A DNA stretch of 64,000 bases from NCBI GenBank assembly GCA_964536285.1, contig CAZHXG010000004.1, positions 11,121 to 75,120 of the forward strand, in the 5' to 3' direction. A model generated the notes under the pieces. It was not told the origin of the DNA and did not search any database. It worked only from the letters and a program-made list of their open reading frames with translations. Numbering within the stretch: the first letter of the stretch is position 1; each line of letters begins with the position of its first letter. A program made the position numbers and the translations under genes. This DNA comes from an uncultured Bifidobacteriaceae bacterium (GTDB taxonomy: Bacteria; Verrucomicrobiota; Verrucomicrobiia; Limisphaerales; UBA11358). Shown here one piece after another: positions 1 through 64,000 of the stretch.

Positions 1-5
1 ATCCG

Positions 6-535
6 GTGCAATATGTTACGTTGTGGAATTTGAAGAACAAGGCGCCGATTGTCATCCGCCCGATCCGTCCTGAAGACGAGCCGCTCATGGTTTCATTTCA
101 CGAGACGCTGTCGGAAGAGAGCGTCTATCACCGTTATTTCAGCGCGTTGAAATTGTCGCAACGCGTCGCGCACGAACGCCTCACGCGGATTTGTTTCAAC
201 GATTACGACCGTGAAATCGCGCTCGTCGCCGAGTTCAAAGAAATGCGTGACGGCGAGAAAAAAATCCTCGGGGTCGGTCGCTTGAGCAAATTGCACGGTG
301 TGGACGAAGCCGAATTCGCCGTTCTCGTCAGCGATCATTGGCAAGGTCTCGGTCTCGGAACGGAATTGCTCAAGCGGCTCATTCAAGTCGGCCGCGAGGA
401 AAAACTCGACCGGCTCGCCGGTCACATCCTTCCCGAAAACCATGTCATGCAACACATCTGCAAGGAAGTCGGATTCAAAGTCGAATATGACGCCGACGAT
501 CACGATTACACGGCCGAATACACTTTTAAAAAATT

Positions 536-539
<4 letters not shown>
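6..539 (+). CDS. GNAT N-acetyltransferase domain, probably the C-terminal end of a larger ADP-forming acetate--CoA ligase/GNAT (Pat-like) protein whose start lies upstream of the window
   Basis: The frame is open to the window edge. It carries the GNAT acetyl-CoA-binding motif WQGLGLGTELLKRLI. The stop overlaps the nifJ start in an ATGA arrangement. Confidence 0.7.
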
Positions 540-4189
<3,650 letters not shown>

Positions 4190-4203
4190 TTTAAAACCAA
4201 GTT

Positions 4204-5196
4204 ATGGATTTGACCACAAATTATCTGGGTTTGAACCTTCGGACGCCGCTCGTGCCGTCGGCGTCGCCGCTGTCGGAGGAGATTGACAACCTCAAACGGA
4301 TGGAGGACGCGGGCGCGTCGGCGGTGGTGCTTCATTCGCTGTTCGAGGAGCAACTGCGTCAGGACCGCGCCGAGCTGCATCATCATCTGGAGCAGGGCAC
4401 GGAAAGTTTTCCCGAGGCGCTGACTTATTTTCCGGAACCCGGGGAATTTCATCTCGGCCCGGAGGAATATCTCCAGCACATCACGAGGGCGAAGGCCGCG
4501 ACGGAAATTCCCATCATCGCGAGCCTGAATTGTTCGTCCACCGGCGGATGGACGGAATATGCGAAGTTGGTCCAGCAGGCCGGCGCGGACGCGATTGAGC
4601 TGAACATTTACAGCATCCCGACCGACATCAATCTGTCTGGCGCGAAGGTGGAGCAGAACTATCTAGAAATCCTCAAGGCGGTGAAATCGAAGGTGACGAT
4701 CCCGGTCGCGGTGAAATTGAGTCCGTTCTTCAGCAATTTTGCGAACATGGCCAAACAGCTCGACGACGCGGGTGCGAACGGCCTTGTGCTGTTCAACCGG
4801 TTTTATCAGCCGGACATTGACCTCGAAACGCTCGAAGTGAAGCCGAATATTTTATTGAGCACGCCGATGGCGATGCGCCTGCCGCTGCGCTGGATCGCGA
4901 TTCTTTACCGCCGTCTGGACTTGAACCTCGCCGCCACCAGCGGCATCCATCGCGCGCCGGACGTTCTGAAAATGCTCATGGCCGGCGCGGACGTGACGAT
5001 GCTTTGCTCCACGCTTCTTCGCCACGGCATTCCGCAGATCAAAACCATCGAGCGCGACCTCGTCGCGTGGATGGAAGAACACGAATACGAATCGGTCAAC
5101 CAACTCAAAGGAAGTTTGAGCCAGAAAAATTGCGCCGATCCGGCGGAGTTCGAGCGCGCGCAATACATGAAAGCCATTTCCGGCTATTCCGTGTGA
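4204..5196 (+). CDS. Dihydroorotate dehydrogenase-like (class 1 DHOD fold) flavoprotein
   Basis: 330 aa TIM-barrel-like sequence resembling PyrD family members (ELNIYSIP, VAVKLSP, GLVLFNR). It sits 15 nt downstream of nifJ on the same strand. Confidence 0.7.
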   Translation: MDLTTNYLGLNLRTPLVPSASPLSEEIDNLKRMEDAGASAVVLHSLFEEQLRQDRAELHHHLEQGTESFPEALTYFPEPGEFHLGPEEYLQHITRAKAATEIPIIASLNCSSTGGWTEYAKLVQQAGADAIELNIYSIPTDINLSGAKVEQNYLEILKAVKSKVTIPVAVKLSPFFSNFANMAKQLDDAGANGLVLFNRFYQPDIDLETLEVKPNILLSTPMAMRLPLRWIAILYRRLDLNLAATSGIHRAPDVLKMLMAGADVTMLCSTLLRHGIPQIKTIERDLVAWMEEHEYESVNQLKGSLSQKNCADPAEFERAQYMKAISGYSV

Positions 5197-5237
5197 ATCA
5201 AGACAACGATCGCTTAATTTCTTTCAAGCAGCGAAAT

Positions 5238-6137
5238 TTAAAACACTTCCGTTTTCAAACCCGTGATGTTCCGCACGGTCTGGGCGATTTGCGAAAGCGC
5301 CTTCAGAGGCAGATGCCCGCATTCGGCGCGCGACATCGGGCGTGTGGCGGAATAAATCTGGACTAGAGGGATTTGCGCGCCGTTGTTTTTCAATTCCTTG
5401 AGCCGTTGCGCGTATTCCCTGATTTCATCGAAGGACGGTTCCTCGCCGTTGAGGGCGGCGAACAGGCTTTGGATGATCACCGGCCGCTGGCGCGCGAGCG
5501 AAAGGATGTTCGCCAGCAATTTTTCCAGCGAAACGTCCGGCTTGTTGACCTGACTCAAAAAAGTTTGCGTGCCGCCGTCGAGTTTGGCCCAGACTTCGTC
5601 GGACTTTGTGAAATGTTTCAGGCCTTCGCTCACTTGCGGGCGGTCAAGGCCGGTGGCGTTGGTGAACAGGACGATTTTGAAGAAAGGAAATTCTCCCATC
5701 GCGCGAACGCGGATGACGGATTGCACGGCCTCGGAAAAATCCGGCGCGAGTGTCGGCTCTCCATCGCCGCTCAAGGCCACCTGACGAAGCTGCAGGAGTT
5801 CGTCGGGCAACGTTCGGTAATACGAGCGCTCGTGCAATCTTTTTTCATGGACGAATGCGAGCGTCCGGCGCAATTCGACGGCCATGGCGTCCACGTCCAA
5901 TTTTATTTCCCGCGGCTCGCTGCGGTCCACTTCGCAATACACGCAGTCGAAGTTGCAAAGTTTGTCGGGATTCATGTTCACGCCGATCGAAAGACCGCGT
6001 GCGCGCGTGGAAACGACCATGTACACGAACCGGTTGGTCAGGAAATCGCGCGGCTGGCCAAACGCCGTTTCATGCGGCGAAGCGTGCCGTTTCTCGACCG
6101 GTGCCGTCGTCAAAATTTTCTCATCAATGGTTCTCAC
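5238..6137 (-). CDS. Radical SAM protein of unknown function
   Basis: CxxxCxxC motif CNFDCVYCEV near the N-terminus, with GDGEPTL downstream. 299 aa. Confidence 0.8.
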   Translation of the reverse strand: MRTIDEKILTTAPVEKRHASPHETAFGQPRDFLTNRFVYMVVSTRARGLSIGVNMNPDKLCNFDCVYCEVDRSEPREIKLDVDAMAVELRRTLAFVHEKRLHERSYYRTLPDELLQLRQVALSGDGEPTLAPDFSEAVQSVIRVRAMGEFPFFKIVLFTNATGLDRPQVSEGLKHFTKSDEVWAKLDGGTQTFLSQVNKPDVSLEKLLANILSLARQRPVIIQSLFAALNGEEPSFDEIREYAQRLKELKNNGAQIPLVQIYSATRPMSRAECGHLPLKALSQIAQTVRNITGLKTEVF

Positions 6138-6341
6138 GGTTCTTGATTGAAGTTAGAACCGAAGCGGCGTTGTCACTACACGGTCATTGTCAAATTGCAG
6201 TCGTATCTTGCCGCCGCATTTGGCCGGTTTTTAGGTGGTCAGAAGCGGTTTGATTTCCCCCTATTTTGCCAAACTCGCGGTGTATTTTGGCAAATCGGGC
6301 ATTGGGCGTGGAGTTAATCCGCGCTTCGTGTATTTTTCTAC

Positions 6342-7154
6342 ATGAGTGCAAAAGGTTTTCCTATGACTGAAAAAAGTGATCGAACAGCGTGGCTCAAAGG
6401 CGGCGATGCCCGTTGCCTGATTCCGCCGCGCAAACCTGTGGGACAAACATGGAGGCTGGTGCTGCTAGGCGCGCCCGGCGTCGGCAAGGGAACGCAGGCG
6501 GATTTGTTGAGCGAACGGCTCGGCGCTTGTCATTTGTCCACCGGCGATGTTTTCCGCGCCGCAAAATGTCAGGAGGATGGTGAGCGCTCTCCTGCAACGA
6601 AAATCGCGCTCGACTCGATGCGGCGCGGAGACCTTGTTTCCGATGAAATCGTCTTGGCGCTGGTGCGCGAACGTTTGCGCTGCCTGCGCTGTTCGGGCGG
6701 CTTTTTGCTCGACGGCTTTCCGCGCACCGTTGCGCAGGCGCAGGCGCTGGAAGATTTGTTGCAAAAAGAGCAAATAGATTTGACCGCAGTGTTCAATTAC
6801 GAATTGCCGCAAGAGCAGTTGATCGAACGCTTAAGCGGACGGCGCACCTGCGAAAAATGCAAATCCGTTTTTCACGTGACGAGCCTTCCGCCGCGCATGA
6901 AGGATGTTTGCGATTATTGTGGCGGAAAACTTTTTCAGCGGGAGGATGACCGGCCGGAATCCGTCCGGGTGCGGATGCAGGCTTACGAGCGGAGCACCCG
7001 GCCGCTGATTGATTTTTATCAAAAACGCGGATTGCTTGTCATGATTCAAGCGGCTGGCACGCCGGAAGAAACTTATCATCGAACCCTGATGCTCATGCGC
7101 GCTCAACAAATCCTCGGCAATTGCTCGCCGGTGGCCATGTCTAACACGCGCTGA
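6342..7154 (+). CDS. adk: Adenylate kinase with zinc-lid
   Basis: P-loop [12 protein letters not shown] and lid cysteines CEKC...CDYC. The start is uncertain: a GTG at 6438 would give the canonical [15 protein letters not shown]-terminus. The 3' end overlaps the convergent hypE by about 50 nt. Confidence 0.88.
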
Positions 7155-8161
7155 ACACCCACGAGACTTTTCAGCAAAACTTTTGCATGGCGCTGGTCGC
7201 TCACCTTGCCGATCGCGCAGGCGCTTTCGCCATTCGGACCCGCCCGCAGGACGGCTAATGCCCGTTCGGCGTCCCGCGCCGGGATGAACGCGGCAAATCT
7301 TCCTTCGCACGCGACTTGAAACGGATCGAGCCCGAGAATTTCACACGCGGCATGAACGTCTTCGCGCACCGGAATCAATTTTTCTTCAACTAAGAAAGTC
7401 AGTTTGACCGCCTCGGAAATTTCGTTGAGCGCGCTGGTCAGGCCGCCTCGCGTCAAGTCGCGCAGGCAATGGATTTCAATTCCAGCTTTAAGCAATTGTA
7501 AAACAGTTTCGTGAACCGGCGCGGAGTCGCTTTCGATTTGGCTCTCAAATTCCAAGCCTTCGCGCACGGCCATGATGGCCATGCCGTGCCGCCCCAAATC
7601 GCCGCTGACCAGAATCACGTCGCCAGATTCAACATTTTGCGGTGCGATTTTTTGCTCGTGCGCGACGACGCCGATGCCCGCCGTGTTGATGAACAGTCCG
7701 TCGCCTTTGCCTTTGTCCACGACCTTCGTGTCGCCGGTGATGATTTGCACGCCGCATTTTTTCGCCGCGTCGCGCATCGAACACACGACGCGCCACAAAG
7801 TTTCCATCGGCAGACCTTCTTCCAAAATAAATCCCGCGCTCAAGTAAAGAGGTCGCGCCCCGGCCATCGCCAGATCGTTCACGGTTCCATGCACCGCCAT
7901 CGAACCGACATCGCCACCGGGAAAAAACAGCGGGCGCACGACGTAGGAATCCGTCGTGAACGCAATTTTCTTTCCAGTCAATTCTACAACCGCGGCGTCG
8001 TGCTGCGTTTCAAGCAGCGGATTTTTGAAGGCCGCCAGAAACATTTTGCCGATGAGATCGTGCATCAACTTGCCGCCGCCGCCGTGCGCGAGCAGCACTT
8101 GTGGATAATTCCGGATCGGGAACGGACAAGCCGGCGCGAAATCTTTTTTCCCTTCGCTCAT
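7103..8161 (-). CDS. hypE: Hydrogenase maturation protein HypE (carbamoyl dehydratase)
   Basis: 352 aa PurM-like fold sequence ending in the diagnostic C-terminal PRIC motif. The start overlaps the hypD stop by 4 nt. Confidence 0.95.
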
Positions 8162-9276
8162 GATTTTTTGTCGGCTGCGTCTTCGACCAACTCATGCCGG
8201 CGATAGCGGTAATATGCCGCGCACGCGCCTTCGCTCGAAACCATCGTCGCGCCGAGCGGATGTTCCGGCGTGCATTTTGTTCCGAAGGCAGGGCATTCGT
8301 GAGGTTTGATTTGCCCTTGTAAAACAAGGCCGCTCAAGCACTCGGAAGGTTCCTCGACGCGAAGTTCCGCCACGCCGAATTTTTTTTCAGCGTCGAATGC
8401 CATATAAGCTTCACTCAATCCCAATCCGCTCTGCGGAATTTCGCCAACGCCGCGCCATTTGCGCGGAACGATCTGAAAAACTTCGCGGATGAGTTGTTGC
8501 GCCGGCAGATTGCCTTCGCGTCGAACGGAACGGCTGTATTGGTTTTCAACCTCGGCGCGGCCGGATTCCAGTTGTTGCACGACCATCAGCACGCCTTGCA
8601 AAATGTCCATCGGCTCGAAACCGGTGACGACAATCGGCACATGATATTTTTTCGCGATGGGAAAATATTCCTCGAAGCCCATCACCGTGCAGACGTGGCC
8701 GGCAGCGAGAAATCCCTGCACGCGGCAGTTCGGCGACGACATCAGCGCCTCCATCGCCGGCGGCACGAGCACGTGCGACACGAGCAGCGAAAAATTCTTC
8801 AAGTTTTTTTTGGCTGCTTGATAAACCGTCATCGCCGTCGCGGGCGCGGTCGTCTCAAAACCGACGCCGAAGAAAACGATTTCCTTCGTTGGATTTTGTT
8901 CGGCGAGTTTCAGGGTGTCGAGCGGCGAATAAACGATCCGCACGTCGCCGCCGCTGGCTTTGACGGACAGCAGATCCGTCGTGCTGCCCGGCACGCGCAG
9001 CATATCGCCGAATGAACAAAAAATCACGTTGGGCCGCGCGGCGATTTCCAGCGCCTTGTCAATCAGCTCGACGGCCGTGACACAAACCGGGCAGCCGGGT
9101 CCGTGAATCAGATTGATTTGCTTCGGCAAAAGTTCGTCGAGACCGAACTTGACGATGGCGTGCGTCTGGCCGCCGCAGACTTCCATGATCGACCACGGCT
9201 TCGTGGTGACGCGATGGATTTCGCGCGCGAGCTGACGCGCAAATTCCGCGTCACGATATTCGTCCAGAAATTTCAT
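8158..9276 (-). CDS. hypD: Hydrogenase maturation protein HypD
   Basis: 372 aa with the GPGCPVCV motif. 4-nt overlap with hypC. Confidence 0.95.
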
Positions 9277-9527
9277 GGCCCGCCTTCCTTCAACTCACTC
9301 AAGTCCTCCATCTGTTTCAGATACTCGAAAACTTTTTGCGCCTCATCCTCATCCAGTCGGCTGATGGCAAAGCCGACGTGAACAATGACATAATCGCCGA
9401 CCTTCGCCTCGGGCACGTAGGCCAGATTTGCCTGCTTGAGAATGCCGCCGAAATCAATTTTGCCGACGCGTTCCAGCGGATCTTCACCGCTGATGCTCAC
9501 AATTTTTCCTGGAATGGCTAGGCACAT
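9273..9527 (-). CDS. hypC: Hydrogenase assembly chaperone HypC/HupF
   Basis: 84 aa starting [10 protein letters not shown], the conserved N-terminal Cys2 motif. Confidence 0.93.
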
Positions 9528-9536
9528 CGTTAAAGG

Positions 9537-11855
9537 CTACTTCTTATCGCGCATCGCCGCAACAACTTGACCAAGAGCGATGCCGCCGTCGTTTGGCGGC
9601 ACACGTTGATGCCAATACGGTTTGAATTTTTCTTCGCGCAAACGTTTGACGGCGCGCTCTGTCAGATAACGATTTTGAAAACAACCGCCCGAAAGAACGA
9701 TGCGCGGCTCGCTAAATTTTTTTGCGATTTCGACAATCGCTTCAACGAGTGCGTTGTGAAATTTTGCAGAAATCTCGCTGACGGAAACGCCGCGTTTTAC
9801 ATCGGACAAAATTTCCTCAACCATCAACGACCAATCCAAAACAATTTCGGATTTGGTGGGGCGAGCGTCCTCGCGAGCCATAATTGAAAATTCGTAAGCT
9901 TCGTCGGTCTCAATTCCATCGAGTGCAAATTCCAATTCCATCGCCGCCTGTCCTTCAAAGCGCATGGTTTGATGCAAGCCAATCAGCGAAGCGACGGCGT
10001 CAAACAAACGTCCGGCGCTGGAAGTGAGCGGTGAATTGATTTTATTTTTCAACATTGTTTTCAGTGCGGCCAGTTCTGTTTTGGAAAATGCGGCAACCGT
10101 TGGAATCTTTCCTTGTCCAAAAATTGTGTCGCCAAAAATCTCATAGAGCAATCCGAGCGCGGAACGGCGCGGTTCTTTTACGGCCTTGTCGCCGCCGGGC
10201 AACCGGAACGGGCGCAAATGCCCAATGCGCTCAATTTTTTCGTTTGTTACGAGGAAAAATTCGCCGCCCCAAATCGTGCCGTCGAGTCCGTAGCCCGTGC
10301 CGTCCCACGAAACGCCGAGCGCCGGCGGTTCAAGTTCATTTTCCGCCATGCATGAAAGCACATGGGCGATGTGGTGTTGGACGCCGATGTGTTTGGGGAT
10401 TTCCAATTCGTCAGCAAATTTCGTCGAGAGATAATCCGGATGCAAATCGGCGGCGACAATTTCCGGTTTAGTTTCGTAAAGTTTTTCAAAGTCGGCGATC
10501 ACACGACGAAAAGCGTTGTTCGCCGGTTCAGTTTCCAGATCACCGATATGCTGGCTGATGAAAACCTGATGGCCGACCGAAAGTGCGACGGCATTTTTCA
10601 AATGCGCGCCGACGGCCAGAACAGATTGGGAATCCGGAGCCGAAATTTTAGAATTCAAAACGACCGGCAATGGCGCGTATCCGCGCGCGCGGCGCAAAAC
10701 CATTTCGCGATTGAGCATCACGCGCACGATGGAATCGTCCACGTGACGGACAATCGGACGATCATGAACCAAAAACAGATCGGCGATGCCGCGCAATCGT
10801 TCGAGCGCCTCGCGTTCATCCGTGCAAATCGGTTCGTCGCTCAAATTGCCGCTCGTGGCAGCGACAGGAAAATTCAGTTCGGCCAGAAGTAGATGATGAA
10901 GCGGCGTGTAAGGCAACATCGCGCCGAGGCTGGGATTGTTCGGTGCGACTGAATTTGCGATTTGCGATTTTTTGTTCGCGATTTTTTTCAACAAAACAAT
11001 CGGAGCTTCGGGCGAGCGCAGCAAACGTTCTTCCAGCGGCGAAACTTCGCAAACGGATTTCACGCTTTTGAGCGATGGAAACATGAGAGCGAGCGGTTTT
11101 TCTTCGCGATGTTTTCGTTTGCGCAAGCGTTGGACGGCGGCTTCGTTGTTCGCGGCGACCATCAAATGAAATCCGCCGAGTCCTTTGACCGCCACGATTT
11201 TGCCGCGACGAATTGCGTTTGCGGCGGCGAGCAATGTTTCGTTGCGTCCGAATAACGCTTCGCAGTTTGAATCCCAAAGTTCCAAATGCGGCCCGCAAAC
11301 CGGACACGCATTCGGCTGTGCGTGGAAACGGCGGTCGCGCGGGTCGTCATATTCGGCCTGACATTCGGGGCACATCGCGAATTTTTTCATCGAGGTGTTG
11401 GCGCGATCGTAAGGGAGCGATTCGATGATGCTAAAACGCGGGCCGCAGTTCGTGCAGTTGGTGAACGGATAAGCATGCCGACGGTTTTTTGGATTGAAAA
11501 TTTCGCGAAGACAATCGGAGCAAGTGGCGATGTCCGGCAAAATGAGTGCGGTTTTGCCGCCGGAATCTTCACTTTTCCGGATCTCAAACTTTTTGTAGCC
11601 GACAGCATCGAGCCATGTCGCTTCCAAACTTTGAATGAAACTGCGCGGCGGCTTTTCGTTTTCAAGCTGCAACAGGAATTTTTCCAATTTGATTCGCGGG
11701 CCTTCGGCTTCGATGAAGACGCCCTGCGGAGAATTGTTGACCCAGCCTTTCAAGCCGAGTCCGGTGGCCAGACGAAAAATAAAGGGTCGGAAGCCGACGC
11801 CTTGCACCGCGCCGCGAACGGCGATCTTCAATCGCGTTGCCGGCGGAGTTTTCAT
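9537..11855 (-). CDS. hypF: Carbamoyltransferase HypF
   Basis: 772 aa. N-terminal acylphosphatase-like VQGVGFRPF, two CxxC zinc-finger pairs (CSDC...CTNCGPRFS, CPEC...CPVCGP), then YrdC-like and Kae1-like regions. Confidence 0.95.
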   Translation of the reverse strand: MKTPPATRLKIAVRGAVQGVGFRPFIFRLATGLGLKGWVNNSPQGVFIEAEGPRIKLEKFLLQLENEKPPRSFIQSLEATWLDAVGYKKFEIRKSEDSGGKTALILPDIATCSDCLREIFNPKNRRHAYPFTNCTNCGPRFSIIESLPYDRANTSMKKFAMCPECQAEYDDPRDRRFHAQPNACPVCGPHLELWDSNCEALFGRNETLLAAANAIRRGKIVAVKGLGGFHLMVAANNEAAVQRLRKRKHREEKPLALMFPSLKSVKSVCEVSPLEERLLRSPEAPIVLLKKIANKKSQIANSVAPNNPSLGAMLPYTPLHHLLLAELNFPVAATSGNLSDEPICTDEREALERLRGIADLFLVHDRPIVRHVDDSIVRVMLNREMVLRRARGYAPLPVVLNSKISAPDSQSVLAVGAHLKNAVALSVGHQVFISQHIGDLETEPANNAFRRVIADFEKLYETKPEIVAADLHPDYLSTKFADELEIPKHIGVQHHIAHVLSCMAENELEPPALGVSWDGTGYGLDGTIWGGEFFLVTNEKIERIGHLRPFRLPGGDKAVKEPRRSALGLLYEIFGDTIFGQGKIPTVAAFSKTELAALKTMLKNKINSPLTSSAGRLFDAVASLIGLHQTMRFEGQAAMELEFALDGIETDEAYEFSIMAREDARPTKSEIVLDWSLMVEEILSDVKRGVSVSEISAKFHNALVEAIVEIAKKFSEPRIVLSGGCFQNRYLTERAVKRLREEKFKPYWHQRVPPNDGGIALGQVVAAMRDKK

Positions 11856-11864
11856 GAAATCCTT

Positions 11865-12212
11865 TCAGCGTTCGATCTCGAAACCGAGCAGAAGCATGTC
11901 GGTCGGGTTGACGGCCTTGAGGTCGAGCGATTGGCATTTGGGACATTCGTCCGGCAGATGATGAGTCTCGAATTCGTGGCCGCATTTCTGGCAGCGCACC
12001 AGCGGTTCGACTTCTGTCAACTCAAGCTCGGCGTCTTTGGTGAGAGGATGTTCTTTTTTGACGATGTCAAAACTGAAGCGGACGTGATCGCCGCTGTGGC
12101 TGGTGAGCGCGTTGGCGCGGATTTTGACGAGCTTCACGCGTTTGGCTTTTTGCGCGGCGGCCTGTTTTTCGACCGCGTCGAGTATCGCGCGAACAAGATG
12201 GACTTCATGCAT
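11865..12212 (-). CDS. hypA: Hydrogenase nickel insertion protein HypA
   Basis: 115 aa with the N-terminal MHE motif (MHEVHLV) and zinc-site cysteines CQKC...CPKC. Confidence 0.92.
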   Translation of the reverse strand: MHEVHLVRAILDAVEKQAAAQKAKRVKLVKIRANALTSHSGDHVRFSFDIVKKEHPLTKDAELELTEVEPLVRCQKCGHEFETHHLPDECPKCQSLDLKAVNPTDMLLLGFEIER

Positions 12213-12231
12213 AAAATTCTTTCTATCCTAT

Positions 12232-12699
12232 TTATGCAGCTTGCGCGGCGATGCTGCAAATTTTTTCGACGGCTACGTTAAAACCGCGACGGGCGACGGG
12301 TGACAATTCGTCGCCGAATCCAAAATCTTCAACCGGAATCGTCAGCCACCAAGCCGGCGGGCAATAGCCGAAAACTTCGTGCGCAAGTGCGAGCAGGGAA
12401 TGTGGATTCGCCGCGTGGGCCATGACATTGACGGTTTCATCCGGCTTGAGCTTGAGCGTTTGGACTTCTTTCGAAGCGAGCGTTGCGGCATCCACAAAAA
12501 TCACCCGGCTCGAATGTGAAATCGGGTCGGCTAGTTCGGGAGTCAGTTGATGGCAGATGTGGATGCGAACTCCGGGAAGATTCATTTTGGCGACCGCGGC
12601 GGCGACCTTCGGGCCGACTCCGTCGTCACGGCGCAATTCGTTGCCGTAGCCGATGACGAGCAGGCCGGCGGTTGGAGGTTGTGATTCTTTTTTATTCAC
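12232..12699 (-). CDS. hoxW: Hydrogenase maturation endopeptidase (HoxW/HybD family)
   Basis: 155 aa with GYGNELRRDDGVGPKVA, typical of the large-subunit C-terminal processing proteases. Confidence 0.88.
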   Translation of the reverse strand: MNKKESQPPTAGLLVIGYGNELRRDDGVGPKVAAAVAKMNLPGVRIHICHQLTPELADPISHSSRVIFVDAATLASKEVQTLKLKPDETVNVMAHAANPHSLLALAHEVFGYCPPAWWLTIPVEDFGFGDELSPVARRGFNVAVEKICSIAAQAA

Positions 12700-12708
12700 G
12701 TTATGAGC

Positions 12709-13602
12709 TTAAACATTTTTTCCCTGTATGCCAACTTCATCGGCAGGCGCATGACTGTATGTCAGATCGCGGGGCAACAATAATGCGGTGAGCAGCCAAC
12801 CATAGGTAAGGGAATCCAAAAGCAGTTCGACGCTGTGGACGCTTCGCAGCGTCCACGGCATCCAGAATGCCTGCATCAATCCGTAAAGCCCGGAAACGAC
12901 AAACAGGTTCAAGCCGAACGTCCAGCCAAACCGTCGTCGCGAACCCGACCAGGCAACCAAAATGGGCAACGCGGCCAGCAAAGCGAAAATGCTGCGGATG
13001 GACTGCACTCCGAGGAGAGCCAGCAACGAGGACGGAAGCCGAAGGCCGAACTCGTGGTTGCGATAACTGTCCGAGACAATCAATCCGACCGGCATGCCGA
13101 AAACGAAATACACGATTGGAAAGGCAAGCACGACCACCGACAGCCGGAGTGTCCATTGAGCGGACGTTCGATTGGCGAAAAATTGGCGGAGGTCGCTGGA
13201 AAATGTCGTCCCAGATTTTCTGCCATTGAAAAGCAGCACGATCGCGCCGGCCACAGACAAAGACAGAAACAGCATGGTAACGGCCGACAAAGTTTCGCCA
13301 CCGATGGTGGTGAAGACATGCGCCTCAATGCCGTTGTTGATTCCCATCCACGCGTAAACGAACCAGGCGACGACCGCAAAGCGTGTCCAGCGGTTTCCTC
13401 CAAGCCGGCGCGACAATTCGGCGAGCGCCATTGCGACTACAACTCCAGAGGCGAGAGCATAATAGCCGAACACCCGCATGTCCAAAGGCTCGGGGAATTT
13501 TGGCTGCTCCAATCCCAACGCGGTTGAGAACATGCCGCCGGCCATCGTGCCAGCCACCAGACTCAACGTGCACAGAAAAATTTTTCCGATATATTTGATC
13601 AT
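12709..13602 (-). CDS. Polytopic membrane protein of unknown function
   Basis: 297 aa with about 8 hydrophobic segments. The start overlaps the stop of the upstream kinase gene (ATGA), and the gene ends 9 nt before hoxW. Confidence 0.6.
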   Translation of the reverse strand: MIKYIGKIFLCTLSLVAGTMAGGMFSTALGLEQPKFPEPLDMRVFGYYALASGVVVAMALAELSRRLGGNRWTRFAVVAWFVYAWMGINNGIEAHVFTTIGGETLSAVTMLFLSLSVAGAIVLLFNGRKSGTTFSSDLRQFFANRTSAQWTLRLSVVVLAFPIVYFVFGMPVGLIVSDSYRNHEFGLRLPSSLLALLGVQSIRSIFALLAALPILVAWSGSRRRFGWTFGLNLFVVSGLYGLMQAFWMPWTLRSVHSVELLLDSLTYGWLLTALLLPRDLTYSHAPADEVGIQGKNV

Positions 13603-15122
13603 AATTTAACCGGTTTGGATTTGTCCTGCTGGAAACGACGCATCCTGCGATGCTCGGCGGATTTCGCCATCAATTGGGGAATCCAGCCTATCGCCAGGAA
13701 AAAAATTACGGCAAAGGGCAGCACTTTAAACACCTTGTCCACCATTTTCCCGATCCAAGGGTTGAAAAAAACATCGGCTGCCGGACTGACCAAATGGGGT
13801 CCCATCACAAATTTTCCGACGACGACCTGACCGCAGGCATAATAACCAACAACAAGCCCGCCCACCGCAACGGGAGCGAGCGCAAGTCCGCCCACGGCCC
13901 ACCATAATCCCACCGCGACGCTGCCGCTTGCGATCACGCCGACCGCCACAACCGAAATGGAAACAATTCCGTAACCAAAGATGCCGCAGGCAATCACCCC
14001 CACAGCCGTATCGCCGAATGCGATCACTCCTCTGGCCGAGCTTCCCAGCGCGATGACCCCCCTTGCGCTTCGCTTGCGGCCAGTCGCTGGATCAACGCCC
14101 ATCGCCATGTGCAGCAGCGGCCAGCCAAATAATGTGGCCTTGGAACGATATTCATAACTCATTTTGCGGCTCGCCTCCGGCGAAAGTTTTGAAGCAACGC
14201 CGGCAATCGACTCCAGTTCAGTCCTGATTTCAGCCGCCTGCTGGTAGCGGCTCTTTGGATTTCTTTCCAGAATTTTCAGCACCAACTCGTCGAGCCGCGA
14301 GTCCACCGCCGATTTTTGGGAAGGCAATTCAAACCGGCCGAGCGGCAATTCGCCCGTCAGCATTTCGTAGAACACCACGCCCAGCGAATAAAGATCGGCG
14401 CGATGATCCACTTCAAGCGGTTTGTCAATTTGTTCCGGGGCCATGTAGTGCATCGTGCCCATCACTTGATTGGACATCGTCAATTGCAAGTCCTGCCGCG
14501 CCACACCCAGCAATTTTGACAATCCGAAGTCAGCAATTTTCACGTGACCCTTTTTGTCTATTAAAATATTTTCCGGCTTGATGTCGCGATGGACAACACC
14601 TTCGCCGTGGGCGTATTCGAGCGCTTCACAAATTTGCAGCGTCAGGTTCAGCGCGTCACGCGGCGCCAATTGACCGGCCTGCAACATTTGCCGCAGATTT
14701 ATGCCATCCACGAATTCCATGAGGAAGTAGTAAAGCGGACCGGTCTGGCCAAGATCGAAAACGGTCACGACATTCGGATGGTTCAGGCGGGCCAGGGCGC
14801 GCGCTTCGCGGGCGAAGCGTTCGGCAAAGGCCGGCTCGGCGGAAATTTGCGGAGGAAGAATTTTGAGCGCCACCATCCGGTCAAGGCCGCGCTGCCGCGC
14901 CTTGTAAACGGCGCCCATGCCCCCATGACCGAGCAGCTCAAGGACTTCGAGTTGTGGGAAAAGATTTTTTATCGCGTCCGGGTGCGGTGGAGAAAAATCG
15001 GGGCCTTGCCGTGGCGACAATCTGATTGTCGCGCCTGCCTCTAGGCATTTGGGACACAACCTCTGCGTTGAATCCGCAGGAAGTTCTGCTTTGCAAGACT
15101 CGCAAATTCGCAACGTTTTCAT
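13599..15122 (-). CDS. Hanks-type Ser/Thr protein kinase with N-terminal zinc ribbon and C-terminal glycine-rich membrane region
   Basis: CESC...CPKC at the N-terminus. Kinase motifs GHGGMGAVYKA, HRDIKPENILI, DFGLSK, YMAPE. The C-terminal part carries repeated GVIA-type hydrophobic repeats. Confidence 0.92.
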   Translation of the reverse strand: MKTLRICESCKAELPADSTQRLCPKCLEAGATIRLSPRQGPDFSPPHPDAIKNLFPQLEVLELLGHGGMGAVYKARQRGLDRMVALKILPPQISAEPAFAERFAREARALARLNHPNVVTVFDLGQTGPLYYFLMEFVDGINLRQMLQAGQLAPRDALNLTLQICEALEYAHGEGVVHRDIKPENILIDKKGHVKIADFGLSKLLGVARQDLQLTMSNQVMGTMHYMAPEQIDKPLEVDHRADLYSLGVVFYEMLTGELPLGRFELPSQKSAVDSRLDELVLKILERNPKSRYQQAAEIRTELESIAGVASKLSPEASRKMSYEYRSKATLFGWPLLHMAMGVDPATGRKRSARGVIALGSSARGVIAFGDTAVGVIACGIFGYGIVSISVVAVGVIASGSVAVGLWWAVGGLALAPVAVGGLVVGYYACGQVVVGKFVMGPHLVSPAADVFFNPWIGKMVDKVFKVLPFAVIFFLAIGWIPQLMAKSAEHRRMRRFQQDKSKPVKL

Positions 15123-15486
15123 TTGGCTTACGGCAAGACTTGCCTGTTTCAGTTTCGTCGCGGCTCGAAGAATCGGCCTCCCGCAATTTGGCTTTCAATC
15201 CACTTCTTTTGCGCTCAAGGAAAAAATCACAATCTGAAATGTTGCTGAAGCCAAGAGCGGGACAACGCTTCAGCAGTTTCGCCACGCGTGTTGGTCCTAG
15301 CTCAATTCAGGAAACTTATATACAATGTTACCCTTGATTTGGCTTGATGTAGTTTGAATTGCTCTCATTTGAAGTCAGCTCTTCTTTTGGTTTCGTGAAT
15401 AAACGACAACAGCAGCCGCGATGATAATTAGCAGGACTAAAAACCCTGAAGTAGAGCCAGACAATGATGCTAACAAAGGTTTCACT

Positions 15487-16911
15487 TTAACTCCTTGTTA
15501 GTTCCTTAATTATCGCACCGTCTGAACCGACCAACTGGATTTGCAACGGCATCTGTCCGACGGCATGTGTCGAACAACTTAAGCACGGATCGTAACAGCG
15601 GATTCCATGCTCGACGCGATTGAGCATCGCTTCCGGGATTTCCTTCCCTTTGATGTAGTGCCGCGCGATTTGCGCGACGGTCTGGTTCATCGCCAGATTA
15701 TTTTGTCCGGTGGCGATGACGAGATTGACCTTCGTGATCAGACCGTTGCGATCCACCGCGTATTGATGGAACAACGTGCCTCGCGGCGCTTCGCTTACGC
15801 CCACGCCTTCAAGTTTGTTGATGCCGGCATCGGCGCGCAAATCGCCGGACAACAATTCCGGGTCGTCCATGTATTTCTCGATGCGCTCGATGCAGGCGAC
15901 AATTTCAATCAGCCGCGCGTAATGATAAAGGAACGACGATGTGACGACTCCATGTCCCATTTTTTTGAACTGTTTCAACTCCGCATCAGCCAGTGGCGTG
16001 CCGATGTTTCTGCAAATGTTCAGGCGCGCGAGCGGACCGACGCGATACATGCCACCGGGATAACCGAGCGGCTTGTAGTAAGGCGACTTGAGATAAGATG
16101 TCGGTTGCGTCGCCTCGCCGATGTAATCCTTGAAATTTTGCGCGTCAATCTGGTCGGCAACAATATGGCCGTAGCTGTCCATGAAACGCAGTTTGCCACC
16201 GTGATGTTCCCATTCGCCATCCGATCCGACGAGTCCCATGAAAAGCGAAGGGAAGTTTCCAAAAACTTGCGCTTCGCGTTCATGCGTCTCCAAAATCTTT
16301 TTGAACAAATCGAGCGCGATTTTCGAAGTTGCATACGCTTCCGGCAGCCAGTTGCGAATCTTCGTCCGACCTTCTTCCGTCAAAGCACTGCGCACGCCAC
16401 CGGGCACGGCCCACGGCGGATGGATTTTCTTGCCGCCGAGCGTCTCGATGATTTCCTGACCGAATTGACGCAATCGGATTCCAGCCCGCGCAAGGTTTGG
16501 ATGTGTTGCAACAATGCCGAAAACATTCCTTTGTGCAGGCGGCGTATCCCAGCCGAGCAAAAAATCCGGCGCGCTCAAATGAAAGAAACTCAACGCGTGT
16601 GACTGAAGGAGTTGTCCGAGATTCATCAGCCGGCGCAATTTGTCGGCGGCGGGCGGAATGGTCACGGCCATGATGGTGTCGCCTGCCTTGGCCGATGCGA
16701 GCAAATGGCTGATGGGGCAAATGCCGCAGATGCGCTGCGTGATGCCGGGCATCTCGGTATAAGGCCGGCCTTCGCAAAATTTTTCAAAGCCGCGGAACTC
16801 GACGACATGAAACGCGGCGTCCGTCACCTTGCCGTCGTCGCCGAGGTAGATGCTGATTTTCGCGTGACCTTCGATTCGCGTCACAGGATTGATTAAGATT
16901 CGTTGCGCCAT
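15487..16911 (-). CDS. hoxH: Bidirectional [NiFe] hydrogenase large subunit
   Basis: N-terminal RIEGH and [11 protein letters not shown]-terminal DPCLSCSTH followed by a cleavable extension. I prefer the ATG at 16911; the track start at 16929 is a TTG that overlaps hoxY. Confidence 0.95.
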
Positions 16912-16921
16912 AAAAATTCTT

Positions 16922-17470
16922 TCAGCCAAATTTGATGTCCAAGCCCGCGAGTTTGGGTTCTTTACCCGCGATCATTTGTTCCAATAAAAATCTGATGCGT
17001 GCCGCGGGCGGCGGGCAGCCGGGCAGATAATAATCCACGTGCACGACTTCCTGCACCGGCATCACGCGCTTCAAAAGCACCGGCACGACGCCGGGGTCTC
17101 TCGGAATCTGCGGATTCGTTTCCGACAATTCGACGTAAGCGCGTTGCAAAACATTTTCGTCATTGCCAAGGCCAAGCTGATTGCGAATAGCCGTGACGTT
17201 GCCCGTGACCGCGCAGTCGCCGAAGGCAACGATGATTTTTGACCGTTCACGAATCTTGTGCGCCATCTCGACATGCTCCTCGTTGCATACTGCGCCTTCG
17301 ATGAGGCAAACGTCCACGTTTTTTGGAAATTCCTTTGCGTCCACGACCGGGCCGTAGACGATGTCCACGTGCTGCGCCAGGTCGATGAGAAATTCGTCCA
17401 GATCCAAAAAGGACATATGACAGCCGGAGCAGCCGCCGAACCAGGTTGATGCCAGTCTTATACGATCCAT
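16922..17470 (-). CDS. hoxY: Bidirectional [NiFe] hydrogenase small subunit
   Basis: [23 protein letters not shown]... The ATG at 17470 overlaps the hoxU stop. The upstream 189 codons of the 371-aa track ORF are Arg/His-rich out-of-frame readthrough over hoxU. Confidence 0.9.
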
Positions 17471-18174
17471 TGTTTTTTCTCCCGTGCGTTGACGATGAAT
17501 TCGAGTTTTGTGCGGTCGCGTTCCATTTCGGCCACCGTCGAGCCTTTGTGGAACAGCGCGCCGGTCGGACAGGATTGCACGCATTTGCCGCAGGACGTGC
17601 AGGTTTCGGAATCGCCCCACGGCATGTTGAGGTCGCTGATGATTTTGGATTTGCCGCCGCGGCCGGAAACATTTTTCGTTCCCGCGCCCTCGATGTGCCA
17701 GCACACGCGCACGCAGCGCGTGCAAAGGATGCAACGGTTGTGATCCATGCCGAACAGCTTGTGCGTCGCGTCCACGTTCCATTTCGGATAACAATAATCG
17801 TAACGGACATGATCCATGCCTTGCGAATAGGCGAGCGTCTGCAATTCGCAATGGCCGTTCGCCACGCACACGGCGCAGATGTGATTCCGTTCCGCGAACA
17901 AAAGCTCCAGCGTCATGCGGCGGTATTTTTGTAACCGCTCGCTGTCGGTCTTGATGTCCATGCCCTCGGCGATTTTCGTGGTGCAGGCCGGAAGAAGTTT
18001 GGGCACGCCGGTGATTTCCACGATGCAAAGGCGGCACGCGCCCACGTCATAAACGCCATCGAGATGGCAGAGCGTGGGAATCTTCACGTCAGCTTCTTCC
18101 GCAGCCTGCAAAATCGTCGTGCCTTCCTCGGCGCTGATTTCCTTCCCATCAATGGTTAAAGTTTTGACGGCCAT
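17458..18174 (-). CDS. hoxU: Diaphorase iron-sulfur subunit (NuoG N-terminal-like)
   Basis: 238 aa. 2Fe-2S region CRLC, then [11 protein letters not shown] and [12 protein letters not shown] clusters. Confidence 0.93.
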
Positions 18175-18181
18175 AAAATTT

Positions 18182-18667
18182 TCAAGGGCTTGATTGTGAA
18201 CGAATCAATTTAAGACCAGTGGCTGTCAGCGCCATTTTCTCTTTTCTCGCTTTTTCGGAAGAAAACACACACAACGATCCGTTGGTGTCAATTTGCCCTG
18301 TGAAAGAACCATTGCTAAAATCACAGATCATCGTCAATTCCGGGCGCGTAATGCCTTCAGCAGCCACTATGGCGCCATCAAGTTTGCCCGTGATCAGGGT
18401 ATGCCCCCACGGCCAGCTGCGATGCGACAGGAAATGGCCCGCGGCGAGTGTGGCATCACCAATTTTTCCCGTCACACTTCCGTCTGCGTGGATGTCCAGC
18501 GCGACTGTGAGATTTGTTTGATGGCACCATGAAACAATGATTCGCGCGTTTCCTTCCCAATGACCAACCATTGGCGGAGTAATGATGCTTTCGGATGAAA
18601 ATAAATTCCAAGTCGTCAACACAGTGAACGCAATCATCAAAGCCGTGATATGAAATTTTTTGTTCAT
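18182..18667 (-). CDS. Hypothetical exported protein embedded in the hox operon
   Basis: 161 aa with a signal-peptide-like N-terminus [24 protein letters not shown]. The start overlaps the hoxF stop (ATGA), and the gene ends 8 nt before the hoxU start. Confidence 0.6.
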
Positions 18668-20307
18668 ACGATTACCGTTTTTTTCTTCAATTCACCATTA
18701 CTACGCGGGCCAAATTCGTCCGGTTGCAACAACTCTTCATATTCGTTTCGGAAAAATCGAAGGGTGCTCAACGTGGGATTCGGCGCGGTCTGGCCGAGTC
18801 CGCAAAGACTCGTGTTCTTCACCATGTCGCAAAGTTCTTCCAGCTTCGCCAAATCGCGCGCGGTGGCCTTGCGATTCAAAATCTTTTCCAGCAGGTGAAG
18901 CATCTGCACCGTGCCGGCGCGGCAGGGAATGCATTTGCCGCAGGATTCGTCCACGCAGAACTCCATGAAATAGCGTGCGACATCCACCATCTTCGTCGAG
19001 TCATCCATCACGATCATGCCGCCCGAACCCATGATGGAGCCGAGTTTGCCGAGCGATTCGTAATCCACCGGCGTATCCAAATGTTGCGACGGAATGCAGC
19101 CGCCGGACGGTCCGCCGGTTTGCACGGCTTTTATTTTGCGTCCATCGGGCGCGCCGCCGCCCATTTCCTCGACGATTTGTCGCAGAGGAGTGCCCATCGG
19201 CACTTCGATGAGGCCGGTGTTGTTGATTTTTCCGGCGAGCGCAAAAACTTTTGTTCCTTTGCTTTTTTCTGTGCCAATGCTCGCGAACCAATCCGCACCT
19301 TTGCGAATGATCGGCGGCACGTTGGCGAAAGTTTCGACGTTATTGATCAAAGTCGGACAGCCCCACAATCCGCTTTCGGCGGGGAACGGCGGACGCGGAC
19401 GCGGCGTGCCGCGCTTGCCTTCGACGGAGGCCATCAATGCGGTCTCTTCGCCGCAAACGAACGCACCCGCACCGATGCGAATGTCGATGTTGAAGCTGAA
19501 AGGCGACTCAAAAACTCCGCTGCCGAGCAAGCCAAGTTGTTTCGCCTGCTTGATTGCAAGCTGCAGCCGCTTGATTGCGAGCGGATATTCGGCGCGGCAA
19601 TAAATAAAACCTTGATTCGCGCCGACGGCATAAGCGGCGATGGCCATGCCTTCGAGCACGCTGTGCGGATCGCTTTCCAAAACACTGCGATCCATGAACG
19701 CGCCGGGGTCGCCTTCGTCCGCATTGCAAATGACATACTTCTGCGCGCTTTGTGTTTTGGCGACCGTGCTCCATTTAAGACCGGTCGGAAAACCCGCGCC
19801 GCCGCGCCCGCGCAAGCCGCTCTTGATCATCGAATCCACTACGTCCTTCGGCGTCATCTCGCGAAGTACGTGATGCAATCCCTGATAACCGTCGGCGGCG
19901 ATGTAAGCTTCGATCCGTTCTGGGTCGATTTTGCCGCTGTTGGCCAGAACGATGGACAATTGCTTTTTGAAAAATGGATTCTGCGGATCACCGACTTTGA
20001 CGTTTGTCTTGCCGCCTTTCAAAGTGTCGATGAGCGAGCGAGCGTCTTCCGGCGTGACCTTTTCGTAAAGCGTGCCCTTCGGGTCAACGCCCACGAGCGG
20101 GCCTTCGCAACAGAGTTTCATGCAGCCGACACCGCGCACTTCGACTTCATCGCTCAAGCCTGCGTCCTTCACCGCTTGGTCGAGATTTTTTTTGACGGTT
20201 TCGGAATTGGACGACATGCAACCCGCGGCCATGCAGCAGCGGATGACCGTTTTTTTGCGCGCGGCGCGTTCCTTTTCGGCAATCACATGGAGATCATCAT
20301 TTACCAT
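18664..20307 (-). CDS. hoxF: Diaphorase NAD(P)H-binding FMN subunit (NuoF-like)
   Basis: 547 aa with [13 protein letters not shown] and [10 protein letters not shown] motifs. Confidence 0.95.
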
Positions 20308-20827
20308 TTGGAATCCAGTTTTTTATGTGTTCAAGCGTGGTTTCAGGCGTCTGGCGCGGTGTGACGACACCGTCGAAAACAACGGCGGGGGCAATACCGC
20401 ACGCGCCGATGCATCGCGCGGTTAAAAGGGAAAGTTGATTGTCCGAGGTCGTTTCACCGGCTTTGATTTTTGATTTCGCTTCGACAGCGGCGAGGACTTT
20501 GTCCGCGCCTTTCACATAACAGGCCGTGCCGAGGCAGACGACGCAGGTGTGTTTACCTTGCGGTTTGAGCGTAAAAAAATGATAAAATGTCGCAACGCCA
20601 TAGACGCGGCTTGCGGGCAACTTGAGCCGGTAGGCGACGAACAAAAGCAAATCGTCTTCGAGATAGCCGAAGAGTTCCTGTGCCTTGTGCAAAACCTCGA
20701 TGAGCGCGTCCTGCCGATACTGGTGCTTCTTCATGTGCACTTCAAGAATCTTGAAACGCTTGTCGCCGCTGGCGTGCTGCATCACGCGGTCGACCGTCTT
20801 CTGTTTTTCATGCAAGAGTATTGACAT
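20297..20827 (-). CDS. hoxE: Diaphorase 2Fe-2S subunit (NuoE-like)
   Basis: 176 aa with cysteine motifs CLGTAC...CIGACGIAP. First gene of the minus-strand hox string. Confidence 0.9.
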
Positions 20828-21099
20828 AAGCCATCAAATTAAGTCTGACGCGCTCAACATAGTGGCGGCGGAACAAGGACTCTCCACGTAACTTGGCTTT
20901 GACTGCACATTTTTTGTTCCTGTAAGGCGGAGGAGAACGAAGCCGGGAAAATTGCGGCGGCATTTTTTAATTCATTAAAAAATTTTCCAAGCCGGATCGG
21001 TAGCAAGAATTGCGAAGACTTTGACAAGGGAAGAGAAGAGGCATTGGTCTTGTTGCATCAGATTTGTCCCACGAACAACGAACCAACCAAATCCATTTT

Positions 21100-23847
21100 A
21101 TGGCCAAAACATCGAACTCATTGAAATACGTTTATCTCTTTGGAAACAAAAAAGCTGACGGAAACGGCTCCTTGAAACCTCTGCTCGGCGGCAAAGGCGC
21201 GAACCTCGCCGAAATGTCTCGCATCGGTTTGCCCGTGCCGCCGGGCTTTACGATCACCACCGAGGTCTGCACTCATTATTACGCGAACAAGCGGAGCTAT
21301 CCCAAAGACCTTACCCAGCAGACCAAGGCCGGTGTCGCTTTCATCGAAAACATCATGGGCACGAAGTTCGGCGACAAGACCGCGACGCCGTTGCTCGTTT
21401 CAGTCCGTTCCGGCGCGCGCGATTCGATGCCCGGCATGATGGACACGATTTTGAACCTTGGTTTGAACGACGAAACAGTCGTCGCGCTCGTCAAAGCGAC
21501 AAAGAACGAGCGGTTCGCGTGGGATTGTTATCGCCGCTTCATTCAAATGTATGGCGACGTCGTCATGGGCGTGCAGAAACGTGCGGACGAGGATCATGAA
21601 CCGTTTGAAATTGTCATCCACAAACTCAAACACGATCGTCACGGTGATGACGTTGAAGACACAAAACTTAGCGTTGCAGACCTCAAGGAACTTGTCGCCC
21701 GTTTCAAGAAGTTGATCAAGGAACGCACCGATGGCGAATTTCCGCAAGACCCGTGGCAACAGCTTTGGGGCGCGGTCGGCGCGGTGTTCGGTTCGTGGAT
21801 GAATGATCGAGCGATGGTTTATCGTCGCAAATATAATATTCCTTCCGAATGGGGAACTGCGGTCAACGTGCAGGCGATGGTTTATGGAAACACCGGGGAC
21901 AATTCAGGCTCAGGCGTTGCATTTACGCGCGATCCGGCAACCGGCGAAAAAGTTTTTTACGGGGAATTTCTGATCAACGCACAAGGCGAAGACGTCGTTG
22001 CCGGTGTGCGTACGCCGGAACCGGTCGCACAATTGAAAAATCATATGCCGCAGGCTTTTGCCGAACTCGAAATAGTCCGCCAGACGCTCGAATCGCATTT
22101 CAAGGACGTTCAGGATTTTGAATTCACGATTCAGGACGGAAAACTTTTCATGCTGCAAACGCGCAATGGCAAGCGCACCGGTCTTGCTGCCGTTCGTTTC
22201 GCGATTGAGATGGAGAAGGAAAAACTGATTGATTGGAAGACGGCGATTCGTCGCGTTCCCGCGAATCAATTGGATCAAGTGCTCGCACCGATTTTTGATC
22301 GCAAGGCAATCAAGGCCGCGAAGTGCATCGCGCGCGGTTTGCCCGCCGGTCCGGGCGCGGCTTCCGGTAAAATGTATTTGAATGCGGATCGCGCTGCCGC
22401 TGCGGCGGCAAAGGGTGAAAAAGTTTTGCTGGTTCGCAATGAAACGTCGCCCGAAGATTTGCGCGGCATGATCGCCGCCGAAGGAATCTTGACGGCGAAA
22501 GGTGGCGTCAGTTCGCACGCGGCGCTTGTCGCGCGGCAGATGGGCAAGGTTTGTGTTTGCGGCGCGGGCGCTTTGAACATTGATTACGTCACGAAGACCG
22601 TCAGCGTCAACGGCGACAAGTTCAACGAAGGTGATTTTATTTCCATCAACGGGACTGCAGGTGAAGTTTATCCCGGAGAACTTCGCACCGCGCATTCCGA
22701 AATCGTTCAGGTACTCGTCGAAAGGTCTCTTGGCGAGAAGGAGAGCGTGACTTTCCAGATGTTCAAAAAACTCATGGAGTGGTGCGCGAAAGTTTCGCGG
22801 ATGCAAGTCCGCACGAATGCCGACACGCCGGAGCAGACAGCCAACGCCATCGCGTTCGGCGCTAGCGGAATCGGTTTGTGCCGCACGGAGCACATGTTTT
22901 TCGCGGGCAATCGCATTGACGCGATGCGCGAAATGATTCTGGCCGACAACCTCGCCGACCGGAAAAAAGCACTGGCAAAAATTCTGCCTTATCAAAAGGA
23001 AGATTTCGCCGGAATTTTTCGCGAGCTGAAAGGTTTGCCGGCGACGATTCGTTTTCTCGATCCGCCGCTGCACGAATTTCTGCCGCACGAAGATGCGGCG
23101 CAGCAGGACCTGGCGAAAAAAATGGGCGTGCCGGTCGAAAAAATTAAACAGCGCGTCAAAGAATTGCACGAGTTCAACCCGATGCTCGGCTTCCGCGGTT
23201 GCCGTCTCGGCCTGGTCTATCCGGAAATTTCCGAAATGCAATCGCGCGCAGTTTTTGAAGCTGCAGCAGAAGTTCTGAAATCCGGCGTCAAGGTGAAACC
23301 GGAAATCATGATTCCGCTCGTCGGGTTCAAAAAAGAATTCGATCTACAAATGGAAGTTGTCCATCGCGTCGCGAAAGAAGTCATGGCCGAACAGAAAGTG
23401 AAATTGGAATACCTCGTCGGCACGATGATCGAAGTGCCGCGCGGCGCGCTTACTGCGGACGAAATCGCGCAAACCGCCGAGTTTTTCAGCTTCGGCACGA
23501 ACGACCTCACGCAAACCGCGTTGGGCATGAGCCGCGACGATTCCGGTTCATTTCTTCCGCCATATACCGAAATGGAAATCGTGAAGTCGAATCCGTTCGC
23601 CACGATTGATCAGACTGGCGTCGGCAAATTGATGGAGATGGCCGTTGAGCTTGGCCGCAAGACGCGTCCGAACATCAAGCTTGGCATTTGCGGCGAACAC
23701 GGCGGCGACCCGGAATCAGTAAAATTTTGCCATCGTATCGGTCTGAACTATGTTAGCTGCTCGCCGTTCCGCGTACCTGTCGCAAGACTTGCCGCAGCGC
23801 AGGCCGCATTGGAAGAAGAAGCCGCCAAAAAAGCGAAAAAAAAATAA
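21100..23847 (+). CDS. ppdK: Pyruvate, phosphate dikinase
   Basis: About 915 aa from the ATG at 21100 (the track start at 21064 is a TTG). Phosphohistidine region [15 protein letters not shown] and C-terminal PEP-utilising motif CGEHGGDP. Confidence 0.95.
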
Positions 23848-23876
23848 AACCAACAACAAACATCACGAAATATCTT

Positions 23877-26372
23877 ATGAGAAAAGCCAATTCTTTTTTT
23901 CGCATCGCAATCATATCGATACCGCTGCTCTGGACGGCAAGCGCTTTCGCCGGAGACGCTGATATCCAATTGCCACCGTTGCAGAATGTGACGTTCTTCG
24001 GCGGCAGCCTGAGCGGTGACGCCCTTTTGTATTTGGGATTGGCTTGCTGCGCAATCGGCGCGCTGTTCGGTTTTTGGGAATACGGACGTTGCCGCGCGCT
24101 GCCGGTGCATAAATCCATGAGCAGCGTTTCCAACATGATTTGGGAAACGTGCAAAACCTATCTGTGGCAGCAGGGAAAATTTCTCGTGCTGCTTTGGACA
24201 TTGATCGCCGCGTGCATCGTCTATTACTTCCTCGGCTTGCAGCACAAATCCATCGGTTCGGTGCTGGTGATTCTGGCGAGTTCGGTGGTCGGCATCCTCG
24301 GCAGTTACGGCGTTGCATGGTTTGGAATTCGCATCAACACCTACGCCAACAGCCGTGCCGCGTTCGCCTCGCTCAAAGGCAACTCGCTTAAAACTCTGTT
24401 CATCCCGCTAAGTTCTGGCATGAGCATCGGTCTGTTGCTCGTCTGCGTGGAATTGGTTTGCATGATTGGCATTTTGCTGTTCATGCCGTCGACGCTGGCC
24501 GGACCGTGCTTCATCGGCTTCGCCATCGGCGAATCGCTCGGCGCGGCGGCGTTGCGCATCGGCGGCGGCATCTTCACAAAAATCGCCGACATCGGCTCCG
24601 ACTTGATGAAAATTGTCTTTAACCTGCCGGAAGATGACCCGAAGAATCCCGGCGTCATCGCGGACTGCACCGGCGACAATGCGGGCGATTCTGTCGGGCC
24701 AACAGCAGACGGCTTTGAAACTTACGGTGTGACTGGCGTTGCGTTGATTGCGTTTTTAGCCTTGTCGTTGGCGGCGGCACCGGAGATTTGCGCCAAACTC
24801 ATCGTCTGGATTTTTGCAATTCAAAGCTTGATGGTGCTGGCGTCGCTTGGCTCGTTTTACGTCAACAAAATCATCAGCCACTCGCTTTACAACGACAAAA
24901 AGAATTTTAATTGGGAACAGCCGCTGACGAATCTTGTTTGGATGACTTCGCTGGTTTCCATCGCGGCCACTTTCGCCGCCAGCAAGCTGCTGCTCGGTGA
25001 TTTTACCGACGGGACGGGCGCGGCAGATCCGAATCTTTGGTGGGTGCTGGCAGGAATCATTTCATGCGGCACGCTGGCCGGACCGCTTATCATGGAATTC
25101 ACAAAAATTTTCGTCAGCACCAAGTCACGGCACGTGCGCGAAATCACCACCTGCTCGGGTCAGGGCGGCGCGTCACTGAATATTTTGTCCGGCTTCGTCG
25201 CCGGAAACTTCTGCGCGTTCTGGATGGGGCTTGTCATTCTCACGCTCATGTTTTGCGCCTATCTGCTCTCGCAAAACCCGGCTGTGCTTTCGCTCATGCC
25301 GGAACAATTCAAGTTCGCCGCGCCGATTTTCGCGTTCGGCCTCGTCGCATTCGGTTTTCTGGCGATGGCGCCGGTGATCATCGCCGTGGATAGTTTTGGT
25401 CCCGTGACCGACAACGCACAATCCATTTACGAATTGAGCCGCATCGAGTCACAGCCCAATGTTCGCGCGGAAATCGAAAAGGATTTCGGGTTCAAGCCCG
25501 ACTTTGAGAACGCCAAATTCGAACTCGAAAAAGGTGACGGTGCAGGCAACACATTCAAGGCGACGGCTAAGCCCGTGCTCATCGGCACAGCTGTTGTCGG
25601 CGCAACCACGATGATTTTCGGAATCATCATGCTGCTCGAAAAAGTTTACGGCGGCGTCATCGCCCACTTGAGTCTCGTGCAACCCGAAATCATTTTCGGC
25701 CTGCTGATGGGCGGCGCGGTGATTTATTGGTTCACTGGCGCTTCCTGCCAAGCCGTCGTCACCGGCGCATATCGCGCGGTGGTGTATATCAAGGAACATC
25801 TCAACCTCGACAAGGAGGAAGCTTCCATCGCCGACAGTAAAAAGGTTGTGGAGATTTGCACCATATATGCGCAGAAAGGCATGATCAATATCTTCATTGT
25901 TGTGTTCTGCATGGCGTTGGCGCTCTCATTTTTCAATCCGTATTTCTTCATCGGCTATCTTGTGGGCATTGCGTTCTTCGGTTTGTTCCAGGCCATCTTT
26001 ATGGCGAACGCCGGCGGCGCGTGGGACAATGCCAAGAAAATCGTCGAAGTGGACTTAAAACAAAAAGGCACGGAACTTCACGCCGCAACTGTCGTTGGCG
26101 ATACTGTCGGCGATCCATTCAAAGACACCAGCTCCGTCGCGATGAATCCAATCATCAAGTTCACGACGCTCTTTGGCTTGTTGGCGTCGGAAATTGCTGT
26201 GACGATGACGAATAAAAACTTGAAGCTCGGCATCGGCATATGTTTCTTCATCGTCGCGCTTATCTTTGTCTATCGCTCCTTCTATTCCATGCGTATTCCA
26301 GAGGAGAAGCAGAGTGAGAAATCGCAAACAACTTTGGAACCTAAACCGGAGGAAATGCGTAAAGCGGCATGA
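23877..26372 (+). CDS. hppA: Membrane-bound proton-translocating pyrophosphatase
   Basis: 831 aa polytopic protein with motifs DCTGDNAGDSVGPTADGFETY and DTVGDPFKDTSSVAMNPIIK. The GNTFKA variant at the GNTT(A/K)A position suggests the K+-independent type (inference). Confidence 0.93.
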   Translation: MRKANSFFRIAIISIPLLWTASAFAGDADIQLPPLQNVTFFGGSLSGDALLYLGLACCAIGALFGFWEYGRCRALPVHKSMSSVSNMIWETCKTYLWQQGKFLVLLWTLIAACIVYYFLGLQHKSIGSVLVILASSVVGILGSYGVAWFGIRINTYANSRAAFASLKGNSLKTLFIPLSSGMSIGLLLVCVELVCMIGILLFMPSTLAGPCFIGFAIGESLGAAALRIGGGIFTKIADIGSDLMKIVFNLPEDDPKNPGVIADCTGDNAGDSVGPTADGFETYGVTGVALIAFLALSLAAAPEICAKLIVWIFAIQSLMVLASLGSFYVNKIISHSLYNDKKNFNWEQPLTNLVWMTSLVSIAATFAASKLLLGDFTDGTGAADPNLWWVLAGIISCGTLAGPLIMEFTKIFVSTKSRHVREITTCSGQGGASLNILSGFVAGNFCAFWMGLVILTLMFCAYLLSQNPAVLSLMPEQFKFAAPIFAFGLVAFGFLAMAPVIIAVDSFGPVTDNAQSIYELSRIESQPNVRAEIEKDFGFKPDFENAKFELEKGDGAGNTFKATAKPVLIGTAVVGATTMIFGIIMLLEKVYGGVIAHLSLVQPEIIFGLLMGGAVIYWFTGASCQAVVTGAYRAVVYIKEHLNLDKEEASIADSKKVVEICTIYAQKGMINIFIVVFCMALALSFFNPYFFIGYLVGIAFFGLFQAIFMANAGGAWDNAKKIVEVDLKQKGTELHAATVVGDTVGDPFKDTSSVAMNPIIKFTTLFGLLASEIAVTMTNKNLKLGIGICFFIVALIFVYRSFYSMRIPEEKQSEKSQTTLEPKPEEMRKAA

Positions 26373-26383
26373 TTTGAAAACAG

Positions 26384-26424
26384 ATGCGCCGGTCGAACTC
26401 AAACGACCGGCGCATTTTTTTTTG
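26384..26424 (+). terminator. Rho-independent terminator after hppA
   Basis: Stem ATGCGCCGGTCG / CGACCGGCGCAT with an 8-nt loop, followed by a run of 9 T. Confidence 0.8.
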
Positions 26425-26431
26425 CAGTTAT

Positions 26432-27013
26432 TTATTCTCCAACGCCCGCGTATTCTTCATCCGTCTTGATGCCCATGCCAAGCAGCACGTAATCGTGCCG
26501 GACACCCTTCATATCCACGACGTATTCGGGCAAATGCATCAGCTTTCTGAAGCCGAGTTGAGCGAGGACGCTTAACGCGATTTTGCGTTCACCGTTCATT
26601 TCCGCTTCGAGCCGGCTCAAACCACCGTGCCGCGCTATCTCGATCAATTCTGAAACAAGAATTTTGGAAACATGCCGCCCGCGATATTGCGGATGTGTCA
26701 GCAGCGTGACCAATCCGATGTGCCGCTTCCAACCGCCGAGACGTTGATGCAATGTCGCCTCACCGATGATTTTTTGCCCATGCAACATTATCAACGGCAG
26801 ATTATGATCGAAGTCGGGGTTGCGGCACCATTGGCGAAACATCGAGCGGTCGAAAACCGGTTGCTTGATGTAGAGCCGCTCTTCTTCAGGCACGGTGAGA
26901 AAAAATTTATGGAGCTTGGCTTCGTCGCGTTTGCCGAGCGGCCGTACGACGACCGCTGTGCCGTCCCGCAGCTTGAACGAAACGGGAAATTTTTCGATTG
27001 CATTTTCTAACAT
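26432..27013 (-). CDS. GNAT family N-acetyltransferase
   Basis: 193 aa. GNAT-like core QYRGRHVSKILVSELIEIAR. Confidence 0.75.
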   Translation of the reverse strand: MLENAIEKFPVSFKLRDGTAVVVRPLGKRDEAKLHKFFLTVPEEERLYIKQPVFDRSMFRQWCRNPDFDHNLPLIMLHGQKIIGEATLHQRLGGWKRHIGLVTLLTHPQYRGRHVSKILVSELIEIARHGGLSRLEAEMNGERKIALSVLAQLGFRKLMHLPEYVVDMKGVRHDYVLLGMGIKTDEEYAGVGE

Positions 27014-27150
27014 AAAAGACCTTTTGTTAATTAGATTGATAGCATGTATCAGGCGGAGGTGATAGTTTGAATTCGTTCAAAGCAAAATATGGAGAGCAAT
27101 TGCCAAGAACGGCGCAGTCGGAAACGCCAGTTGGGATATTTTACTATCAT

Positions 27151-27759
27151 ATGAATAATTCATTTAAGATTTCCAGATTATTGCTCAAGGCGCTTGTCTT
27201 GTTTCCGATTCTTCTTCTGCCATCGTTGGCACAGGCGCATCCGGGTTGGCCCGGCCACACCCACGGCTTTATGAACGGCCTGGCGCATCCACTTACGGGA
27301 TTCGACCATATTTTGGCGATGGTTGCCGTCGGGCTTTGGGCGGCGCAACGCGATGGTCGCGCGCTTTGGGCGGTGCCGCTGGCATTTGTTTCGGTCATGG
27401 CATTGGGCGGAATTCTCGGCATGATGGGCGGCGCGCTTCCGTTTGTGGAAACGGGAATTGCCATGTCGGTTTTGGTTCTTGGGGTTTTGATTGCTGCATC
27501 CGTTCGTTTGCCGTTGTTGGCGAGTGTTCTCATTGTCGGCGCGTTCGCATTATTTCACGGCATTGCGCACGGCGCGGAAATGCCCGCGACGGCTTCTGGT
27601 CTGGATTATGGAATGGGTTTTATGCTGGCGACGGCGAGCCTGCATCTTTGCGGTATCGGCCTTGGTCTGACCGCAAAGCGATGGGGTTCGATGCAACTAA
27701 TTCGATGCGCAGGTTGTGCGATCGCGATCTGCGGAGCTTTTCTTTTTTTTATGGCGTAA
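27151..27759 (+). CDS. hupE: HupE/UreJ family nickel/cobalt transporter
   Basis: Signal peptide, then [21 protein letters not shown] and FHGIAHGAE motifs typical of HupE/UreJ. I prefer the ATG at 27151. Confidence 0.85.
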
Positions 27760-27793
27760 ACCAAATATCTTAAAAATTAACAAAACGAAATTT

Positions 27794-28873
27794 ATGACAC
27801 AAATAAACCAACTCCTCGGCGACAAAGCGGATTATCTGCTCAATTACAACAAACCAAAAATTTCCAGGGATCGTCTGCACATTCCGGGACCGGACTTTGT
27901 TGACAGGATTTTTTCCGTGTCCGACCGCAACGACCGCGTGTTGAGTAATCTCCACCGCATTTTCAATCACGGGCGGCTTGCCGGCAGCGGTTACGTTTCC
28001 ATTTTGCCCGTGGATCAGGGCATCGAACATTCCGGCGGCGCAAGCTTTGCGAAAAATCCGGATTACTTTGACCCGGAAAATATCGTGCGGCTTGCGCTCG
28101 AAGGCGGCTGCAACGCGGTTGCTTCAACGTTCGGCGTGCTTGGCGCGGTGTCGCGCAAATACGCGCACAGAATTCCGTTCCTCGTCAAGATCAACCACAA
28201 CGAGTTGATGACTTATCCGAACAAGTTCGACCAAATCATGTTCGGCACGGTCAAACAGGCGTCCGACATGGGCGCGGCTGCGGTCGGTGCGACGATTTAT
28301 TTTGGTTCGGATCAAAGCGCACGTCAGATTGTCGAAGTCGCGCAAGCATTCGCGCACGCGCACGAAATGGGCATGGCCACGGTGCTTTGGTGCTACCTGC
28401 GCAACAACGCGTTCAAGATCAAAGGCGCGGACGGCAAGTCGACGGATTATCACGTCGCTGCCGACCTCACCGGTCAGGCCAATCATCTTGGCGTGACGAT
28501 TCAAGCGGACATCATCAAACAAAAATTGCCGGAGAATAACGGAGGCTTTAAAGCGTTGAACACCGGAAATTCCAGTTACGGAAAACTGGATGAGCGCATT
28601 TACACCGAGCTGACCAGCGACCATCCGATCGACCTCTGCCGTTATCAGGTCGCGAATTGTTACATGGGACGCGCCGGTCTCATCAACAGTGGCGGCGCTT
28701 CAGGCAAGAACGATCTGGCCGAAGCTGTTGTGACCGCCGTCATCAACAAACGCGCGGGCGGCACCGGATTGATTTCCGGGCGCAAAGCTTTCCAGCGTCC
28801 GATGAAAGAAGGCATCGCTTTGCTCAACGCAATCCAAGACGTTTATTTGAGCAAAGACGTGACTGTCGCATGA
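27794..28873 (+). CDS. fbaB: Class I fructose-bisphosphate aldolase (DhnA/FbaB type)
   Basis: 359 aa, colinear with E. coli FbaB as I remember it ([60 protein letters not shown]). Confidence 0.9.
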
Positions 28874-29055
28874 GTTGAATTTTGATTTGCTCCGAGCGGT
28901 GCCGTGATTTTTTTTGATCGTCGCGTTTCGCACGACTTTAATCTGGCGATCTCCGCGCGACGATGTCACGTCGCGCTATGTGCCGCACGCGGCCTCGACA
29001 GGCAGTTCACTCGCCGCTTCCATCTTTCATTGTAAAGATCTGCATGAGAATAAAA

Positions 29056-29223
29056 TCACTTTCCAAGATACTTTGACGGGTTGCGTATCCGGTCGAGCCG
29101 TTCGGCTTCACGTTCGTCCAGGACAATCTGCCACCGTCTCTGCTTAAGTGCGTTTCGGGGAAACTCGCAGGTCTGTTTGACGCGTTGGATGATGGTCTGG
29201 CAAATAAGCTTCAGTGTGTTCAT
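29056..29223 (-). CDS. Possible 55-aa small protein, below the ORF-track size cutoff
   Basis: ATG-initiated ORF MNTLKLICQTIIQRVKQTCEFPRNALKQRRWQIVLDEREAERLDRIRNPSKYLGK in an otherwise unassigned 520-nt gap. No family recognised. Confidence 0.25.
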   Translation of the reverse strand: MNTLKLICQTIIQRVKQTCEFPRNALKQRRWQIVLDEREAERLDRIRNPSKYLGK

Positions 29224-29285
29224 CGGTGTTGTATTAACGGTTCAGGTTTGAACTGCCGGCCACGGCTCTTGAGACTGTCACCCTC

Positions 29286-29333
29286 CCAAACACGAAAGCC
29301 CGGTGAACACCGGAGGAAAAGTGTTCGCCGGGC
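29286..29333 (-). terminator. Putative rho-independent terminator of the minus-strand BON operon
   Basis: 13-bp stem GCCCGGTGAACAC / GTGTTCGCCGGGC (one mismatch), followed on the minus strand by TTTCGTGTTTGG. Confidence 0.5.
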
Positions 29334-29394
29334 AATGCCGGTCCGGACAAAATTTCATTTCGTCCGGGCTGTGCAAATGATTCATGTCCGCTCG

Positions 29395-29610
29395 TCAGAC
29401 GCGCTTGGTTTTCACGAGCAGCAACACGATTCCACCGACGAGCGCAAGCGCTCCGACGGCGGGCGGGATAAAATGGTTATCGGTGGTCTGAATGTGCATC
29501 CCAAGGAACTCGATGGGTTTTCCCGGAGTCGTGAAGCTCAAGCCCGAGTAGGCGAGCACCACGATGCCCAAAGCGACCAGAATGACTGCAACGACGGTTT
29601 TTGTGTTCAT
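29395..29610 (-). CDS. Small two-TM membrane protein
   Basis: 71 aa with hydrophobic N- and C-terminal helices. Last gene of the BON operon. Confidence 0.55.
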   Translation of the reverse strand: MNTKTVVAVILVALGIVVLAYSGLSFTTPGKPIEFLGMHIQTTDNHFIPPAVGALALVGGIVLLLVKTKRV

Positions 29611-29647
29611 ATTGAATCTATGGTTAATTTTCCTGGCTGACAGTTTT

Positions 29648-29800
29648 TCAAAGCACGGATTTCCGACCGGAGATGATTCTGACTAAAATCATCACGACAG
29701 CGATGACGAGAAGGACATGAATAAAGCCGCCCATGGTGGTGCCGGTCACCAGACCGAGCAGCCAGAGAATGAGCAGGACCATTGCGATTGTGTATAACAT
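29648..29800 (-). CDS. lmo0937-family small membrane protein (50 aa), not in the ORF track
   Basis: My hand translation gives MLYTIAMVLLILWLLGLVTGTTMGGFIHVLLVIAVVMILVRIISGRKSVL. This matches the WLLG...GGFIH.LLVIA pattern of the lmo0937 family. Confidence 0.75.
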   Translation of the reverse strand: MLYTIAMVLLILWLLGLVTGTTMGGFIHVLLVIAVVMILVRIISGRKSVL

Positions 29801-29869
29801 ATATTCCTTGGTTTGTTTTGCTCACTGCTGGCTGGCGCATTTCCGCGCCAGCCGGCAATAACTTATTGT

Positions 29870-30646
29870 TTAGTTCGCAGCCACAGGCACGGCGATGGTC
29901 ATGTTGTTGATCACGCTGGTCACGCCGTTGATGTCGGTCGCGAGCTTGGTGACGAGGCTTTTTTCAGCGTCGTTTTTGGCAATGCCGCTCAAGGTGACGA
30001 CGCCGTCCGTCGTTGAAACCGTGGTGTGCAAGGCGCTGGTCGAACGATGCGACAGCAACGACGACTTGACTTCAGCCGTGATGGAGGCGTCGTCAATTTT
30101 GTCGCCAATGGTTGCGTCTGGAGTTGCCGGAGTATTGGCAATCGTCATGTCGTTCTTGACCTCGTTGACGTTGTCAATGTCCCTGGCGTATTCGGTGGTG
30201 AGTTCCTTCTGCGCCATGCTGCTTGCTTCACCCTGCAAGGTGACGATGCCGTCTTTCACATACACGGTGGTTCCGGTGGCGCTCACGTTACGATGGAACA
30301 ACAGCGCGGTTTGCACTTTCATTTTGATCCACATGTCGGAATGTTCAGCCGGCTGTTTGCCGTTGATCAGTAGTTCATTGTCCACGGTTACGACGCCGGG
30401 CAGACTCGCCACGGTGTTTTCGGCCATGGATCTGTGCGACGCATCGGCGACCGTGCCGGTCAAAGTGACGACGCCATTTTTGGAATCAACCTTGATTGAA
30501 TCGTCCTTGAGGTAGTTTTTGAATGTATAGGAGTGTGCGGCGGACGATTCGATGCGGCTGTCCGTGCTGGCAGCGCGCACTGGCGAACTGGTGATTAATA
30601 TTGTGCTCACAACCGCTGCGAGCGTTAAGGGGAACATTGATTTCAT
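29870..30646 (-). CDS. Periplasmic BON-domain protein (OsmY-like, three BON domains)
   Basis: Signal peptide MKSMFPLTLAAVVSTILITSSPVRA, then three repeats of the type GVVTLTG.A....K..A......GV..V.N. Confidence 0.85.
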   Translation of the reverse strand: MKSMFPLTLAAVVSTILITSSPVRAASTDSRIESSAAHSYTFKNYLKDDSIKVDSKNGVVTLTGTVADASHRSMAENTVASLPGVVTVDNELLINGKQPAEHSDMWIKMKVQTALLFHRNVSATGTTVYVKDGIVTLQGEASSMAQKELTTEYARDIDNVNEVKNDMTIANTPATPDATIGDKIDDASITAEVKSSLLSHRSTSALHTTVSTTDGVVTLSGIAKNDAEKSLVTKLATDINGVTSVINNMTIAVPVAAN

Positions 30647-30717
30647 TTTATTTCTTTCGTTTGTTATGTTGTTGGTTTTTGACACTTGAAGCACGTTAAG
30701 TGATGCGCCAACTCCTG

Positions 30718-30738
30718 GCTATGGGGTGTAACCCTACC
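30718..30738 (-). promoter_or_regulatory. Conserved stress box (copy facing the BON operon)
   Basis: The minus strand reads GGTAGGGTTACACCCCATAGC. It lies 80 nt upstream of the BON start. Confidence 0.6.
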
Positions 30739-30800
30739 GTGAATTGCTGGAGGCGTTCTCGCGGTAAACTGTTTCAGCCCGTCTGGAGACAATCGGCGAG

Positions 30801-30820
30801 TCGGGTTTTACCCCATATAC
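30801..30820 (+). promoter_or_regulatory. Degenerate stress box (copy facing the two-component operon)
   Basis: TCGGGTTTTACCCCATATAC keeps the GGGT-N3-ACCCCAT core. It lies 70 nt upstream of the ATG at 30881. Confidence 0.4.
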
Positions 30821-30880
30821 AAGTCCAGGCACCCGACAGATACTGACTGCGAACTGGTAACAGGTGAATTCGTCATAACC

Positions 30881-31579
30881 ATGAAACGAAAGTTGATCAA
30901 GTTGTCACAACGATACGTGACAGCGTTGCGAAAACACCTGAAGCCGGGATTACGCCGGAGCTTGCAGCCGGCGCTGGGACTGGGACGCCAGGCTGTCGTG
31001 CTCGGGCTCGAGACGCTGGAACTGGCCCGAATTCACGAGAAGGCGATCACCACACTGGAATTATCCAAAAGTAAAAACGGCTTTACCAGGCAGGCGGAGA
31101 TTTTTTTTACCGAGGCCATCACCCCGATCGTGGAGACGCATCGCGCCGCGCGGCAGAGCAAGATTCAACTGGACCGGCTGAACGAGACGCTGAACCGGCG
31201 AACGGTGGAACTGGCCGCCACGAACCGTCAGTTGCGACACGGCATCGTCCGCCGCAAGTGCGTGGAAGCCGCCCTCAAGAAAAGCGGCGAACACTACACC
31301 AGATTGTTGAAGGATTCCCTGCAACTGCAGGAAGGCTTGCGGCAACTGACGCATCAGGTGCTGGCGGCGCAGGAGGATGAACGCAAGAAGATCAGCGGCG
31401 AACTTCAGGACGAAATCGCCCAGACGTTGCTGGGCATCAATGTCCGCCTGCTCTCGTTGAAACAGGAGGCACGGAACAACACCAAGGGTCTGAAGAATGA
31501 AATCGCCAGCACACAGCGGTTGGTGGTAAAATCGGCCAAGTCCGTGCGGCGGGTCGCCCGTGAATTCGGCAGCTCATGA
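30881..31579 (+). CDS. Truncated histidine-kinase paralog: RsbU_N-like helical domain, coiled coil and first DHp helix, with phospho-acceptor His replaced by Gln and no ATPase domain
   Basis: 232 aa, colinear with residues 1-230 of the next gene. The H-box reads ISGELQDEIAQTL versus ISRELHDVIAQTL in the neighbour. The stop overlaps the next start (ATGA). Confidence 0.8.
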   Translation: MKRKLIKLSQRYVTALRKHLKPGLRRSLQPALGLGRQAVVLGLETLELARIHEKAITTLELSKSKNGFTRQAEIFFTEAITPIVETHRAARQSKIQLDRLNETLNRRTVELAATNRQLRHGIVRRKCVEAALKKSGEHYTRLLKDSLQLQEGLRQLTHQVLAAQEDERKKISGELQDEIAQTLLGINVRLLSLKQEARNNTKGLKNEIASTQRLVVKSAKSVRRVAREFGSS

Positions 31580-32742
31580 AAGCCAAATTTTTTAGACACT
31601 ATCAGTCGGCATTGCTGAAGTATCTCAAGCAATGCCCCGGCGGACGCCTGCAATCGGCGCACGGCATGGGACGGCAGGCGCTGGCCGCCGGCCTGCAGAC
31701 GCTCGACGTGGCCAAGCTCCACGAGCAGATATTGATCACCCAGGTGTTGCCGGGCCTCCCGGCCGGCAAACGCGCCACGCTCATCAAGCAGGCGGGTGCT
31801 TTCTTCACCGAGGCGATCACCCCGATCGAGAAAATTCATCGCGGCGCGCACGAGGCCGCTGTCCACCTGAACCAGATCGTCGAGATGTTGAGCCAGCGCA
31901 CAGTGGATCTGGCCGCCTCGAACCTGGAATTGGAACAGGAAATCACCCAGCGCAAGGCGGTGGAGGTGGCGCTCAAAAAAAGCGAGCACCATTACAGCCA
32001 GTTGCTGGAACAATCGGATCACCTGCAGGAGCAGTTGCGCCAATTGTCCCGCCAGATCCTCTCGACACAGGAGGAGGAGCGCCGGGAGATCAGCCGCGAA
32101 CTGCATGATGTCATCGCCCAGACTTTGACGGGCATCAACGTCCGGCTCGCGGCCTTGAAAAAGGAGGCCGCGCTCAACACCAAGGGTCTCGACCGCAACA
32201 TCGCCCGCACGCAACGGCTGGTGGAAAAATCGGTGAACATCGTGCATCAGTTCGCCCGCGAATTGCGCCCGGCAGTGCTGGACGATCTCGGCCTGATCCC
32301 CGCGCTGCATGCGTTCGTCAAAAATTTTTCCAAGCGGACGGGCGTCCACGTTCACATGAAGGTCTTTGCGGGGGTTGAACAACTGGACAACAGCAAACGC
32401 ACGGTGCTCTATCGCGTCGCGCAGGAGGCGCTGACCAATGTCGCACGCCATGCAAAAGCCGGACGGGTGGAAGTGAACATTCAGAAGCTTCACGGTGCCG
32501 CCCGCATGGAAGTCAAAGACGACGGCAAATCCTTTCAAGTGGAGCGCGTCATCCATTCCAAGGAAAATAAACGATTGGGACTGCTCGGCATGAGGGAGCG
32601 CGTCGAAATGGTCGGCGGCACTTTTTGCGTCGAGTCCGCGCCCGGCCGCGGCACCACCATCCGGGTGGAGATTCCATTCAAACACGTCCCGAAGGACGCG
32701 CTGAAAAAATCCGGTAAAAAAACCACACTAGAATGTCCATGA
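31576..32742 (+). CDS. Cytoplasmic sensor histidine kinase (RsbU_N-like N-terminus, HisKA_3, HATPase_c)
   Basis: H-box ELHDVIAQTLTGI, N-box QEALTNVARHA, G-boxes DDGKSF and GLLGMRERVEMVGG. No TM segment. Confidence 0.9.
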   Translation: MKAKFFRHYQSALLKYLKQCPGGRLQSAHGMGRQALAAGLQTLDVAKLHEQILITQVLPGLPAGKRATLIKQAGAFFTEAITPIEKIHRGAHEAAVHLNQIVEMLSQRTVDLAASNLELEQEITQRKAVEVALKKSEHHYSQLLEQSDHLQEQLRQLSRQILSTQEEERREISRELHDVIAQTLTGINVRLAALKKEAALNTKGLDRNIARTQRLVEKSVNIVHQFARELRPAVLDDLGLIPALHAFVKNFSKRTGVHVHMKVFAGVEQLDNSKRTVLYRVAQEALTNVARHAKAGRVEVNIQKLHGAARMEVKDDGKSFQVERVIHSKENKRLGLLGMRERVEMVGGTFCVESAPGRGTTIRVEIPFKHVPKDALKKSGKKTTLECP

Positions 32743-33416
32743 AACGAATCACTGTCCTGTTGGCCGAAGACCACACCATCGTGCGCGAGGGGTTCCGCAA
32801 GATGCTCGAACTTGAAGACGACTTTGAAGTCGTCGGCGAAGCGCCGGACGGGCGGCAGGCCGTCACGCTGGCCAAAAAACTCCGTCCCGACGTGATGTTG
32901 ATGGACATCGCGATGCCCCTGCTCAACGGCCTGGAAGCCACCCGCCAGATTCTCAAGGCCGTCCCCGGCACCAAAATAGTCATCCTCTCCGCGCACAATG
33001 ACGATGCGTATGTCAAAAATGCGAGCGAGTCCGGCGCGATGGGATTTCTGCTCAAACAAAACTCCTCCCACGTGGTGTGCGAGGCCATCCGGCAGGTGCA
33101 AAAGGGGAAAGCGTTTTACGGCCCGACGGTCGCCAGGCGTCTCGAACGCATCAATTCCAAATCGTCCAACGGCTCGAAACCAAACGGCAAGAAAATTTCC
33201 AAACTGACTTCGCGCGAGATGGAAGTGCTCCAGCTCATCGCCGAGGGCAAGGCCAACAAGGAGACCGCGTCGGAACTGGGCATCGGCATCAAGACCGTCG
33301 AGAAGCATCGCGAGCATCTCATGGAGAAGCTCGACATCCACGACACCGCCGGACTCACCCGCTACGCCATCAGCGCGGGCATCATCGAGAGCAGCGTCCA
33401 GTTGACCATCGTTTAG
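32733..33416 (+). CDS. NarL/LuxR-family response regulator (REC plus GerE-type HTH)
   Basis: ITVLLAEDHTIVREG...DVMLMDIAMP, and a C-terminal LTSREMEVLQLIAEGKANKETASELGIGIKTVEKHREHLM. Confidence 0.93.
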   Translation: MSMKRITVLLAEDHTIVREGFRKMLELEDDFEVVGEAPDGRQAVTLAKKLRPDVMLMDIAMPLLNGLEATRQILKAVPGTKIVILSAHNDDAYVKNASESGAMGFLLKQNSSHVVCEAIRQVQKGKAFYGPTVARRLERINSKSSNGSKPNGKKISKLTSREMEVLQLIAEGKANKETASELGIGIKTVEKHREHLMEKLDIHDTAGLTRYAISAGIIESSVQLTIV

Positions 33417-33444
33417 CAGCGCCCCGCAGTGTTGTTTCGCGCCG

Positions 33445-33750
33445 ATGTTCTTGGTCCGCCGCATGATCGTTATGAATGAAAATGGCCTCGCTTTCTGGAT
33501 GACCCTGACCGGCACCATTTGCTGGGCTGTTTGCTTTTGGTGGATGCACCGGCTGTCAACCAAGCAGAACGCGCTTTTGGACCAGCTTCGCGAACAGGGC
33601 AAACGCATCGAAAAACTTTCCAAGATCGAACACGACCTCATCAAGGAAGTGCATCCGCAGGTCGGCGAGATCAAGGAAGGGATGGACGAGATGATCGCGG
33701 CGGTGAAGGAAAATTCCAATCCCCCGGCATCCAAAAAGAAGGGGCATTAG
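33445..33750 (+). CDS. Small membrane-anchored coiled-coil protein, hypothetical
   Basis: One hydrophobic helix (AFWMTLTGTICWAVCFWWM) followed by a charged helical tail. The start codon is uncertain. Confidence 0.45.
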   Translation: MFLVRRMIVMNENGLAFWMTLTGTICWAVCFWWMHRLSTKQNALLDQLREQGKRIEKLSKIEHDLIKEVHPQVGEIKEGMDEMIAAVKENSNPPASKKKGH

Positions 33751-34028
33751 TTCCGCCAATCGCGCCGCAGGCGAGACTGCTCCGTCCTGAATTTTGCGGT
33801 CCCGCCCTGAAAATTTTTATTGACCCCGAATACTCCGATATGATTTAACAATTTCAGGTTCGGGCGGGTCGGATTATGGACTGGGTCAGGGTCACAAGTG
33901 TGATTTGGGAAAGGGCACGGGGACGCAAAGGTCTTCGCGTTTTCCCGTCCCGTGATACTTTCGCGCGGTGTCGCGCAGCGACCCGCCGGTCTGCCCCGGC
34001 CATTTTTAGCCGAGTCCCCACCCCCGGG

Positions 34029-34350
34029 CGGCGCGTCACCATCATCAGGCGGCGCGCCGTAATCATTTTTACACGCGGAAACTTCATCCGCACGCGTGTC
34101 GCAACCATTTTTACGCGCGTAAACTTCGTCCGCACGCGCGTGGCGATGATTCTTACGCAAGGAATAATCATTCCCACGCGAGTAAACTTCATTCCCACGT
34201 GCGTGGAAATCATTCCTACGCACGTAAACTTCATCGGTGCGCGCGTAAAAATCATTCCTACGCACGTAAACTTCATCGGTGCGCGCGTGGAAATCATTTT
34301 TACTCACGTAAAAACCGTTCCCACGCACGTAAAAATCATTTTTACGCACC
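34029..34350. repeat. Tandem array of about 15 units of a 21-bp repeat with a 42-bp higher-order structure
   Basis: Units start at 34050, 34071, 34092 and so on to 34344, exactly 21 bp apart. Two alternating types: ACGCACGTAAACTTCATCGGT and GCGCGCGTGGAAATCATTCCT. The stretch CCTACGCACGTAAACTTCATCGGTGCGCGCGT is repeated exactly at a 42-bp offset. Confidence 0.9.
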
Positions 34351-34447
34351 ATTTTATGGCCAAAACAGGCCGAAAATGCAGGAAATCCGCTGTTTTTCCC
34401 TCCTAAACACCGCAAACAACCAAAAAACCACAAATAACACATCAACT

Positions 34448-35146
34448 ATGGCAAAAACCGGATACATACAGCAAAGCGACATCGCCTTCTCGGCGCAGTT
34501 GCAAACCTTCAAGAACAACATCGGCAGTTACTCGGCTGCGCTCGGCGTCAGCGCCGCGCAAGTCACCGGACAGGCGGCGGATGCCGATTACTTCGAATAC
34601 GTCCTCAAATGTCAGGCCGTCATGCAGAATGGCGCGCAACAATGGACGGCGTGGAAAGACCTCACCCGCGACGGCGGCACACTGCCGCCCACCGGCATGC
34701 CCGCCGCGGCCGTGTTTCCCACCTCCGTTCCGCCCGTCGCTTCCGGCGTGGAAGTGCGGTTCCGCGCGCTGGTCAAACAGATCAAGGCCAGCGCCGACTA
34801 CAACGAAGCCGTCGGCGACGCGCTGGGCATCGAAGGCGCGCAACAGACCGCGCCCGACCTGACCGCCGTCCAGCCGCAGATTGCCGTGGAGATTTCCGGC
34901 GGTCATGTGCAAGTGGATTGGGATTGGCAGGGCAACAGCGCCTTTCTGGACATGTGCGAGATACAGGTGGATCGCGGCGACGGCAAGGGCTTCGGTGTTC
35001 TGGCCTACGACACCACGCCCGGCTACACGGACACCGCGCCGTTCCCCGCCACGCCCGCCAAGTGGACATACAAGGCCATTTATCGCGTGAACGACGCGGA
35101 AGTGGGCCAATGGAGCAATCCCGTCAGCATCGTGGTGCAGGCCTGA
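34448..35146 (+). CDS. Hypothetical protein with a C-terminal beta-sandwich (FN3-like) region
   Basis: 232 aa from the ATG at 34448 (MAKTGYIQQSD...). The codon usage looks like the host. The upstream part of the track ORF (34199-34447) is read-through of the repeat array. Confidence 0.6.
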   Translation: MAKTGYIQQSDIAFSAQLQTFKNNIGSYSAALGVSAAQVTGQAADADYFEYVLKCQAVMQNGAQQWTAWKDLTRDGGTLPPTGMPAAAVFPTSVPPVASGVEVRFRALVKQIKASADYNEAVGDALGIEGAQQTAPDLTAVQPQIAVEISGGHVQVDWDWQGNSAFLDMCEIQVDRGDGKGFGVLAYDTTPGYTDTAPFPATPAKWTYKAIYRVNDAEVGQWSNPVSIVVQA

Positions 35147-35170
35147 AATATTTCATCTGCGGATAACACA

Positions 35171-35200
35171 GCGGCCTTCGGAAACGGAGGCCGCTTTTTT
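35171..35200 (+). terminator. Rho-independent terminator
   Basis: GCGGCC-ttcggaaacgga-GGCCGC followed by TTTTTT, 25 nt after the stop at 35146. Confidence 0.75.
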
Positions 35201-35261
35201 CATTGCGCGAATTTTCAAAGAGGACGGCGTATGATTCTTCTTATCGCTCGGAGAACGCGGG

Positions 35262-36347
35262 TTAAGGATTTGATAAAAGTTTATCAAGAGAATAGTTTAG
35301 TGTCCGTAAATCAGGAGAAAGGGAAAAATCTTTACCCAATTGTAGCATTTGCTTATTAAAATTTGTTTCGCGAGAATCTACCACATAATGGAAAGAAAAA
35401 GTTAATGTGTTGGTATCGAAGGAATATAAATCTCCCCAAAACATATTTTTTAAAAATTCTGTAGCAAATAAACGAGTCGGATATCTACTACTTGCATCCA
35501 CTATGGTCATTTCAACGCTCCCCTTTATAGGAACATGATTCAATCTTACAATATATGCAATAGCACCGTTAGTGTTAGAGATAAAAAGCACATTATTAGT
35601 GTCCGCAACTGAAAAAGTTACGTTAGTTGTCTTATCGTATAAATTGTCAACCCAGTATTCTATGTCAGAAAGTTTTTTTGTTTGAGAGTCAAGATTTGTC
35701 GTTGTAGCCAATAATTGATTTTGCAGCGTCGAAATTTGTTGGAACTGGTTCGTTATGGCGGATTGCTGACTGGAAACGTTAGCTGCAGCATCTGCGATTT
35801 TATCTTGCTGTTTTGATAATCTTTTTTCTACGTCTGCAATTTGAACTTTGAATTCATCCTGTCCTTTGCTTAATATCAATTGGTTTGACGATAGTTCAAA
35901 TTGTTGCTGCGATAAGCTTTGGTGCATATCTGCAACGGTTTTCTGATAGTTATCAATTTTCTCTCCGTAGGATTGCAATGTGGAGGTTACTTGCCATAAC
36001 AAATGAGTTTTCAACAAGGCTTGCACGCCAGAAAGTCCGCAAAAACAGGCAAATACAGAAATTAGTAAAATTACAAAAGCATAGGCTAGACTATCCTTGT
36101 GCGCAAAATAAACAGCAAGAATAAGAAATGCAAAGCCAAATCCCCAACAAACAAATTGTTCAAGGCTTAAATCGTTCCAAAATTTAGATAGAAAATCGCC
36201 ATTGAGTTGAGCGATTACGAAGCATAAAACAGACAATGAGATAGCCAACGCTGAAGTTCGATATTGATTTTTTTTGACGAGCCAAAATGAAAGACTCATT
36301 AACGCCACTGTCATTAAGTAGGCCATTATATGTTCAATAAAATTCAT
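35262..36347 (-). CDS. AT-rich foreign-looking gene: N-terminal multi-TM domain, Gln/Ser-rich coiled coil, and a C-terminal beta-rich domain. Function unknown.
   Basis: 361-aa uninterrupted ORF in a segment that is visibly far more AT-rich than its flanks. About 4 hydrophobic helices, then a long region resembling heptad repeats (QQQFELSSNQLILSKGQDEFKVQIADVEKRLSKQQDKI...). Confidence 0.65.
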   Translation of the reverse strand: MNFIEHIMAYLMTVALMSLSFWLVKKNQYRTSALAISLSVLCFVIAQLNGDFLSKFWNDLSLEQFVCWGFGFAFLILAVYFAHKDSLAYAFVILLISVFACFCGLSGVQALLKTHLLWQVTSTLQSYGEKIDNYQKTVADMHQSLSQQQFELSSNQLILSKGQDEFKVQIADVEKRLSKQQDKIADAAANVSSQQSAITNQFQQISTLQNQLLATTTNLDSQTKKLSDIEYWVDNLYDKTTNVTFSVADTNNVLFISNTNGAIAYIVRLNHVPIKGSVEMTIVDASSRYPTRLFATEFLKNMFWGDLYSFDTNTLTFSFHYVVDSRETNFNKQMLQLGKDFSLSPDLRTLNYSLDKLLSNP

Positions 36348-36547
36348 GGTATGTAAATGAGGTCAACGCAGGCGTCAGGCAGCTTGGCGAGTTGTTCCGG
36401 ATTGTCGCCGCAATAAATGACGCGGGTGTCGAGAAGGGAGCTTGGCTTCAATTTGGTGGCCGTCTGCAAAGACCGGCTCGCGGAGACGGTGGCAGCGCCA
36501 CTGGCCATTGCCCTACCAGAAGATTTTCCAGCAGCCTTTTTCGCCAT
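36344..36547 (-). pseudogene. 5' remnant of a DNA (N6-adenine/N4-cytosine) methyltransferase gene, truncated after 67 codons
   Basis: RVIYCGDNPEQLAKLPDACVDLIYIP stops exactly where the catalytic D/NPPF/Y motif (DLIYIDPPF) should follow. The stop is created at the junction with the AT-rich segment. Confidence 0.7.
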
Positions 36548-36617
36548 GCGTTGAGATTAAGCAACGGATGGCGCGTCGTCAATTCATGGGCGCGGCCACT
36601 TCGGTCTAATTTAAGGG

Positions 36618-36640
36618 AATGGGTAAAACACCCCATAGCG
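36618..36640 (+). promoter_or_regulatory. Conserved stress box (variant) heading the signalling operon
   Basis: AATGGGTAAAACACCCCATAGCG. The ATG at 36671 lies 40 nt after the first C of CCCCAT. Confidence 0.5.
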
Positions 36641-36670
36641 CCCTCTAGTTGACCACCTTAACCTTATGTT

Positions 36671-36850
36671 ATGAAGAGCAGTCATGGGAATGGGAATAAG
36701 GGATTGACGCTGGGTGAATTCATCATGGTCGCATACGACACCTGGGGTAAACGACGAGCCGGACAGATTGTGCGGCTCGCCATCAACACACGCTTGGTCG
36801 AGTTCCGAGGACAACGACGCCTTGTGTTTTCCAAGTGGAGTCTCAATTAA
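36671..36850 (+). CDS. Possible 59-aa leader protein of the signalling operon, below the ORF-track cutoff
   Basis: My hand translation gives MKSSHGNGNKGLTLGEFIMVAYDTWGKRRAGQIVRLAINTRLVEFRGQRRLVFSKWSLN. It ends 12 nt before the dual-receiver gene and has the box-to-ATG spacing seen at other boxes. Confidence 0.35.
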   Translation: MKSSHGNGNKGLTLGEFIMVAYDTWGKRRAGQIVRLAINTRLVEFRGQRRLVFSKWSLN

Positions 36851-36862
36851 ATTTACGATTTT

Positions 36863-37792
36863 ATGACCAAACTCCTTAAAGCTCCTATTGAGCAAGACAT
36901 TGCCGCGCCGGCGCAGAACCAAACGAATCCGCCCCAGCGCATTCTTCTGGTGGATGATGATTTTTACGTGCGCGAACTGAATGCCGGGGTCCTGATCCGC
37001 TACGGTTACAAGGTTGACACCGCTGATGACGGCGCCGATGCATGGAAGGCTCTCAATGAAATCCGTTATGATCTTTTGATCACCGACAATAAAATGGCAA
37101 GGGTGTCGGGACTGGAGTTGATCAAGAAACTGCGTTCCGTGGACATGACGCTGCCGGTCATTCTGGCGTCGGGAACGGCGCCGACGGAGGAGTTAAAGCG
37201 GCACCCGTGGCTGAAACTTGACGCCACGTTGCCCAAACCTTTCACCGTCGCACAGTTGTTGGACACGGTTAAAAAAGTCCTGCGAACTCCGGACAGCAAC
37301 AATTCCAAACTTGATATGAAGACCAACATAATCCCGCGAATCGAAGAACCGGCCATCGCGCCGGCTCAACGACAAACGAATCCGGCGCAACGCATTCTCG
37401 TGGTGGATGACGACAGTGACGTCCGCCAATTGAGCGTTGATGTGCTGACCGGCTGCGGCTACGACGTTGCAGGCGCCAAGGACGGTGCCGACGGCTGGGA
37501 CGAACTTCAGTCCAACATCTATGACCTCGTCATCACCGACAATAAAATGCCCCGGATGACGGGCATCGAGATGCTCGAAAAAGTGCGTTCCGCGCGCATG
37601 TCGCTGCCGGTCATCATGGCCACGGGACATTTGCCCACGCATGAATTTGCCCGCAAGCCGTGGCTGACACCCGACGCCACGTTGCAGAGGCCGTTTTCGG
37701 CTGATGATTTAGTAAAAGTGGTGAAAAAAGTCCTGCGTCCGGAAGACGGCAGCACCGGTCGCAAAGAGGCGTCTTTCCCGATATATCTCTGA
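36863..37792 (+). CDS. Tandem double-receiver (REC-REC) response regulator without an output domain
   Basis: Two internally duplicated modules, PAQ.QTNP.QRIL.VDDD...DL.ITDNKM...LPVI.A.G...PWL..DATL..PF. Confidence 0.88.
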   Translation: MTKLLKAPIEQDIAAPAQNQTNPPQRILLVDDDFYVRELNAGVLIRYGYKVDTADDGADAWKALNEIRYDLLITDNKMARVSGLELIKKLRSVDMTLPVILASGTAPTEELKRHPWLKLDATLPKPFTVAQLLDTVKKVLRTPDSNNSKLDMKTNIIPRIEEPAIAPAQRQTNPAQRILVVDDDSDVRQLSVDVLTGCGYDVAGAKDGADGWDELQSNIYDLVITDNKMPRMTGIEMLEKVRSARMSLPVIMATGHLPTHEFARKPWLTPDATLQRPFSADDLVKVVKKVLRPEDGSTGRKEASFPIYL

Positions 37793-37819
37793 ATGATGTG
37801 CGTTTGGTAAATCGCCGCG

Positions 37820-39070
37820 ATGATGCCGGGCAAACGGGATTCAGGTGGAAGCGGAATGAAAACCAACGATCATCAAAACGGGAACGGCAACGGGGCGCGA
37901 ACGGAGCTGACGCTCCGCGCCTCCGAACTCCGTTACCGGCGGCTGTTCGAAGCGGCCAAGGACGGCATCCTGATTCTGGACGTTGACACGGGGCGAATCG
38001 ACGATGTGAACCCCTTCCTCTTCCATCTCCTGGGTTTTTCCCGCGATGAAATGATCGGCAAAACCGTCGGCGAGCTGAGTCCGTTCAAGGACATCGAGGA
38101 GAACAAGGTCATGCTCTCGCGGTTGCAAAAGGACGGATATGTCCGCTATGAAGATTTGCCGCTGGAAACGAGAGACGGTCGCAAGATGGCCGTGGAGTTT
38201 GTCAGCAACGTGTATCCAGCCGGTGACCACGACGTGATCCAATGCAACGTTCGCAACATCACGGAGCGCAAACATGCGCAAGATGAAATACACCGCCTGA
38301 ATGCAGAACTGGAGCAACGTGTCGCCGAGCGGACGGTGCAACTGGAAGCCACCAACGCGAAACTGGAAACCTCCAACGGGGAAATGGAGTCGTTCAGTTA
38401 TTCCGTTTCCCACGATTTGCGCGCGCCGCTGCGCCATATCATGGGCTTCGTGGAACTGCTGCAAAAAGACGCAGGGCCGTCGCTTTCAGAAAAAAATCGC
38501 CGCCATCTGACGGTCATTTCCCAGTCGGCAAAACACATGGGAAATTTGATTGATGACCTGCTGTCCCTCTCGCGCATCGGACGTGCCGGAATGCAAAAGA
38601 CGGAGTGCGATCTCAATCGGTTGGTTCAGGAGGTGCTGGGCGATTTTAAAGAAGAGACGAAGGAGAGAAATATCGTCTGGGAAATCGATCCGTTGCCGGC
38701 AGTACAGGCCGACTGTTCCCTGCTGCGCATGGTGCTGGTCAATCTGATCTCCAATGCGGTGAAATTCACCGGCAAATGCGCCGAGGCCAAAATCGAAATC
38801 GGTTGCGTTCCCGGTCGGGACGACGAGACGGTGATTTTTATTCGCGACAACGGCGCGGGTTTCGATCCGCGTTATGTCCACAAACTGTTCGGCGTATTTC
38901 AACGCCTGCACAGCCAGGACGAGTTCGAGGGCACGGGCATCGGGCTGGCGAACGTCCAGCGCATCATTCTCCGGCACGGTGGCCGGGTATGGGCGGAGGG
39001 CGTGGTGGATGGCGGCGCGACATTTTACTTTTCGATTCCAAAACAAGACAAAGGCGTCAATGGACACTGA
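37820..39070 (+). CDS. PAS-domain sensor histidine kinase (HisKA, HATPase_c)
   Basis: PAS region (YRRLFEAAKDGILILD), H-box FSYSVSHDLRAPLRHI, and G-boxes DNGAGF and GTGIGLANV. An alternative start lies at 37856. Confidence 0.92.
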   Translation: MMPGKRDSGGSGMKTNDHQNGNGNGARTELTLRASELRYRRLFEAAKDGILILDVDTGRIDDVNPFLFHLLGFSRDEMIGKTVGELSPFKDIEENKVMLSRLQKDGYVRYEDLPLETRDGRKMAVEFVSNVYPAGDHDVIQCNVRNITERKHAQDEIHRLNAELEQRVAERTVQLEATNAKLETSNGEMESFSYSVSHDLRAPLRHIMGFVELLQKDAGPSLSEKNRRHLTVISQSAKHMGNLIDDLLSLSRIGRAGMQKTECDLNRLVQEVLGDFKEETKERNIVWEIDPLPAVQADCSLLRMVLVNLISNAVKFTGKCAEAKIEIGCVPGRDDETVIFIRDNGAGFDPRYVHKLFGVFQRLHSQDEFEGTGIGLANVQRIILRHGGRVWAEGVVDGGATFYFSIPKQDKGVNGH

Positions 39071-39605
39071 ATTTAAAAACATCAAAAACATCCTGTTGAT
39101 CGAAGACGACCCGCATGACGTGGAGCTGACACTGGCAGCGCTGGAGGAGCATCATCTGGCCAACCGGGTCGTGGTCGCCTGCGATGGCGCGGAGGCGCTG
39201 GATTATCTTTATCGCCGGGGAAAATTTAAAATGCGCTCGGGCGGCGATCCCATCCTGGTGCTGCTCGACCTGAAGATGCCCAAGGTCAACGGACTGGAAG
39301 TGTTGAAAGCCATCAAGGCCGACGAGTCCTTGAAACTCATTCCTGTGGTCGTGCTTTCTTCCTCGCGCGAAACGCCGGATCTGGTCGAGTGTTACAAACA
39401 CGGCGTCAACGCCTATGTGGTGAAGCCCGTGGATTTCGGCGACTTCATGAAGGCGGTCAAACAACTCGGTATTTTTTGGGCGGCCATCAACGAACCGCCG
39501 CCCACCACCTCGAGAGAAAGAGCCGAGGCTGACAACGGAGTTCTTTCCGGAAAGGAAGAAATTAAAAATGAAATCCCCGCTCCACATCCTGCATCTGGAG
39601 GATAA
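39060..39605 (+). CDS. Single-domain response regulator (Rcp1-like)
   Basis: ILLIEDDPHDVEL...VLLDLKMPKVNGLEVL...VVVLSSS...YVVKPVDF. The ATG at 39060 overlaps the kinase stop. Confidence 0.9.
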   Translation: MDTEFKNIKNILLIEDDPHDVELTLAALEEHHLANRVVVACDGAEALDYLYRRGKFKMRSGGDPILVLLDLKMPKVNGLEVLKAIKADESLKLIPVVVLSSSRETPDLVECYKHGVNAYVVKPVDFGDFMKAVKQLGIFWAAINEPPPTTSRERAEADNGVLSGKEEIKNEIPAPHPASGG

Positions 39606-41544
39606 TCCAAACGATGCCGCGCTCATTCAATCCGCTCTGGAAGCGGGGGGCATCACTTGCGCGATCACATGCGTCCAAAACCGTGATGAGTTTGTGGCGG
39701 CGCTGGAACGCGGGAATATTGACCTGATCCTTTCGGACTGCGCGCTGCCCGCCTTCGACGGAATGTCGGCATTGAAAATCGCGCACGCCAAGTGGCCGGC
39801 CATACCTTTAATCTTTGTGTCCGGGACGCTGGGCGAGGAAAAAGCCATTGATTCGCTCAAGAGTGGCGCGACGGATTATGTCCTGAAGGAACGCCTCGCC
39901 CGTCTCGTTCCCGCGGTGCGCCGCGCCATGCGGGAAATCGAGGCGCGCGAAGAACGCCAGAGGGCCGACAAGATACTCCAGAGCGAGCGCAATTTGTTGG
40001 AAGTCAGCCTGAACAGCCTGCCGGGGATTTTTTTTCTGTTTGACCAGGCGGGAAATTTTCTGCACTGGAACAGGAATTTTGAGAGCGTCTCCGGTTATGC
40101 CGCCGTGGAGATCGCCCGCATGAAGCCGCTTGATTTTTTTGCCGGAGACGAGCGGGACGGCATGGCCGGAAAGATTGAAAAAGTTTTTGCGGAAGGCACC
40201 GCGATTGTCGAAGCACACTTCACGGCCAAGGACGGCACGCGCACACCCTACTATTTTAACGGAAACAAAATCCAGTTGGAAGGCAGGCCGTGCCTCATCG
40301 GCACCGGCATTGATATTTCCGAACGGCGGCGGCTGGAGACGCGGTTCATCGAAGCGCAAAAAATGGAGGTGATCGGCCAGCTCGCCGGCGGCGTGGCGCA
40401 CGATTTCAACAACGTCCTCGCGGTCATCATGGGTTACAGCGATTTGATCATGTCAGATCTCGGCCCGGACACAGACAGTCCGCTGCGAAAATACGCCGAG
40501 GAGATCCGGCACGCATCGGAGCGTGCCGCCGGGTTGACACAGCAACTGCTTGTCTTCAGCCGAAAGCAAACGGTGCAACTCGTCGTGCTCGATCTCAATG
40601 ACGTGATGAAAGACCTGGATAAAATGCTGCGGCGGCTCACTGACGAACGCATCGAAATGACGATTGTCCCCGGAAAAAAAATCGGACGCGTCAAGGCCGA
40701 CTCGGGCTACATCGGGCAGGTGCTGATGAATCTGGTCGTCAATGCCCGCGATGCCATGCCCGACGGCGGCAAGCTCACCATCGCCACCAGCAATGTAACG
40801 CTCGATGAAAACTACGAGCACACACACAAGGGCGCAATTCCCGGCGACTACGTGATGCTTAGCGTCACTGACACGGGAACCGGCATGACCGACGAAGTCA
40901 AAAAGCGTTTGTTTGAAGCATTCTACACAACGAAACCTAGAGGCAAAGGAACCGGTCTTGGACTGGCAACCTGCCAGACCATCGTCCAACAATCCGGCGG
41001 CCATATCTTCGTTGACAGCGAGATTGGCAGGGGCACGACCTTCAAGATTTATTTTCCGCGAGTCGATCAGCCGCTTGATGCCGCGGCAAAACCGGTCCAG
41101 ACCGGACCGTTGCCGCGCGGGACGGAGACCTTGCTGGTCGTGGAGGATGATCCATCCGTGCGGCATCTGGCTCGCGGTGTGTTGGAAGCCCAAGGTTATG
41201 AAGTGCTGTCGGCCTCGAACGGCCAGGATGCGCTGCGCGCAGCGCGCGAACATAAAGGGTCGCCAATCCGTCTGGTGGTCACCGACGTCATCATGCCGCT
41301 GATGGGCGGCAAGGTGATGGCGGAGTGGCTGAAAACAACTTATCCCGGCCTCAAAATCCTCTTCACGTCGGGTTACACGGATGACGCCATTTCTCAACAT
41401 GGCGTGCTTGATCCGGGCGTGGCGTTCCTGTCCAAACCCTACACTCCCGCCACCCTTGCCCGCAAAGTGCGCGCGATGCTGGATAATGAAACTGACAGCG
41501 CCTTCCTTCGGAAACAAGACGTGACGATCAATCAAAGCCAGTGA
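39568..41544 (+). CDS. Hybrid sensor kinase REC-PAS-HisKA-HATPase-REC
   Basis: N-terminal receiver (ILHLEDNPNDAALI...LILSDCALP), PAS, H-box AGGVAHDFNNVL, HATPase (GTGLGLATC) and C-terminal receiver (LLVVEDDPSVR...LVVTDVIMP). Confidence 0.92.
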   Translation: MKSPLHILHLEDNPNDAALIQSALEAGGITCAITCVQNRDEFVAALERGNIDLILSDCALPAFDGMSALKIAHAKWPAIPLIFVSGTLGEEKAIDSLKSGATDYVLKERLARLVPAVRRAMREIEAREERQRADKILQSERNLLEVSLNSLPGIFFLFDQAGNFLHWNRNFESVSGYAAVEIARMKPLDFFAGDERDGMAGKIEKVFAEGTAIVEAHFTAKDGTRTPYYFNGNKIQLEGRPCLIGTGIDISERRRLETRFIEAQKMEVIGQLAGGVAHDFNNVLAVIMGYSDLIMSDLGPDTDSPLRKYAEEIRHASERAAGLTQQLLVFSRKQTVQLVVLDLNDVMKDLDKMLRRLTDERIEMTIVPGKKIGRVKADSGYIGQVLMNLVVNARDAMPDGGKLTIATSNVTLDENYEHTHKGAIPGDYVMLSVTDTGTGMTDEVKKRLFEAFYTTKPRGKGTGLGLATCQTIVQQSGGHIFVDSEIGRGTTFKIYFPRVDQPLDAAAKPVQTGPLPRGTETLLVVEDDPSVRHLARGVLEAQGYEVLSASNGQDALRAAREHKGSPIRLVVTDVIMPLMGGKVMAEWLKTTYPGLKILFTSGYTDDAISQHGVLDPGVAFLSKPYTPATLARKVRAMLDNETDSAFLRKQDVTINQSQ

Positions 41545-41572
41545 TTACTTCACAGACCAACCGACTGATGAT

Positions 41573-44500
41573 TTGCGCGTGCGTAATGCGGCTGGTGGTA
41601 ATCCGCTGCCTTCTCACGGCCGCAGACCAAAATCAACTTTCGAAATCCTCCGGCGATTTGGAGAACTTGACGCTGTGAGCGCAAATACACATCTGTCCCG
41701 GTTCCGATCCCCATTCGTCTGGAGCGCTCTCGTCTTGTGCCTCGCCGCGTCCCATTGTCTGGCGCTTGACCCGGAAAAAACCATCTTCCAAAACAATTGC
41801 AGGACATGGACCCGCCAGAACGGGCTCCCGGCCGACGGCGTCAACGCCATCGCTCAAACCGCCGACGGCTACCTCTGGCTTGGAACCGCCGACGGTCTGG
41901 TCTCGTTCGACGGCATCGAATTCAAATCGCACCGCTTAAATCAACTGCAAAGCCAGATCGTCACCAGCCTCTCCAGTTCCCGGGACGGCGGCCTTTGGAT
42001 GGGCATGGAGCATGGTGCTTTCGCTTATTACGACGGACAAAACATTACATACCAAGGCAAAGAATCTTGGGGCGGCGTCAACCTTAACATTCATTCCATC
42101 TTGGAAACCAGCGACCACACGGTGTGGTTGGCGGCGGAGACTCAACTTGCCATACTGACCAAGGAACGACTCTTCCAAACCGTCGGAAGCAACGACACCA
42201 CCGCGCTCATGCAGGATTCCAAGGGCCGAATCTGGATCGGCACCGCCCATCACGGCCTTTTCTGGTGGGAAAATGGAGTCCTCACCCAGTTTCCCGATCA
42301 TGCCGTTGATGGCCAGGAAATCCGCGCCCTGACCGAGGACAAAAACGGCCAGCTCTGGATCGGCACCGATTGGGGACCGTTCTGCTATGATTCAAACTTT
42401 TTGAGAAAAGACTTCCCTTTTCCATGGTATCCCATCCGCGCCCTTCTGGTGGATCGCGAGGGCGCACTCTGGATGGGAACCACCGGCGCGGGCCTGATCA
42501 AATATCAAAATGGCACGACCACATCGTTTCGCAAGCAGGACGGCCTGGTTGACGACAACGTCTCCGCGCTGGCCGAAGATCAGGAGGGCAACCTCTGGGT
42601 TGGCACTCGGAGCGGTCTCAGCGAGTTCTCCGACTTTAAAATCCCGACCTTTACCAAAACCGAAGGAGTTCCCGCCGAGATCATCACGGACGTCTCCGCG
42701 TCCCGTAACGGCGGCCTTTGGCTGGCCACCGGCCACGGCTTTACCTACTTCGACGGCAAAGGCAACAGCTCGACCACGCTTCTGGGCCTGACCAACGAAT
42801 ACGTCAACAGAATCTTCGAGGCAAAAAACCGGGACATTTACCTCATCAATGGTTACAAGGACATTGAGATTTTCCGCGGCACCAACGTGCTCGCCCGCTA
42901 CACCAACGACGACTGGCCCACCGCTTTTGGCGAAGATGACAAAGGCGTGGTCGTCTCCGTCGGAAAAAACCTTTTCCGCGTTGGGACAAACTATTTTTCC
43001 CCCTTCCCATTCGTCGGCGGTCAGAACCCGGAACTGGGCTGGATTTTCAACATTGCCACCGGACGCGACGGCTCCCTCTGGCTGGCCACCGATGCCGGCA
43101 TTTGCAGCATCAAGGATGGCGTCTTCAAATTATGGTCCGCCAAGGATGGCCTGGCCGACAGCCATGCCGTATGGGTCTGTGAAGACAACGAGGGTGTTGT
43201 CTGGGCCGGCTTGAACAAAGGCATCGCCCGAATCAAAGACGGAAAAGTCACCACAGTCAATCACGACCACGGCTTGTTCGACGACATCATTTACTCCGCC
43301 ATACCCGACAATCGCGGCCGTCTCTGGGTGGATTCCAGCCGCGGTTTTTTCAGCCTTGAGATAGGGGACTTCGATGATTTCACCAACGGCAAAACCAATC
43401 ATGTCACCTGCACCGATTTCACCGGACTTGACGGCGTCAAAAGTTCAGACCGGTTTCAACAAAAAGAAGCGGGCTGCAGGACACTCGACGGCCGCATCTG
43501 GTTCCCCACGGCCCAAGGCGTCGCCATGATTGATCCTGACCGCATCAAAACCCAGTCCGTTCCTCCGCGCATTTACGTCCAGAGCACCCGCGTCGACGGA
43601 ACGGAATTCAAGCCACGCGAGAAAACCGTCCGTCCCGGCAAGGGCAACTTGGAATTCCAATACACCGGCTTGAGCTACATCGCCCCCCAGCGAATTCACT
43701 ACCGCTACATGCTTGAGGGTTATGATAAAGAATGGGTGGACGCCGGCACTCGCCGCGCCGCTTTCTACACCAACCTCAAACCCGGACAATATCGTTTCCT
43801 CGTCCAGGCGTGCAATGAGGACGGCGTCTGGAGCACCGACCCGGCATCCGTTGATGTCGAACTTCTTCCTTACTTCTACCAGACCGCGTGGTTCATCTCC
43901 ATTGCCGTTGCCGCCTTCATCGCCGCCCTCCTGGCGATCTACGCCTGGCGTCTCAAGCTCCTCACCCACAAACAGCAACAATTGCAAAAAAACCGTGACC
44001 TTCTGGAAGCTGAAGTCGCCAGCCGGACGACGGAACTCGCCTACGAGCGCGATTTGTTGGGGGCGCTGCTGGAATATTCCCCGGATCCGATTTATTTCAA
44101 GGATTTGCAATCCCGTTTTTTGAAAACCAGCCGACACATGGTCGTATTTTCCGGGATGAAGGACGTGAATGATTTGGTGGGTAAGACGGATTTTGATTTT
44201 TTTGCGGAGGAACATGCGCGTCCGGCCTTCGAGGACGAACAGGAAATCATGCGCACCGGTCTCCCATTGATCGGCAAGGTGGAAAAAGAGGTTTTGAAAG
44301 GCGGGCGGGAGACTTGGGCGCTCACGAGTAAAATGCCGCTTCGCGATAAAGCTGGCCAGATCATCGGCACGTTCGGCATCTCCAAAGACATCACGGTTAT
44401 CAAACAAGGCGAAGTTGAACTGGCTTACCAACGCGATCTGCTTGAGACGCTGATGGATTATTCTCCCGACTCCATTTTCTTCAAAGACCTGCAATCGCGT

Positions 44501-47500
44501 TTCGTAAGGGTCAGCCGCTCGGAGGTGAATAATTTGAGGCGAGTATCTTTAAGCCATTACCGCGCCTCCCATCCAGCCGATGGAGAAGACTCATTGCCGT
44601 CGCACCTCGCGAGCGTGGAAGAATTTGAAAAATATGTCATCGGGAAGTCGGACGCTGAAATTTATGGGCATGAACGGGCTGGTGAATTTGCCCACGATGA
44701 GGAAGAAATCGTGCGCACGGGCCAGCCGATGATTGGGAAAATTGAACAGACGATTTGCCCCGATGGCAGTGTCATCTGGTATATGACCACAAAAGTTCCC
44801 TGGCGCAACAAGGATGGAGAAATCATAGGTACTTTCGGCACTGCCAGAGAAATTTCCGACCTGAAGAACGCCGAAGCCAAATTGGAACAGGTGAATAAAC
44901 AATTGCAGTGGAAGACGGCGTTCCTTGAGGCCCAAGTGAATTCCTCCATAGACGGAATTTTAGTCGTGGATCAGGAGGGAAAGAAAAGCCTCCAAAACCA
45001 GAGGTTTGCCGACCTGTTCAAAATTCCACAGGGCATCATTGATGGGAACGATGACGCGGCTCAAGTCTTGTGGATTACAAACACAGCCAAAAACCCTGAA
45101 CAGTTCGCCGAAAAAATCTGCTATCTTAATGCTCACCCGAATGAAATCAGTCGCGATGAGATTGAACTCAAGGGCGGGACAATTCTGGATCGATACTCTT
45201 CTCCCGTGGTTGGCCAAGACGGAAAATACTACGGCAGAATCTGGACGTTCCGCGACATCACGGAGCGCAAGCGGGTGGAGGAAGCCTCTGCAGCGCAGCA
45301 GAGGTTGTTGGACAGTTTAATCGCGGCCGTCCCCGACCTGATCTATTTCAAGGATCGGGAAAGCCGCTTCGTCCGAATCAACGAGGCGTTTGCCCGAAGA
45401 TCTGGTTTGATCGACGTCAAAGCGGCGCTGGGAAAGACCGATTTCGACCTCTTTGGAGAACAGCACGCGCGCCAGGCTTACGAAGACGAACAACGAATCA
45501 TGGCCACCGGCCAGCCGATGATTAACAAGGAAGAGCGGGAAGACTGGCCGGACGGGCGGATCACATGGGCAACGAGCACCAAGCTGCCGATGTTCGACAA
45601 TAGCGGGAAGATTGCCGGCATCATGGGCATTTCACACGACATCACCGACTTGAAACGGGCCGATGTCCTGCTGCGGCGAACCGAGGAGCTTTACCGCAAT
45701 GCCATCGCCGGCGCGGATGCAGTGCCCTATTCATCCGATCTCAAGACAAAATCGTATGTGTTCATGGGCGAGGGAATCCAGCAATTGATCGGATATGCGC
45801 CGCACGAAGTGAACGACGCCCTCTGGCAGAAAATCATCCAAAAATCAGTCATGCTGGGTGAGACGGCCGGATTGGACAAGGACGAGGCCGCCCGGCGGGT
45901 GGCTAGCGGTGACATCCGGCACTGGCGTTGCGACATGTGCATCACCACCCGAGATGGAAAAACACGCTGGATTGCTGACGCCTCCGTCCTCAAACTCGAT
46001 GAGTCCGGCCAGCCAATCGGGTCCATGGGCATCCTTCAGGACATCACCGAGCGCAAACTCGCGGACGAAAGTGCCAACCGTTTGGCCGCGATTATCGAAT
46101 ATTCGGACGAGGCAATTATCAGCGAGACCTTGAAAGGCATCATCACCAGTTGGAATTCTGCGGCGGAAAAAATGTTCGGCTACACCCCGTCGGAAATTAT
46201 TGGCCAACCGTTACAGGTGCTCGTTCCGCCAGATTACCTCCATGAGGAAGTGGAGATACTGGCCGGCTTTGCCAGAGGTGAACTTGTCCGGCATTTTGAA
46301 ACTGTCCGGATTCGAAAGAACGGCCAACGATTCGATGTCTCGACCACAATTTCCCCGATCAAAGATTCCGACGGAAAAATCATTGGCGCATCAAAGATCA
46401 TCCGTGACATCACCGAGCGCAAGCGGCTCGAAGCGCAGTTGGTTCAATCGCAGAAGATGGAAACCGTCGGCAAACTGGCCGGCGGTTTCGCGCACGAGTT
46501 CAACAGCATCCTGACGGCCATCATCGGCCAGAGTGAATTGCTGCTCGGCGATCTTCCCGCCGGAAGTCCACTGGCCAAAAACGCGACCGAAATCAGCAAG
46601 GCCGCCGGGCGTGCCGCCAGACTGACCCAGCAACTCCTGGCGTATGGCCGCAAACAGTTTCTCCAACAGGAAATCCTTGATCTCAACCGGGTCATCGCGA
46701 GCATGGAAAGCATGTTTCACCATCTCATGGGCATCGAGGTGGATACGCAGATCGTTCCTGCCCCTGATCTGCAAGCAGTGAAGGCGGACGCCGGACAGAT
46801 TGAACAGGTCATTATGAACATGGCCATCAACGCGCGCGATGCCATGCCCAACGGCGGCAAACTCACGTTGGAAACCGCGAACGTCTCGTTCGACCCGGAG
46901 AGCGTGGGCCGTTATCCGGAATTGAAACCGGGCAACTACGTGATGCTGGCGATCACGGACACCGGCATGGGCATGAGCGAGGAAGTGAAGGCGCGCATAT
47001 TCGAGCCGTTTTTTACGACCAAGGGCGTTGGTCAGGGAACAGGTTTGGGATTGTCCACCTGTTACGGCATCGTCAAGCAAAGCGGCGGTCATATCAGCGT
47101 TTATAGCGAGCCGGGTCGGGGCACAACTTTCAAAATTTATCTACCACAAGTCGAACAGAAGGCGAAAATTTCCATTCAACGTCTTGACTCACCTGATTTG
47201 CCGCGCGGAACGGAAACTATTTTGCTGGTCGAGGACGATCCCGCCCTGCGGGAGATGGCGGCGACATTGTTGCGACGGCTGGGTTACACCGTTTTGACGG
47301 CGGCCAATGGCATCGAAGCCTTGAGCGTGAAACATGAACGAAGCACCGGGCACATAGATTTGTTGTTTACCGATGTCGTCATGCCGCACATGAGCGGCAA
47401 GGAACTGGCCGATCGCGTGCGGGCGTTGTATCCTTACACGAAAATTCTTTTCACCTCCGCCTACACCGAGAACGCCATCGTCCATCAAGGCGTGTTGAAC

Positions 47501-47659
47501 AAAGGCGTGAACCTTTTGCAAAAGCCGTTCACGCCGTCCGCACTGGCGCACAAATTACGGGAAGTGCTGGACCAACAGGGCGCTCCGAACCCGGATAATG
47601 CGCAAAAAGAAACTGGCTTCGAGAAAATCTCCGAAGAAGCAAAGACGCCCGGGAACTGA
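41573..47659 (+). CDS. Giant hybrid sensor kinase: periplasmic beta-propeller (Reg_prop repeats) plus Y_Y_Y domain, TM, about 7 PAS domains, HisKA, HATPase and REC
   Basis: 2028 aa. Repeated LWIGT/LWMGT/LWVGT propeller blades, Y_Y_Y motif IHYRYMLEGYDKEW, and TM segment AWFISIAVAAFIAALLAIYAW. Three copies of a PAS module (IYFKDLQSRF...GKTDFDFF...DEQEIMRTG). H-box AGGFAHEFNSIL and a C-terminal receiver. The exact start is uncertain. Confidence 0.9.
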   Translation: MRVRNAAGGNPLPSHGRRPKSTFEILRRFGELDAVSANTHLSRFRSPFVWSALVLCLAASHCLALDPEKTIFQNNCRTWTRQNGLPADGVNAIAQTADGYLWLGTADGLVSFDGIEFKSHRLNQLQSQIVTSLSSSRDGGLWMGMEHGAFAYYDGQNITYQGKESWGGVNLNIHSILETSDHTVWLAAETQLAILTKERLFQTVGSNDTTALMQDSKGRIWIGTAHHGLFWWENGVLTQFPDHAVDGQEIRALTEDKNGQLWIGTDWGPFCYDSNFLRKDFPFPWYPIRALLVDREGALWMGTTGAGLIKYQNGTTTSFRKQDGLVDDNVSALAEDQEGNLWVGTRSGLSEFSDFKIPTFTKTEGVPAEIITDVSASRNGGLWLATGHGFTYFDGKGNSSTTLLGLTNEYVNRIFEAKNRDIYLINGYKDIEIFRGTNVLARYTNDDWPTAFGEDDKGVVVSVGKNLFRVGTNYFSPFPFVGGQNPELGWIFNIATGRDGSLWLATDAGICSIKDGVFKLWSAKDGLADSHAVWVCEDNEGVVWAGLNKGIARIKDGKVTTVNHDHGLFDDIIYSAIPDNRGRLWVDSSRGFFSLEIGDFDDFTNGKTNHVTCTDFTGLDGVKSSDRFQQKEAGCRTLDGRIWFPTAQGVAMIDPDRIKTQSVPPRIYVQSTRVDGTEFKPREKTVRPGKGNLEFQYTGLSYIAPQRIHYRYMLEGYDKEWVDAGTRRAAFYTNLKPGQYRFLVQACNEDGVWSTDPASVDVELLPYFYQTAWFISIAVAAFIAALLAIYAWRLKLLTHKQQQLQKNRDLLEAEVASRTTELAYERDLLGALLEYSPDPIYFKDLQSRFLKTSRHMVVFSGMKDVNDLVGKTDFDFFAEEHARPAFEDEQEIMRTGLPLIGKVEKEVLKGGRETWALTSKMPLRDKAGQIIGTFGISKDITVIKQGEVELAYQRDLLETLMDYSPDSIFFKDLQSRFVRVSRSEVNNLRRVSLSHYRASHPADGEDSLPSHLASVEEFEKYVIGKSDAEIYGHERAGEFAHDEEEIVRTGQPMIGKIEQTICPDGSVIWYMTTKVPWRNKDGEIIGTFGTAREISDLKNAEAKLEQVNKQLQWKTAFLEAQVNSSIDGILVVDQEGKKSLQNQRFADLFKIPQGIIDGNDDAAQVLWITNTAKNPEQFAEKICYLNAHPNEISRDEIELKGGTILDRYSSPVVGQDGKYYGRIWTFRDITERKRVEEASAAQQRLLDSLIAAVPDLIYFKDRESRFVRINEAFARRSGLIDVKAALGKTDFDLFGEQHARQAYEDEQRIMATGQPMINKEEREDWPDGRITWATSTKLPMFDNSGKIAGIMGISHDITDLKRADVLLRRTEELYRNAIAGADAVPYSSDLKTKSYVFMGEGIQQLIGYAPHEVNDALWQKIIQKSVMLGETAGLDKDEAARRVASGDIRHWRCDMCITTRDGKTRWIADASVLKLDESGQPIGSMGILQDITERKLADESANRLAAIIEYSDEAIISETLKGIITSWNSAAEKMFGYTPSEIIGQPLQVLVPPDYLHEEVEILAGFARGELVRHFETVRIRKNGQRFDVSTTISPIKDSDGKIIGASKIIRDITERKRLEAQLVQSQKMETVGKLAGGFAHEFNSILTAIIGQSELLLGDLPAGSPLAKNATEISKAAGRAARLTQQLLAYGRKQFLQQEILDLNRVIASMESMFHHLMGIEVDTQIVPAPDLQAVKADAGQIEQVIMNMAINARDAMPNGGKLTLETANVSFDPESVGRYPELKPGNYVMLAITDTGMGMSEEVKARIFEPFFTTKGVGQGTGLGLSTCYGIVKQSGGHISVYSEPGRGTTFKIYLPQVEQKAKISIQRLDSPDLPRGTETILLVEDDPALREMAATLLRRLGYTVLTAANGIEALSVKHERSTGHIDLLFTDVVMPHMSGKELADRVRALYPYTKILFTSAYTENAIVHQGVLNKGVNLLQKPFTPSALAHKLREVLDQQGAPNPDNAQKETGFEKISEEAKTPGN

Positions 47660-47661
47660 TT

Positions 47662-50600
47662 ATGGGAAAATTGATGCGGGATCAGAAATTGACGACATTC
47701 ACGCGTGTAGTGGTGCTCATCGCGCTTTACTTCGTCGGAGGATTGATCGGCAAACAGACGACGTTTCTTTCCGGCAGCGTGGCGCTGGTCTGGCCGCCGG
47801 CGGGCATTGCGCTTGCCGCCATTCTGCTGTTTGGCTACCGGTTTTGGCCGGGCGTGGCTTTGGGCGCGGTACTCTTTTCGACGATGAACGGAATGCCGTT
47901 CGGATTTTTCACGCTTGGAACGGCCGTCGGCAACACCATGGGTGCCATCGTCTGCGCTTACCTGCTGAAAAGATTCATCGCCTTCGACAATGCGATGGAA
48001 CGCACACGCGATGTGATTGGCTACATTGTGCTGGCGTGTTTTCTCGGCACGACGGTCAATGCGGCGTTCAATGTCGTCAGCCTTGCCTACAGCGGCGCGG
48101 TCAAGTGGGACGATTTATTTCCCACGACTCTGGTGTGGTGGGTGCCAAACGCGCTCGCTGGTCTCGTCGTCGCGCCGTTCATCATCACTTGGGCGACGCC
48201 GTCGGCCATTCGCTGGAATGGGAAGCTGATTTTTGAAGCCGTCATCTGCGGCGCGGGCTTGGTCGGCGGCACGCTGATTTCTTTTAATTCCTGGTTTGTC
48301 TATGGCATTCAAAATTATCCGCTCGCGTATTTGCCATTTCCATTTCTCGTCTGGGGCGCGCTGCGCTTCGGCCAGCGCGGCGCAACGACGGGAACATTGC
48401 TGGTGTCAACACTTGCTATTTATTCACTCGTCCGCGGAACCGGGCCGTTCGTGACGATTTCTGAAAAGGACAGTCTGATGCTCATCGGCAGTTACATCGG
48501 GATTCTGGCGGTCACGAATATGCTGTTGGCCGCCGCCGCCGCCGAGCGTCGTGCCGCCGAACGCGCGGTGTCAGAAAGTGAAAAACGTTTTCGCGCCGTC
48601 GTCGAAGACCAGACGGATTTGATCTGCCGTTTCAAGCCGAACGGCCTGCTCACTTTTGTGAACGAGGCGTTCTGCCGTTTTCACGGCAAACGCAGCGACA
48701 AACTAATCGGCACGAATTTTTTTCAAACTTTATCCGAAGAGGATGCCGCCGTTCCGTTGAGTTACATCAATTCTTTGCCGCCGGATGAACCGGTCGTTTC
48801 GTTCGACCATCGCCTGCATTCGCCGGACGATCAAATTGTCTGGCATCAATATCGCGTCCGCCGGTTGTTTGAGAAAAAGGGCGACACGCGGGAATTTCAG
48901 GCGGTGATCCAGGACATCACGCAACGCAAACAATCCGAGCAAGCCTTGCGCGCGAGCGAGGAAAAATATCGTTCGCTCATTGATCACATCCCAGACGTCG
49001 TCTGGACCGCCGATTCAAACCGCGACCTGATTTACATCAGCGGCAACGCCGTCAAAGTGCTCGGTTACGGTTCGGAAGAACTTCTCGGCGGGCAATTATG
49101 GTTGAACCGGATTCATCCCGAAGACGCGTCGCGTGTCGGTCAGGCTTATCAGAAGCTTTTTTCCGAGGGCGAGAAATTCGACGTGGAATACCGCGTCTGC
49201 CGGAAAAATGGCGAGTGGATTTGGCTGCACAACCGTGCTCTCGCCACTCGCCCGCGCGAAGGCGTCATGTGCGCCGATGGTATTTTTCTGGACATCACGC
49301 AGCGCCGCCAGTCAGAGGACGCCGTCCAGCAGACGAAGGACGCCGCTGAGACCGCGAACCTCGCCAAAAGCCAGTTTCTCGCCAACATGAGCCACGAATT
49401 ACGCACGCCGCTCAACGCCATCATCGGCTTTTCGGAAATTCTCGCCGACCAAACGTTTGGCGACCTGAACGACCGGCAACTCAAATACAGCAACAACATT
49501 CTCAACAGCGGACGCCATTTGCTGCAACTCATCAACGACATTCTCGACTTGGCGAAAGTGGAAGCAGGGCGCGTGGAACTGATGCGAAATACGTTCAGCG
49601 TCGCGAAGGCGTTGACGGAGGTGCAAACCATCGTCAAAACACTCGCCAACAAAAAACACATTCTCCTTGAATCGAAAGTTGCGGTGGAACTGCCGGAGTT
49701 GTTCGCAGACGAAGCGAAGTTCAAACAGATCATGTATAATCTGTTGAGCAACGCGATCAAGTTCACGCCGGACGGCGGGAAAGTTTTTATCAGCGCCACC
49801 GTCCAAACCGCCGACCACGGCGATTCGGTTTTGCAAATCGCCGTGACCGACACTGGCATCGGCATCAAGGCGAACGATCAGGAGCGCGTTTTCAAAGAGT
49901 TCGAGCAGGTGGATTCCTCTTACGGCCGGCAGCAGCAAGGCACTGGTTTGGGACTCGCATTGACCAAGCGGCTCGTCGAGATGCACGGCGGAAAAATCCG
50001 CGTCGAGAGCGAAGGCGTCGAAGGAAAAGGCAGCACGTTCACTTTTTCGATTCCGATTCCAAGAGCGGAAATGGCGCCGACGCTACTCACCGACAAGCCG
50101 GGCGCGCACGACGACACCATTCGTCCGTTGGTTTTGGTCGCGACGGATGACGACGCGCATCAGCAGCTCATCGGCAAATATCTGACGACTGCGGGCTACG
50201 ATGTGACGATGGTTTCCGAGACGGAGGCGATGGTGGCGGCGTTAAAAGTCCGGCGTCCTTACGTCGTGGCGATTGATCGCAAATTGGGCGGTGGCGGCCA
50301 GTCGGCGGAACAAACTAAATCCGATTTTTCTGACACGCTCGTCCAGTACAAATGCCATTCACGAATTCCCGCCGGAATCCGGCAGGTGATTTTTTCTGGC
50401 GACGGAAACGGCCATTTGACGTTCAGTTTGATCGGCAAGGAAGGCGCAGTTTCCTCGCGCGTGAGTTCGCGGCTCGCGGACGCCATCCACCAGTCCGACA
50501 CCACCATCGGGAAGGAGCTCAAAACGATTTTGATCATTGACGACGAGCCGTCCATTTTGGAATTGCTCACGAAAACTTTGCTGCAAAAAGGTTTTCGAGT

Positions 50601-50913
50601 TTTGCGCGCCGCGGACGGCCGGACCGGCGTGGAGTTCGCAACGAAATATCTGCCTGAAGTCATCATTCTCGATTTCAATATGCCGGAATTCAGCGGGACT
50701 CAAATCGTCGAACAACTGCGCGCGTACCCACGCACGAAAAACATTCCAATTTTGATCAACACCGGCACGGTGCTGAATGAAGAGGAACGCCAGCGGCTTG
50801 CCGGTCATGTGCAGTCCATCACCTCCAAAACCGAGCGCGAAAATCTGCTGTCGGAATTGGAACGGCTCGGCGCGTTGAGTGATGAAACGGTTGCAACCGG
50901 AGTGAACTTATGA
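47662..50913 (+). CDS. MASE1-type membrane sensor hybrid histidine kinase (MASE1, 2 PAS, HisKA, HATPase, atypical receiver, receiver)
   Basis: About 8 N-terminal TM helices resembling MASE1, two PAS domains, H-box MSHELRTPLNAIIGF and HATPase GTGLGLALTKRLVEMHGG. Two receiver-like regions follow; the second is canonical (ILIIDDEPSIL...VIILDFNMP). Confidence 0.88.
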   Translation: MGKLMRDQKLTTFTRVVVLIALYFVGGLIGKQTTFLSGSVALVWPPAGIALAAILLFGYRFWPGVALGAVLFSTMNGMPFGFFTLGTAVGNTMGAIVCAYLLKRFIAFDNAMERTRDVIGYIVLACFLGTTVNAAFNVVSLAYSGAVKWDDLFPTTLVWWVPNALAGLVVAPFIITWATPSAIRWNGKLIFEAVICGAGLVGGTLISFNSWFVYGIQNYPLAYLPFPFLVWGALRFGQRGATTGTLLVSTLAIYSLVRGTGPFVTISEKDSLMLIGSYIGILAVTNMLLAAAAAERRAAERAVSESEKRFRAVVEDQTDLICRFKPNGLLTFVNEAFCRFHGKRSDKLIGTNFFQTLSEEDAAVPLSYINSLPPDEPVVSFDHRLHSPDDQIVWHQYRVRRLFEKKGDTREFQAVIQDITQRKQSEQALRASEEKYRSLIDHIPDVVWTADSNRDLIYISGNAVKVLGYGSEELLGGQLWLNRIHPEDASRVGQAYQKLFSEGEKFDVEYRVCRKNGEWIWLHNRALATRPREGVMCADGIFLDITQRRQSEDAVQQTKDAAETANLAKSQFLANMSHELRTPLNAIIGFSEILADQTFGDLNDRQLKYSNNILNSGRHLLQLINDILDLAKVEAGRVELMRNTFSVAKALTEVQTIVKTLANKKHILLESKVAVELPELFADEAKFKQIMYNLLSNAIKFTPDGGKVFISATVQTADHGDSVLQIAVTDTGIGIKANDQERVFKEFEQVDSSYGRQQQGTGLGLALTKRLVEMHGGKIRVESEGVEGKGSTFTFSIPIPRAEMAPTLLTDKPGAHDDTIRPLVLVATDDDAHQQLIGKYLTTAGYDVTMVSETEAMVAALKVRRPYVVAIDRKLGGGGQSAEQTKSDFSDTLVQYKCHSRIPAGIRQVIFSGDGNGHLTFSLIGKEGAVSSRVSSRLADAIHQSDTTIGKELKTILIIDDEPSILELLTKTLLQKGFRVLRAADGRTGVEFATKYLPEVIILDFNMPEFSGTQIVEQLRAYPRTKNIPILINTGTVLNEEERQRLAGHVQSITSKTERENLLSELERLGALSDETVATGVNL

Positions 50914-51329
50914 CCGGCAAAAAAATTCTCATCATCGAGGACAACTTATTAAACCTCGAACTCGCCACCGATTTGTTGGAGGCGAACGGCTTTGTCGTTT
51001 CTTCGGCGCAGACGGCGGAAGAAGGTTTGAGGATGGCGCGAGAACTTTTGCCGGATTTGGTGCTGATGGATTTCAGCCTGCCCGGCATGGATGGTTTGTC
51101 CGCCACCAAAAATCTCAAAGCCGATTCCACGACGCGCTATCTGGCTGTCGTCGGCCTCACGGCCAACGCCATGAAAGGCGACGAGGAACTCGCGCTGAAC
51201 GCCGGTTGCGACGGCTACCTGACCAAGCCGATTGACACACGGACATTCATCGCCGCCGTAAATCAATTCATCACGGCGGCAAAATTGTGCCAAACAGAAA
51301 ATCAACCCGTTGAAAATTATGCAAAGTGA
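50910..51329 (+). CDS. Single-domain CheY-like response regulator
   Basis: ILIIEDNLLNLEL...LVLMDFSLPGMDG...GLTANAMKGD...YLTKPI. Confidence 0.9.
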   Translation: MTGKKILIIEDNLLNLELATDLLEANGFVVSSAQTAEEGLRMARELLPDLVLMDFSLPGMDGLSATKNLKADSTTRYLAVVGLTANAMKGDEELALNAGCDGYLTKPIDTRTFIAAVNQFITAAKLCQTENQPVENYAK

Positions 51330-52395
51330 AATCAAAAACATCAAACCCATGAGCACCGTGCCCGCGCCTTCGCTCGGCTACGTGCTGGTCGTGGACGATG
51401 AAGAACAAAACCGCAGTTTGTTGCGCGATCCGCTGGAAGCGCGCGGCTATGAAATCGCCGAGGCCGAAAATGGCATGGTTGCGCTGGAGAAAATCGCCGC
51501 GCGCCTGCCCGATGTCATTTTGCTGGACGTGATGATGCCGCAAATGGACGGCTTTGAAGTTTGTCGCCGGTTGAAGACCGATTCCAAAACGGCGCACATT
51601 CCCATTTTGATGGTGACCGCGCTGTCCGAACGCAAGGAGCGGCTGATGGGCATCGCCGTCGGGGCGAACGATTTTTTGAACAAGCCGGTGGATATCCAGG
51701 ACGTGACCTTGCGCGTCGGCAACGCCGTCTATACCAAACATCTTCGCGACCAGTTGCAAGTAGAGCAGGAAAAGTCCGAGCAATTACTGCTGAACATTCT
51801 GCCCAAGCCTGTCGCGGAACGAATGAAAAAAGGCGAGACGAACATCGCCGACAGTTATCCCGATGTCACGGTGCTGCTCGCGGATTTGGTCGGCTTCACG
51901 ACGTTGTCCGCGCATATCGGGCCGGAGCAAATTGTGCAATTGTTGAACGAAATTTTTTCCGCGTTCGATCTGCTGGCGGAAAAACACGGCCTGGAAAAAA
52001 TCAAAACCATCGGCGACGCCTACATGGTGGCCGGCGGCATTTCTTTTCCACGGCCGGACCATGCCGAAGCCTGCGCCGAACTCGCGCTCAACTTGCAGGC
52101 CGAAATTGTGCGACTCAACCACGAGTATGACACGTCCGTCCGATTGCGCATTGGTATCTGCACTGGCTCGGTCATCGCTGGTGTCATTGGACGCAAAAGA
52201 TTCGCCTACGATCTTTGGGGTGAAACCGTCAACCTCGCCTGCCGTTTGGAATCAACGGGCGAAACGGGAAAAATTCAAATCGCCGAATCCACCTACGAAC
52301 GGTTGAAACATCAATATCAGTTTGAACCGAAACATAGAATTGACGTCAAGGGACACGGCGACCTGTCTGCCTACTGGCTCGATAGGCGGACATAA
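51310..52395 (+). CDS. Receiver-coupled class III adenylate/guanylate cyclase
   Basis: N-terminal REC (VLVVDDEEQNRSLL...ILLDVMMPQMDG). C-terminal cyclase motifs VTVLLADLVGFT, KTIGDAYMVAGG, RIGICTGSVIAGVIG and DLWGETVNLACRLES. Confidence 0.92.
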   Translation: MKIMQSEIKNIKPMSTVPAPSLGYVLVVDDEEQNRSLLRDPLEARGYEIAEAENGMVALEKIAARLPDVILLDVMMPQMDGFEVCRRLKTDSKTAHIPILMVTALSERKERLMGIAVGANDFLNKPVDIQDVTLRVGNAVYTKHLRDQLQVEQEKSEQLLLNILPKPVAERMKKGETNIADSYPDVTVLLADLVGFTTLSAHIGPEQIVQLLNEIFSAFDLLAEKHGLEKIKTIGDAYMVAGGISFPRPDHAEACAELALNLQAEIVRLNHEYDTSVRLRIGICTGSVIAGVIGRKRFAYDLWGETVNLACRLESTGETGKIQIAESTYERLKHQYQFEPKHRIDVKGHGDLSAYWLDRRT

Positions 52396-52471
52396 CTTTG
52401 CGAAACAGCTTCGGGCAGTTGCGGCTTGAGTGTTTGGGTGATTATCGTCGCCGAGGCTTCATTAAATTTCT

Positions 52472-52492
52472 GGTAGGGTAACACCCCATAGC
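52472..52492 (+). promoter_or_regulatory. Conserved stress box
   Basis: GGTAGGGTAACACCCCATAGC, preceded by an AT-rich stretch ATTAAATTTC. Confidence 0.6.
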
Positions 52493-52561
52493 ACCCCTTT
52501 GGTCTCCGGCTTATGCTCGCAATATGAATAACAAAACGCTCATCCAAATTGGAGGCAATAT

Positions 52562-52759
52562 ATGTCGCTGATTTCTCTCGTCATTACTCTGATCGTCGTT
52601 GGTGTGTTGCTCTGGCTGGTCAATACCTACATTCCGATGGATGGAAAGATCAAAAAAATTCTCAACGTCGTCGTGGTGATTTGCGTCGTCGTGTGGTTGT
52701 TGTTCGCCTTCGGCATTCTCAACCATTCAAGCGAAATCCGTGTCCCACAGGTTCAGTAG
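52562..52759 (+). CDS. Small two-TM membrane protein (Thivi_2564-like family)
   Basis: MSLISLVITLIVVGVLLWLVNTYIPMDGKIKKILNVVVVICVVVWLL matches my memory of this small-protein family. A GGAGG lies 8 nt upstream. Confidence 0.6.
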   Translation: MSLISLVITLIVVGVLLWLVNTYIPMDGKIKKILNVVVVICVVVWLLFAFGILNHSSEIRVPQVQ

Positions 52760-53163
52760 CAGGTCGCCGTGAAATACATCAACCCATGAAGCAAATTTGA
52801 AGTTGTGAAAGCATCCTTTGAAACTGGTGGCGACAAACCGCGATTAGGTCAACCTGAAAACAGGCGAATCCGTTCCAATGCATTCTCATGGTCAGGGACG
52901 ATGAATCTGCCAACACTAAATCAAACTCGCTTTAGGAACGCCAGTCGAGGATTGAGCGAGCTTTGGATGGACACAAACTGTGAAAGCAAAAGTATTCGAA
53001 GTCATTCTCCATAAGCTGTCATCTGGCAAGTCGTCGGCAAACGCTATTGAGGAATAGTTCAACAGCTTTCTTGTGCAACACCCGAACCTTCGAGCGGTGG
53101 TGGCGCACGCGGTTACAGAAAATTTAGCATTAAAAAACATAACAAATAAAAACGACAGAAAAT

Positions 53164-53469
53164 ATGAACAAACATACTCAAGCAACCAGCAATGACATGG
53201 GCACGCTCGCCGAAGATGCGCGCGCCTTGATGGCCGCCACCGTGGACGTGGCCGGGGAAAAAGTCGGCGAAGCCCGCAAACGTCTCGCGGCCGCGCTGGA
53301 ACGCGCCAAGGAAATCGCGGGCAACGTTCGTGACAAAGCGGTCGCGGGCGCGAAAGCCACCGACGAAGCCGTGCGTGAACATCCTTATCAAGCCATCGCC
53401 ATCGGCGTTGGTGTCGGAGCGATTCTCGGTTATATCATGGCTCGCCGGTGCTCCCGCAGCCGCGACTGA
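53164..53469 (+). CDS. DUF883 (ElaB/YqjD family) membrane-anchored stress protein
   Basis: 101 aa ending EHPYQAIAIGVGVGAILGYIMARR, the canonical C-terminal anchor of YqjD/ElaB. Confidence 0.85.
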   Translation: MNKHTQATSNDMGTLAEDARALMAATVDVAGEKVGEARKRLAAALERAKEIAGNVRDKAVAGAKATDEAVREHPYQAIAIGVGVGAILGYIMARRCSRSRD

Positions 53470-53476
53470 TTTCGTT

Positions 53477-53866
53477 ATGGAAGAATCCACTGCCAGCTTC
53501 GGGCAACTCGCCTCAACCTCGAAACAGTTTGCGCAACGCTTGTTGACCATCGGGGAAAACCGGCTCGAACTGTTGGCGGTGGAAGTGCAGGAGGAACGCG
53601 AGCGACTCCTGCACGCCATCCTGCTGGCGCTCGGCGTGGCGGCGCTCGGTCTGCTCGCCGGCATTACACTCACGGCTGCCATCGTGGTTTTGTTGTGGGC
53701 GTGGTCACAAGTGGCCGTCCTGCTGATATTGACCGGCCTTTACGGAGCAACCGGGGTTTGTCTTTATCGGCGACTCACCAAACTGTTGCGTGACTGGCAA
53801 ACGCTCTCCGTTACGCTCGATCAACTCCGAAAGGATCGAACATGTTTGGAAAAAATATTCTCATGA
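53477..53866 (+). CDS. YqjE-like (DUF1469, phage-holin-family annotation) membrane protein
   Basis: 129 aa from the ATG at 53477, with two TM helices. It holds the position after DUF883 as in the E. coli yqjD-yqjE-yqjK arrangement. Confidence 0.65.
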   Translation: MEESTASFGQLASTSKQFAQRLLTIGENRLELLAVEVQEERERLLHAILLALGVAALGLLAGITLTAAIVVLLWAWSQVAVLLILTGLYGATGVCLYRRLTKLLRDWQTLSVTLDQLRKDRTCLEKIFS

Positions 53867-54171
53867 ACCCGCTCACATCCCGGAAAAAACTTCTGATTGC
53901 GGAAAGCGAACTCAACCGCGCACAACTGGTTCAGGAATTGGAGACGATGGCGGACGAAGTCCACTCGCTCGCAAATCAGGCCAGAACCATCAGTTCCTTT
54001 GCGTCAACCGCCGTATCGTTGGTTGCAGGTCTTGCGTCTTTCCGACGCAAAAAGTCCGCGCCCGCTGCCGAAAAACCTTCACGGTGGCAGACTATCTTGA
54101 AAGGCGCGCAATTGGCCGGTTCGCTCTGGTCGGAATTTCGTTCACACCGTCGCGATCGGGACGGACTTTAA
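53863..54171 (+). CDS. YqjK-like protein
   Basis: The ATG at 53863 overlaps the previous stop (ATGA); an alternative start lies at 53842. The N-terminal LIAESELNRAQL helix and one TM match the YqjK pattern. Confidence 0.55.
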   Translation: MNPLTSRKKLLIAESELNRAQLVQELETMADEVHSLANQARTISSFASTAVSLVAGLASFRRKKSAPAAEKPSRWQTILKGAQLAGSLWSEFRSHRRDRDGL

Positions 54172-54185
54172 TTCGTAATATCCGC

Positions 54186-54206
54186 GGTAGGGTTACACCC
54201 CATAGC
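54186..54206 (+). promoter_or_regulatory. Conserved stress box
   Basis: GGTAGGGTTACACCCCATAGC. The ATG at 54237 lies 39 nt after the first C of CCCCAT. Confidence 0.6.
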
Positions 54207-54236
54207 GCCTGCAGGTTTTTGAACTATTCTCATTCC

Positions 54237-54692
54237 ATGAATTACAAAGAACTTTTCTTCCGAACCGACAAAGCCGGATTCGCGTTGGGTGCTGTGCTTC
54301 TGGCGATGTTGACCGGATGCGTGGGTTACGTTGATGGTCCACGCGCCGGCGTATATGTAGCACCGCCGGTGGTGGAAACTGCAGTCGCGGTGCAAGACGA
54401 CTATGTTTATTACCCCAACTATGAAGTCTATTACAGCAGCAGCCGGCATCAATACGCTTACCTGGAAGGTGGCGGATGGGTTTCGCGCCCAGCGCCGCGT
54501 GGAGTGTCAGTCAATGTACTGCTTGCTTCACCTTCAGTAAGGATGAATTTCCACGATTCCCCGGCGAATCACCACGCGGAGATTGTTCGGCAGTATCCGA
54601 AAAATTGGAAGTCGTCCGGCTCGCATCAAGGCCAGAAAGAAAATCGCAAGGACGACAAACAAAACGATCACGGAGAAAATAACGGAAGATAA
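54237..54692 (+). CDS. Putative lipoprotein, hypothetical
   Basis: Lipobox LTGC after a hydrophobic segment, and a basic Lys/Asn/Asp-rich tail. Confidence 0.55.
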   Translation: MNYKELFFRTDKAGFALGAVLLAMLTGCVGYVDGPRAGVYVAPPVVETAVAVQDDYVYYPNYEVYYSSSRHQYAYLEGGGWVSRPAPRGVSVNVLLASPSVRMNFHDSPANHHAEIVRQYPKNWKSSGSHQGQKENRKDDKQNDHGENNGR

Positions 54693-54728
54693 ACAAGCGA
54701 ACCACATTCGCACATCGAAAGGAACGTT

Positions 54729-54884
54729 ATGTTGGGAACTGTTTTATTGATTGTACTCATCCTTATGTTGCTCGGCGCACTTCCCACGTGGCCACACAGC
54801 AAGAATTGGGGTTATTACCCGAGCGGCGGATTGGGACTGATTCTGGTGATTCTCATTGTCCTGCTTTTGCTTGGTAGAATTTGA
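54729..54884 (+). CDS. DUF3309-family small membrane protein (51 aa), not in the ORF track
   Basis: My hand translation gives MLGTVLLIVLILMLLGALPTWPHSKNWGYYPSGGLGLILVILIVLLLLGRI. The LPTWP...WGYYPSGGLG core is diagnostic of DUF3309. Confidence 0.75.
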   Translation: MLGTVLLIVLILMLLGALPTWPHSKNWGYYPSGGLGLILVILIVLLLLGRI

Positions 54885-54995
54885 ACAGGCTGGGCTGTAC
54901 TCCATCGGTCGTAAGGGTTTCCGGTTGACTAGACAGAATACCGGGCAAGTTATTTTTGGGTAACGGTTCGCGCAATTTCCGCGAAAGACAAATTT

Positions 54996-55712
54996 ATGTT
55001 ACGAAGCATTAAACAATTATACGGAAACAAACTTGGTGCGTCAGATGGCGAGATCGGCCATGTGAAGAATTTTTATTTTGACGTTCAGAACTGGGCGGTG
55101 CGTTATCTGGTCGCTGAAACAGGAACATGGTTGACGAGCCGTCAGGTGCTGCTCTCGCCTCATACCTTGGGTAACGCTGATCCATCTAGTAAAGTTTTGT
55201 CTGTCAACCTGACCCGGAAACAGATTGAGGATAGTCCTTCGCTAGAATGGCATAAGCCGGTATCCCGACAATATGAGGAGGAGTATTACCGATATTACGG
55301 CTGGCCCCGCTACTGGCAGGGTGACGGGTTGTGGGGTATGAATGATTTTCCAATTTTGAAACGGCCTGCAAGACATTTTCCAAGCAAACCAATCACTACG
55401 ATTGATTCGCAACACGAACGTTCCGATACGCATCTGCGTAGCACGCAGGCCGTGAAGACCTGCCACATCCAAACCGGCGATGGAATCATCGGCCAGGTCT
55501 GCGATTTTATGATGGACGCCCGAAGCTGGGCGATTAGTCATCTGGTCATCAAAACCACCGATCATCGACTTTCGGCCAGGGAGATAAAAATACCGACGGG
55601 CAAAGTTGACCGGATCAATTATGAGGAATCCACGATGTTCATAAATTTGACCGGTAAAGTCGTCGGACAGAGACCCGCACACCGTTTAACTCCGGCTGTT
55701 GCGGCAGATTGA
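54996..55712 (+). CDS. PRC-barrel domain protein (two barrels)
   Basis: GASDGEIGHVKNFYFDVQNWAVRYLV, and a second copy TGDGIIGQVCDFMMDARSWAISHLV. Confidence 0.8.
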   Translation: MLRSIKQLYGNKLGASDGEIGHVKNFYFDVQNWAVRYLVAETGTWLTSRQVLLSPHTLGNADPSSKVLSVNLTRKQIEDSPSLEWHKPVSRQYEEEYYRYYGWPRYWQGDGLWGMNDFPILKRPARHFPSKPITTIDSQHERSDTHLRSTQAVKTCHIQTGDGIIGQVCDFMMDARSWAISHLVIKTTDHRLSAREIKIPTGKVDRINYEESTMFINLTGKVVGQRPAHRLTPAVAAD

Positions 55713-55718
55713 CGCCGT

Positions 55719-55740
55719 TATAGGGTGAACACCCCATAGC
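55719..55740 (+). promoter_or_regulatory. Conserved stress box (variant with a 1-nt longer spacer)
   Basis: TATAGGGTGAACACCCCATAGC. The ATG at 55773 lies 41 nt after the first C of CCCCAT. Confidence 0.55.
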
Positions 55741-55772
55741 GAACACACCGTTGCACAGTTTATTCTCCATGT

Positions 55773-56024
55773 ATGAAACATAATAAATTTCCCCAAAACC
55801 AAAAACCGGCCGGCGCTTTGCGGCCAACTGCGGCGACGGACTTGAACCGAAATGAAATTGATTTTGCACCCGCACCGGAAGAAGTGGCCAGAAAGGCATA
55901 CTTCAGTTACGTGAACCAGGGTTCGTCGCAAGGGCACGAGGTGCAGCATTGGCTGGAAGCCGAATCGCAATTGCTCGCGGAACGCAAACTCACCCGGACT
56001 CATGGGTTTCACAACAAGACCTAA
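55773..56024 (+). CDS. DUF2934-like small protein
   Basis: EEVARKAYFSYVNQGSSQGHEVQHWLEAESQLL matches the DUF2934 A..AY......G...G...D.W..AE..L pattern. Confidence 0.6.
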   Translation: MKHNKFPQNQKPAGALRPTAATDLNRNEIDFAPAPEEVARKAYFSYVNQGSSQGHEVQHWLEAESQLLAERKLTRTHGFHNKT

Positions 56025-56048
56025 AACAAATTATCCAGATGGCCAATC

Positions 56049-56258
56049 ATGAAAGACCCGGTCTATAAACTCATCGAACTCACCGGCACATCCGCTACCT
56101 CCATTGAGAACGCGGTTGAGAAGGCCATAAAACGCGCACACAAAACCATCAAGAACCTGTGCTGGTTCCAAGTGATCGAAACGCGCGGCAACATCGAAAA
56201 GGGAAAGGTGCATCACTGGCAGGTGACCATCAAAATCGGTTTCGCCGTGAAAGACTGA
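56049..56258 (+). CDS. Dodecin family flavin-binding protein
   Basis: 69 aa. VYKLIELTGTSATSIENAVEKAI...WFQVIETRG...HWQVTIKIGF is typical of dodecins. Confidence 0.82.
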   Translation: MKDPVYKLIELTGTSATSIENAVEKAIKRAHKTIKNLCWFQVIETRGNIEKGKVHHWQVTIKIGFAVKD

Positions 56259-56301
56259 ACACCATCAAGCGCGAAAGCTGCAGTTTAATTTTAAAAATAT
56301 T

Positions 56302-56787
56302 ATGACTAAAGAACACACGACAGCAGGATTGAATATCACTCGCAAAGAGATGATCGGGTTGTTGAACGAGGATCTGGCCGGAGAATATCAGGCCATCATC
56401 GCCTACACAGTGTATAGCCAGGTGCTCAAAGGAGCCGCTTACACGGACATTGCGCGGGAATTGGAACTGCATGCGGTCGAAGAATTGCAGCACGCAATAA
56501 AGATCGCGAAACAGATTGATTATCTCGGCGGCATGCCGGGCGTCACGCCCAAGCCGGTCAAAACTTCAAGCGACCCCGTTGCCATGCTGCGCGCGGATCT
56601 GGAGAACGAACGGACAACGGTCGGGCGCTATCGCGAGCGCATCCGGCAGGCCGAGGCGATGGGGGAATTCGGGTTGAGCGAAACATTGCGCGCGATCATC
56701 GTGCAGGAGCAGGAGCATGAAATTGATTTGAGCTCTGCGCTCGGCATCGATGTGCCTCCTGCAAAAAATCCTGCAGACAAAAAATAG
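56302..56787 (+). CDS. Ferritin-like (bacterioferritin/Dps-like four-helix) protein
   Basis: LNEDLAGEYQAIIAY..., ELELHAVEELQHA... and IIVQEQEHE di-iron-type glutamate/histidine ligand pattern. Confidence 0.75.
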   Translation: MTKEHTTAGLNITRKEMIGLLNEDLAGEYQAIIAYTVYSQVLKGAAYTDIARELELHAVEELQHAIKIAKQIDYLGGMPGVTPKPVKTSSDPVAMLRADLENERTTVGRYRERIRQAEAMGEFGLSETLRAIIVQEQEHEIDLSSALGIDVPPAKNPADKK

Positions 56788-56810
56788 TCGAAATCCAGCA
56801 AAGGACACCC

Positions 56811-56996
56811 ATGCCTCAAGGTGATAAATCCAGCTATACTGACAAACAGAAACGTCAGGCGGCACATATCGAAGCCGGCTACGAGAAAAAAGGTGTCAGC
56901 ACGAAATCCGCCGAAGCGCGGGCCTGGGCCACCGTCAACAAACTCACCGGCGGCGGCAAAAAAAGCGGCTCCGGAAGAAAACAAGAATTAATTTGA
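56811..56996 (+). CDS. Small basic stress-associated protein
   Basis: 61 aa. SSYTDKQKRQAAHIEAGYEKKGVSTKSAEARAWATVNK resembles a widespread small family that is often annotated as plasmid stabilization protein. Confidence 0.5.
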   Translation: MPQGDKSSYTDKQKRQAAHIEAGYEKKGVSTKSAEARAWATVNKLTGGGKKSGSGRKQELI

Positions 56997-57000
56997 AATT

Positions 57001-57297
57001 GTGCCAGCCTTGACCGCCAAGCAAATAAATCTTCGCTTGAAAACCATTCCGGACTGGGCGAAGCGCGCGCAAACCATTTGCCGCACATTCAAGTTTGAGG
57101 GATTCCTGATGAGCATCGCTTTTGTGCGTCGAATCGCCAAACAAGCTCAAAAAATCAATCATCATCCGGATATTGACATTCGTTTTGACAAGGTGACGTT
57201 GACGCTCACCACGCATGACGAAGGAGGAATCACCGGAAAAGATTTCCTGCTGGCCGGGCAATGCGACGTGGTCTTCTCCAGATTTTCTGCGTCTTGA
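57001..57297 (+). CDS. 4a-hydroxytetrahydrobiopterin (pterin-4-alpha-carbinolamine) dehydratase
   Basis: 98 aa with a GTG start. FKFEGFLMSIAFVRRIAKQAQKINHHPDIDIRFDKVTLTLTTHD is the PCD signature. Confidence 0.85.
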   Translation: MPALTAKQINLRLKTIPDWAKRAQTICRTFKFEGFLMSIAFVRRIAKQAQKINHHPDIDIRFDKVTLTLTTHDEGGITGKDFLLAGQCDVVFSRFSAS

Positions 57298-57349
57298 ATC
57301 AACGCAATTTCACATCGTACAAACAGCCGGGGCGTCCTCGGACAATCAC

Positions 57350-57370
57350 GGTAGGGTTACACCCCATGGG
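57350..57370 (+). promoter_or_regulatory. Conserved stress box
   Basis: GGTAGGGTTACACCCCATGGG. It lies 78 nt upstream of the ATG at 57440. Confidence 0.55.
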
Positions 57371-57439
57371 CACGGCATAAGTGGTCGCGTAAAATTCCAT
57401 AGAAATAACGGCAAATGAATTGCCATTAAAAAAAGACTT

Positions 57440-58012
57440 ATGAATACCAATGCAAAATCACAACACGCGGCAGAACAATACAAGCCGCAGTTTCTGAAGC
57501 TCATTTTCAACTCCGCATCAGCCACGATGACCATGGTCTTGTTGGCGTTGGGAATTCTGGTTCCAAGTGCAAACGCAGCAACGACCATCTCCACGGCGGA
57601 TCAAGACTTTATGCTGGCGGCTGCCCAAGGCGGCATGACCGAGGTGAAGCTCGGCGAACTGGCTTCCACCAACGGGGTGCGTGACGATGTCAAGTCGTTC
57701 GGCCAGATGATGGTGAAGGATCACACGGCCATCAATGACGACCTGAAGGCATTGGCCGCGCAAAAGGGCGTGACCTTGCCCGACAGCCTGGATGCAACAC
57801 ATCAGGCGATGGTGGATAAATTTACGGTCTTGACCGGTTCGAAATTCGACGACGCATATATCAGGGGCATGATCAAAGCCCATCAAAAGGACGCCACGGC
57901 ATTCAAAACCGAATTTGTCGCCACGCAGGACGCGGATATTAAAAACTTCCTCGATAAATCCATTCCCGTTGTGGAAGCGCATTTGCAGCACGTCATAGCC
58001 CTGAGGAAATAA
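57440..58012 (+). CDS. DUF4142-domain exported protein
   Basis: Signal peptide, then DQDFMLAAAQGGMTEVKLGELA and a second half-repeat (FDDAYIRGMIKAHQKD), as in DUF4142. Confidence 0.7.
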   Translation: MNTNAKSQHAAEQYKPQFLKLIFNSASATMTMVLLALGILVPSANAATTISTADQDFMLAAAQGGMTEVKLGELASTNGVRDDVKSFGQMMVKDHTAINDDLKALAAQKGVTLPDSLDATHQAMVDKFTVLTGSKFDDAYIRGMIKAHQKDATAFKTEFVATQDADIKNFLDKSIPVVEAHLQHVIALRK

Positions 58013-58048
58013 AGTTTCGATACGATCACACCAAAAAAAATTAAAAAT

Positions 58049-58501
58049 ATGAAAACACCCATCATTGAACGCGACCTGACCAAACAAGCCCCGCACAGCC
58101 CGCGCGAACGCATCGCCGGATTCGCCATCGCCGACCGCACCACGGATAAATGCCGCGCCAGTCTGGCCGGAAAGTTGGGCGAATATCATTACGATTGTCC
58201 GCTCGACAATATGCTTTTCAGTTTCAAGGGCATCACCAGCCACGAGTTCAAATCCGCCGTCCAAGCCGCGAAAAATTATGAAGACGTCGGCGTCTGGTTG
58301 CAGGCCAATGGCACAAAAAAAACCCCGGCTGAAATCAAAACATGGTCGGATGAAGTGGAGGCCGGCAGCATGATGAAAAATCCCGAAAAGCGCGCTTACT
58401 TCATTGAGGAATGCAAGAAGCTCGGACTGAACCCGGAGAAGAGCACCACGTTCGACTGGCTTGAAGCGGACGACCGCGCGAGTTTTCGCCACGCAACCTG
58501 A
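58049..58501 (+). CDS. DUF5069-like protein
   Basis: 150 aa. SPRERIAGFAIADRTTDKCRASLAGKLGEYHYDCPLDNMLF matches my memory of DUF5069. Not verified. Confidence 0.5.
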   Translation: MKTPIIERDLTKQAPHSPRERIAGFAIADRTTDKCRASLAGKLGEYHYDCPLDNMLFSFKGITSHEFKSAVQAAKNYEDVGVWLQANGTKKTPAEIKTWSDEVEAGSMMKNPEKRAYFIEECKKLGLNPEKSTTFDWLEADDRASFRHAT

Positions 58502-58512
58502 AGCCGTTTCGC

Positions 58513-60498
58513 ATGAGAAAAGTCGGATCAATCCCGGGAATCCGCACTTTGGCGCTGGTGATTTTTTCGCTATGCCTTTCGCAGTTCGCACACGCGCAGG
58601 GACGAACCGTTGGCGGCACAAATTCGCCGGCAACGAAAACCGTTGTTCTTCCCAAATCCGTTCCCGATCCCATCGAGCCGTTCAATCGCGCGATGTGGGA
58701 TTTCAATGTGGGGCTGATGACCGACGTCATCAAGCCGACGAGCAAAGTTTACCGGTTCATCGTCGTGAAACCGGTCCGGACCGGCATCGGAAATTTTGGC
58801 AAAAACCTCACTTATCCTGGACGGCTAATCAATAATCTGTTCCAAAGAAAGTGGAGCGGAGCGCGCGAAGAATCCTACCGGTTTGTTTGCAATACCACTG
58901 TCGGCGTGGCCGGGTTCTGGGACGTGGCGACCAAATGGAAGATCCCCAAATCAGACGCGGATTTCGGCCAGACGTTCGGCAAATGGGGCTGGAAGCCGCA
59001 ATGTTTCATCATGCTGCCGGTTTTCGGGCCGAGCAATGAACGCGACACCCTCGGCCTCGCCGCCGACACCGCCGCCAACCCGCTGCTCTATATTGCTCCC
59101 TACAAATTTGTCGCGAATGATCCGCTGACCTATCTCGGCCCTTACACTTATTTCACCTACGCGGTCATGTATAACGATTTGTCCGACAGCGTGGGCGAAT
59201 ATGTGCGCTTCAGTCAGGCTGAAATGGACCCGTATTCCGAAATCCAATACGCATGGACGTTCGCGCGCGCGAACCAGGTGGCCGATTTCCAGGTGAAGGG
59301 AAAACAGGACGAAGCCTCGCTTGAAACTCTCGAATCCGTTTTCTTCACCTATCAAGACCCTGACTTTCCGGGCCGGGGCAAAACCGGTTCGGCTTTGATT
59401 CCGGCGACGGGCCGGAAACTAAAATTCACGTTTTGGTTGCAGCCGGGAAAAGCGCCTGTGGTTTATATCGTTCCCGGTCTTGGTTCGCATCGTCTGGCCG
59501 AAAATTCCCTGGCGCTCGCCGAGCTGATTTACAAAAACGGCTTTTCCGTCGTGAACGTCAGCAGCCCTTTCAATTCCGAGTTCATGGAAAACGCCTCGAC
59601 TGCCGCGTTGCCGGCCTATCTGCCCGCAGACGGTCATGACTTGCATGTCGCTCTCACCGAAATTGATCATCGCTTGAATAAATTGTATCCAACTCGCTTG
59701 GGCGACAGGGCATTGATGGGCTATTCGTTGGGCGCATTCGATTCTTTATATGTCGCAGCCACCGAACCGACGAACCAATTGCCTGCCGCGCCGAAGCCTG
59801 GCGAAGGCGGGCCGCTGATCAAATTCGACCGCATCGTCGCCATCAACACACCCGTCCGACTGGCGCAGGGAATTTCCAAGCTGGATGAATTTTACCGCGC
59901 GCCCTTGAGCTGGCCGGAAACGAACCGCACCGACAACATCGAAAATACTTTTCTCAAGGTCGCCGTCTTAAGCAAACTTTCCCTCACGCCGCGTTCCTCC
60001 CTGCCGTTCAGCGCCATCGAATCCAAGTTTCTCATCGGCCTGACGTTCCGGTTCATGCTGCGCGATATTATTTACAGCAGCCAGCGGCGGCACAATGAGG
60101 GCGTCCTGCGACATCCGATTCACAATTTTCGCCGCGCGCCTGTCTATCAGGAAATCCTCCAATATTCCTACGAGGATTATTTTGAGAAATTTGCGATTCC
60201 ATATTATGAGGCCCACGGCCTTGGAGCAGACGCGCCGGAAACGCTGCAAAAAGCTGGTGACTTGCGGACGTATGATGCGGGTCTACGCGCCAATCCCAAC
60301 ATCCGCGTCATCGTCAATGAAAACGATTTTCTTCTGGCTGACGAAGATCTGGCATGGCTTCGCGCCACGTTCGCGCCGGAACAACTAACGGTTTTCAATC
60401 GGGGTGGTCACTTGGGAAATCTTACCAATCCGACCGTGCAAAAAACAATTTTAAGGGCGCTCGCGAATCTGAACCCGCCACAGCACAAATCCAAGTAA
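58513..60498 (+). CDS. MlaA/VacJ-family lipoprotein fused to a C-terminal alpha/beta-hydrolase-like domain
   Basis: The N-terminal 250 aa is MlaA-like (DPIEPFNRAMWDFN...TTVGVAGFWDVAT). The C-terminal ~400 aa carries a GYSLGA nucleophile-elbow-like motif. Confidence 0.8.
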   Translation: MRKVGSIPGIRTLALVIFSLCLSQFAHAQGRTVGGTNSPATKTVVLPKSVPDPIEPFNRAMWDFNVGLMTDVIKPTSKVYRFIVVKPVRTGIGNFGKNLTYPGRLINNLFQRKWSGAREESYRFVCNTTVGVAGFWDVATKWKIPKSDADFGQTFGKWGWKPQCFIMLPVFGPSNERDTLGLAADTAANPLLYIAPYKFVANDPLTYLGPYTYFTYAVMYNDLSDSVGEYVRFSQAEMDPYSEIQYAWTFARANQVADFQVKGKQDEASLETLESVFFTYQDPDFPGRGKTGSALIPATGRKLKFTFWLQPGKAPVVYIVPGLGSHRLAENSLALAELIYKNGFSVVNVSSPFNSEFMENASTAALPAYLPADGHDLHVALTEIDHRLNKLYPTRLGDRALMGYSLGAFDSLYVAATEPTNQLPAAPKPGEGGPLIKFDRIVAINTPVRLAQGISKLDEFYRAPLSWPETNRTDNIENTFLKVAVLSKLSLTPRSSLPFSAIESKFLIGLTFRFMLRDIIYSSQRRHNEGVLRHPIHNFRRAPVYQEILQYSYEDYFEKFAIPYYEAHGLGADAPETLQKAGDLRTYDAGLRANPNIRVIVNENDFLLADEDLAWLRATFAPEQLTVFNRGGHLGNLTNPTVQKTILRALANLNPPQHKSK

Positions 60499-60518
60499 CC
60501 ACTGAAAATTTTCTGCGC

Positions 60519-61253
60519 ATGAAACCCGAAGCTCCCGCAATCGTCAGCCGGGCGATTCCAGTTGCCGCCAGATGGCAGCCCGCTGTTCGGAAAAATAAAA
60601 TTCCGCTGGTCGCGAAAGTGGCCGCCACCGTTTTTCTCGCCGTCCTTGTTCCGGTCTATTTGCACACCTATGGGCCGACCAATTTTTTATGGTTCTGCGA
60701 CGCCGCGCTCATTCTCACGGTGGCGGGGATGTGGTTGGAAAATTCCCTGCTTATCAGCATGTGCGCCGTGGGCATCCTGCTGCCGCAATGTTTCTGGCTC
60801 GCGGATTTTGGCGTCAACCTTCTGGGATTTCACTTTCTGAACCTGACCGGTTATATGTTCGATTCACACCTTCCTCTTTTCACGCGAGGACTCTCGCTCT
60901 TTCATGGCTGGCTGCCGTTGCTGCTCGTCTGGCTTCTGATTCGCTTGGGCTACGACAAACGGGCTTTGTCCGCTTGGACCGGTCTGGCCGTGGGGTTGGT
61001 GTTCGTCTGCTACTTTTTTACCCCGCCCGCCGGCGCGCATCCGGTAAATCCCAACATTCCCATCAACCTGAACTATCTTTATGGTTTCAACGACCAGCAG
61101 CCGCAACGCTGGGTCAACCAAAACATTTATGTCGTCCTGTGGTTTGGCGTATTGTGGCTCGTCGCCTTTTTCCCCACCCATCTGGCCCTGCGCAAAATCT
61201 TCGCCGCACCACAGCCGGCAATCGGCCTGAAACTTCCCATCCGATTTCTTTGA
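60519..61253 (+). CDS. Polytopic membrane protein, hypothetical
   Basis: 244 aa from the ATG at 60519, with about 6 TM helices. The upstream part of the track ORF overlaps the preceding gene. Confidence 0.55.
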   Translation: MKPEAPAIVSRAIPVAARWQPAVRKNKIPLVAKVAATVFLAVLVPVYLHTYGPTNFLWFCDAALILTVAGMWLENSLLISMCAVGILLPQCFWLADFGVNLLGFHFLNLTGYMFDSHLPLFTRGLSLFHGWLPLLLVWLLIRLGYDKRALSAWTGLAVGLVFVCYFFTPPAGAHPVNPNIPINLNYLYGFNDQQPQRWVNQNIYVVLWFGVLWLVAFFPTHLALRKIFAAPQPAIGLKLPIRFL

Positions 61254-61294
61254 TCATTCCAATTTGTTCGACAGATTTGGATTTATAAATATTT

Positions 61295-61315
61295 GGTAGG
61301 GTTACACCCCATGGC
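61295..61315 (+). promoter_or_regulatory. Conserved stress box
   Basis: GGTAGGGTTACACCCCATGGC, preceded by TTTATAAATATTT. The ATG at 61348 lies 41 nt after the first C of CCCCAT. Confidence 0.6.
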
Positions 61316-61347
61316 GTTCGCAAGGTTGTCGGGTGATGCTCTTGGCG

Positions 61348-61587
61348 ATGAAAAACAAAACATTGCTCATCAAACTCGCGGAAACGCCTCAACCCCCGGT
61401 TTTCCAAATCGCAATCCGCAAACTTGGCGCGAACCGCAAGACGGTCGCTCCAAATTCAAAATCACAAAATCGGGGCAATGATTTGTCTCAATCCCGAGCC
61501 GCGCGCGAAGATCGCGACCCGCGCCGCATGGAGACGACTCTTAATTCACAAATACTTTTCCGCCTTTGCGCTGATTTAGACCCATGA
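61348..61587 (+). CDS. Possible 79-aa basic protein
   Basis: It has the box-to-ATG spacing seen at other boxes, and its stop overlaps the next start (ATGA). No family recognised and the composition is unremarkable. Confidence 0.3.
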   Translation: MKNKTLLIKLAETPQPPVFQIAIRKLGANRKTVAPNSKSQNRGNDLSQSRAAREDRDPRRMETTLNSQILFRLCADLDP

Positions 61588-61985
61588 AAACAAATCCATT
61601 GAAGCAAGGCGCCTTGACCGAAAATTCCTCCGGCCTCGGCACGGTGACACGTGAAATGGTGCGGGAGCGCGCGGCGGAATTGGCCGTGATCAAAGGTCGT
61701 TCCGCGCATGACGTAACCGAATCCGATCTGGCGCAGGCCAGACGGGAATTAACGGGTGAACCGGACGCGGACCCGAGAGAAACAATTCTCGAATCCGCCC
61801 CTGAATCCGAGCGATGGGATCCGGTTCCCGGTTCGACCGGACACAAAGTGCCGGTGGCTGCCAGCGAAGATGAGGACGACGAAGGGCGAAGCGATAATGA
61901 AAGACTCGTCGAAGAAGGCATCGCCGGAGCGGAGCAGGATCAGATGTTCCAAGCCGCCAGAGAAGCCGCAAAAAAAATCAGATGA
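61584..61985 (+). CDS. Acidic hypothetical protein
   Basis: 133-aa ORF in a plausible coding frame. No family recognised. Confidence 0.45.
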   Translation: MKTNPLKQGALTENSSGLGTVTREMVRERAAELAVIKGRSAHDVTESDLAQARRELTGEPDADPRETILESAPESERWDPVPGSTGHKVPVAASEDEDDEGRSDNERLVEEGIAGAEQDQMFQAAREAAKKIR

Positions 61986-62117
61986 GAGTCTTGAGTTTAA
62001 CTTGCCGCGCCTCGTTTCATTCCATCGCGGTTTGGCGACCAGAGTTGATGGTAAGGCTTGATTTCAGGCGGTGTTTTACAATGTCCGATCTAATTTTTTG
62101 CCGGGTTTACCGTGTAT

Positions 62118-62133
62118 GCAATTTCGAAATTGC
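62118..62133. promoter_or_regulatory. Perfect 16-bp palindrome, candidate operator upstream of the orphan receiver gene
   Basis: GCAATTTCGAAATTGC is its own reverse complement. It is followed 5 nt later by CATAAT (62139-62144). Confidence 0.4.
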
Positions 62134-62198
62134 CTGTGCATAATATTTTTCAAACAGACTTGCCAGCAGCGGTATGACGGTGTTCTATTCTTATTGCC

Positions 62199-62597
62199 TT
62201 GGTTATGAGTGAGCCAACAAAAACGGGCAAAGAGAGTTCTCTACCGATGATTTTCGTCGTGGATGACGAACCGATGTTGCTTGATCTCGCCGCGGCGATC
62301 CTTCAGCCGCTCGGTTATGAGGTGCGGACTTTTCGTGATCCCGAAGAGGCGTTGAAGGAATTTTCAAAAGCCAGGCCGACGGTGGTCGTGACGGATTATG
62401 CGATGGGCGCGATGAGCGGCATGGATTTGGTGCGTGAATGCAAACGTGTCAACCCAAAACAAAAAATGATGCTTTTGAGCGGCACGATAAACGAAGAAAT
62501 TTACGCCGACGAACCCTCCAAGCCCGACAGTTTTCTCGCCAAACCGTATCAGGTCCGAGAATTCGTCGAATCAGTCCAGAAGCTTGCCGCAGGTTGA
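62199..62597 (+). CDS. Orphan single-domain response regulator
   Basis: IFVVDDEPMLLDL...VVVTDYAMGAMSG...MLLSGT...FLAKPY. Confidence 0.85.
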   Translation: MVMSEPTKTGKESSLPMIFVVDDEPMLLDLAAAILQPLGYEVRTFRDPEEALKEFSKARPTVVVTDYAMGAMSGMDLVRECKRVNPKQKMMLLSGTINEEIYADEPSKPDSFLAKPYQVREFVESVQKLAAG

Positions 62598-62610
62598 GAT
62601 GGAAAAATTT

Positions 62611-63021
62611 TCAAACTTTCAAATACAGCTTCAGTTTTTCGGCCAGTTCCTCGGGCAAGCGTTTTGGTTTTTCTTCAAGACTTGTGCAGACGTGAAATGT
62701 CTCGGCTTCGAGAATCAGTTTTCCGCCTTGATTCGTGATGCGATGGCCGAAATTCACGCGCACCTTTTCAATCGCCGTCAGCCAGACTTCAATCGTCAGC
62801 AAATCATCGTAACGCGCCGGCGATTTATAGGACAGGCGGGCTTCGACGACAGGGAAAATCGCATCTTGTTCCTGCCAATGAAGGACGGTCGAGCCGAGCG
62901 AGCGGAGAAATTCGCCGCGCGCGGCTTCGAGCAAATCAAGATAGCGCGAGTGGTAAACGTGGTCGCCGACCGTGCATTCGGCATAAGTGACGCGATGCGT
63001 GTGGCGAAACGGATTGGCCAT
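62611..63021 (-). CDS. Acyl-CoA thioesterase (4HBT/YbgC family)
   Basis: 136 aa hotdog-fold pattern: VTYAECTVGDHVYHSRYLDLLEAARGEFLRSLG. Confidence 0.8.
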   Translation of the reverse strand: MANPFRHTHRVTYAECTVGDHVYHSRYLDLLEAARGEFLRSLGSTVLHWQEQDAIFPVVEARLSYKSPARYDDLLTIEVWLTAIEKVRVNFGHRITNQGGKLILEAETFHVCTSLEEKPKRLPEELAEKLKLYLKV

Positions 63022-63196
63022 GCGCGCAGCGTAGCGATGTGCGCCGAAAGTTCAACTCAATCTCAAACTTGTTCCCGATTGCAGATGCAAATCAAAGTGA
63101 ATTTATTTCATGATTAAAATCAGTAGATGAAAATCCGTGTTGCGCTGGCGGGTTTTGCGGTTATGTTGGGGATGTGAATCAAAACAAGCCCTTCGC

Positions 63197-63224
63197 TTGC
63201 ATGTTGCAAATTTTACGTTAGAAT
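63197..63224 (+). promoter_or_regulatory. Candidate sigma-70-type promoter of hsp20
   Basis: TTGCAT, a 16-nt spacer, then TAGAAT. The -10 hexamer ends 8 nt before the hsp20 ATG, which would give a nearly leaderless mRNA. Confidence 0.35.
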
Positions 63225-63232
63225 CCTCAATC

Positions 63233-63655
63233 ATGGCTATAACCAAAGTCAGTTCCACTGTGCATCTGGTTTCTCGAGGCTCGACGGTGAGCCGACGTCA
63301 CGGGGCGGCGAACGGACGCTGGATTCCCAATACGGATGTTTATTCGACCGAAGATGGCATCGTCGTCAAGGTCGAATTGCCCGGCATGAAAAGTGAGAAC
63401 CTCGAAATCACCGTTGAAGGCAGCCGCCTCCGCATCGCCGGCAACCGCCCGGATTGTTGCCGCGCGGCGAATTGCAGTTTTCTCGTCATGGAAATCAGTT
63501 ACGGCCCCTTCGAGAGCGTGTTGGAACTTCCGTCCGGTTACGATTTGAGTCAGGCCAAAGCTGTTTATGTCAATGGCTTCCTCCGGATTGACGTGCCGGC
63601 AGCCCACGAGCCTCATTTCAAGACGACCAAAGTCCCGATAGCCGAAGGAGATTAG
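63233..63655 (+). CDS. Hsp20/alpha-crystallin family small heat-shock protein
   Basis: WIPNTDVYSTEDGIVVKVELPGMKSENLEITVEGSRLRIAG...YGPFESVLELP...GFLRIDVP. Confidence 0.87.
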   Translation: MAITKVSSTVHLVSRGSTVSRRHGAANGRWIPNTDVYSTEDGIVVKVELPGMKSENLEITVEGSRLRIAGNRPDCCRAANCSFLVMEISYGPFESVLELPSGYDLSQAKAVYVNGFLRIDVPAAHEPHFKTTKVPIAEGD

Positions 63656-63709
63656 CCGCGCGTGAAACTTTTCAGGTTTTGCGGTATCTAACTTGCAGTG
63701 GAAACGACG

Positions 63710-64000
63710 ATGACTTCGCAGGAAACAGAATTTGTCAGCATACTTGGCGCCGCCGAAAAAACGGAAGCTCCGCCGAGGATTTCGTCGCGTTCGCTGCCGG
63801 ACAGCGTGCCGATCCTCGGCCTTTCGGACATCGTGATTTTTCCCGGAGCGGTCGTACCGCTGCTCGTCGAGACCGGGTCAAGCCTTAAATTGATCGACGA
63901 CATCGTCGCAGGCGACCGTTTGTTCGGCGCGATCCTCCAGCGCAAACCGGAGGTTGCCGATCCGGTGCCGGAGGATTTATATGAAGTCGGCTGCGTTTCG
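63710..64000 (+). CDS. lon: ATP-dependent Lon protease, N-terminal fragment (runs off the window)
   Basis: Hand translation from the ATG at 63710 gives ...DSVPILGLSDIVIFPGAVVPLLVETGSSLKLIDDIV...LFGAILQRKP...DLYEVGCV. This is the LON N-terminal substrate-binding domain pattern. It is absent from the ORF track because no stop lies within the window. Confidence 0.8.
   Translation, partial: MTSQETEFVSILGAAEKTEAPPRISSRSLPDSVPILGLSDIVIFPGAVVPLLVETGSSLKLIDDIVAGDRLFGAILQRKPEVADPVPEDLYEVGCVS

What the first reader, a model, noticed from the sequence alone, without database searches (positions are those of the whole stretch)
34029..34350. Phase-exact 21-bp tandem array (about 15 units, two alternating subtypes) upstream of an orphan gene, open in several reading frames on both strands
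Units begin every 21 bp from about 34050 to 34344 with no indels. They alternate between ACGCACGTAAACTTCATCGGT-like and GCGCGCGTGGAAATCATTCCT-like types, giving a 42-bp higher-order repeat that contains a 32-nt exact duplicate.

21 bp is two helical turns, so every unit presents the same face of the DNA. That geometry matches iterons or a cooperative protein-binding array. The array ends about 100 nt before the ATG at 34448.

Because 21 is a multiple of 3, several frames stay open. The minus strand would read a heptad such as VRRNDFY/ARTDEVY. The plus frame is continuous with the downstream gene.

Differences between units are mostly non-synonymous in those frames (RNDFY / KNDFH / RNDFH). I therefore favour a non-coding array, but a repeat protein or a variable N-terminal extension is not excluded. 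It is not a CRISPR array, because there are no unique spacers.
Basis: seen in the sequence. Interest (0 to 1): 0.7.

Follow-up and report, generated by a model that had tools for sequence, protein, structure and literature searches.

The report
Phased 21-bp regulator-binding array before gene
A non-coding row of about fifteen 21-base repeats sits in front of an uncharacterised gene, the same kind of row precedes that gene's relatives across a whole bacterial phylum, and it most likely serves as a long landing strip for a LuxR-type regulatory protein.

Summary
Window 34029-34349 holds 15 units of exactly 21 bp plus a degenerate 16th, with no indels (lag-21 identity 0.58, z = 12.8). Nothing else like it occurs in the 64 kb.

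It is not a local oddity. The downstream gene is not an orphan: it belongs to a family of about 2000 clusters in Verrucomicrobiota. In 54 of 55 relatives with enough upstream DNA, a 21-bp array of 5-21 units lies in the same place (22 bp in Haloferula). This holds down to 33% protein identity and in unrelated gene neighbourhoods.

Units share a deep consensus (CGCRCG...GAA-N3-TTC), are dyad-symmetric, and keep register over six or more units.

Coding is excluded. No reading frame is conserved, some units are 22 bp, and the protein N-terminus is fixed. Iterons are not supported: no Rep gene, no DnaA boxes, no plasmid or phage link.

In 26 of 52 loci a LuxR/GerE-type HTH gene lies directly upstream on the same strand. 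In the window this is a NarL-type response regulator with its kinase.

Best model: regulator dimers bind every two helical turns, as BvgA does, but with far more sites. A role as transcribed RNA is not excluded. One independent assembly lacks exactly 42 bp, so copy number varies.

The parts
34029..34349 (+). Tandem array: 15 units of exactly 21 bp plus the start of a degenerate 16th. Each unit has a core ACGCRCGT followed by a 13-bp segment (AAAAATCATTTTT or GGAAATCATTCCT, which is palindromic; or AAACTTCATCGGT). There is a 42-bp higher order and a 40-nt exact duplicate at 34207 and 34249. Unit polarity is fixed relative to the gene.
   Evidence: Homologous arrays in 54 relatives.
34350..34447 (+). 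Spacer between the array and the start codon; presumed core promoter plus leader. It holds a degenerate last unit; a small palindrome GGCC-AAAACA-GGCC (34358-34371), which the closest relatives also carry with changed arms; phased A-runs; a T-run (34393-34397); TAAAC (34404-34408); then a C/A-rich, G-poor leader with no Shine-Dalgarno-like sequence. No sigma-70 consensus promoter was found.
   Evidence: Leader GC skew -0.37 across loci.
34448..35146 (+). Gene for a 232-aa acidic protein (pI 4.5). It has an N-terminal helical hairpin, a Pro-rich linker and a C-terminal FN3-like beta-sandwich. No Pfam, NCBIfam, PHROG or PDB sequence match. It belongs to a large Verrucomicrobiota family, and every array found is tied to a member of it.
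35170..35195 (+). Intrinsic-terminator-like hairpin (11 pairs, 8 of them G-C) followed by a T-run. The gene therefore looks monocistronic.
32733..33416 (+). NarL/FixJ-type response regulator (receiver domain plus GerE/LuxR HTH). This is the candidate protein that binds the array.
   Evidence: Pfam. Synteny of LuxR-type HTH genes with arrays in 26 of 52 loci. Same kinase-regulator-array-gene order in L077.
31576..32742 (+). HisKA_3/HATPase_c histidine kinase, the presumed partner of the response regulator. A related HisKA_3-like ORF lies at 30881-31579.
33445..33750 (+). 101-aa predicted small membrane protein between the regulator gene and the array. No family assignment; its role in the module is unknown.
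36953..36973 (-). Single isolated unit-like site, GCGCACGTAAAAATCATCATC (PWM score 22.6, within the range of true units). It lies inside the 5' part of the double-receiver gene 36863-37792. It may be a lone operator or a chance match.

Best explanation
The array is a non-coding, DNA-level operator array, an enhancer-like upstream region, for the gene at 34448.

**Proposed mechanism**
- Each 21-bp unit (two helical turns) is one dyad-symmetric site. It has a CGCRCG core and a GAA-N3-TTC inverted repeat.
- Each site binds a head-to-head dimer of a LuxR/NarL-family helix-turn-helix regulator.
- In the window this regulator is most likely the response regulator at 32733-33416, controlled by the kinase at 31576-32742. 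In many relatives it is a small stand-alone GerE-type protein encoded directly upstream.
- Because the sites are exactly in phase, the dimers line up on one face of the DNA and bind cooperatively.
- The resulting nucleoprotein filament, 100-450 bp long, ends next to an activator-dependent core promoter in the roughly 100 bp before the ATG. It switches the gene on (or off) in a steep, threshold-like way.
- Gain or loss of units in 21- or 42-bp steps keeps the phase and may tune the threshold.

**Shown**: the array, its phylum-wide conservation with the gene, its strict register, its dyad symmetry, the shared unit consensus, its non-coding nature, the synteny with LuxR-type genes, and one 42-bp copy-number variant.

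**Inferred**: that the LuxR-type protein binds the units, that binding is cooperative, where the promoter lies, and whether regulation is positive or negative.
For: 1. **Conserved with the gene.** Arrays of period 21 (lags 21, 42 and 63 are the top lags) precede 54 of 55 family genes that have at least 300 nt of upstream DNA. This holds in unrelated neighbourhoods and down to 33% protein identity. In 684 kb of held DNA, every array lies 5' of a family gene, except the pattern-fetched L088.
2. **Register is under selection.** Units diverge by about 38% yet show no indels. Lag 126 is exact in 22 of 39 arrays and is 127 in 10 of 39. Units are 21 or 22 bp and almost never shorter. Haloferula uses 22 bp throughout. 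That equals two helical turns.
3. **Register continues to the promoter side.** It runs on to the promoter-proximal GCAGT[A/T] motif. The offset modulo 21 is 0-7 in 19 of 19 loci and 0-4 in 16 of 19.
4. **Dyad symmetry.** Complementarity at the best axis is 0.45-0.59 against about 0.25 expected.
5. **Shared unit consensus.** The phylum-wide consensus is C-G-C-R-C-G-g-n-n-g-a-A-n-C-n-T-T-C, carrying 4.87 bits against 1.34 +/- 0.09 in column-permuted controls. Sequence is conserved more than pairing: only 47% of arm positions are complementary. That suits a protein site better than a hairpin.
6. **Synteny with a regulator.** A GerE/LuxR HTH ORF lies on the same strand directly upstream of the array in 26 of 52 loci and nowhere else within +/-4 kb. 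Pfam PF00196 was confirmed in 10 of 10 tested. Paralogous modules within one genome each carry their own HTH gene. The window and L077 have NarL-type regulators with HisKA_3 kinases.
7. **Precedent.** BvgA, of the same HTH family, binds as head-to-head dimers spaced 22 bp on one face of the DNA. There are three dimers at Pfha and six at Pptx, and the last abuts the -35 element (PMC7250471).
8. **No consensus promoter.** No sigma-70 consensus promoter lies in 33400-35400, as expected for an activator-dependent promoter.
9. **The gene product is an unlikely binder.** It is acidic (pI 4.46) and has an FN3-type fold, so it is unlikely to bind the array itself.
Against: - No binding data exist, and the transcription start is unknown.
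- Half of the loci have no LuxR-type gene nearby. This includes the window's closest relative with a different neighbourhood.
- Co-variation between the HTH domain and the array sequence is weak (Mantel r = 0.19, p = 0.03) and absent for the recognition helix.
- Units have a conserved polarity that a purely palindromic site does not need. The forward orientation fits better in 48 of 53 arrays. CGCACG occurs 68 times against 17 for CGTGCG. Sense-strand GC skew is -0.18 and negative in 94% of arrays.
- In many loci the array starts within about 30 nt of the HTH gene's stop codon, so at least part of it is probably transcribed.
- A look-alike 21-bp array in a Bacteroidota-like contig lies between convergent genes, where no promoter is expected.
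- Arrays of 10-20 sites are far beyond any characterised LuxR-family promoter.
Confidence: 0.5

Rival explanations
1. The array is transcribed and acts at the RNA level, either as a long 5' leader of the 232-aa gene or as the spacer between the upstream HTH gene and that gene. It would form a row of short imperfect hairpins or repeated protein-binding motifs that control mRNA stability, processing, termination or translation.
For: - Unit polarity and G depletion on the sense strand are conserved. The leader shows the same depletion but the 250 nt upstream of the array do not (GC skew -0.05, -0.18 and -0.37 for upstream, array and leader).
- Both strands fold better than shuffles (z = -7.5 and -6.0).
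- There is a small excess of compensatory arm changes within arrays (177 against 144 +/- 9).
- The array abuts the stop codon of a same-strand upstream gene in many loci.
- Four relatives carry a GGCC-UUCG-GGCC-type hairpin insertion between array and leader. This suggests that region is RNA.
- The L088 look-alike sits in a 3' intergenic region.
Against: - RNA gives no reason for a period locked at 21-22 nt with no indels, or for a register that runs on to a promoter-proximal motif.
- Only about 47% of arm positions pair.
- G:U-compatible mismatches follow base composition and favour neither strand.
- No Rfam family matches at E <= 1.
- Sequence motifs are conserved more than pairing.
- ATG depletion on the sense strand is no stronger than the general G depletion.
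Confidence: 0.2
2. The array is architectural DNA with no dedicated regulator. Any 21-bp periodic sequence adds its small bends in phase, so the array would form a curved or superhelical upstream element. This would wrap RNA polymerase or a nucleoid protein and boost, or insulate, a strong promoter.
For: - The period is exactly two helical turns across the phylum.
- Phased A-runs follow the array in the window's clade.
- The unit sequence varies strongly between lineages while the period does not.
- The leader looks like that of a highly expressed gene.
- Half of the loci lack an adjacent regulator.
Against: - Units share a specific consensus and dyad symmetry across the phylum, which curvature alone does not require.
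- GC-rich arrays lack A-tracts.
- The strong synteny with LuxR-type HTH genes would be left unexplained.
Confidence: 0.12
3. The array is a neutral or selfish minisatellite (VNTR) that arose once next to this gene. It persists through unequal crossing-over and, at most, causes stochastic variation in expression.
For: - An independent assembly differs by exactly 42 bp in an otherwise identical 720-nt upstream region.
- The window carries a 40-nt exact duplicate.
- Unit number ranges from 5 to 21 between relatives.
- Assemblies often break inside the array.
- Arrays are fused to truncated gene copies in L056, L059 and L070.
Against: - The array is kept at the same place in 54 of 55 loci across a phylum, including paralogues.
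- It keeps strict register, dyad symmetry and a conserved consensus despite about 38% divergence between units. That argues for purifying selection.
- Most units are too diverged for slipped-strand mispairing.
Confidence: 0.08
4. The array is a set of iterons (a replication origin) or a partition centromere of a mobile element.
For: Directly repeated units of about 21 bp in helical phase resemble iterons and the 20-bp repeats of some plasmid centromeres. That resemblance rests on general knowledge.
Against: - No Rep, ParA, ParB or ParR-like gene is in the module.
- DnaA-box matches are at chance level and none lies at the array.
- The gene family has no match in 72,556 plasmids or 50,697 phages.
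- The module sits in ordinary chromosomal neighbourhoods, in several copies per genome.
Confidence: 0.03
5. The array encodes a heptad-repeat protein or an N-terminal extension of the downstream protein.
For: Several frames are open in the window. Gene callers often predict ORFs across the arrays and N-terminally extended models.
Against: - No frame, numbered from the unit core, is open in all arrays. The best is open in 38 of 54. Three arrays are closed in all six frames. The window's open frames differ from those of relatives.
- Multi-frame openness (3.1 frames against 1.2 in shuffles) is what a stop-free periodic unit gives by itself.
- The 22-bp units in Haloferula and scattered elsewhere break any frame.
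- The protein start M-[A/P]-K is conserved.
- The array ORFs have no family hits.
Confidence: 0.02

Closest known systems
BvgA-activated promoters of Bordetella (Pfha, Pptx, Pfim3); BvgA is a NarL/FixJ (LuxR-type HTH) response regulator
   Same: - Head-to-head dimers sit on dyad-symmetric sites.
- Centre-to-centre spacing is two helical turns (22 bp), so all dimers lie on one face of the DNA.
- Several adjacent sites of mixed strength act cooperatively, and the array ends next to the core promoter.
- Deleting one 22-bp step keeps the phasing (PMC7250471).
- The window has a regulator of the same family with its kinase directly upstream.
   Different: - BvgA promoters have 3-6 sites, and these are not recognisable tandem repeats. 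Here there are 5-21 units of an evident tandem repeat that evolves by duplication.
- The period here is 21 bp rather than 22 in nearly all lineages.
- The regulator is often a small stand-alone HTH protein without a receiver domain.
- Binding has not been shown.
Plasmid iterons (Rep-binding direct repeats of about 17-22 bp at replication origins)
   Same: Directly repeated units of about 21 bp in helical phase that bind a protein cooperatively (general knowledge).
   Different: There is no Rep gene, no DnaA boxes or AT-rich unwinding element, and no plasmid or phage context. The array is tied to a chromosomal gene family, and its units are dyad-symmetric.
ARG-box operators (ArgR): 18-bp palindromes separated by 3 bp, so 21 bp centre to centre. 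This is recalled from the literature and was not checked here.
   Same: An 18-bp palindrome plus 3 bp gives a 21-bp repeat of dyad sites on one DNA face. Some relatives show exactly this pattern, for example L050 with TTCCAGCG-CA-CGCTGGAA plus 3 nt.
   Different: ARG operators have two boxes, rarely more. The protein family and consensus are different, and no ArgR-type gene is linked here.
REP/BIME palindromic-unit arrays of enterobacteria (recalled from the literature)
   Same: Mosaic arrays of imperfect palindromes with alternating subtypes in intergenic DNA. The L088 look-alike lies 3' of convergent genes, as BIMEs do.
   Different: BIMEs are dispersed in hundreds of copies and lie mostly 3' of genes. 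Here every array found in 684 kb sits 5' of one gene family, and the period is fixed at 21 bp.

Membership tests
Phased LuxR/NarL-family operator array (BvgA-type promoter architecture) | Dyad-symmetric (inverted half-site) binding sites | tested here: met
   Complementarity at the best axis is 0.45-0.59 against about 0.25 expected in nearly all arrays. The consensus contains GAA-N3-TTC, and the profile correlates with its own reverse complement at r = 0.73.
Phased LuxR/NarL-family operator array (BvgA-type promoter architecture) | Site centres spaced two helical turns apart (21-22 bp), so all dimers lie on one face | tested here: met
   Period 21 with 0% indels in the window. Period 21 in 52 of 54 arrays and 22 in two of them, L054 (Haloferula) and L058. 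Register is kept over six or more units.
Phased LuxR/NarL-family operator array (BvgA-type promoter architecture) | A cognate LuxR/GerE-type HTH regulator | tested here: inconclusive
   A same-strand GerE-domain gene lies directly upstream in 26 of 52 loci, and a NarL-type regulator with kinase in the window and L077. It is absent near the other half. The co-variation test is weak.
Phased LuxR/NarL-family operator array (BvgA-type promoter architecture) | The regulator physically binds the units, cooperatively | not testable with these tools
   This needs EMSA, footprinting or DAP-seq.
Phased LuxR/NarL-family operator array (BvgA-type promoter architecture) | The promoter-proximal site abuts the core promoter | tested here: inconclusive
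   The array ends about 100 nt before the ATG, and its register continues to a conserved GCAGT[A/T] motif. No recognisable -35 or -10 element was found, and the transcription start is unknown.
Iterons / plasmid replication origin | Adjacent initiator (Rep) gene | tested here: not met
   The neighbours are a kinase, a response regulator, a small membrane protein and the FN3-type protein. None has a Rep family hit.
Iterons / plasmid replication origin | DnaA boxes or an AT-rich unwinding element next to the repeats | tested here: not met
   Ten near-matches to TTATCCACA occur in 64 kb against 7.4 expected, and none lies at the array. The flanks have 52-59% G+C.
Iterons / plasmid replication origin | Located on a plasmid, phage or other replicon | tested here: not met
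   The linked gene has no tblastn match in the plasmid or phage collections. Relatives lie on contigs of up to 2.46 Mb.
CRISPR array | Repeats separated by unique spacers | tested here: not met
   Units are head to tail with no spacers.
Protein-coding heptad repeat | One reading frame conserved and open in relatives | tested here: not met
   The best frame is open in only 38 of 54 arrays, and three arrays are closed in all six frames. Some units are 22 bp.
Known structured RNA family (Rfam) | Match to a curated covariance model | tested here: not met
   No match at E <= 1 in 31000-37000 on either strand.
Structured RNA in general | Base pairs kept through compensatory changes | tested here: inconclusive
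   The excess is small (both-sides-changed and still complementary: 177 against 144 +/- 9), only 47% of arm positions pair, and there is no G:U strand signal.
VNTR / contingency locus | Unit number differs between near-identical strains | tested here: met
   L083 lacks exactly 42 bp in an otherwise identical 720-nt upstream region. Only one such variant was seen, and an assembly artefact cannot be fully excluded.
REP/BIME-type dispersed palindromic repeats | Many dispersed copies in the genome, mostly 3' of genes | tested here: not met
   The window has one array. In 684 kb of related DNA, every array is 5' of a family gene.

The most novel reading that the evidence does not exclude
Verrucomicrobiota carry a self-contained, duplicating three-part module: a small LuxR-type HTH regulator gene, a phased tandem array of 5-21 dyad operators, and a gene for an acidic FN3-domain protein. 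In this module the regulator would polymerise into a filament along 100-450 bp of DNA. That would be by far the longest phased operator array known for a bacterial transcription factor. Its length would evolve by gain and loss of tandem repeats and so set the switching threshold.
Probability: 0.35. Interest if true: 0.75.

Novelty: new variant of a known kind. Interest (0 to 1): 0.6.

Why it matters
- **A new scale of operator array.** It would be a natural example of a bacterial promoter controlled through a very long, exactly phased array of regulator sites. That makes it a simple system for studying cooperative filament-like binding, ultrasensitive switching, and tuning of gene expression by repeat number.
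- **A handle on an unstudied gene family.** It links a large, unannotated and probably highly expressed protein family (about 2000 clusters) of soil, peat and freshwater Verrucomicrobiota to a candidate regulator.
- **An annotation fix.** The arrays are stop-free in several frames. They generate spurious ORFs and falsely extended gene models in many public assemblies, and they break short-read assemblies.

Tried and rejected
- **Rfam scan of 31-37 kb:** nothing.
- **Sigma-70 promoter scan:** nothing. The terminator scan gave only the gene's own terminator and a weak site at 33985-34000.
- **Family searches of the 232-aa protein** (Pfam, NCBIfam, PHROGs, PDB by sequence): nothing. The fold search gave only generic FN3 matches.
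- **G:U versus A:C mismatch test for a transcribed strand:** mismatches simply follow base composition.
- **Upstream-AUG avoidance:** ATG depletion equals the general G depletion.
- **Mantel test of HTH against array co-variation:** weak to null.
- **Sigma-54 promoter, by eye:** the GG/GC spacing is one base short, so it was rejected.
- **Argument from L089, withdrawn.** I first argued that the array fills a divergent intergenic region, so the promoter must lie downstream of it. Pfam then showed that the neighbouring ORF's start is probably over-called.
- **Metagenome pattern scan for further arrays:** the pattern was too strict and returned one contig, L088. It turned out to be a look-alike in a different context.
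- **First PWM-like IUPAC pattern:** mis-specified and uninformative.
- **The 232-aa protein as the binder of its own array:** judged unlikely because it is acidic and FN3-like.

Full report
**1. The observation**

The array is real.
- Tandem Repeats Finder reports overlapping rows of period 21, 42, 63 and 84 over 34027-34349, all with 0% indels.
- Written in a 21-bp register, the sequence gives 15 full units from 34029 to 34343 and a degenerate 16th.
- The unit consensus is ACGCGCGTAAAAATCATTCCT, and mean pairwise identity between units is 62%.
- Lag-21 identity is 0.58 against 0.25 +/- 0.03 in shuffles (z = 12.8). Lag 42 gives 0.72. No other 300-nt stretch of the window exceeds 0.38.

Three details need correcting.
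- The longest exact duplicate is 40 nt (34207 and 34249), not 32.
- The A/B alternation is imperfect.
- The downstream gene is far from an orphan.

**2. The gene**

ORF 34448-35146 encodes a 232-aa protein and is followed by a good terminator at 35170-35195.
- It has no Pfam, NCBIfam, PHROG or PDB sequence match.
- It has 881 close homologues, almost all 230-232 aa, named only as Verrucomicrobia or Limisphaerales hypothetical proteins.
- A full profile search finds 1978 clusters at 50% identity.
- The N-terminus M-[A/P]-K is conserved, so the open frame that runs from the array into the gene is not an extension of the protein.
- AlphaFold (pLDDT 84) predicts a helical hairpin (residues 11-73), a Pro-rich linker and a C-terminal beta-sandwich. 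The sandwich matches FN3 domains.
- The protein is acidic (pI 4.46), so it is an unlikely nucleic-acid binder.

**3. The key comparative result**

Homologues sit in quite different neighbourhoods: polysaccharide genes, MdoG, gcvP, a topoisomerase gene, two-component systems. They still carry a 21-bp periodic array in the same position, followed by about 100 nt and a C/A-rich leader.

A scan of one genome per species returned 73 loci. These cover Limisphaerales, Chthoniobacterales, 'Spartobacteria', Luteolibacter, Brevifollis and the cultured Haloferula luteola.
- In 54 of 55 loci with at least 300 nt upstream, an array of 4.7-20.7 units is detected. Lags 21, 42 and 63 are the top autocorrelation lags, down to 33% protein identity.
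- Haloferula uses 22 bp throughout.
- Register is kept over long distances. Lag 126 is exact in 22 of 39 arrays and is 127 in 10. Units are therefore 21 bp, sometimes 22, and almost never shorter.
- In 684 kb of held DNA, every such array lies 5' of a family gene, apart from one contig fetched by pattern.

**4. What the units look like**

Unit sequences differ greatly between lineages. After rotation they still share a consensus, C-G-C-R-C-G-g-n-n-g-a-A-n-C-n-T-T-C-c-n-c, carrying 4.87 bits against 1.34 +/- 0.09 in column-permuted controls.
- They are dyad-symmetric, with 0.45-0.59 complementarity at the best axis against about 0.25 expected.
- Some units are near-perfect 18-bp palindromes plus 3 nt, for example L050.
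- Sequence is conserved more than pairing. Only 47% of arm positions are complementary, against 44% when arms are shuffled among units. Compensatory changes are only slightly enriched.
- Units also have a polarity relative to the gene. The forward orientation fits better in 48 of 53 arrays. CGCACG occurs 68 times against 17 for CGTGCG. Sense-strand GC skew is -0.18.

**5. Coding is excluded**
- Numbered from the unit core, no frame is open in all arrays. The best is open in 38 of 54, and three arrays are closed in all six frames.
- The window's open frames are not those open in relatives.
- A stop-free periodic unit explains the multi-frame openness by itself: 3.1 open frames per array against 1.2 in shuffles.
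- The 22-bp units break any frame.
- Gene callers nevertheless predict ORFs of about 160-200 aa over the arrays, and extended versions of the real gene.

**6. Iterons, centromere and CRISPR are not supported**
- There is no Rep or Par gene.
- DnaA-box matches are at chance level.
- The gene family has no match in plasmid or phage collections.
- The contexts are chromosomal, with up to three module copies per genome.
- The array has no spacers.

**7. A conserved neighbour**

A jackhmmer search with the window regulator's HTH domain against all ORFs of the loci found a LuxR/GerE-type ORF in 26 of 52 loci.
- It is always on the gene's strand and always directly upstream of the array, ending 308-740 nt before the ATG. 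No such ORF occurs anywhere else within +/-4 kb.
- Pfam confirmed GerE (PF00196) in 10 of 10 tested.
- Most are small stand-alone HTH proteins, some with a C-terminal coiled coil.
- Paralogous modules in one genome each have their own HTH gene.
- In the window and in L077 the neighbour is a NarL-type response regulator preceded by a HisKA_3 kinase. The two regulators are 29% identical.
- The other loci have unrelated neighbours.

**8. Mechanism proposed**

LuxR/NarL-family regulators bind inverted half-sites as head-to-head dimers. For BvgA, dimers sit every 22 bp, two helical turns apart, all on one face of the DNA. There are three at Pfha and six at Pptx, the last abuts the -35 element, and 22-bp deletions preserve the phasing (PMC7250471).

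The array here has that geometry, dyad units with a GAA..TTC core, and a same-family regulator next door. I therefore read it as a long phased operator array on which regulator dimers bind cooperatively to control an activator-dependent promoter in the last 100 bp or so.

Two further results fit this reading.
- No sigma-70 consensus promoter is present.
- The array register continues to a conserved GCAGT[A/T] motif 32-44 nt before the ATG.

**9. What speaks against it, and the main rival**
- Binding is untested and the transcription start is unknown.
- Half of the loci lack a nearby regulator.
- Co-variation of the HTH domain with the array sequence is weak.
- Unit polarity and G depletion are shared with the leader but not with DNA upstream of the array.
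- The array abuts the stop codon of the upstream HTH gene in many loci.
- Four relatives carry a UUCG-type hairpin insertion just downstream of the array.

These points keep an RNA-level role alive, as a 5' leader or an intercistronic element. Against that role:
- RNA gives no reason for the locked 21-22-nt period or the register to the promoter side.
- Pairing is poor.
- There is no G:U strand signal.
- No Rfam family matches.

A look-alike array lies between convergent genes in a Bacteroidota-like contig (14 x CAGACGCGCGTCTGGAACTTT). It shows that similar arrays can exist where no promoter is expected.

**10. Copy number**
- An independent assembly (L083) is identical over the 720 nt upstream of the ATG except for a clean 42-bp deletion of one of the duplicated double units. 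Two other assemblies break inside the array.
- The closest relative from a different neighbourhood has only about 6 units, against 15 in the window.
- Changes in 21- or 42-bp steps keep the helical phase.

**11. Verdict**

This is a genuine, non-coding cis-element that is conserved across a phylum and tied to one uncharacterised gene family. It is best explained as a BvgA-like phased operator array for LuxR-family regulators, on an unprecedented scale (confidence about 0.5). An RNA-level function is the main alternative (about 0.2).

Noticed in passing
window 35262-36347 (minus strand): A 361-aa ORF lies in a sharp low-G+C island (33-39% against 55-60% around it). It has N-terminal membrane segments and a long coiled coil, with only weak SMC- or Rad50-like coiled-coil hits. 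It looks horizontally acquired, and it is absent from relatives that share the upstream module in other contexts.
   Followed up: partly
window 36953-36973 (minus strand): A single sequence, GCGCACGTAAAAATCATCATC, scores like a true array unit (PWM 22.6; the next best outside the array scores 16). It lies about 90 nt inside the double-receiver gene 36863-37792. It may be a lone operator for the same regulator, or chance.
   Followed up: partly
L088 570-1011: A Bacteroidota-like metagenome contig carries 14 tandem 21-bp units, CAGACGCGCGTCTGGAACTTT, followed by a strong hairpin. The array lies between a convergent clpC-like gene and a gene with a T9SS-type C-terminal tail. No 232-aa family gene is present. 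This is a look-alike array in a non-promoter context.
   Followed up: partly
L015, L038, L077, L071: about 60-120 nt before the ATG: An inserted structured element lies between array and leader: GGCCTTCGGCC (a UUCG-type tetraloop hairpin) plus CCCTCTCCCATC..GATGGGAGAGGG, nested in CACCC..GGGTG. It is conserved in four MAGs and suggests that this stretch is transcribed.
   Followed up: no
L015, L040, L069, L071: 50-250 nt upstream of their arrays: Further short-unit tandem repeats lie just upstream of the 21-bp arrays: CGCCACCG x8, CGCAACCG x10, ACGCGGC x8, and a 14-bp unit GGCTCGCCGTCCTC x5.
   Followed up: no
L056, L059, L070 (for example L070 3813-4025): In these loci the array is fused directly to 5'-truncated copies of the family gene, at residues 48, 22 and 126. 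In L070 an ORF reads through the array into the FN3 domain. These are probably deletion pseudogenes or assembly chimeras.
   Followed up: partly
window 33876-34406 (+) and 33747-34445 (-); L007 3461-3997; L005 529-1122; proteins P0012, P0036, P0096, P0122: Public gene calls include spurious ORFs of 160-200 aa across the arrays. They also include family proteins extended at the N-terminus by 16-110 residues. Both arise because the arrays are stop-free in several frames.
   Followed up: yes
window 34358-34371, and the same position in L001, L031, L071, L089: A small palindrome lies directly after the array, and its arm sequences change between relatives: GGCC..GGCC, TGGC..GCCA, ATGaCC..GGcCAT, ATGGCCG..CGGCCAT. 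It could be a second operator or a 5'-terminal mRNA hairpin.
   Followed up: no
L006-L009 5038-8699; L089 1926-4085: In some relatives the family gene is followed by a 700-719-aa protein (Big_7, FlgD_ig and DUF6345 in L089) and by tandem paralogues of about 200 aa that carry a PEP-CTERM motif. This hints at a link to the cell surface or to exopolysaccharide.
   Followed up: partly
window 38343-38388: A second 21-bp repeat of 2.2 copies (TRF score 57) lies inside the PAS histidine-kinase gene 37820-39070. It is unrelated in sequence to the array and is coding.
   Followed up: no

Follow-up and report, generated by a model that had tools for sequence, protein, structure and literature searches.

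Where many sensor-kinase and receiver genes lie in a row before a single cyclase gene, the question arises of whether all the kinases act on this one output. The cluster analysed here is a 15.7-kb run on the plus strand, whose last gene encodes a class III cyclase fused to a receiver, and its eight solid genes span positions 36863-52395 of the window (the whole stretch of 64,000 nucleotides of DNA that was analysed). It sits within a box-marked stress-gene island of a Limisphaerales-type verrucomicrobium. The assembly is sound, and three other metagenome assemblies contain collinear contigs with 99.8-99.95% identity to the window.

Gene content and junctions of the cluster

The cluster encodes four histidine kinases, nine receivers recognized by Pfam plus a degenerate one, and the receiver-fused class III cyclase. 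The initial annotation had described nine plus-strand ORFs with four kinases and about nine to ten receivers, and this description holds: all the ORFs are present, and Pfam agrees with every domain call and with the order of the domains. The absence of Hpt domains and of a DNA-binding output, which had also been claimed, was confirmed by a Pfam search of the cluster proteins, in which neither Hpt nor HTH domains were found. These proteins include no stand-alone HisKA that might serve as a second histidine carrier and, kinases aside, Pfam reveals no enzymatic domain beyond the cyclase. The HisKA histidine and a HATPase are present in all four kinases, three of which hold C-terminal receivers (D573, D1934, and D1004) and are thus hybrid kinases.

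The first three solid genes form a module. The REC-REC protein of 309 aa (36863..37792) has two Response_reg domains with acceptors D75 and D226, although in the second receiver an Arg replaces the conserved Lys (LQRPF), and its homologues in the relatives G003 and G013 show 54-59% identity. After a 27-nt gap (37792/37820) follows a PAS-HisKA-HATPase kinase of 416 aa (37820..39070; His198), which is cytoplasmic, has no detectable hydrophobic segment, and shares 74-76% identity with orthologues in G012, G013, and L122. Its stop is overlapped by 11 nt (39060/39070) by the start of a single receiver of 181 aa (39060..39605; D70), for which an L123 orthologue with 66% identity exists. This module is present in three genomes that lack the cyclase (G013, G003, and G001); its G012 counterpart is located next to mlaA, on a separate contig. 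It may have protein-protein outputs of its own. With a 38-nt overlap (39568/39605), the module is followed by a REC-PAS-HisKA-HATPase-REC hybrid kinase of 658 aa (39568..41544; D57, His278, and D573).

The next protein, of 2028 aa in its longest form (41573..47659), combines a Reg_prop/Y_Y_Y propeller, a transmembrane segment, around six PAS domains, and a HisKA-HATPase-REC kinase (His1641 and D1934, Pfam). Its hydrophobic segments are found at residues 46-64 and 768-786, the propeller being periplasmic. The gap of 28 nt that precedes it (41544/41573) depends on a TTG start at 41573. A GTG at 41675, with a GGAG 11 nt upstream, offers an alternative start that yields a proper signal peptide, and the public gene call uses a TTG at 41735. 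Judging from these features, the gene probably starts 100-160 nt 3' of the longest-ORF start, the GTG at 41675 likely being the true one. Since a start at 41675 or 41735 leaves 130-190 nt before this gene, the claim that all junctions overlap or measure at most 28 nt is valid for seven of them and probably not for this one.

The propeller kinase gene is separated by 2 nt (47659/47662) from that of a MASE1 kinase of 1083 aa (47662..50913), with six transmembrane segments and the order MASE1-PAS-PAS-HisKA-HATPase-pseudoREC-REC (His578, D872, and D1004). Its pseudoreceiver, at residues ~820-930 and bearing D872, is the tenth receiver of the cluster, detected by alignment outside the nine found by Pfam. 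The kinase stop overlaps in an ATGA (50910/50913) with the start of the gene for a DivK-like single receiver of 139 aa (50910..51329; D54), which in turn overlaps the cyclase gene (51310..52395) by 20 nt (51310/51329), or by 11 nt with the likely cyclase start at ATG 51319, giving a protein of 358 aa as in the public gene call.

The probable gap before the propeller kinase, together with the occurrence of the modules apart in other genomes, has suggested to us that the cluster could be made up of two or three adjacent transcription units differing in function, namely a first module driven by a box that precedes the cluster, a propeller kinase with a promoter of its own, and the last three genes. 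This arrangement is rather unlikely, as four of the eight junctions overlap, the propeller and MASE1 kinase genes almost touch, the stretch 41545-41735 contains no sigma-70-like match, no convincing internal terminator was found in the cluster, and the gene order is kept in the relatives L122/L124 and L123.

The receiver-cyclase and its expected product

The cyclase protein consists of a receiver and a Guanylate_cyc domain (PF00211, 198 bits, residues 181-358). Only ~24 residues precede the receiver, which among receiver matches is closest to PleD and holds D29/D30, D73, T103, and K125. The six catalytic residues are all present (D192, K232, D236, D301, N308, and R312). According to the alignment with C1 and C2 of AC8 and AC9 and to the motif positions, the metal-binding D192 and D236 and the transition-state N308 and R312 lie in one chain, which corresponds to the homodimeric type. 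In view of these residues, the enzyme is predicted to be active. The purine-selecting pair is formed by K232 (KTIGD) and D301 (YDLWG). Lys and Asp at these positions are typical of adenylate cyclases, while guanylate cyclases exhibit Glu plus Cys/Ser and others (PMC4215837). The Lys232/Asp301 pair indicates that the product should be cAMP and not cGMP, so that the earlier proposal of "cAMP or cGMP" is kept as regards a nucleotide output and is narrowed by prediction to the first.

The PDB alignments of the cyclase include AC8, AC9, and Rv1625c-type enzymes. Residues ~144-357 align with Rv1625c/Cya-type class IIIa cyclases (PDB 4p2f, 5o5k, and 7yz9; E ~1e-59), including the helical transducer. 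Whereas a six-helix membrane anchor regulates those enzymes, regulation here is predicted to depend on the receiver domain.

A conserved three-gene cassette and its counterparts

The distribution of the last three genes (MASE1 hybrid kinase, DivK-like receiver, and receiver-cyclase) indicates that they are an autonomous cassette, because they occur on their own in L118 and G028. These are two of ten related contexts; in seven others, the cassette is directly preceded on the same strand by one to around six extra kinases. Orthologues of the MASE1 kinase in G012, G028, and L117-L123 share 73-88% identity with it, and those of the 658-aa hybrid kinase lie directly 5' of the cassette in L120, L122, and L123 (71-82% identity). 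At least two other lineages, L122/L124 and L123, show the complete order PAS-HK / REC / REC-PAS-HK-REC / hybrid-kinase core / MASE1-HK / REC / REC-cyclase. Within it, the slot of the propeller kinase is fixed and its sensor is swapped between lineages (propeller, 4HB_MCP, REC, or PAS arrays). Residues 1097-2028 of this kinase are orthologous to shorter kinases with other sensors in G012, L117, L121, L122, and L123, and for the propeller part no close orthologue was found, the best match having 52% identity. The clade therefore offers a natural series, in which one to around six sensor kinases have been added to one output cassette, and this series and the swapping at a fixed slot make it a tractable system to study how multikinase networks are wired and evolve.

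The closest functional parallel is the DivK-PleD pair. In Caulobacter crescentus and Agrobacterium tumefaciens, divK and pleD are encoded in a single operon, and their products have several kinases in common (PMC7003649). DivJ, PleC, and the PdhS kinases are thought to phosphorylate both DivK and PleD directly, with no Hpt involved (PMC7003649). As in that pair, a single-receiver gene (50910-51329) lies here directly 5' of a receiver-cyclase gene (51310-52395), overlapping it by 11-20 nt. The best solved relatives of the 139-aa receiver in the PDB are DivK (1.7e-27) and then PleD, with PhoB at 2e-18. The receivers are thus kin to DivK and PleD, by resemblance and not by orthology, all NCBIfam scores being below the cut-offs. 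Moreover, the single receiver and the cyclase protein are fused in relatives of 510 aa (REC-REC-cyclase), and this REC-REC-output layout is that of PleD. Nevertheless, the output is a PF00211 class III adenylate cyclase expected to make cAMP, and not the GGDEF domain by which PleD makes c-di-GMP, so that the pair would work like DivK-PleD but outside that family. Further differences are that the kinases are hybrid and have receivers of their own, and that the host is a verrucomicrobium in which the system has no known link to the cell cycle.

Cyclases under receiver control are found elsewhere. CyaC from Spirulina platensis and Anabaena, a class IIIb enzyme, is activated when the receiver adjacent to its catalytic domain is phosphorylated. 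Adenylate cyclase R of Dictyostelium is another class III cyclase placed under histidine-kinase and receiver domains (PMC3009899). The present system shares this control of a class III adenylate cyclase domain, but it distributes over separate genes what those proteins hold in one polypeptide, and its nearest solved relatives, unlike CyaC, belong to class IIIa (mammalian AC8/AC9 and Rv1625c-type). To our knowledge, receiver-controlled adenylate cyclases are common in genomes, yet biochemical studies are limited to the fused CyaC type. At the present locus the parts are split between genes and accompanied by a conserved helper receiver, mirroring the layout of the divK-pleD operon.

The same three-gene order, sensor-HisKA-HATPase-REC-REC / REC / (DHp-DHp-)REC-cyclase, is also found in Cyanobacteria (Microcoleus), in Alpha- and Gammaproteobacteria, and in other Verrucomicrobiota. 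The tandem kinase receivers of the proteobacterial and verrucomicrobial cassettes are homologous by alignment to those described here, and their single receivers and REC-cyclases show 40-53% and 42-54% identity, respectively. However, their cyclases carry before the receiver one or two HisKA hairpins without an ATPase, probably a built-in phosphotransfer module, which the present cyclase lacks, and the first kinase receiver is degenerate in the lineage under study. Short and long (hairpin-bearing) forms are interleaved in the cyclase tree; the split layout occurs across several phyla with or without a built-in histidine-transfer module. No published study of such cassettes was found in the literature. 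The parts of the cluster are of familiar two-component types, and the three genes at its end constitute a widespread cassette that has apparently not been studied.

The MASE1 kinase itself recalls EspA/EspC from Myxococcus xanthus, in which a MASE1-PAS hybrid kinase works with a second hybrid kinase and no Hpt protein, a combination that is also encoded in this cluster. The Esp system controls the proteolysis of a developmental regulator, unlike the present one, whose output is a cyclase. The MASE1-PAS part matches the EspC model NCBIfam NF052574 (1.2e-99), but its 335 bits are far under the 1200-bit cut-off, which rules out that the kinase is an EspC orthologue.

Proposed signal flow and a putative link to a stress regulon

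The reading we favour, with about as much chance of being right as wrong, is that of a conserved cluster with a core cassette, in which phosphoryl groups pass directly to the receivers, with no need of an Hpt, and the upstream kinases are accessory. All the phosphotransfer routes described below, the activation of the dimer, and co-transcription are what we infer from the genes. The MASE1 kinase would autophosphorylate at His578 and directly phosphorylate the single receiver (at Asp54) and that of the cyclase (at Asp73), as DivJ and PleC do with DivK and PleD, while its Asp1004 receiver and the degenerate one could act as an internal sink or regulator. In the cyclase, a PleD-like receiver appears to be joined through a signalling helix to the class IIIa-like catalytic domain; its phosphorylation would drive or re-orient a dimer, so that two catalytic domains build two ATP sites and produce cAMP. 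The single receiver may tune the MASE1 kinase or pair with the cyclase's receiver, the two being one polypeptide in some relatives. The upstream kinases, with their cytoplasmic PAS, REC-PAS, and periplasmic propeller inputs, would be accessory sensors of variable number across related lineages, and the two hybrid kinases adjoining the cassette (658-aa and propeller) probably act as modulators of the same receivers. The ATPase-less HisKA hairpins carried by the cyclases of many phyla, absent here, are an observation that speaks against this reading, as do the occurrence of the first module in genomes lacking the cyclase and the probable 130-190 nt before the propeller kinase gene.

Hybrid kinases of the BarA/TorS/ArcB type usually require an Hpt, and the core of the MASE1 kinase resembles them. 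The only two Hpt domains that Pfam detects in the genome are encoded by an adjacent gene pair on contig C50 (REC-Hpt-REC and REC-HK-REC-REC-Hpt). Homologues of this pair (40-43% identity, which does not prove orthology) are found in L117 (GCA_054638695.1), in a tightly packed operon with a hybrid kinase, a MASE1 kinase, and a REC-REC-cyclase. Because these Hpt homologues share an operon with the cassette, a His-Asp-His-Asp phosphorelay from the hybrid-kinase receivers through the Hpt of the C50 protein(s) to the cyclase's receiver is a serious alternative. It is nonetheless rather unlikely: the linkage between Hpt and cassette is seen in only one of ten contexts, no Hpt lies near the stand-alone cassettes of L118 and G028, and the DivK/PleD-like receivers resemble those that kinases phosphorylate directly.

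The initial annotation had proposed that the four kinases form one co-transcribed, branched, Hpt-less network with the cyclase as its sole output. That all genes lie on one strand with overlaps or small gaps, that promoter-like and terminator-like matches inside the cluster do not exceed their frequency in shuffled sequence, that seven genes keep their order in L122/L124 and L123, and that the cluster holds no HTH or other enzymatic domain are all in line with such a network. Nevertheless, L118 and G028 have an autonomous cassette, the first module occurs without the cyclase in the three genomes mentioned above, proteins made of receivers alone can act through protein-protein contacts, and the 130-190 nt that probably precede the propeller kinase interrupt the run. 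Furthermore, DNA-binding regulators are encoded in or beside the clusters of relatives (HTH-REC in L120, REC-GerE in L121 and L124, and HTH_8 in L123). Given these regulators and the Hpt proteins of L117, the network need not lack an Hpt, and the cyclase need not be the only output. A single network of this kind is distinctly unlikely. That the signals of all four kinases come together at the cyclase is in itself plausible.

At the head of the cluster lies a box-like element, GGGAATGGGTAAAACACCCCATAGC (36615..36639), which is a degenerate copy of the CCCCAT box found genome-wide as GGTAGGGTTACACCCCATAGC or as the palindrome ATGGGGTGAACACCCCAT. Its right half, ACACCCCATAGC, is canonical, whereas the left half shows three mismatches to ATGGGGTGAAC. 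The flank AATTTAAGGGAAT is common to this box and to the canonical palindromic box that heads the orthologous cluster in L124. A -10-like hexamer, TAACCT (36659..36664), was read from the sequence 6 nt before the ATG at 36671, and with the box over the -35 region it would have the geometry of a leaderless promoter. This ATG, exactly 40 nt downstream of the initial C in CCCCAT, opens a 59-codon ORF (36671..36850), 12 nt before the REC-REC gene (36850/36863). The ORF had been taken as the first gene, a view that finds no support, as it has no Pfam or NCBIfam match and no significant homologue and is absent from public gene calls. It is probably a leader or upstream ORF rather than a conserved protein, and L124 holds an unrelated ORF of ~21 codons at the matching position.

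It had also been claimed that this box ties the cluster to a stress regulon. The exact spacing and the canonical boxes that head orthologous clusters or modules at +37 to +47 in L124, G013, G001, and G003 favour this link and show it to be conserved in relatives, but the box of the present cluster, which may control it, is itself degenerate. If the link applies, it connects cAMP signalling with a putative stress regulon, in a phylum about whose regulation little is known and in a genome in which no CRP-type regulator was found. Three cNMP-binding proteins of this genome (a histidine kinase, a glutaminase, and a small GYF-like protein) are candidate readers of cAMP. A broader and quite improbable proposal is that verrucomicrobia have a general stress response, as yet undescribed, of which the cluster is the sensory hub. 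Driven by the box and possibly leaderless, this hub would pass periplasmic, membrane, and cytoplasmic signals through slot-swapped kinases and the DivK/PleD-like pair to cAMP, read by these three non-CRP proteins, and the cassette would be a widespread, unrecognized cAMP counterpart of DivK-PleD, with or without DHp hairpins.

No convincing terminator was detected between 52395 and position 52472 (z = -0.09). A canonical box, GGTAGGGTAACACCCCATAGC (52472..52492, plus strand), heads the next gene, which encodes a small membrane protein, and delimits the cluster downstream. In G012, L121, L122, and L123, box-headed stress genes come after the cyclase gene.

Gene content and gene models of the signalling cluster

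The gene content of the cluster is established: the nine consecutive plus-strand ORFs described in the initial annotation, with their junctions at 39060/39070, 39568/39605, 47659/47662, 50910/50913 and 51310/51329, were all recovered between 36671 and 52395, and Pfam agreed with every domain assigned to them. Module A, at the cluster head, consists of three genes. The first (36863-37792) encodes a REC-REC protein, the second (37820-39070) a soluble kinase of PAS-HisKA-HATPase architecture, and the third a single receiver whose ATG, at 39060, lies within the last codons of the PAS kinase gene. A REC-PAS-HisKA-HATPase-REC hybrid kinase (39568-41544) and a 2028-codon frame follow, the latter combining Reg_prop repeats and a Y_Y_Y domain with a single transmembrane helix, roughly six PAS domains, and a kinase core with its receiver. 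The last three genes, referred to here as the cassette, code for a hybrid kinase of the MASE1-PAS-PAS type (47662-50913), a receiver of 139 aa (REC3, 50910-51329) and a Guanylate_cyc domain with a fused receiver (51310-52395); for this last gene, a start at ATG 51319, yielding 358 aa, is more likely. All of these are ordinary two-component parts. According to Pfam, the cluster contains neither an Hpt nor a DNA-binding domain, as had been claimed, and no ATPase-less HisKA was found in it either.

The H-box histidine is retained in every kinase of the cluster, and the acceptor aspartate in every receiver detected by Pfam. A tenth, degenerate receiver lies in the MASE1 kinase, where it follows the ATPase and precedes the last receiver; alignment with homologous kinases revealed that its conserved Lys and MPxxDG segment are gone and that, in the compared genomes G012 and G028, the acidic pocket has been lost too. 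The REC-REC protein has an Arg in place of the conserved Lys of its second receiver.

The G+C content of the cluster is similar to that of the remainder of the window. Collinear, near-identical contigs are present in three further metagenome assemblies and show that the gene order did not arise from faulty assembly. The genome itself is a 2.38-Mb assembly, 94% complete, and the records of close homologues name their source as 'Verrucomicrobiae bacterium' or 'Limisphaerales bacterium'. No NCBIfam model reached its cut-off for any cluster protein, and an Rfam scan of the window gave no match.

Besides the cyclase start, two gene models had to be revised. The 59-codon ORF at the cluster head, previously counted as a gene, has neither a family match nor a homologue, and public gene callers leave this 355-nt stretch empty. 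The possibility of a conserved small protein was discarded, as the ORF lacks Pfam and NCBIfam matches and is absent from public annotations; it resembles the small ORF that follows the box of genome G001 only at a non-significant level (E = 0.17). The gap of 28 nt ahead of the 2028-aa gene corresponds to its longest frame, which runs from TTG 41573 to 47659. The public call starts at TTG 41735, and a GTG at 41675 is preceded by GGAG and results in a normal signal peptide (…SRFRSPFVWSALVLCLAASHCLA); with these alternative starts, the gap is therefore probably 130-190 nt. No sigma-70-like match was found in it (41545-41735), and the small ORFs that lie between the hybrid kinases of loci L124 and L120 have no counterpart there. 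Across the region, promoter-like and terminator-like matches occur as frequently as in shuffled sequence. An intrinsic terminator downstream of the cyclase gene was rejected, its fold being no better than that of shuffled sequence.

Divergent from the cluster head, a minus-strand gene (35262-36547) encodes a protein of 361 aa for which Pfam gave no solid match. This gene is AT-rich (G+C of 0.49 in the 34-36 kb bin) and adjoins a 67-codon ORF. The matching space in L124 holds more signalling genes, namely a CheB-CheR-PAS protein, a HisKA_3 kinase and a receiver.

The cyclase, its receiver pair and the terminal cassette

Of the enzymes with solved structures, AC8/AC9 of mammals and Rv1625c/Cya of mycobacteria come nearest to the cyclase, with alignments that start in the helical segment preceding the catalytic domain. 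The six canonical residues are found in one chain: D192/D236 for metal binding, K232/D301 for purine selection and N308/R312 for the transition state. A Lys/Asp pair is characteristic of adenylate cyclases, while guanylate cyclases hold a Glu at the Lys position (PMC4215837). Since all six residues are in a single chain and the selecting pair is Lys/Asp, the protein is predicted to be a homodimeric, active adenylate cyclase. The initial annotation had left the product as cAMP or cGMP; the K232/D301 pair favours the former and speaks against the latter. The receiver of the cyclase is also complete (D29/D30, D73, T103, K125), and, judged from its residues, the enzyme should be catalytically competent.

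Among solved structures, the best relative of REC3 is DivK (1.7e-27), followed by PleD, with PhoB far behind (2e-18), and PleD is the closest relative of the cyclase's receiver. The divK and pleD genes of Caulobacter and Agrobacterium belong to one operon, and several kinases are reported to phosphorylate both proteins directly (PMC7003649). In several Limisphaerales relatives, the receiver and receiver-cyclase genes are fused and encode a single 510-aa REC-REC-cyclase whose first 136 residues are 73% identical to REC3. This fusion resembles PleD in layout (REC-REC-output), but the output domain differs. The joining of both proteins into one polypeptide argues that REC3 and the receiver-cyclase would act together.

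The cassette has been kept together in G012, with identities of 83% (MASE1 kinase), 76% (single receiver) and 86% (receiver-cyclase), and in G028, which belongs to another family, with 73%, 75% and 73%, respectively. In G028 it stands alone, downstream of mnmE. In a metagenome collection, the cyclase is represented by over 120 clusters with identities of at least 69%, nearly all of them reaching at least 76%. Homologues of the cassette number several thousand. Beyond this clade, the three-gene architecture was encountered in Microcoleus, Alpha- and Gammaproteobacteria and other Verrucomicrobiota, where a sensor kinase with two terminal receivers is followed by a single receiver and a receiver-cyclase, and the tandem receivers of the cassette kinases can be aligned throughout. 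The core of the cluster is a modular cassette. This DivK/PleD-like cAMP cassette, with its sensor-swapping neighbourhood, is apparently unstudied, as no paper on it was found in the literature searched.

Many REC-cyclases of Proteobacteria and Verrucomicrobiota (in L007, L010, L013, L018, L020, L074, L094 and other loci) hold one or two ATPase-less HisKA hairpins ahead of the receiver, and upstream of these proteins there is always a single receiver and a kinase with two terminal receivers. The hairpins are probably a built-in histidine-transfer step; they are missing from the window's cyclase and likewise from those of Microcoleus. In L020, the single receiver is itself fused in front, originating a REC-HisKA-HisKA-REC-cyclase. 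The short REC-cyclase could not be regarded as a clear derivative of the hairpin-bearing form, as the tree interleaves both and the window's clade branches separately.

Upstream kinases and proposed routes to the cyclase

The genes upstream of or beside the cassette were compared in ten contexts of its orthologues. In L118 and G028 the cassette is alone, and in L119 it is accompanied by one additional receiver. G012 and L121 add a CHASE8-type kinase and a protein orthologous to the last ~930 residues of the 2028-aa kinase; in L117 this orthologue is accompanied by two Hpt-bearing proteins. L120 has an HTH-REC protein together with a PAS kinase, a receiver and a REC-PAS-HK-REC kinase that is orthologous (71%) to the window's. 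L122/L124 and L123 conserve the order of the window: PAS kinase (74%), receiver (66%), REC-PAS-HK-REC kinase (76-82%), hybrid-kinase core (58-84%), MASE1 kinase (81-84%), receiver and cyclase. These same-order orthologues rule out a species-specific juxtaposition of unrelated modules, even though the modules can occur separately in other genomes: module A was found in G013, G003 and G001, all of them without the cyclase, and in G012 it is located on another contig, beside mlaA.

The slot that the Reg_prop/Y_Y_Y propeller occupies in the 2028-aa kinase of the window (41573-44000) was compared with G012 (contig C280), L117, L121, L122 and L123. Other lineages hold in it a REC, a 4HB_MCP, or a REC with a long PAS array, and the PAS-kinase-REC core behind these exchanged sensors shows 58-84% identity. 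No close orthologue of the propeller part was found (best 52%). Evidently, the lineages have swapped sensor modules on a kinase core that is itself conserved. Overall, the output cassette is conserved and the set of kinases attached to it varies; this is compatible with several sensors converging on one output, which is not proof that every kinase here feeds the cyclase.

In the mechanism proposed, the MASE1 kinase would phosphorylate both REC3 and the receiver of the cyclase, adjacent hybrid kinases would modulate these same receivers, and phosphorylation would assemble or re-orient the cyclase dimer, turning on cAMP synthesis. The main rival to such direct transfer is a candidate route dependent on Hpt domains. 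The only two that Pfam detects in the genome are encoded by an adjacent minus-strand gene pair (contig C50, 3216-6994), whose products are REC-HK-REC-REC-Hpt and REC-Hpt-REC proteins. Homologues of this pair (40% and 43% identity) are encoded in GCA_054638695.1 (L117, 215-4044), in one tight operon with a hybrid kinase, a MASE1 kinase and a fused REC-REC-cyclase, an operon shared with cassette components that favours this route and makes the C50 pair a concrete candidate for the histidine carrier missing from the cluster. The initial annotation had proposed that several inputs converge on a cyclic nucleotide through a branched phosphorelay; this interpretation is partly supported, and is sharpened to a cAMP product, a modular cassette as core and an Hpt candidate elsewhere in the genome.

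Several side features of these loci were also observed. In L123 (7143-9826), the MASE1 kinase orthologue lacks the MASE1 membrane domain (81% identity from residue 273 onward), the subsequent receiver gene has only 78 codons and the adjoining kinase gene is in pieces, defects that reflect either cluster decay or assembly errors. In L121 (11050-12842), a HisKA_3 kinase and a NarL-type (GerE) regulator are encoded directly downstream of the cyclase gene, with overlapping junctions; such a pair also occurs a few kb upstream in the window (30881-33416, with the NarL-type regulator at 32733-33416) and in L124. The N-terminal receiver of the L121 HisKA_3 kinase is 77% identical to that of the window's REC-PAS-HK-REC kinase.

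The CCCCAT-type box and candidate readers of cAMP

The genome-wide box is a palindrome, ATGGGGTGAACACCCCAT, that also appears in an island form, GGTAGGGTTACACCCCATAGC; about 29 copies exist in the genome, eight of them within the window. The proposed stress-box link at the cluster head stands in that it is conserved in relatives, but the window's own copy (36615-36639) has a damaged left half next to a canonical right half; the copy at 52472 is canonical. The ATG at 36671 lies exactly 40 nt past the first C of the box and is preceded by TAACCT plus six bases. In L124, the first receiver gene has two boxes in front of it, and a perfect palindromic box ahead of the next kinase gene has the flank AAATTTAAGGGAAT in common with the window's copy. 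Module A of G013, G001 and G003 also has boxes at its head (+41 to +47). Downstream of the cyclase gene, stress-type genes with boxes are found in G012, L121, L122, L123 and the window; box-headed genes of this type include THIVI_2564, DUF883, holin_3_6, DUF3309, PRC, DUF2934 and ferritin.

The box palindrome (GGGGT-N4-ACCCC) shows the 5-4-5 spacing of FNR-like sites and overlies the -35 region. Its reading as a CRP/FNR-type site closing a cAMP loop was rejected, and a CRP-type reader is unlikely, because none of the three cNMP-binding proteins of the genome holds an HTH; no CRP/FNR-type regulator was found in the genome. These three, the only ones in a genome with four class III cyclases in total, are a cNMP-binding-HisKA-HATPase kinase (366 aa; contig C30, ~24942-26042, minus strand), a glutaminase-cNMP fusion (615 aa; C17, ~37507-39354, minus strand) and a small GYF-like-cNMP protein (233 aa; C57, 971-1672, plus strand), and they would read the signal produced by the cyclase.

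Transcription of the cluster would be driven by the box, with a near-leaderless start. At the CCCCAT boxes of the window (36631-36671 and 52484-52524) and L124 (6258-6370), a short ORF that is not conserved begins with an ATG at +37 to +47, with a -10-like hexamer ~6 nt upstream of the ATG. The ORF has 59 codons in the window and ~21 in L124, in which it runs up to the ATG of the kinase gene. Box promoters thus seem to share a recurring leaderless geometry with an upstream ORF.
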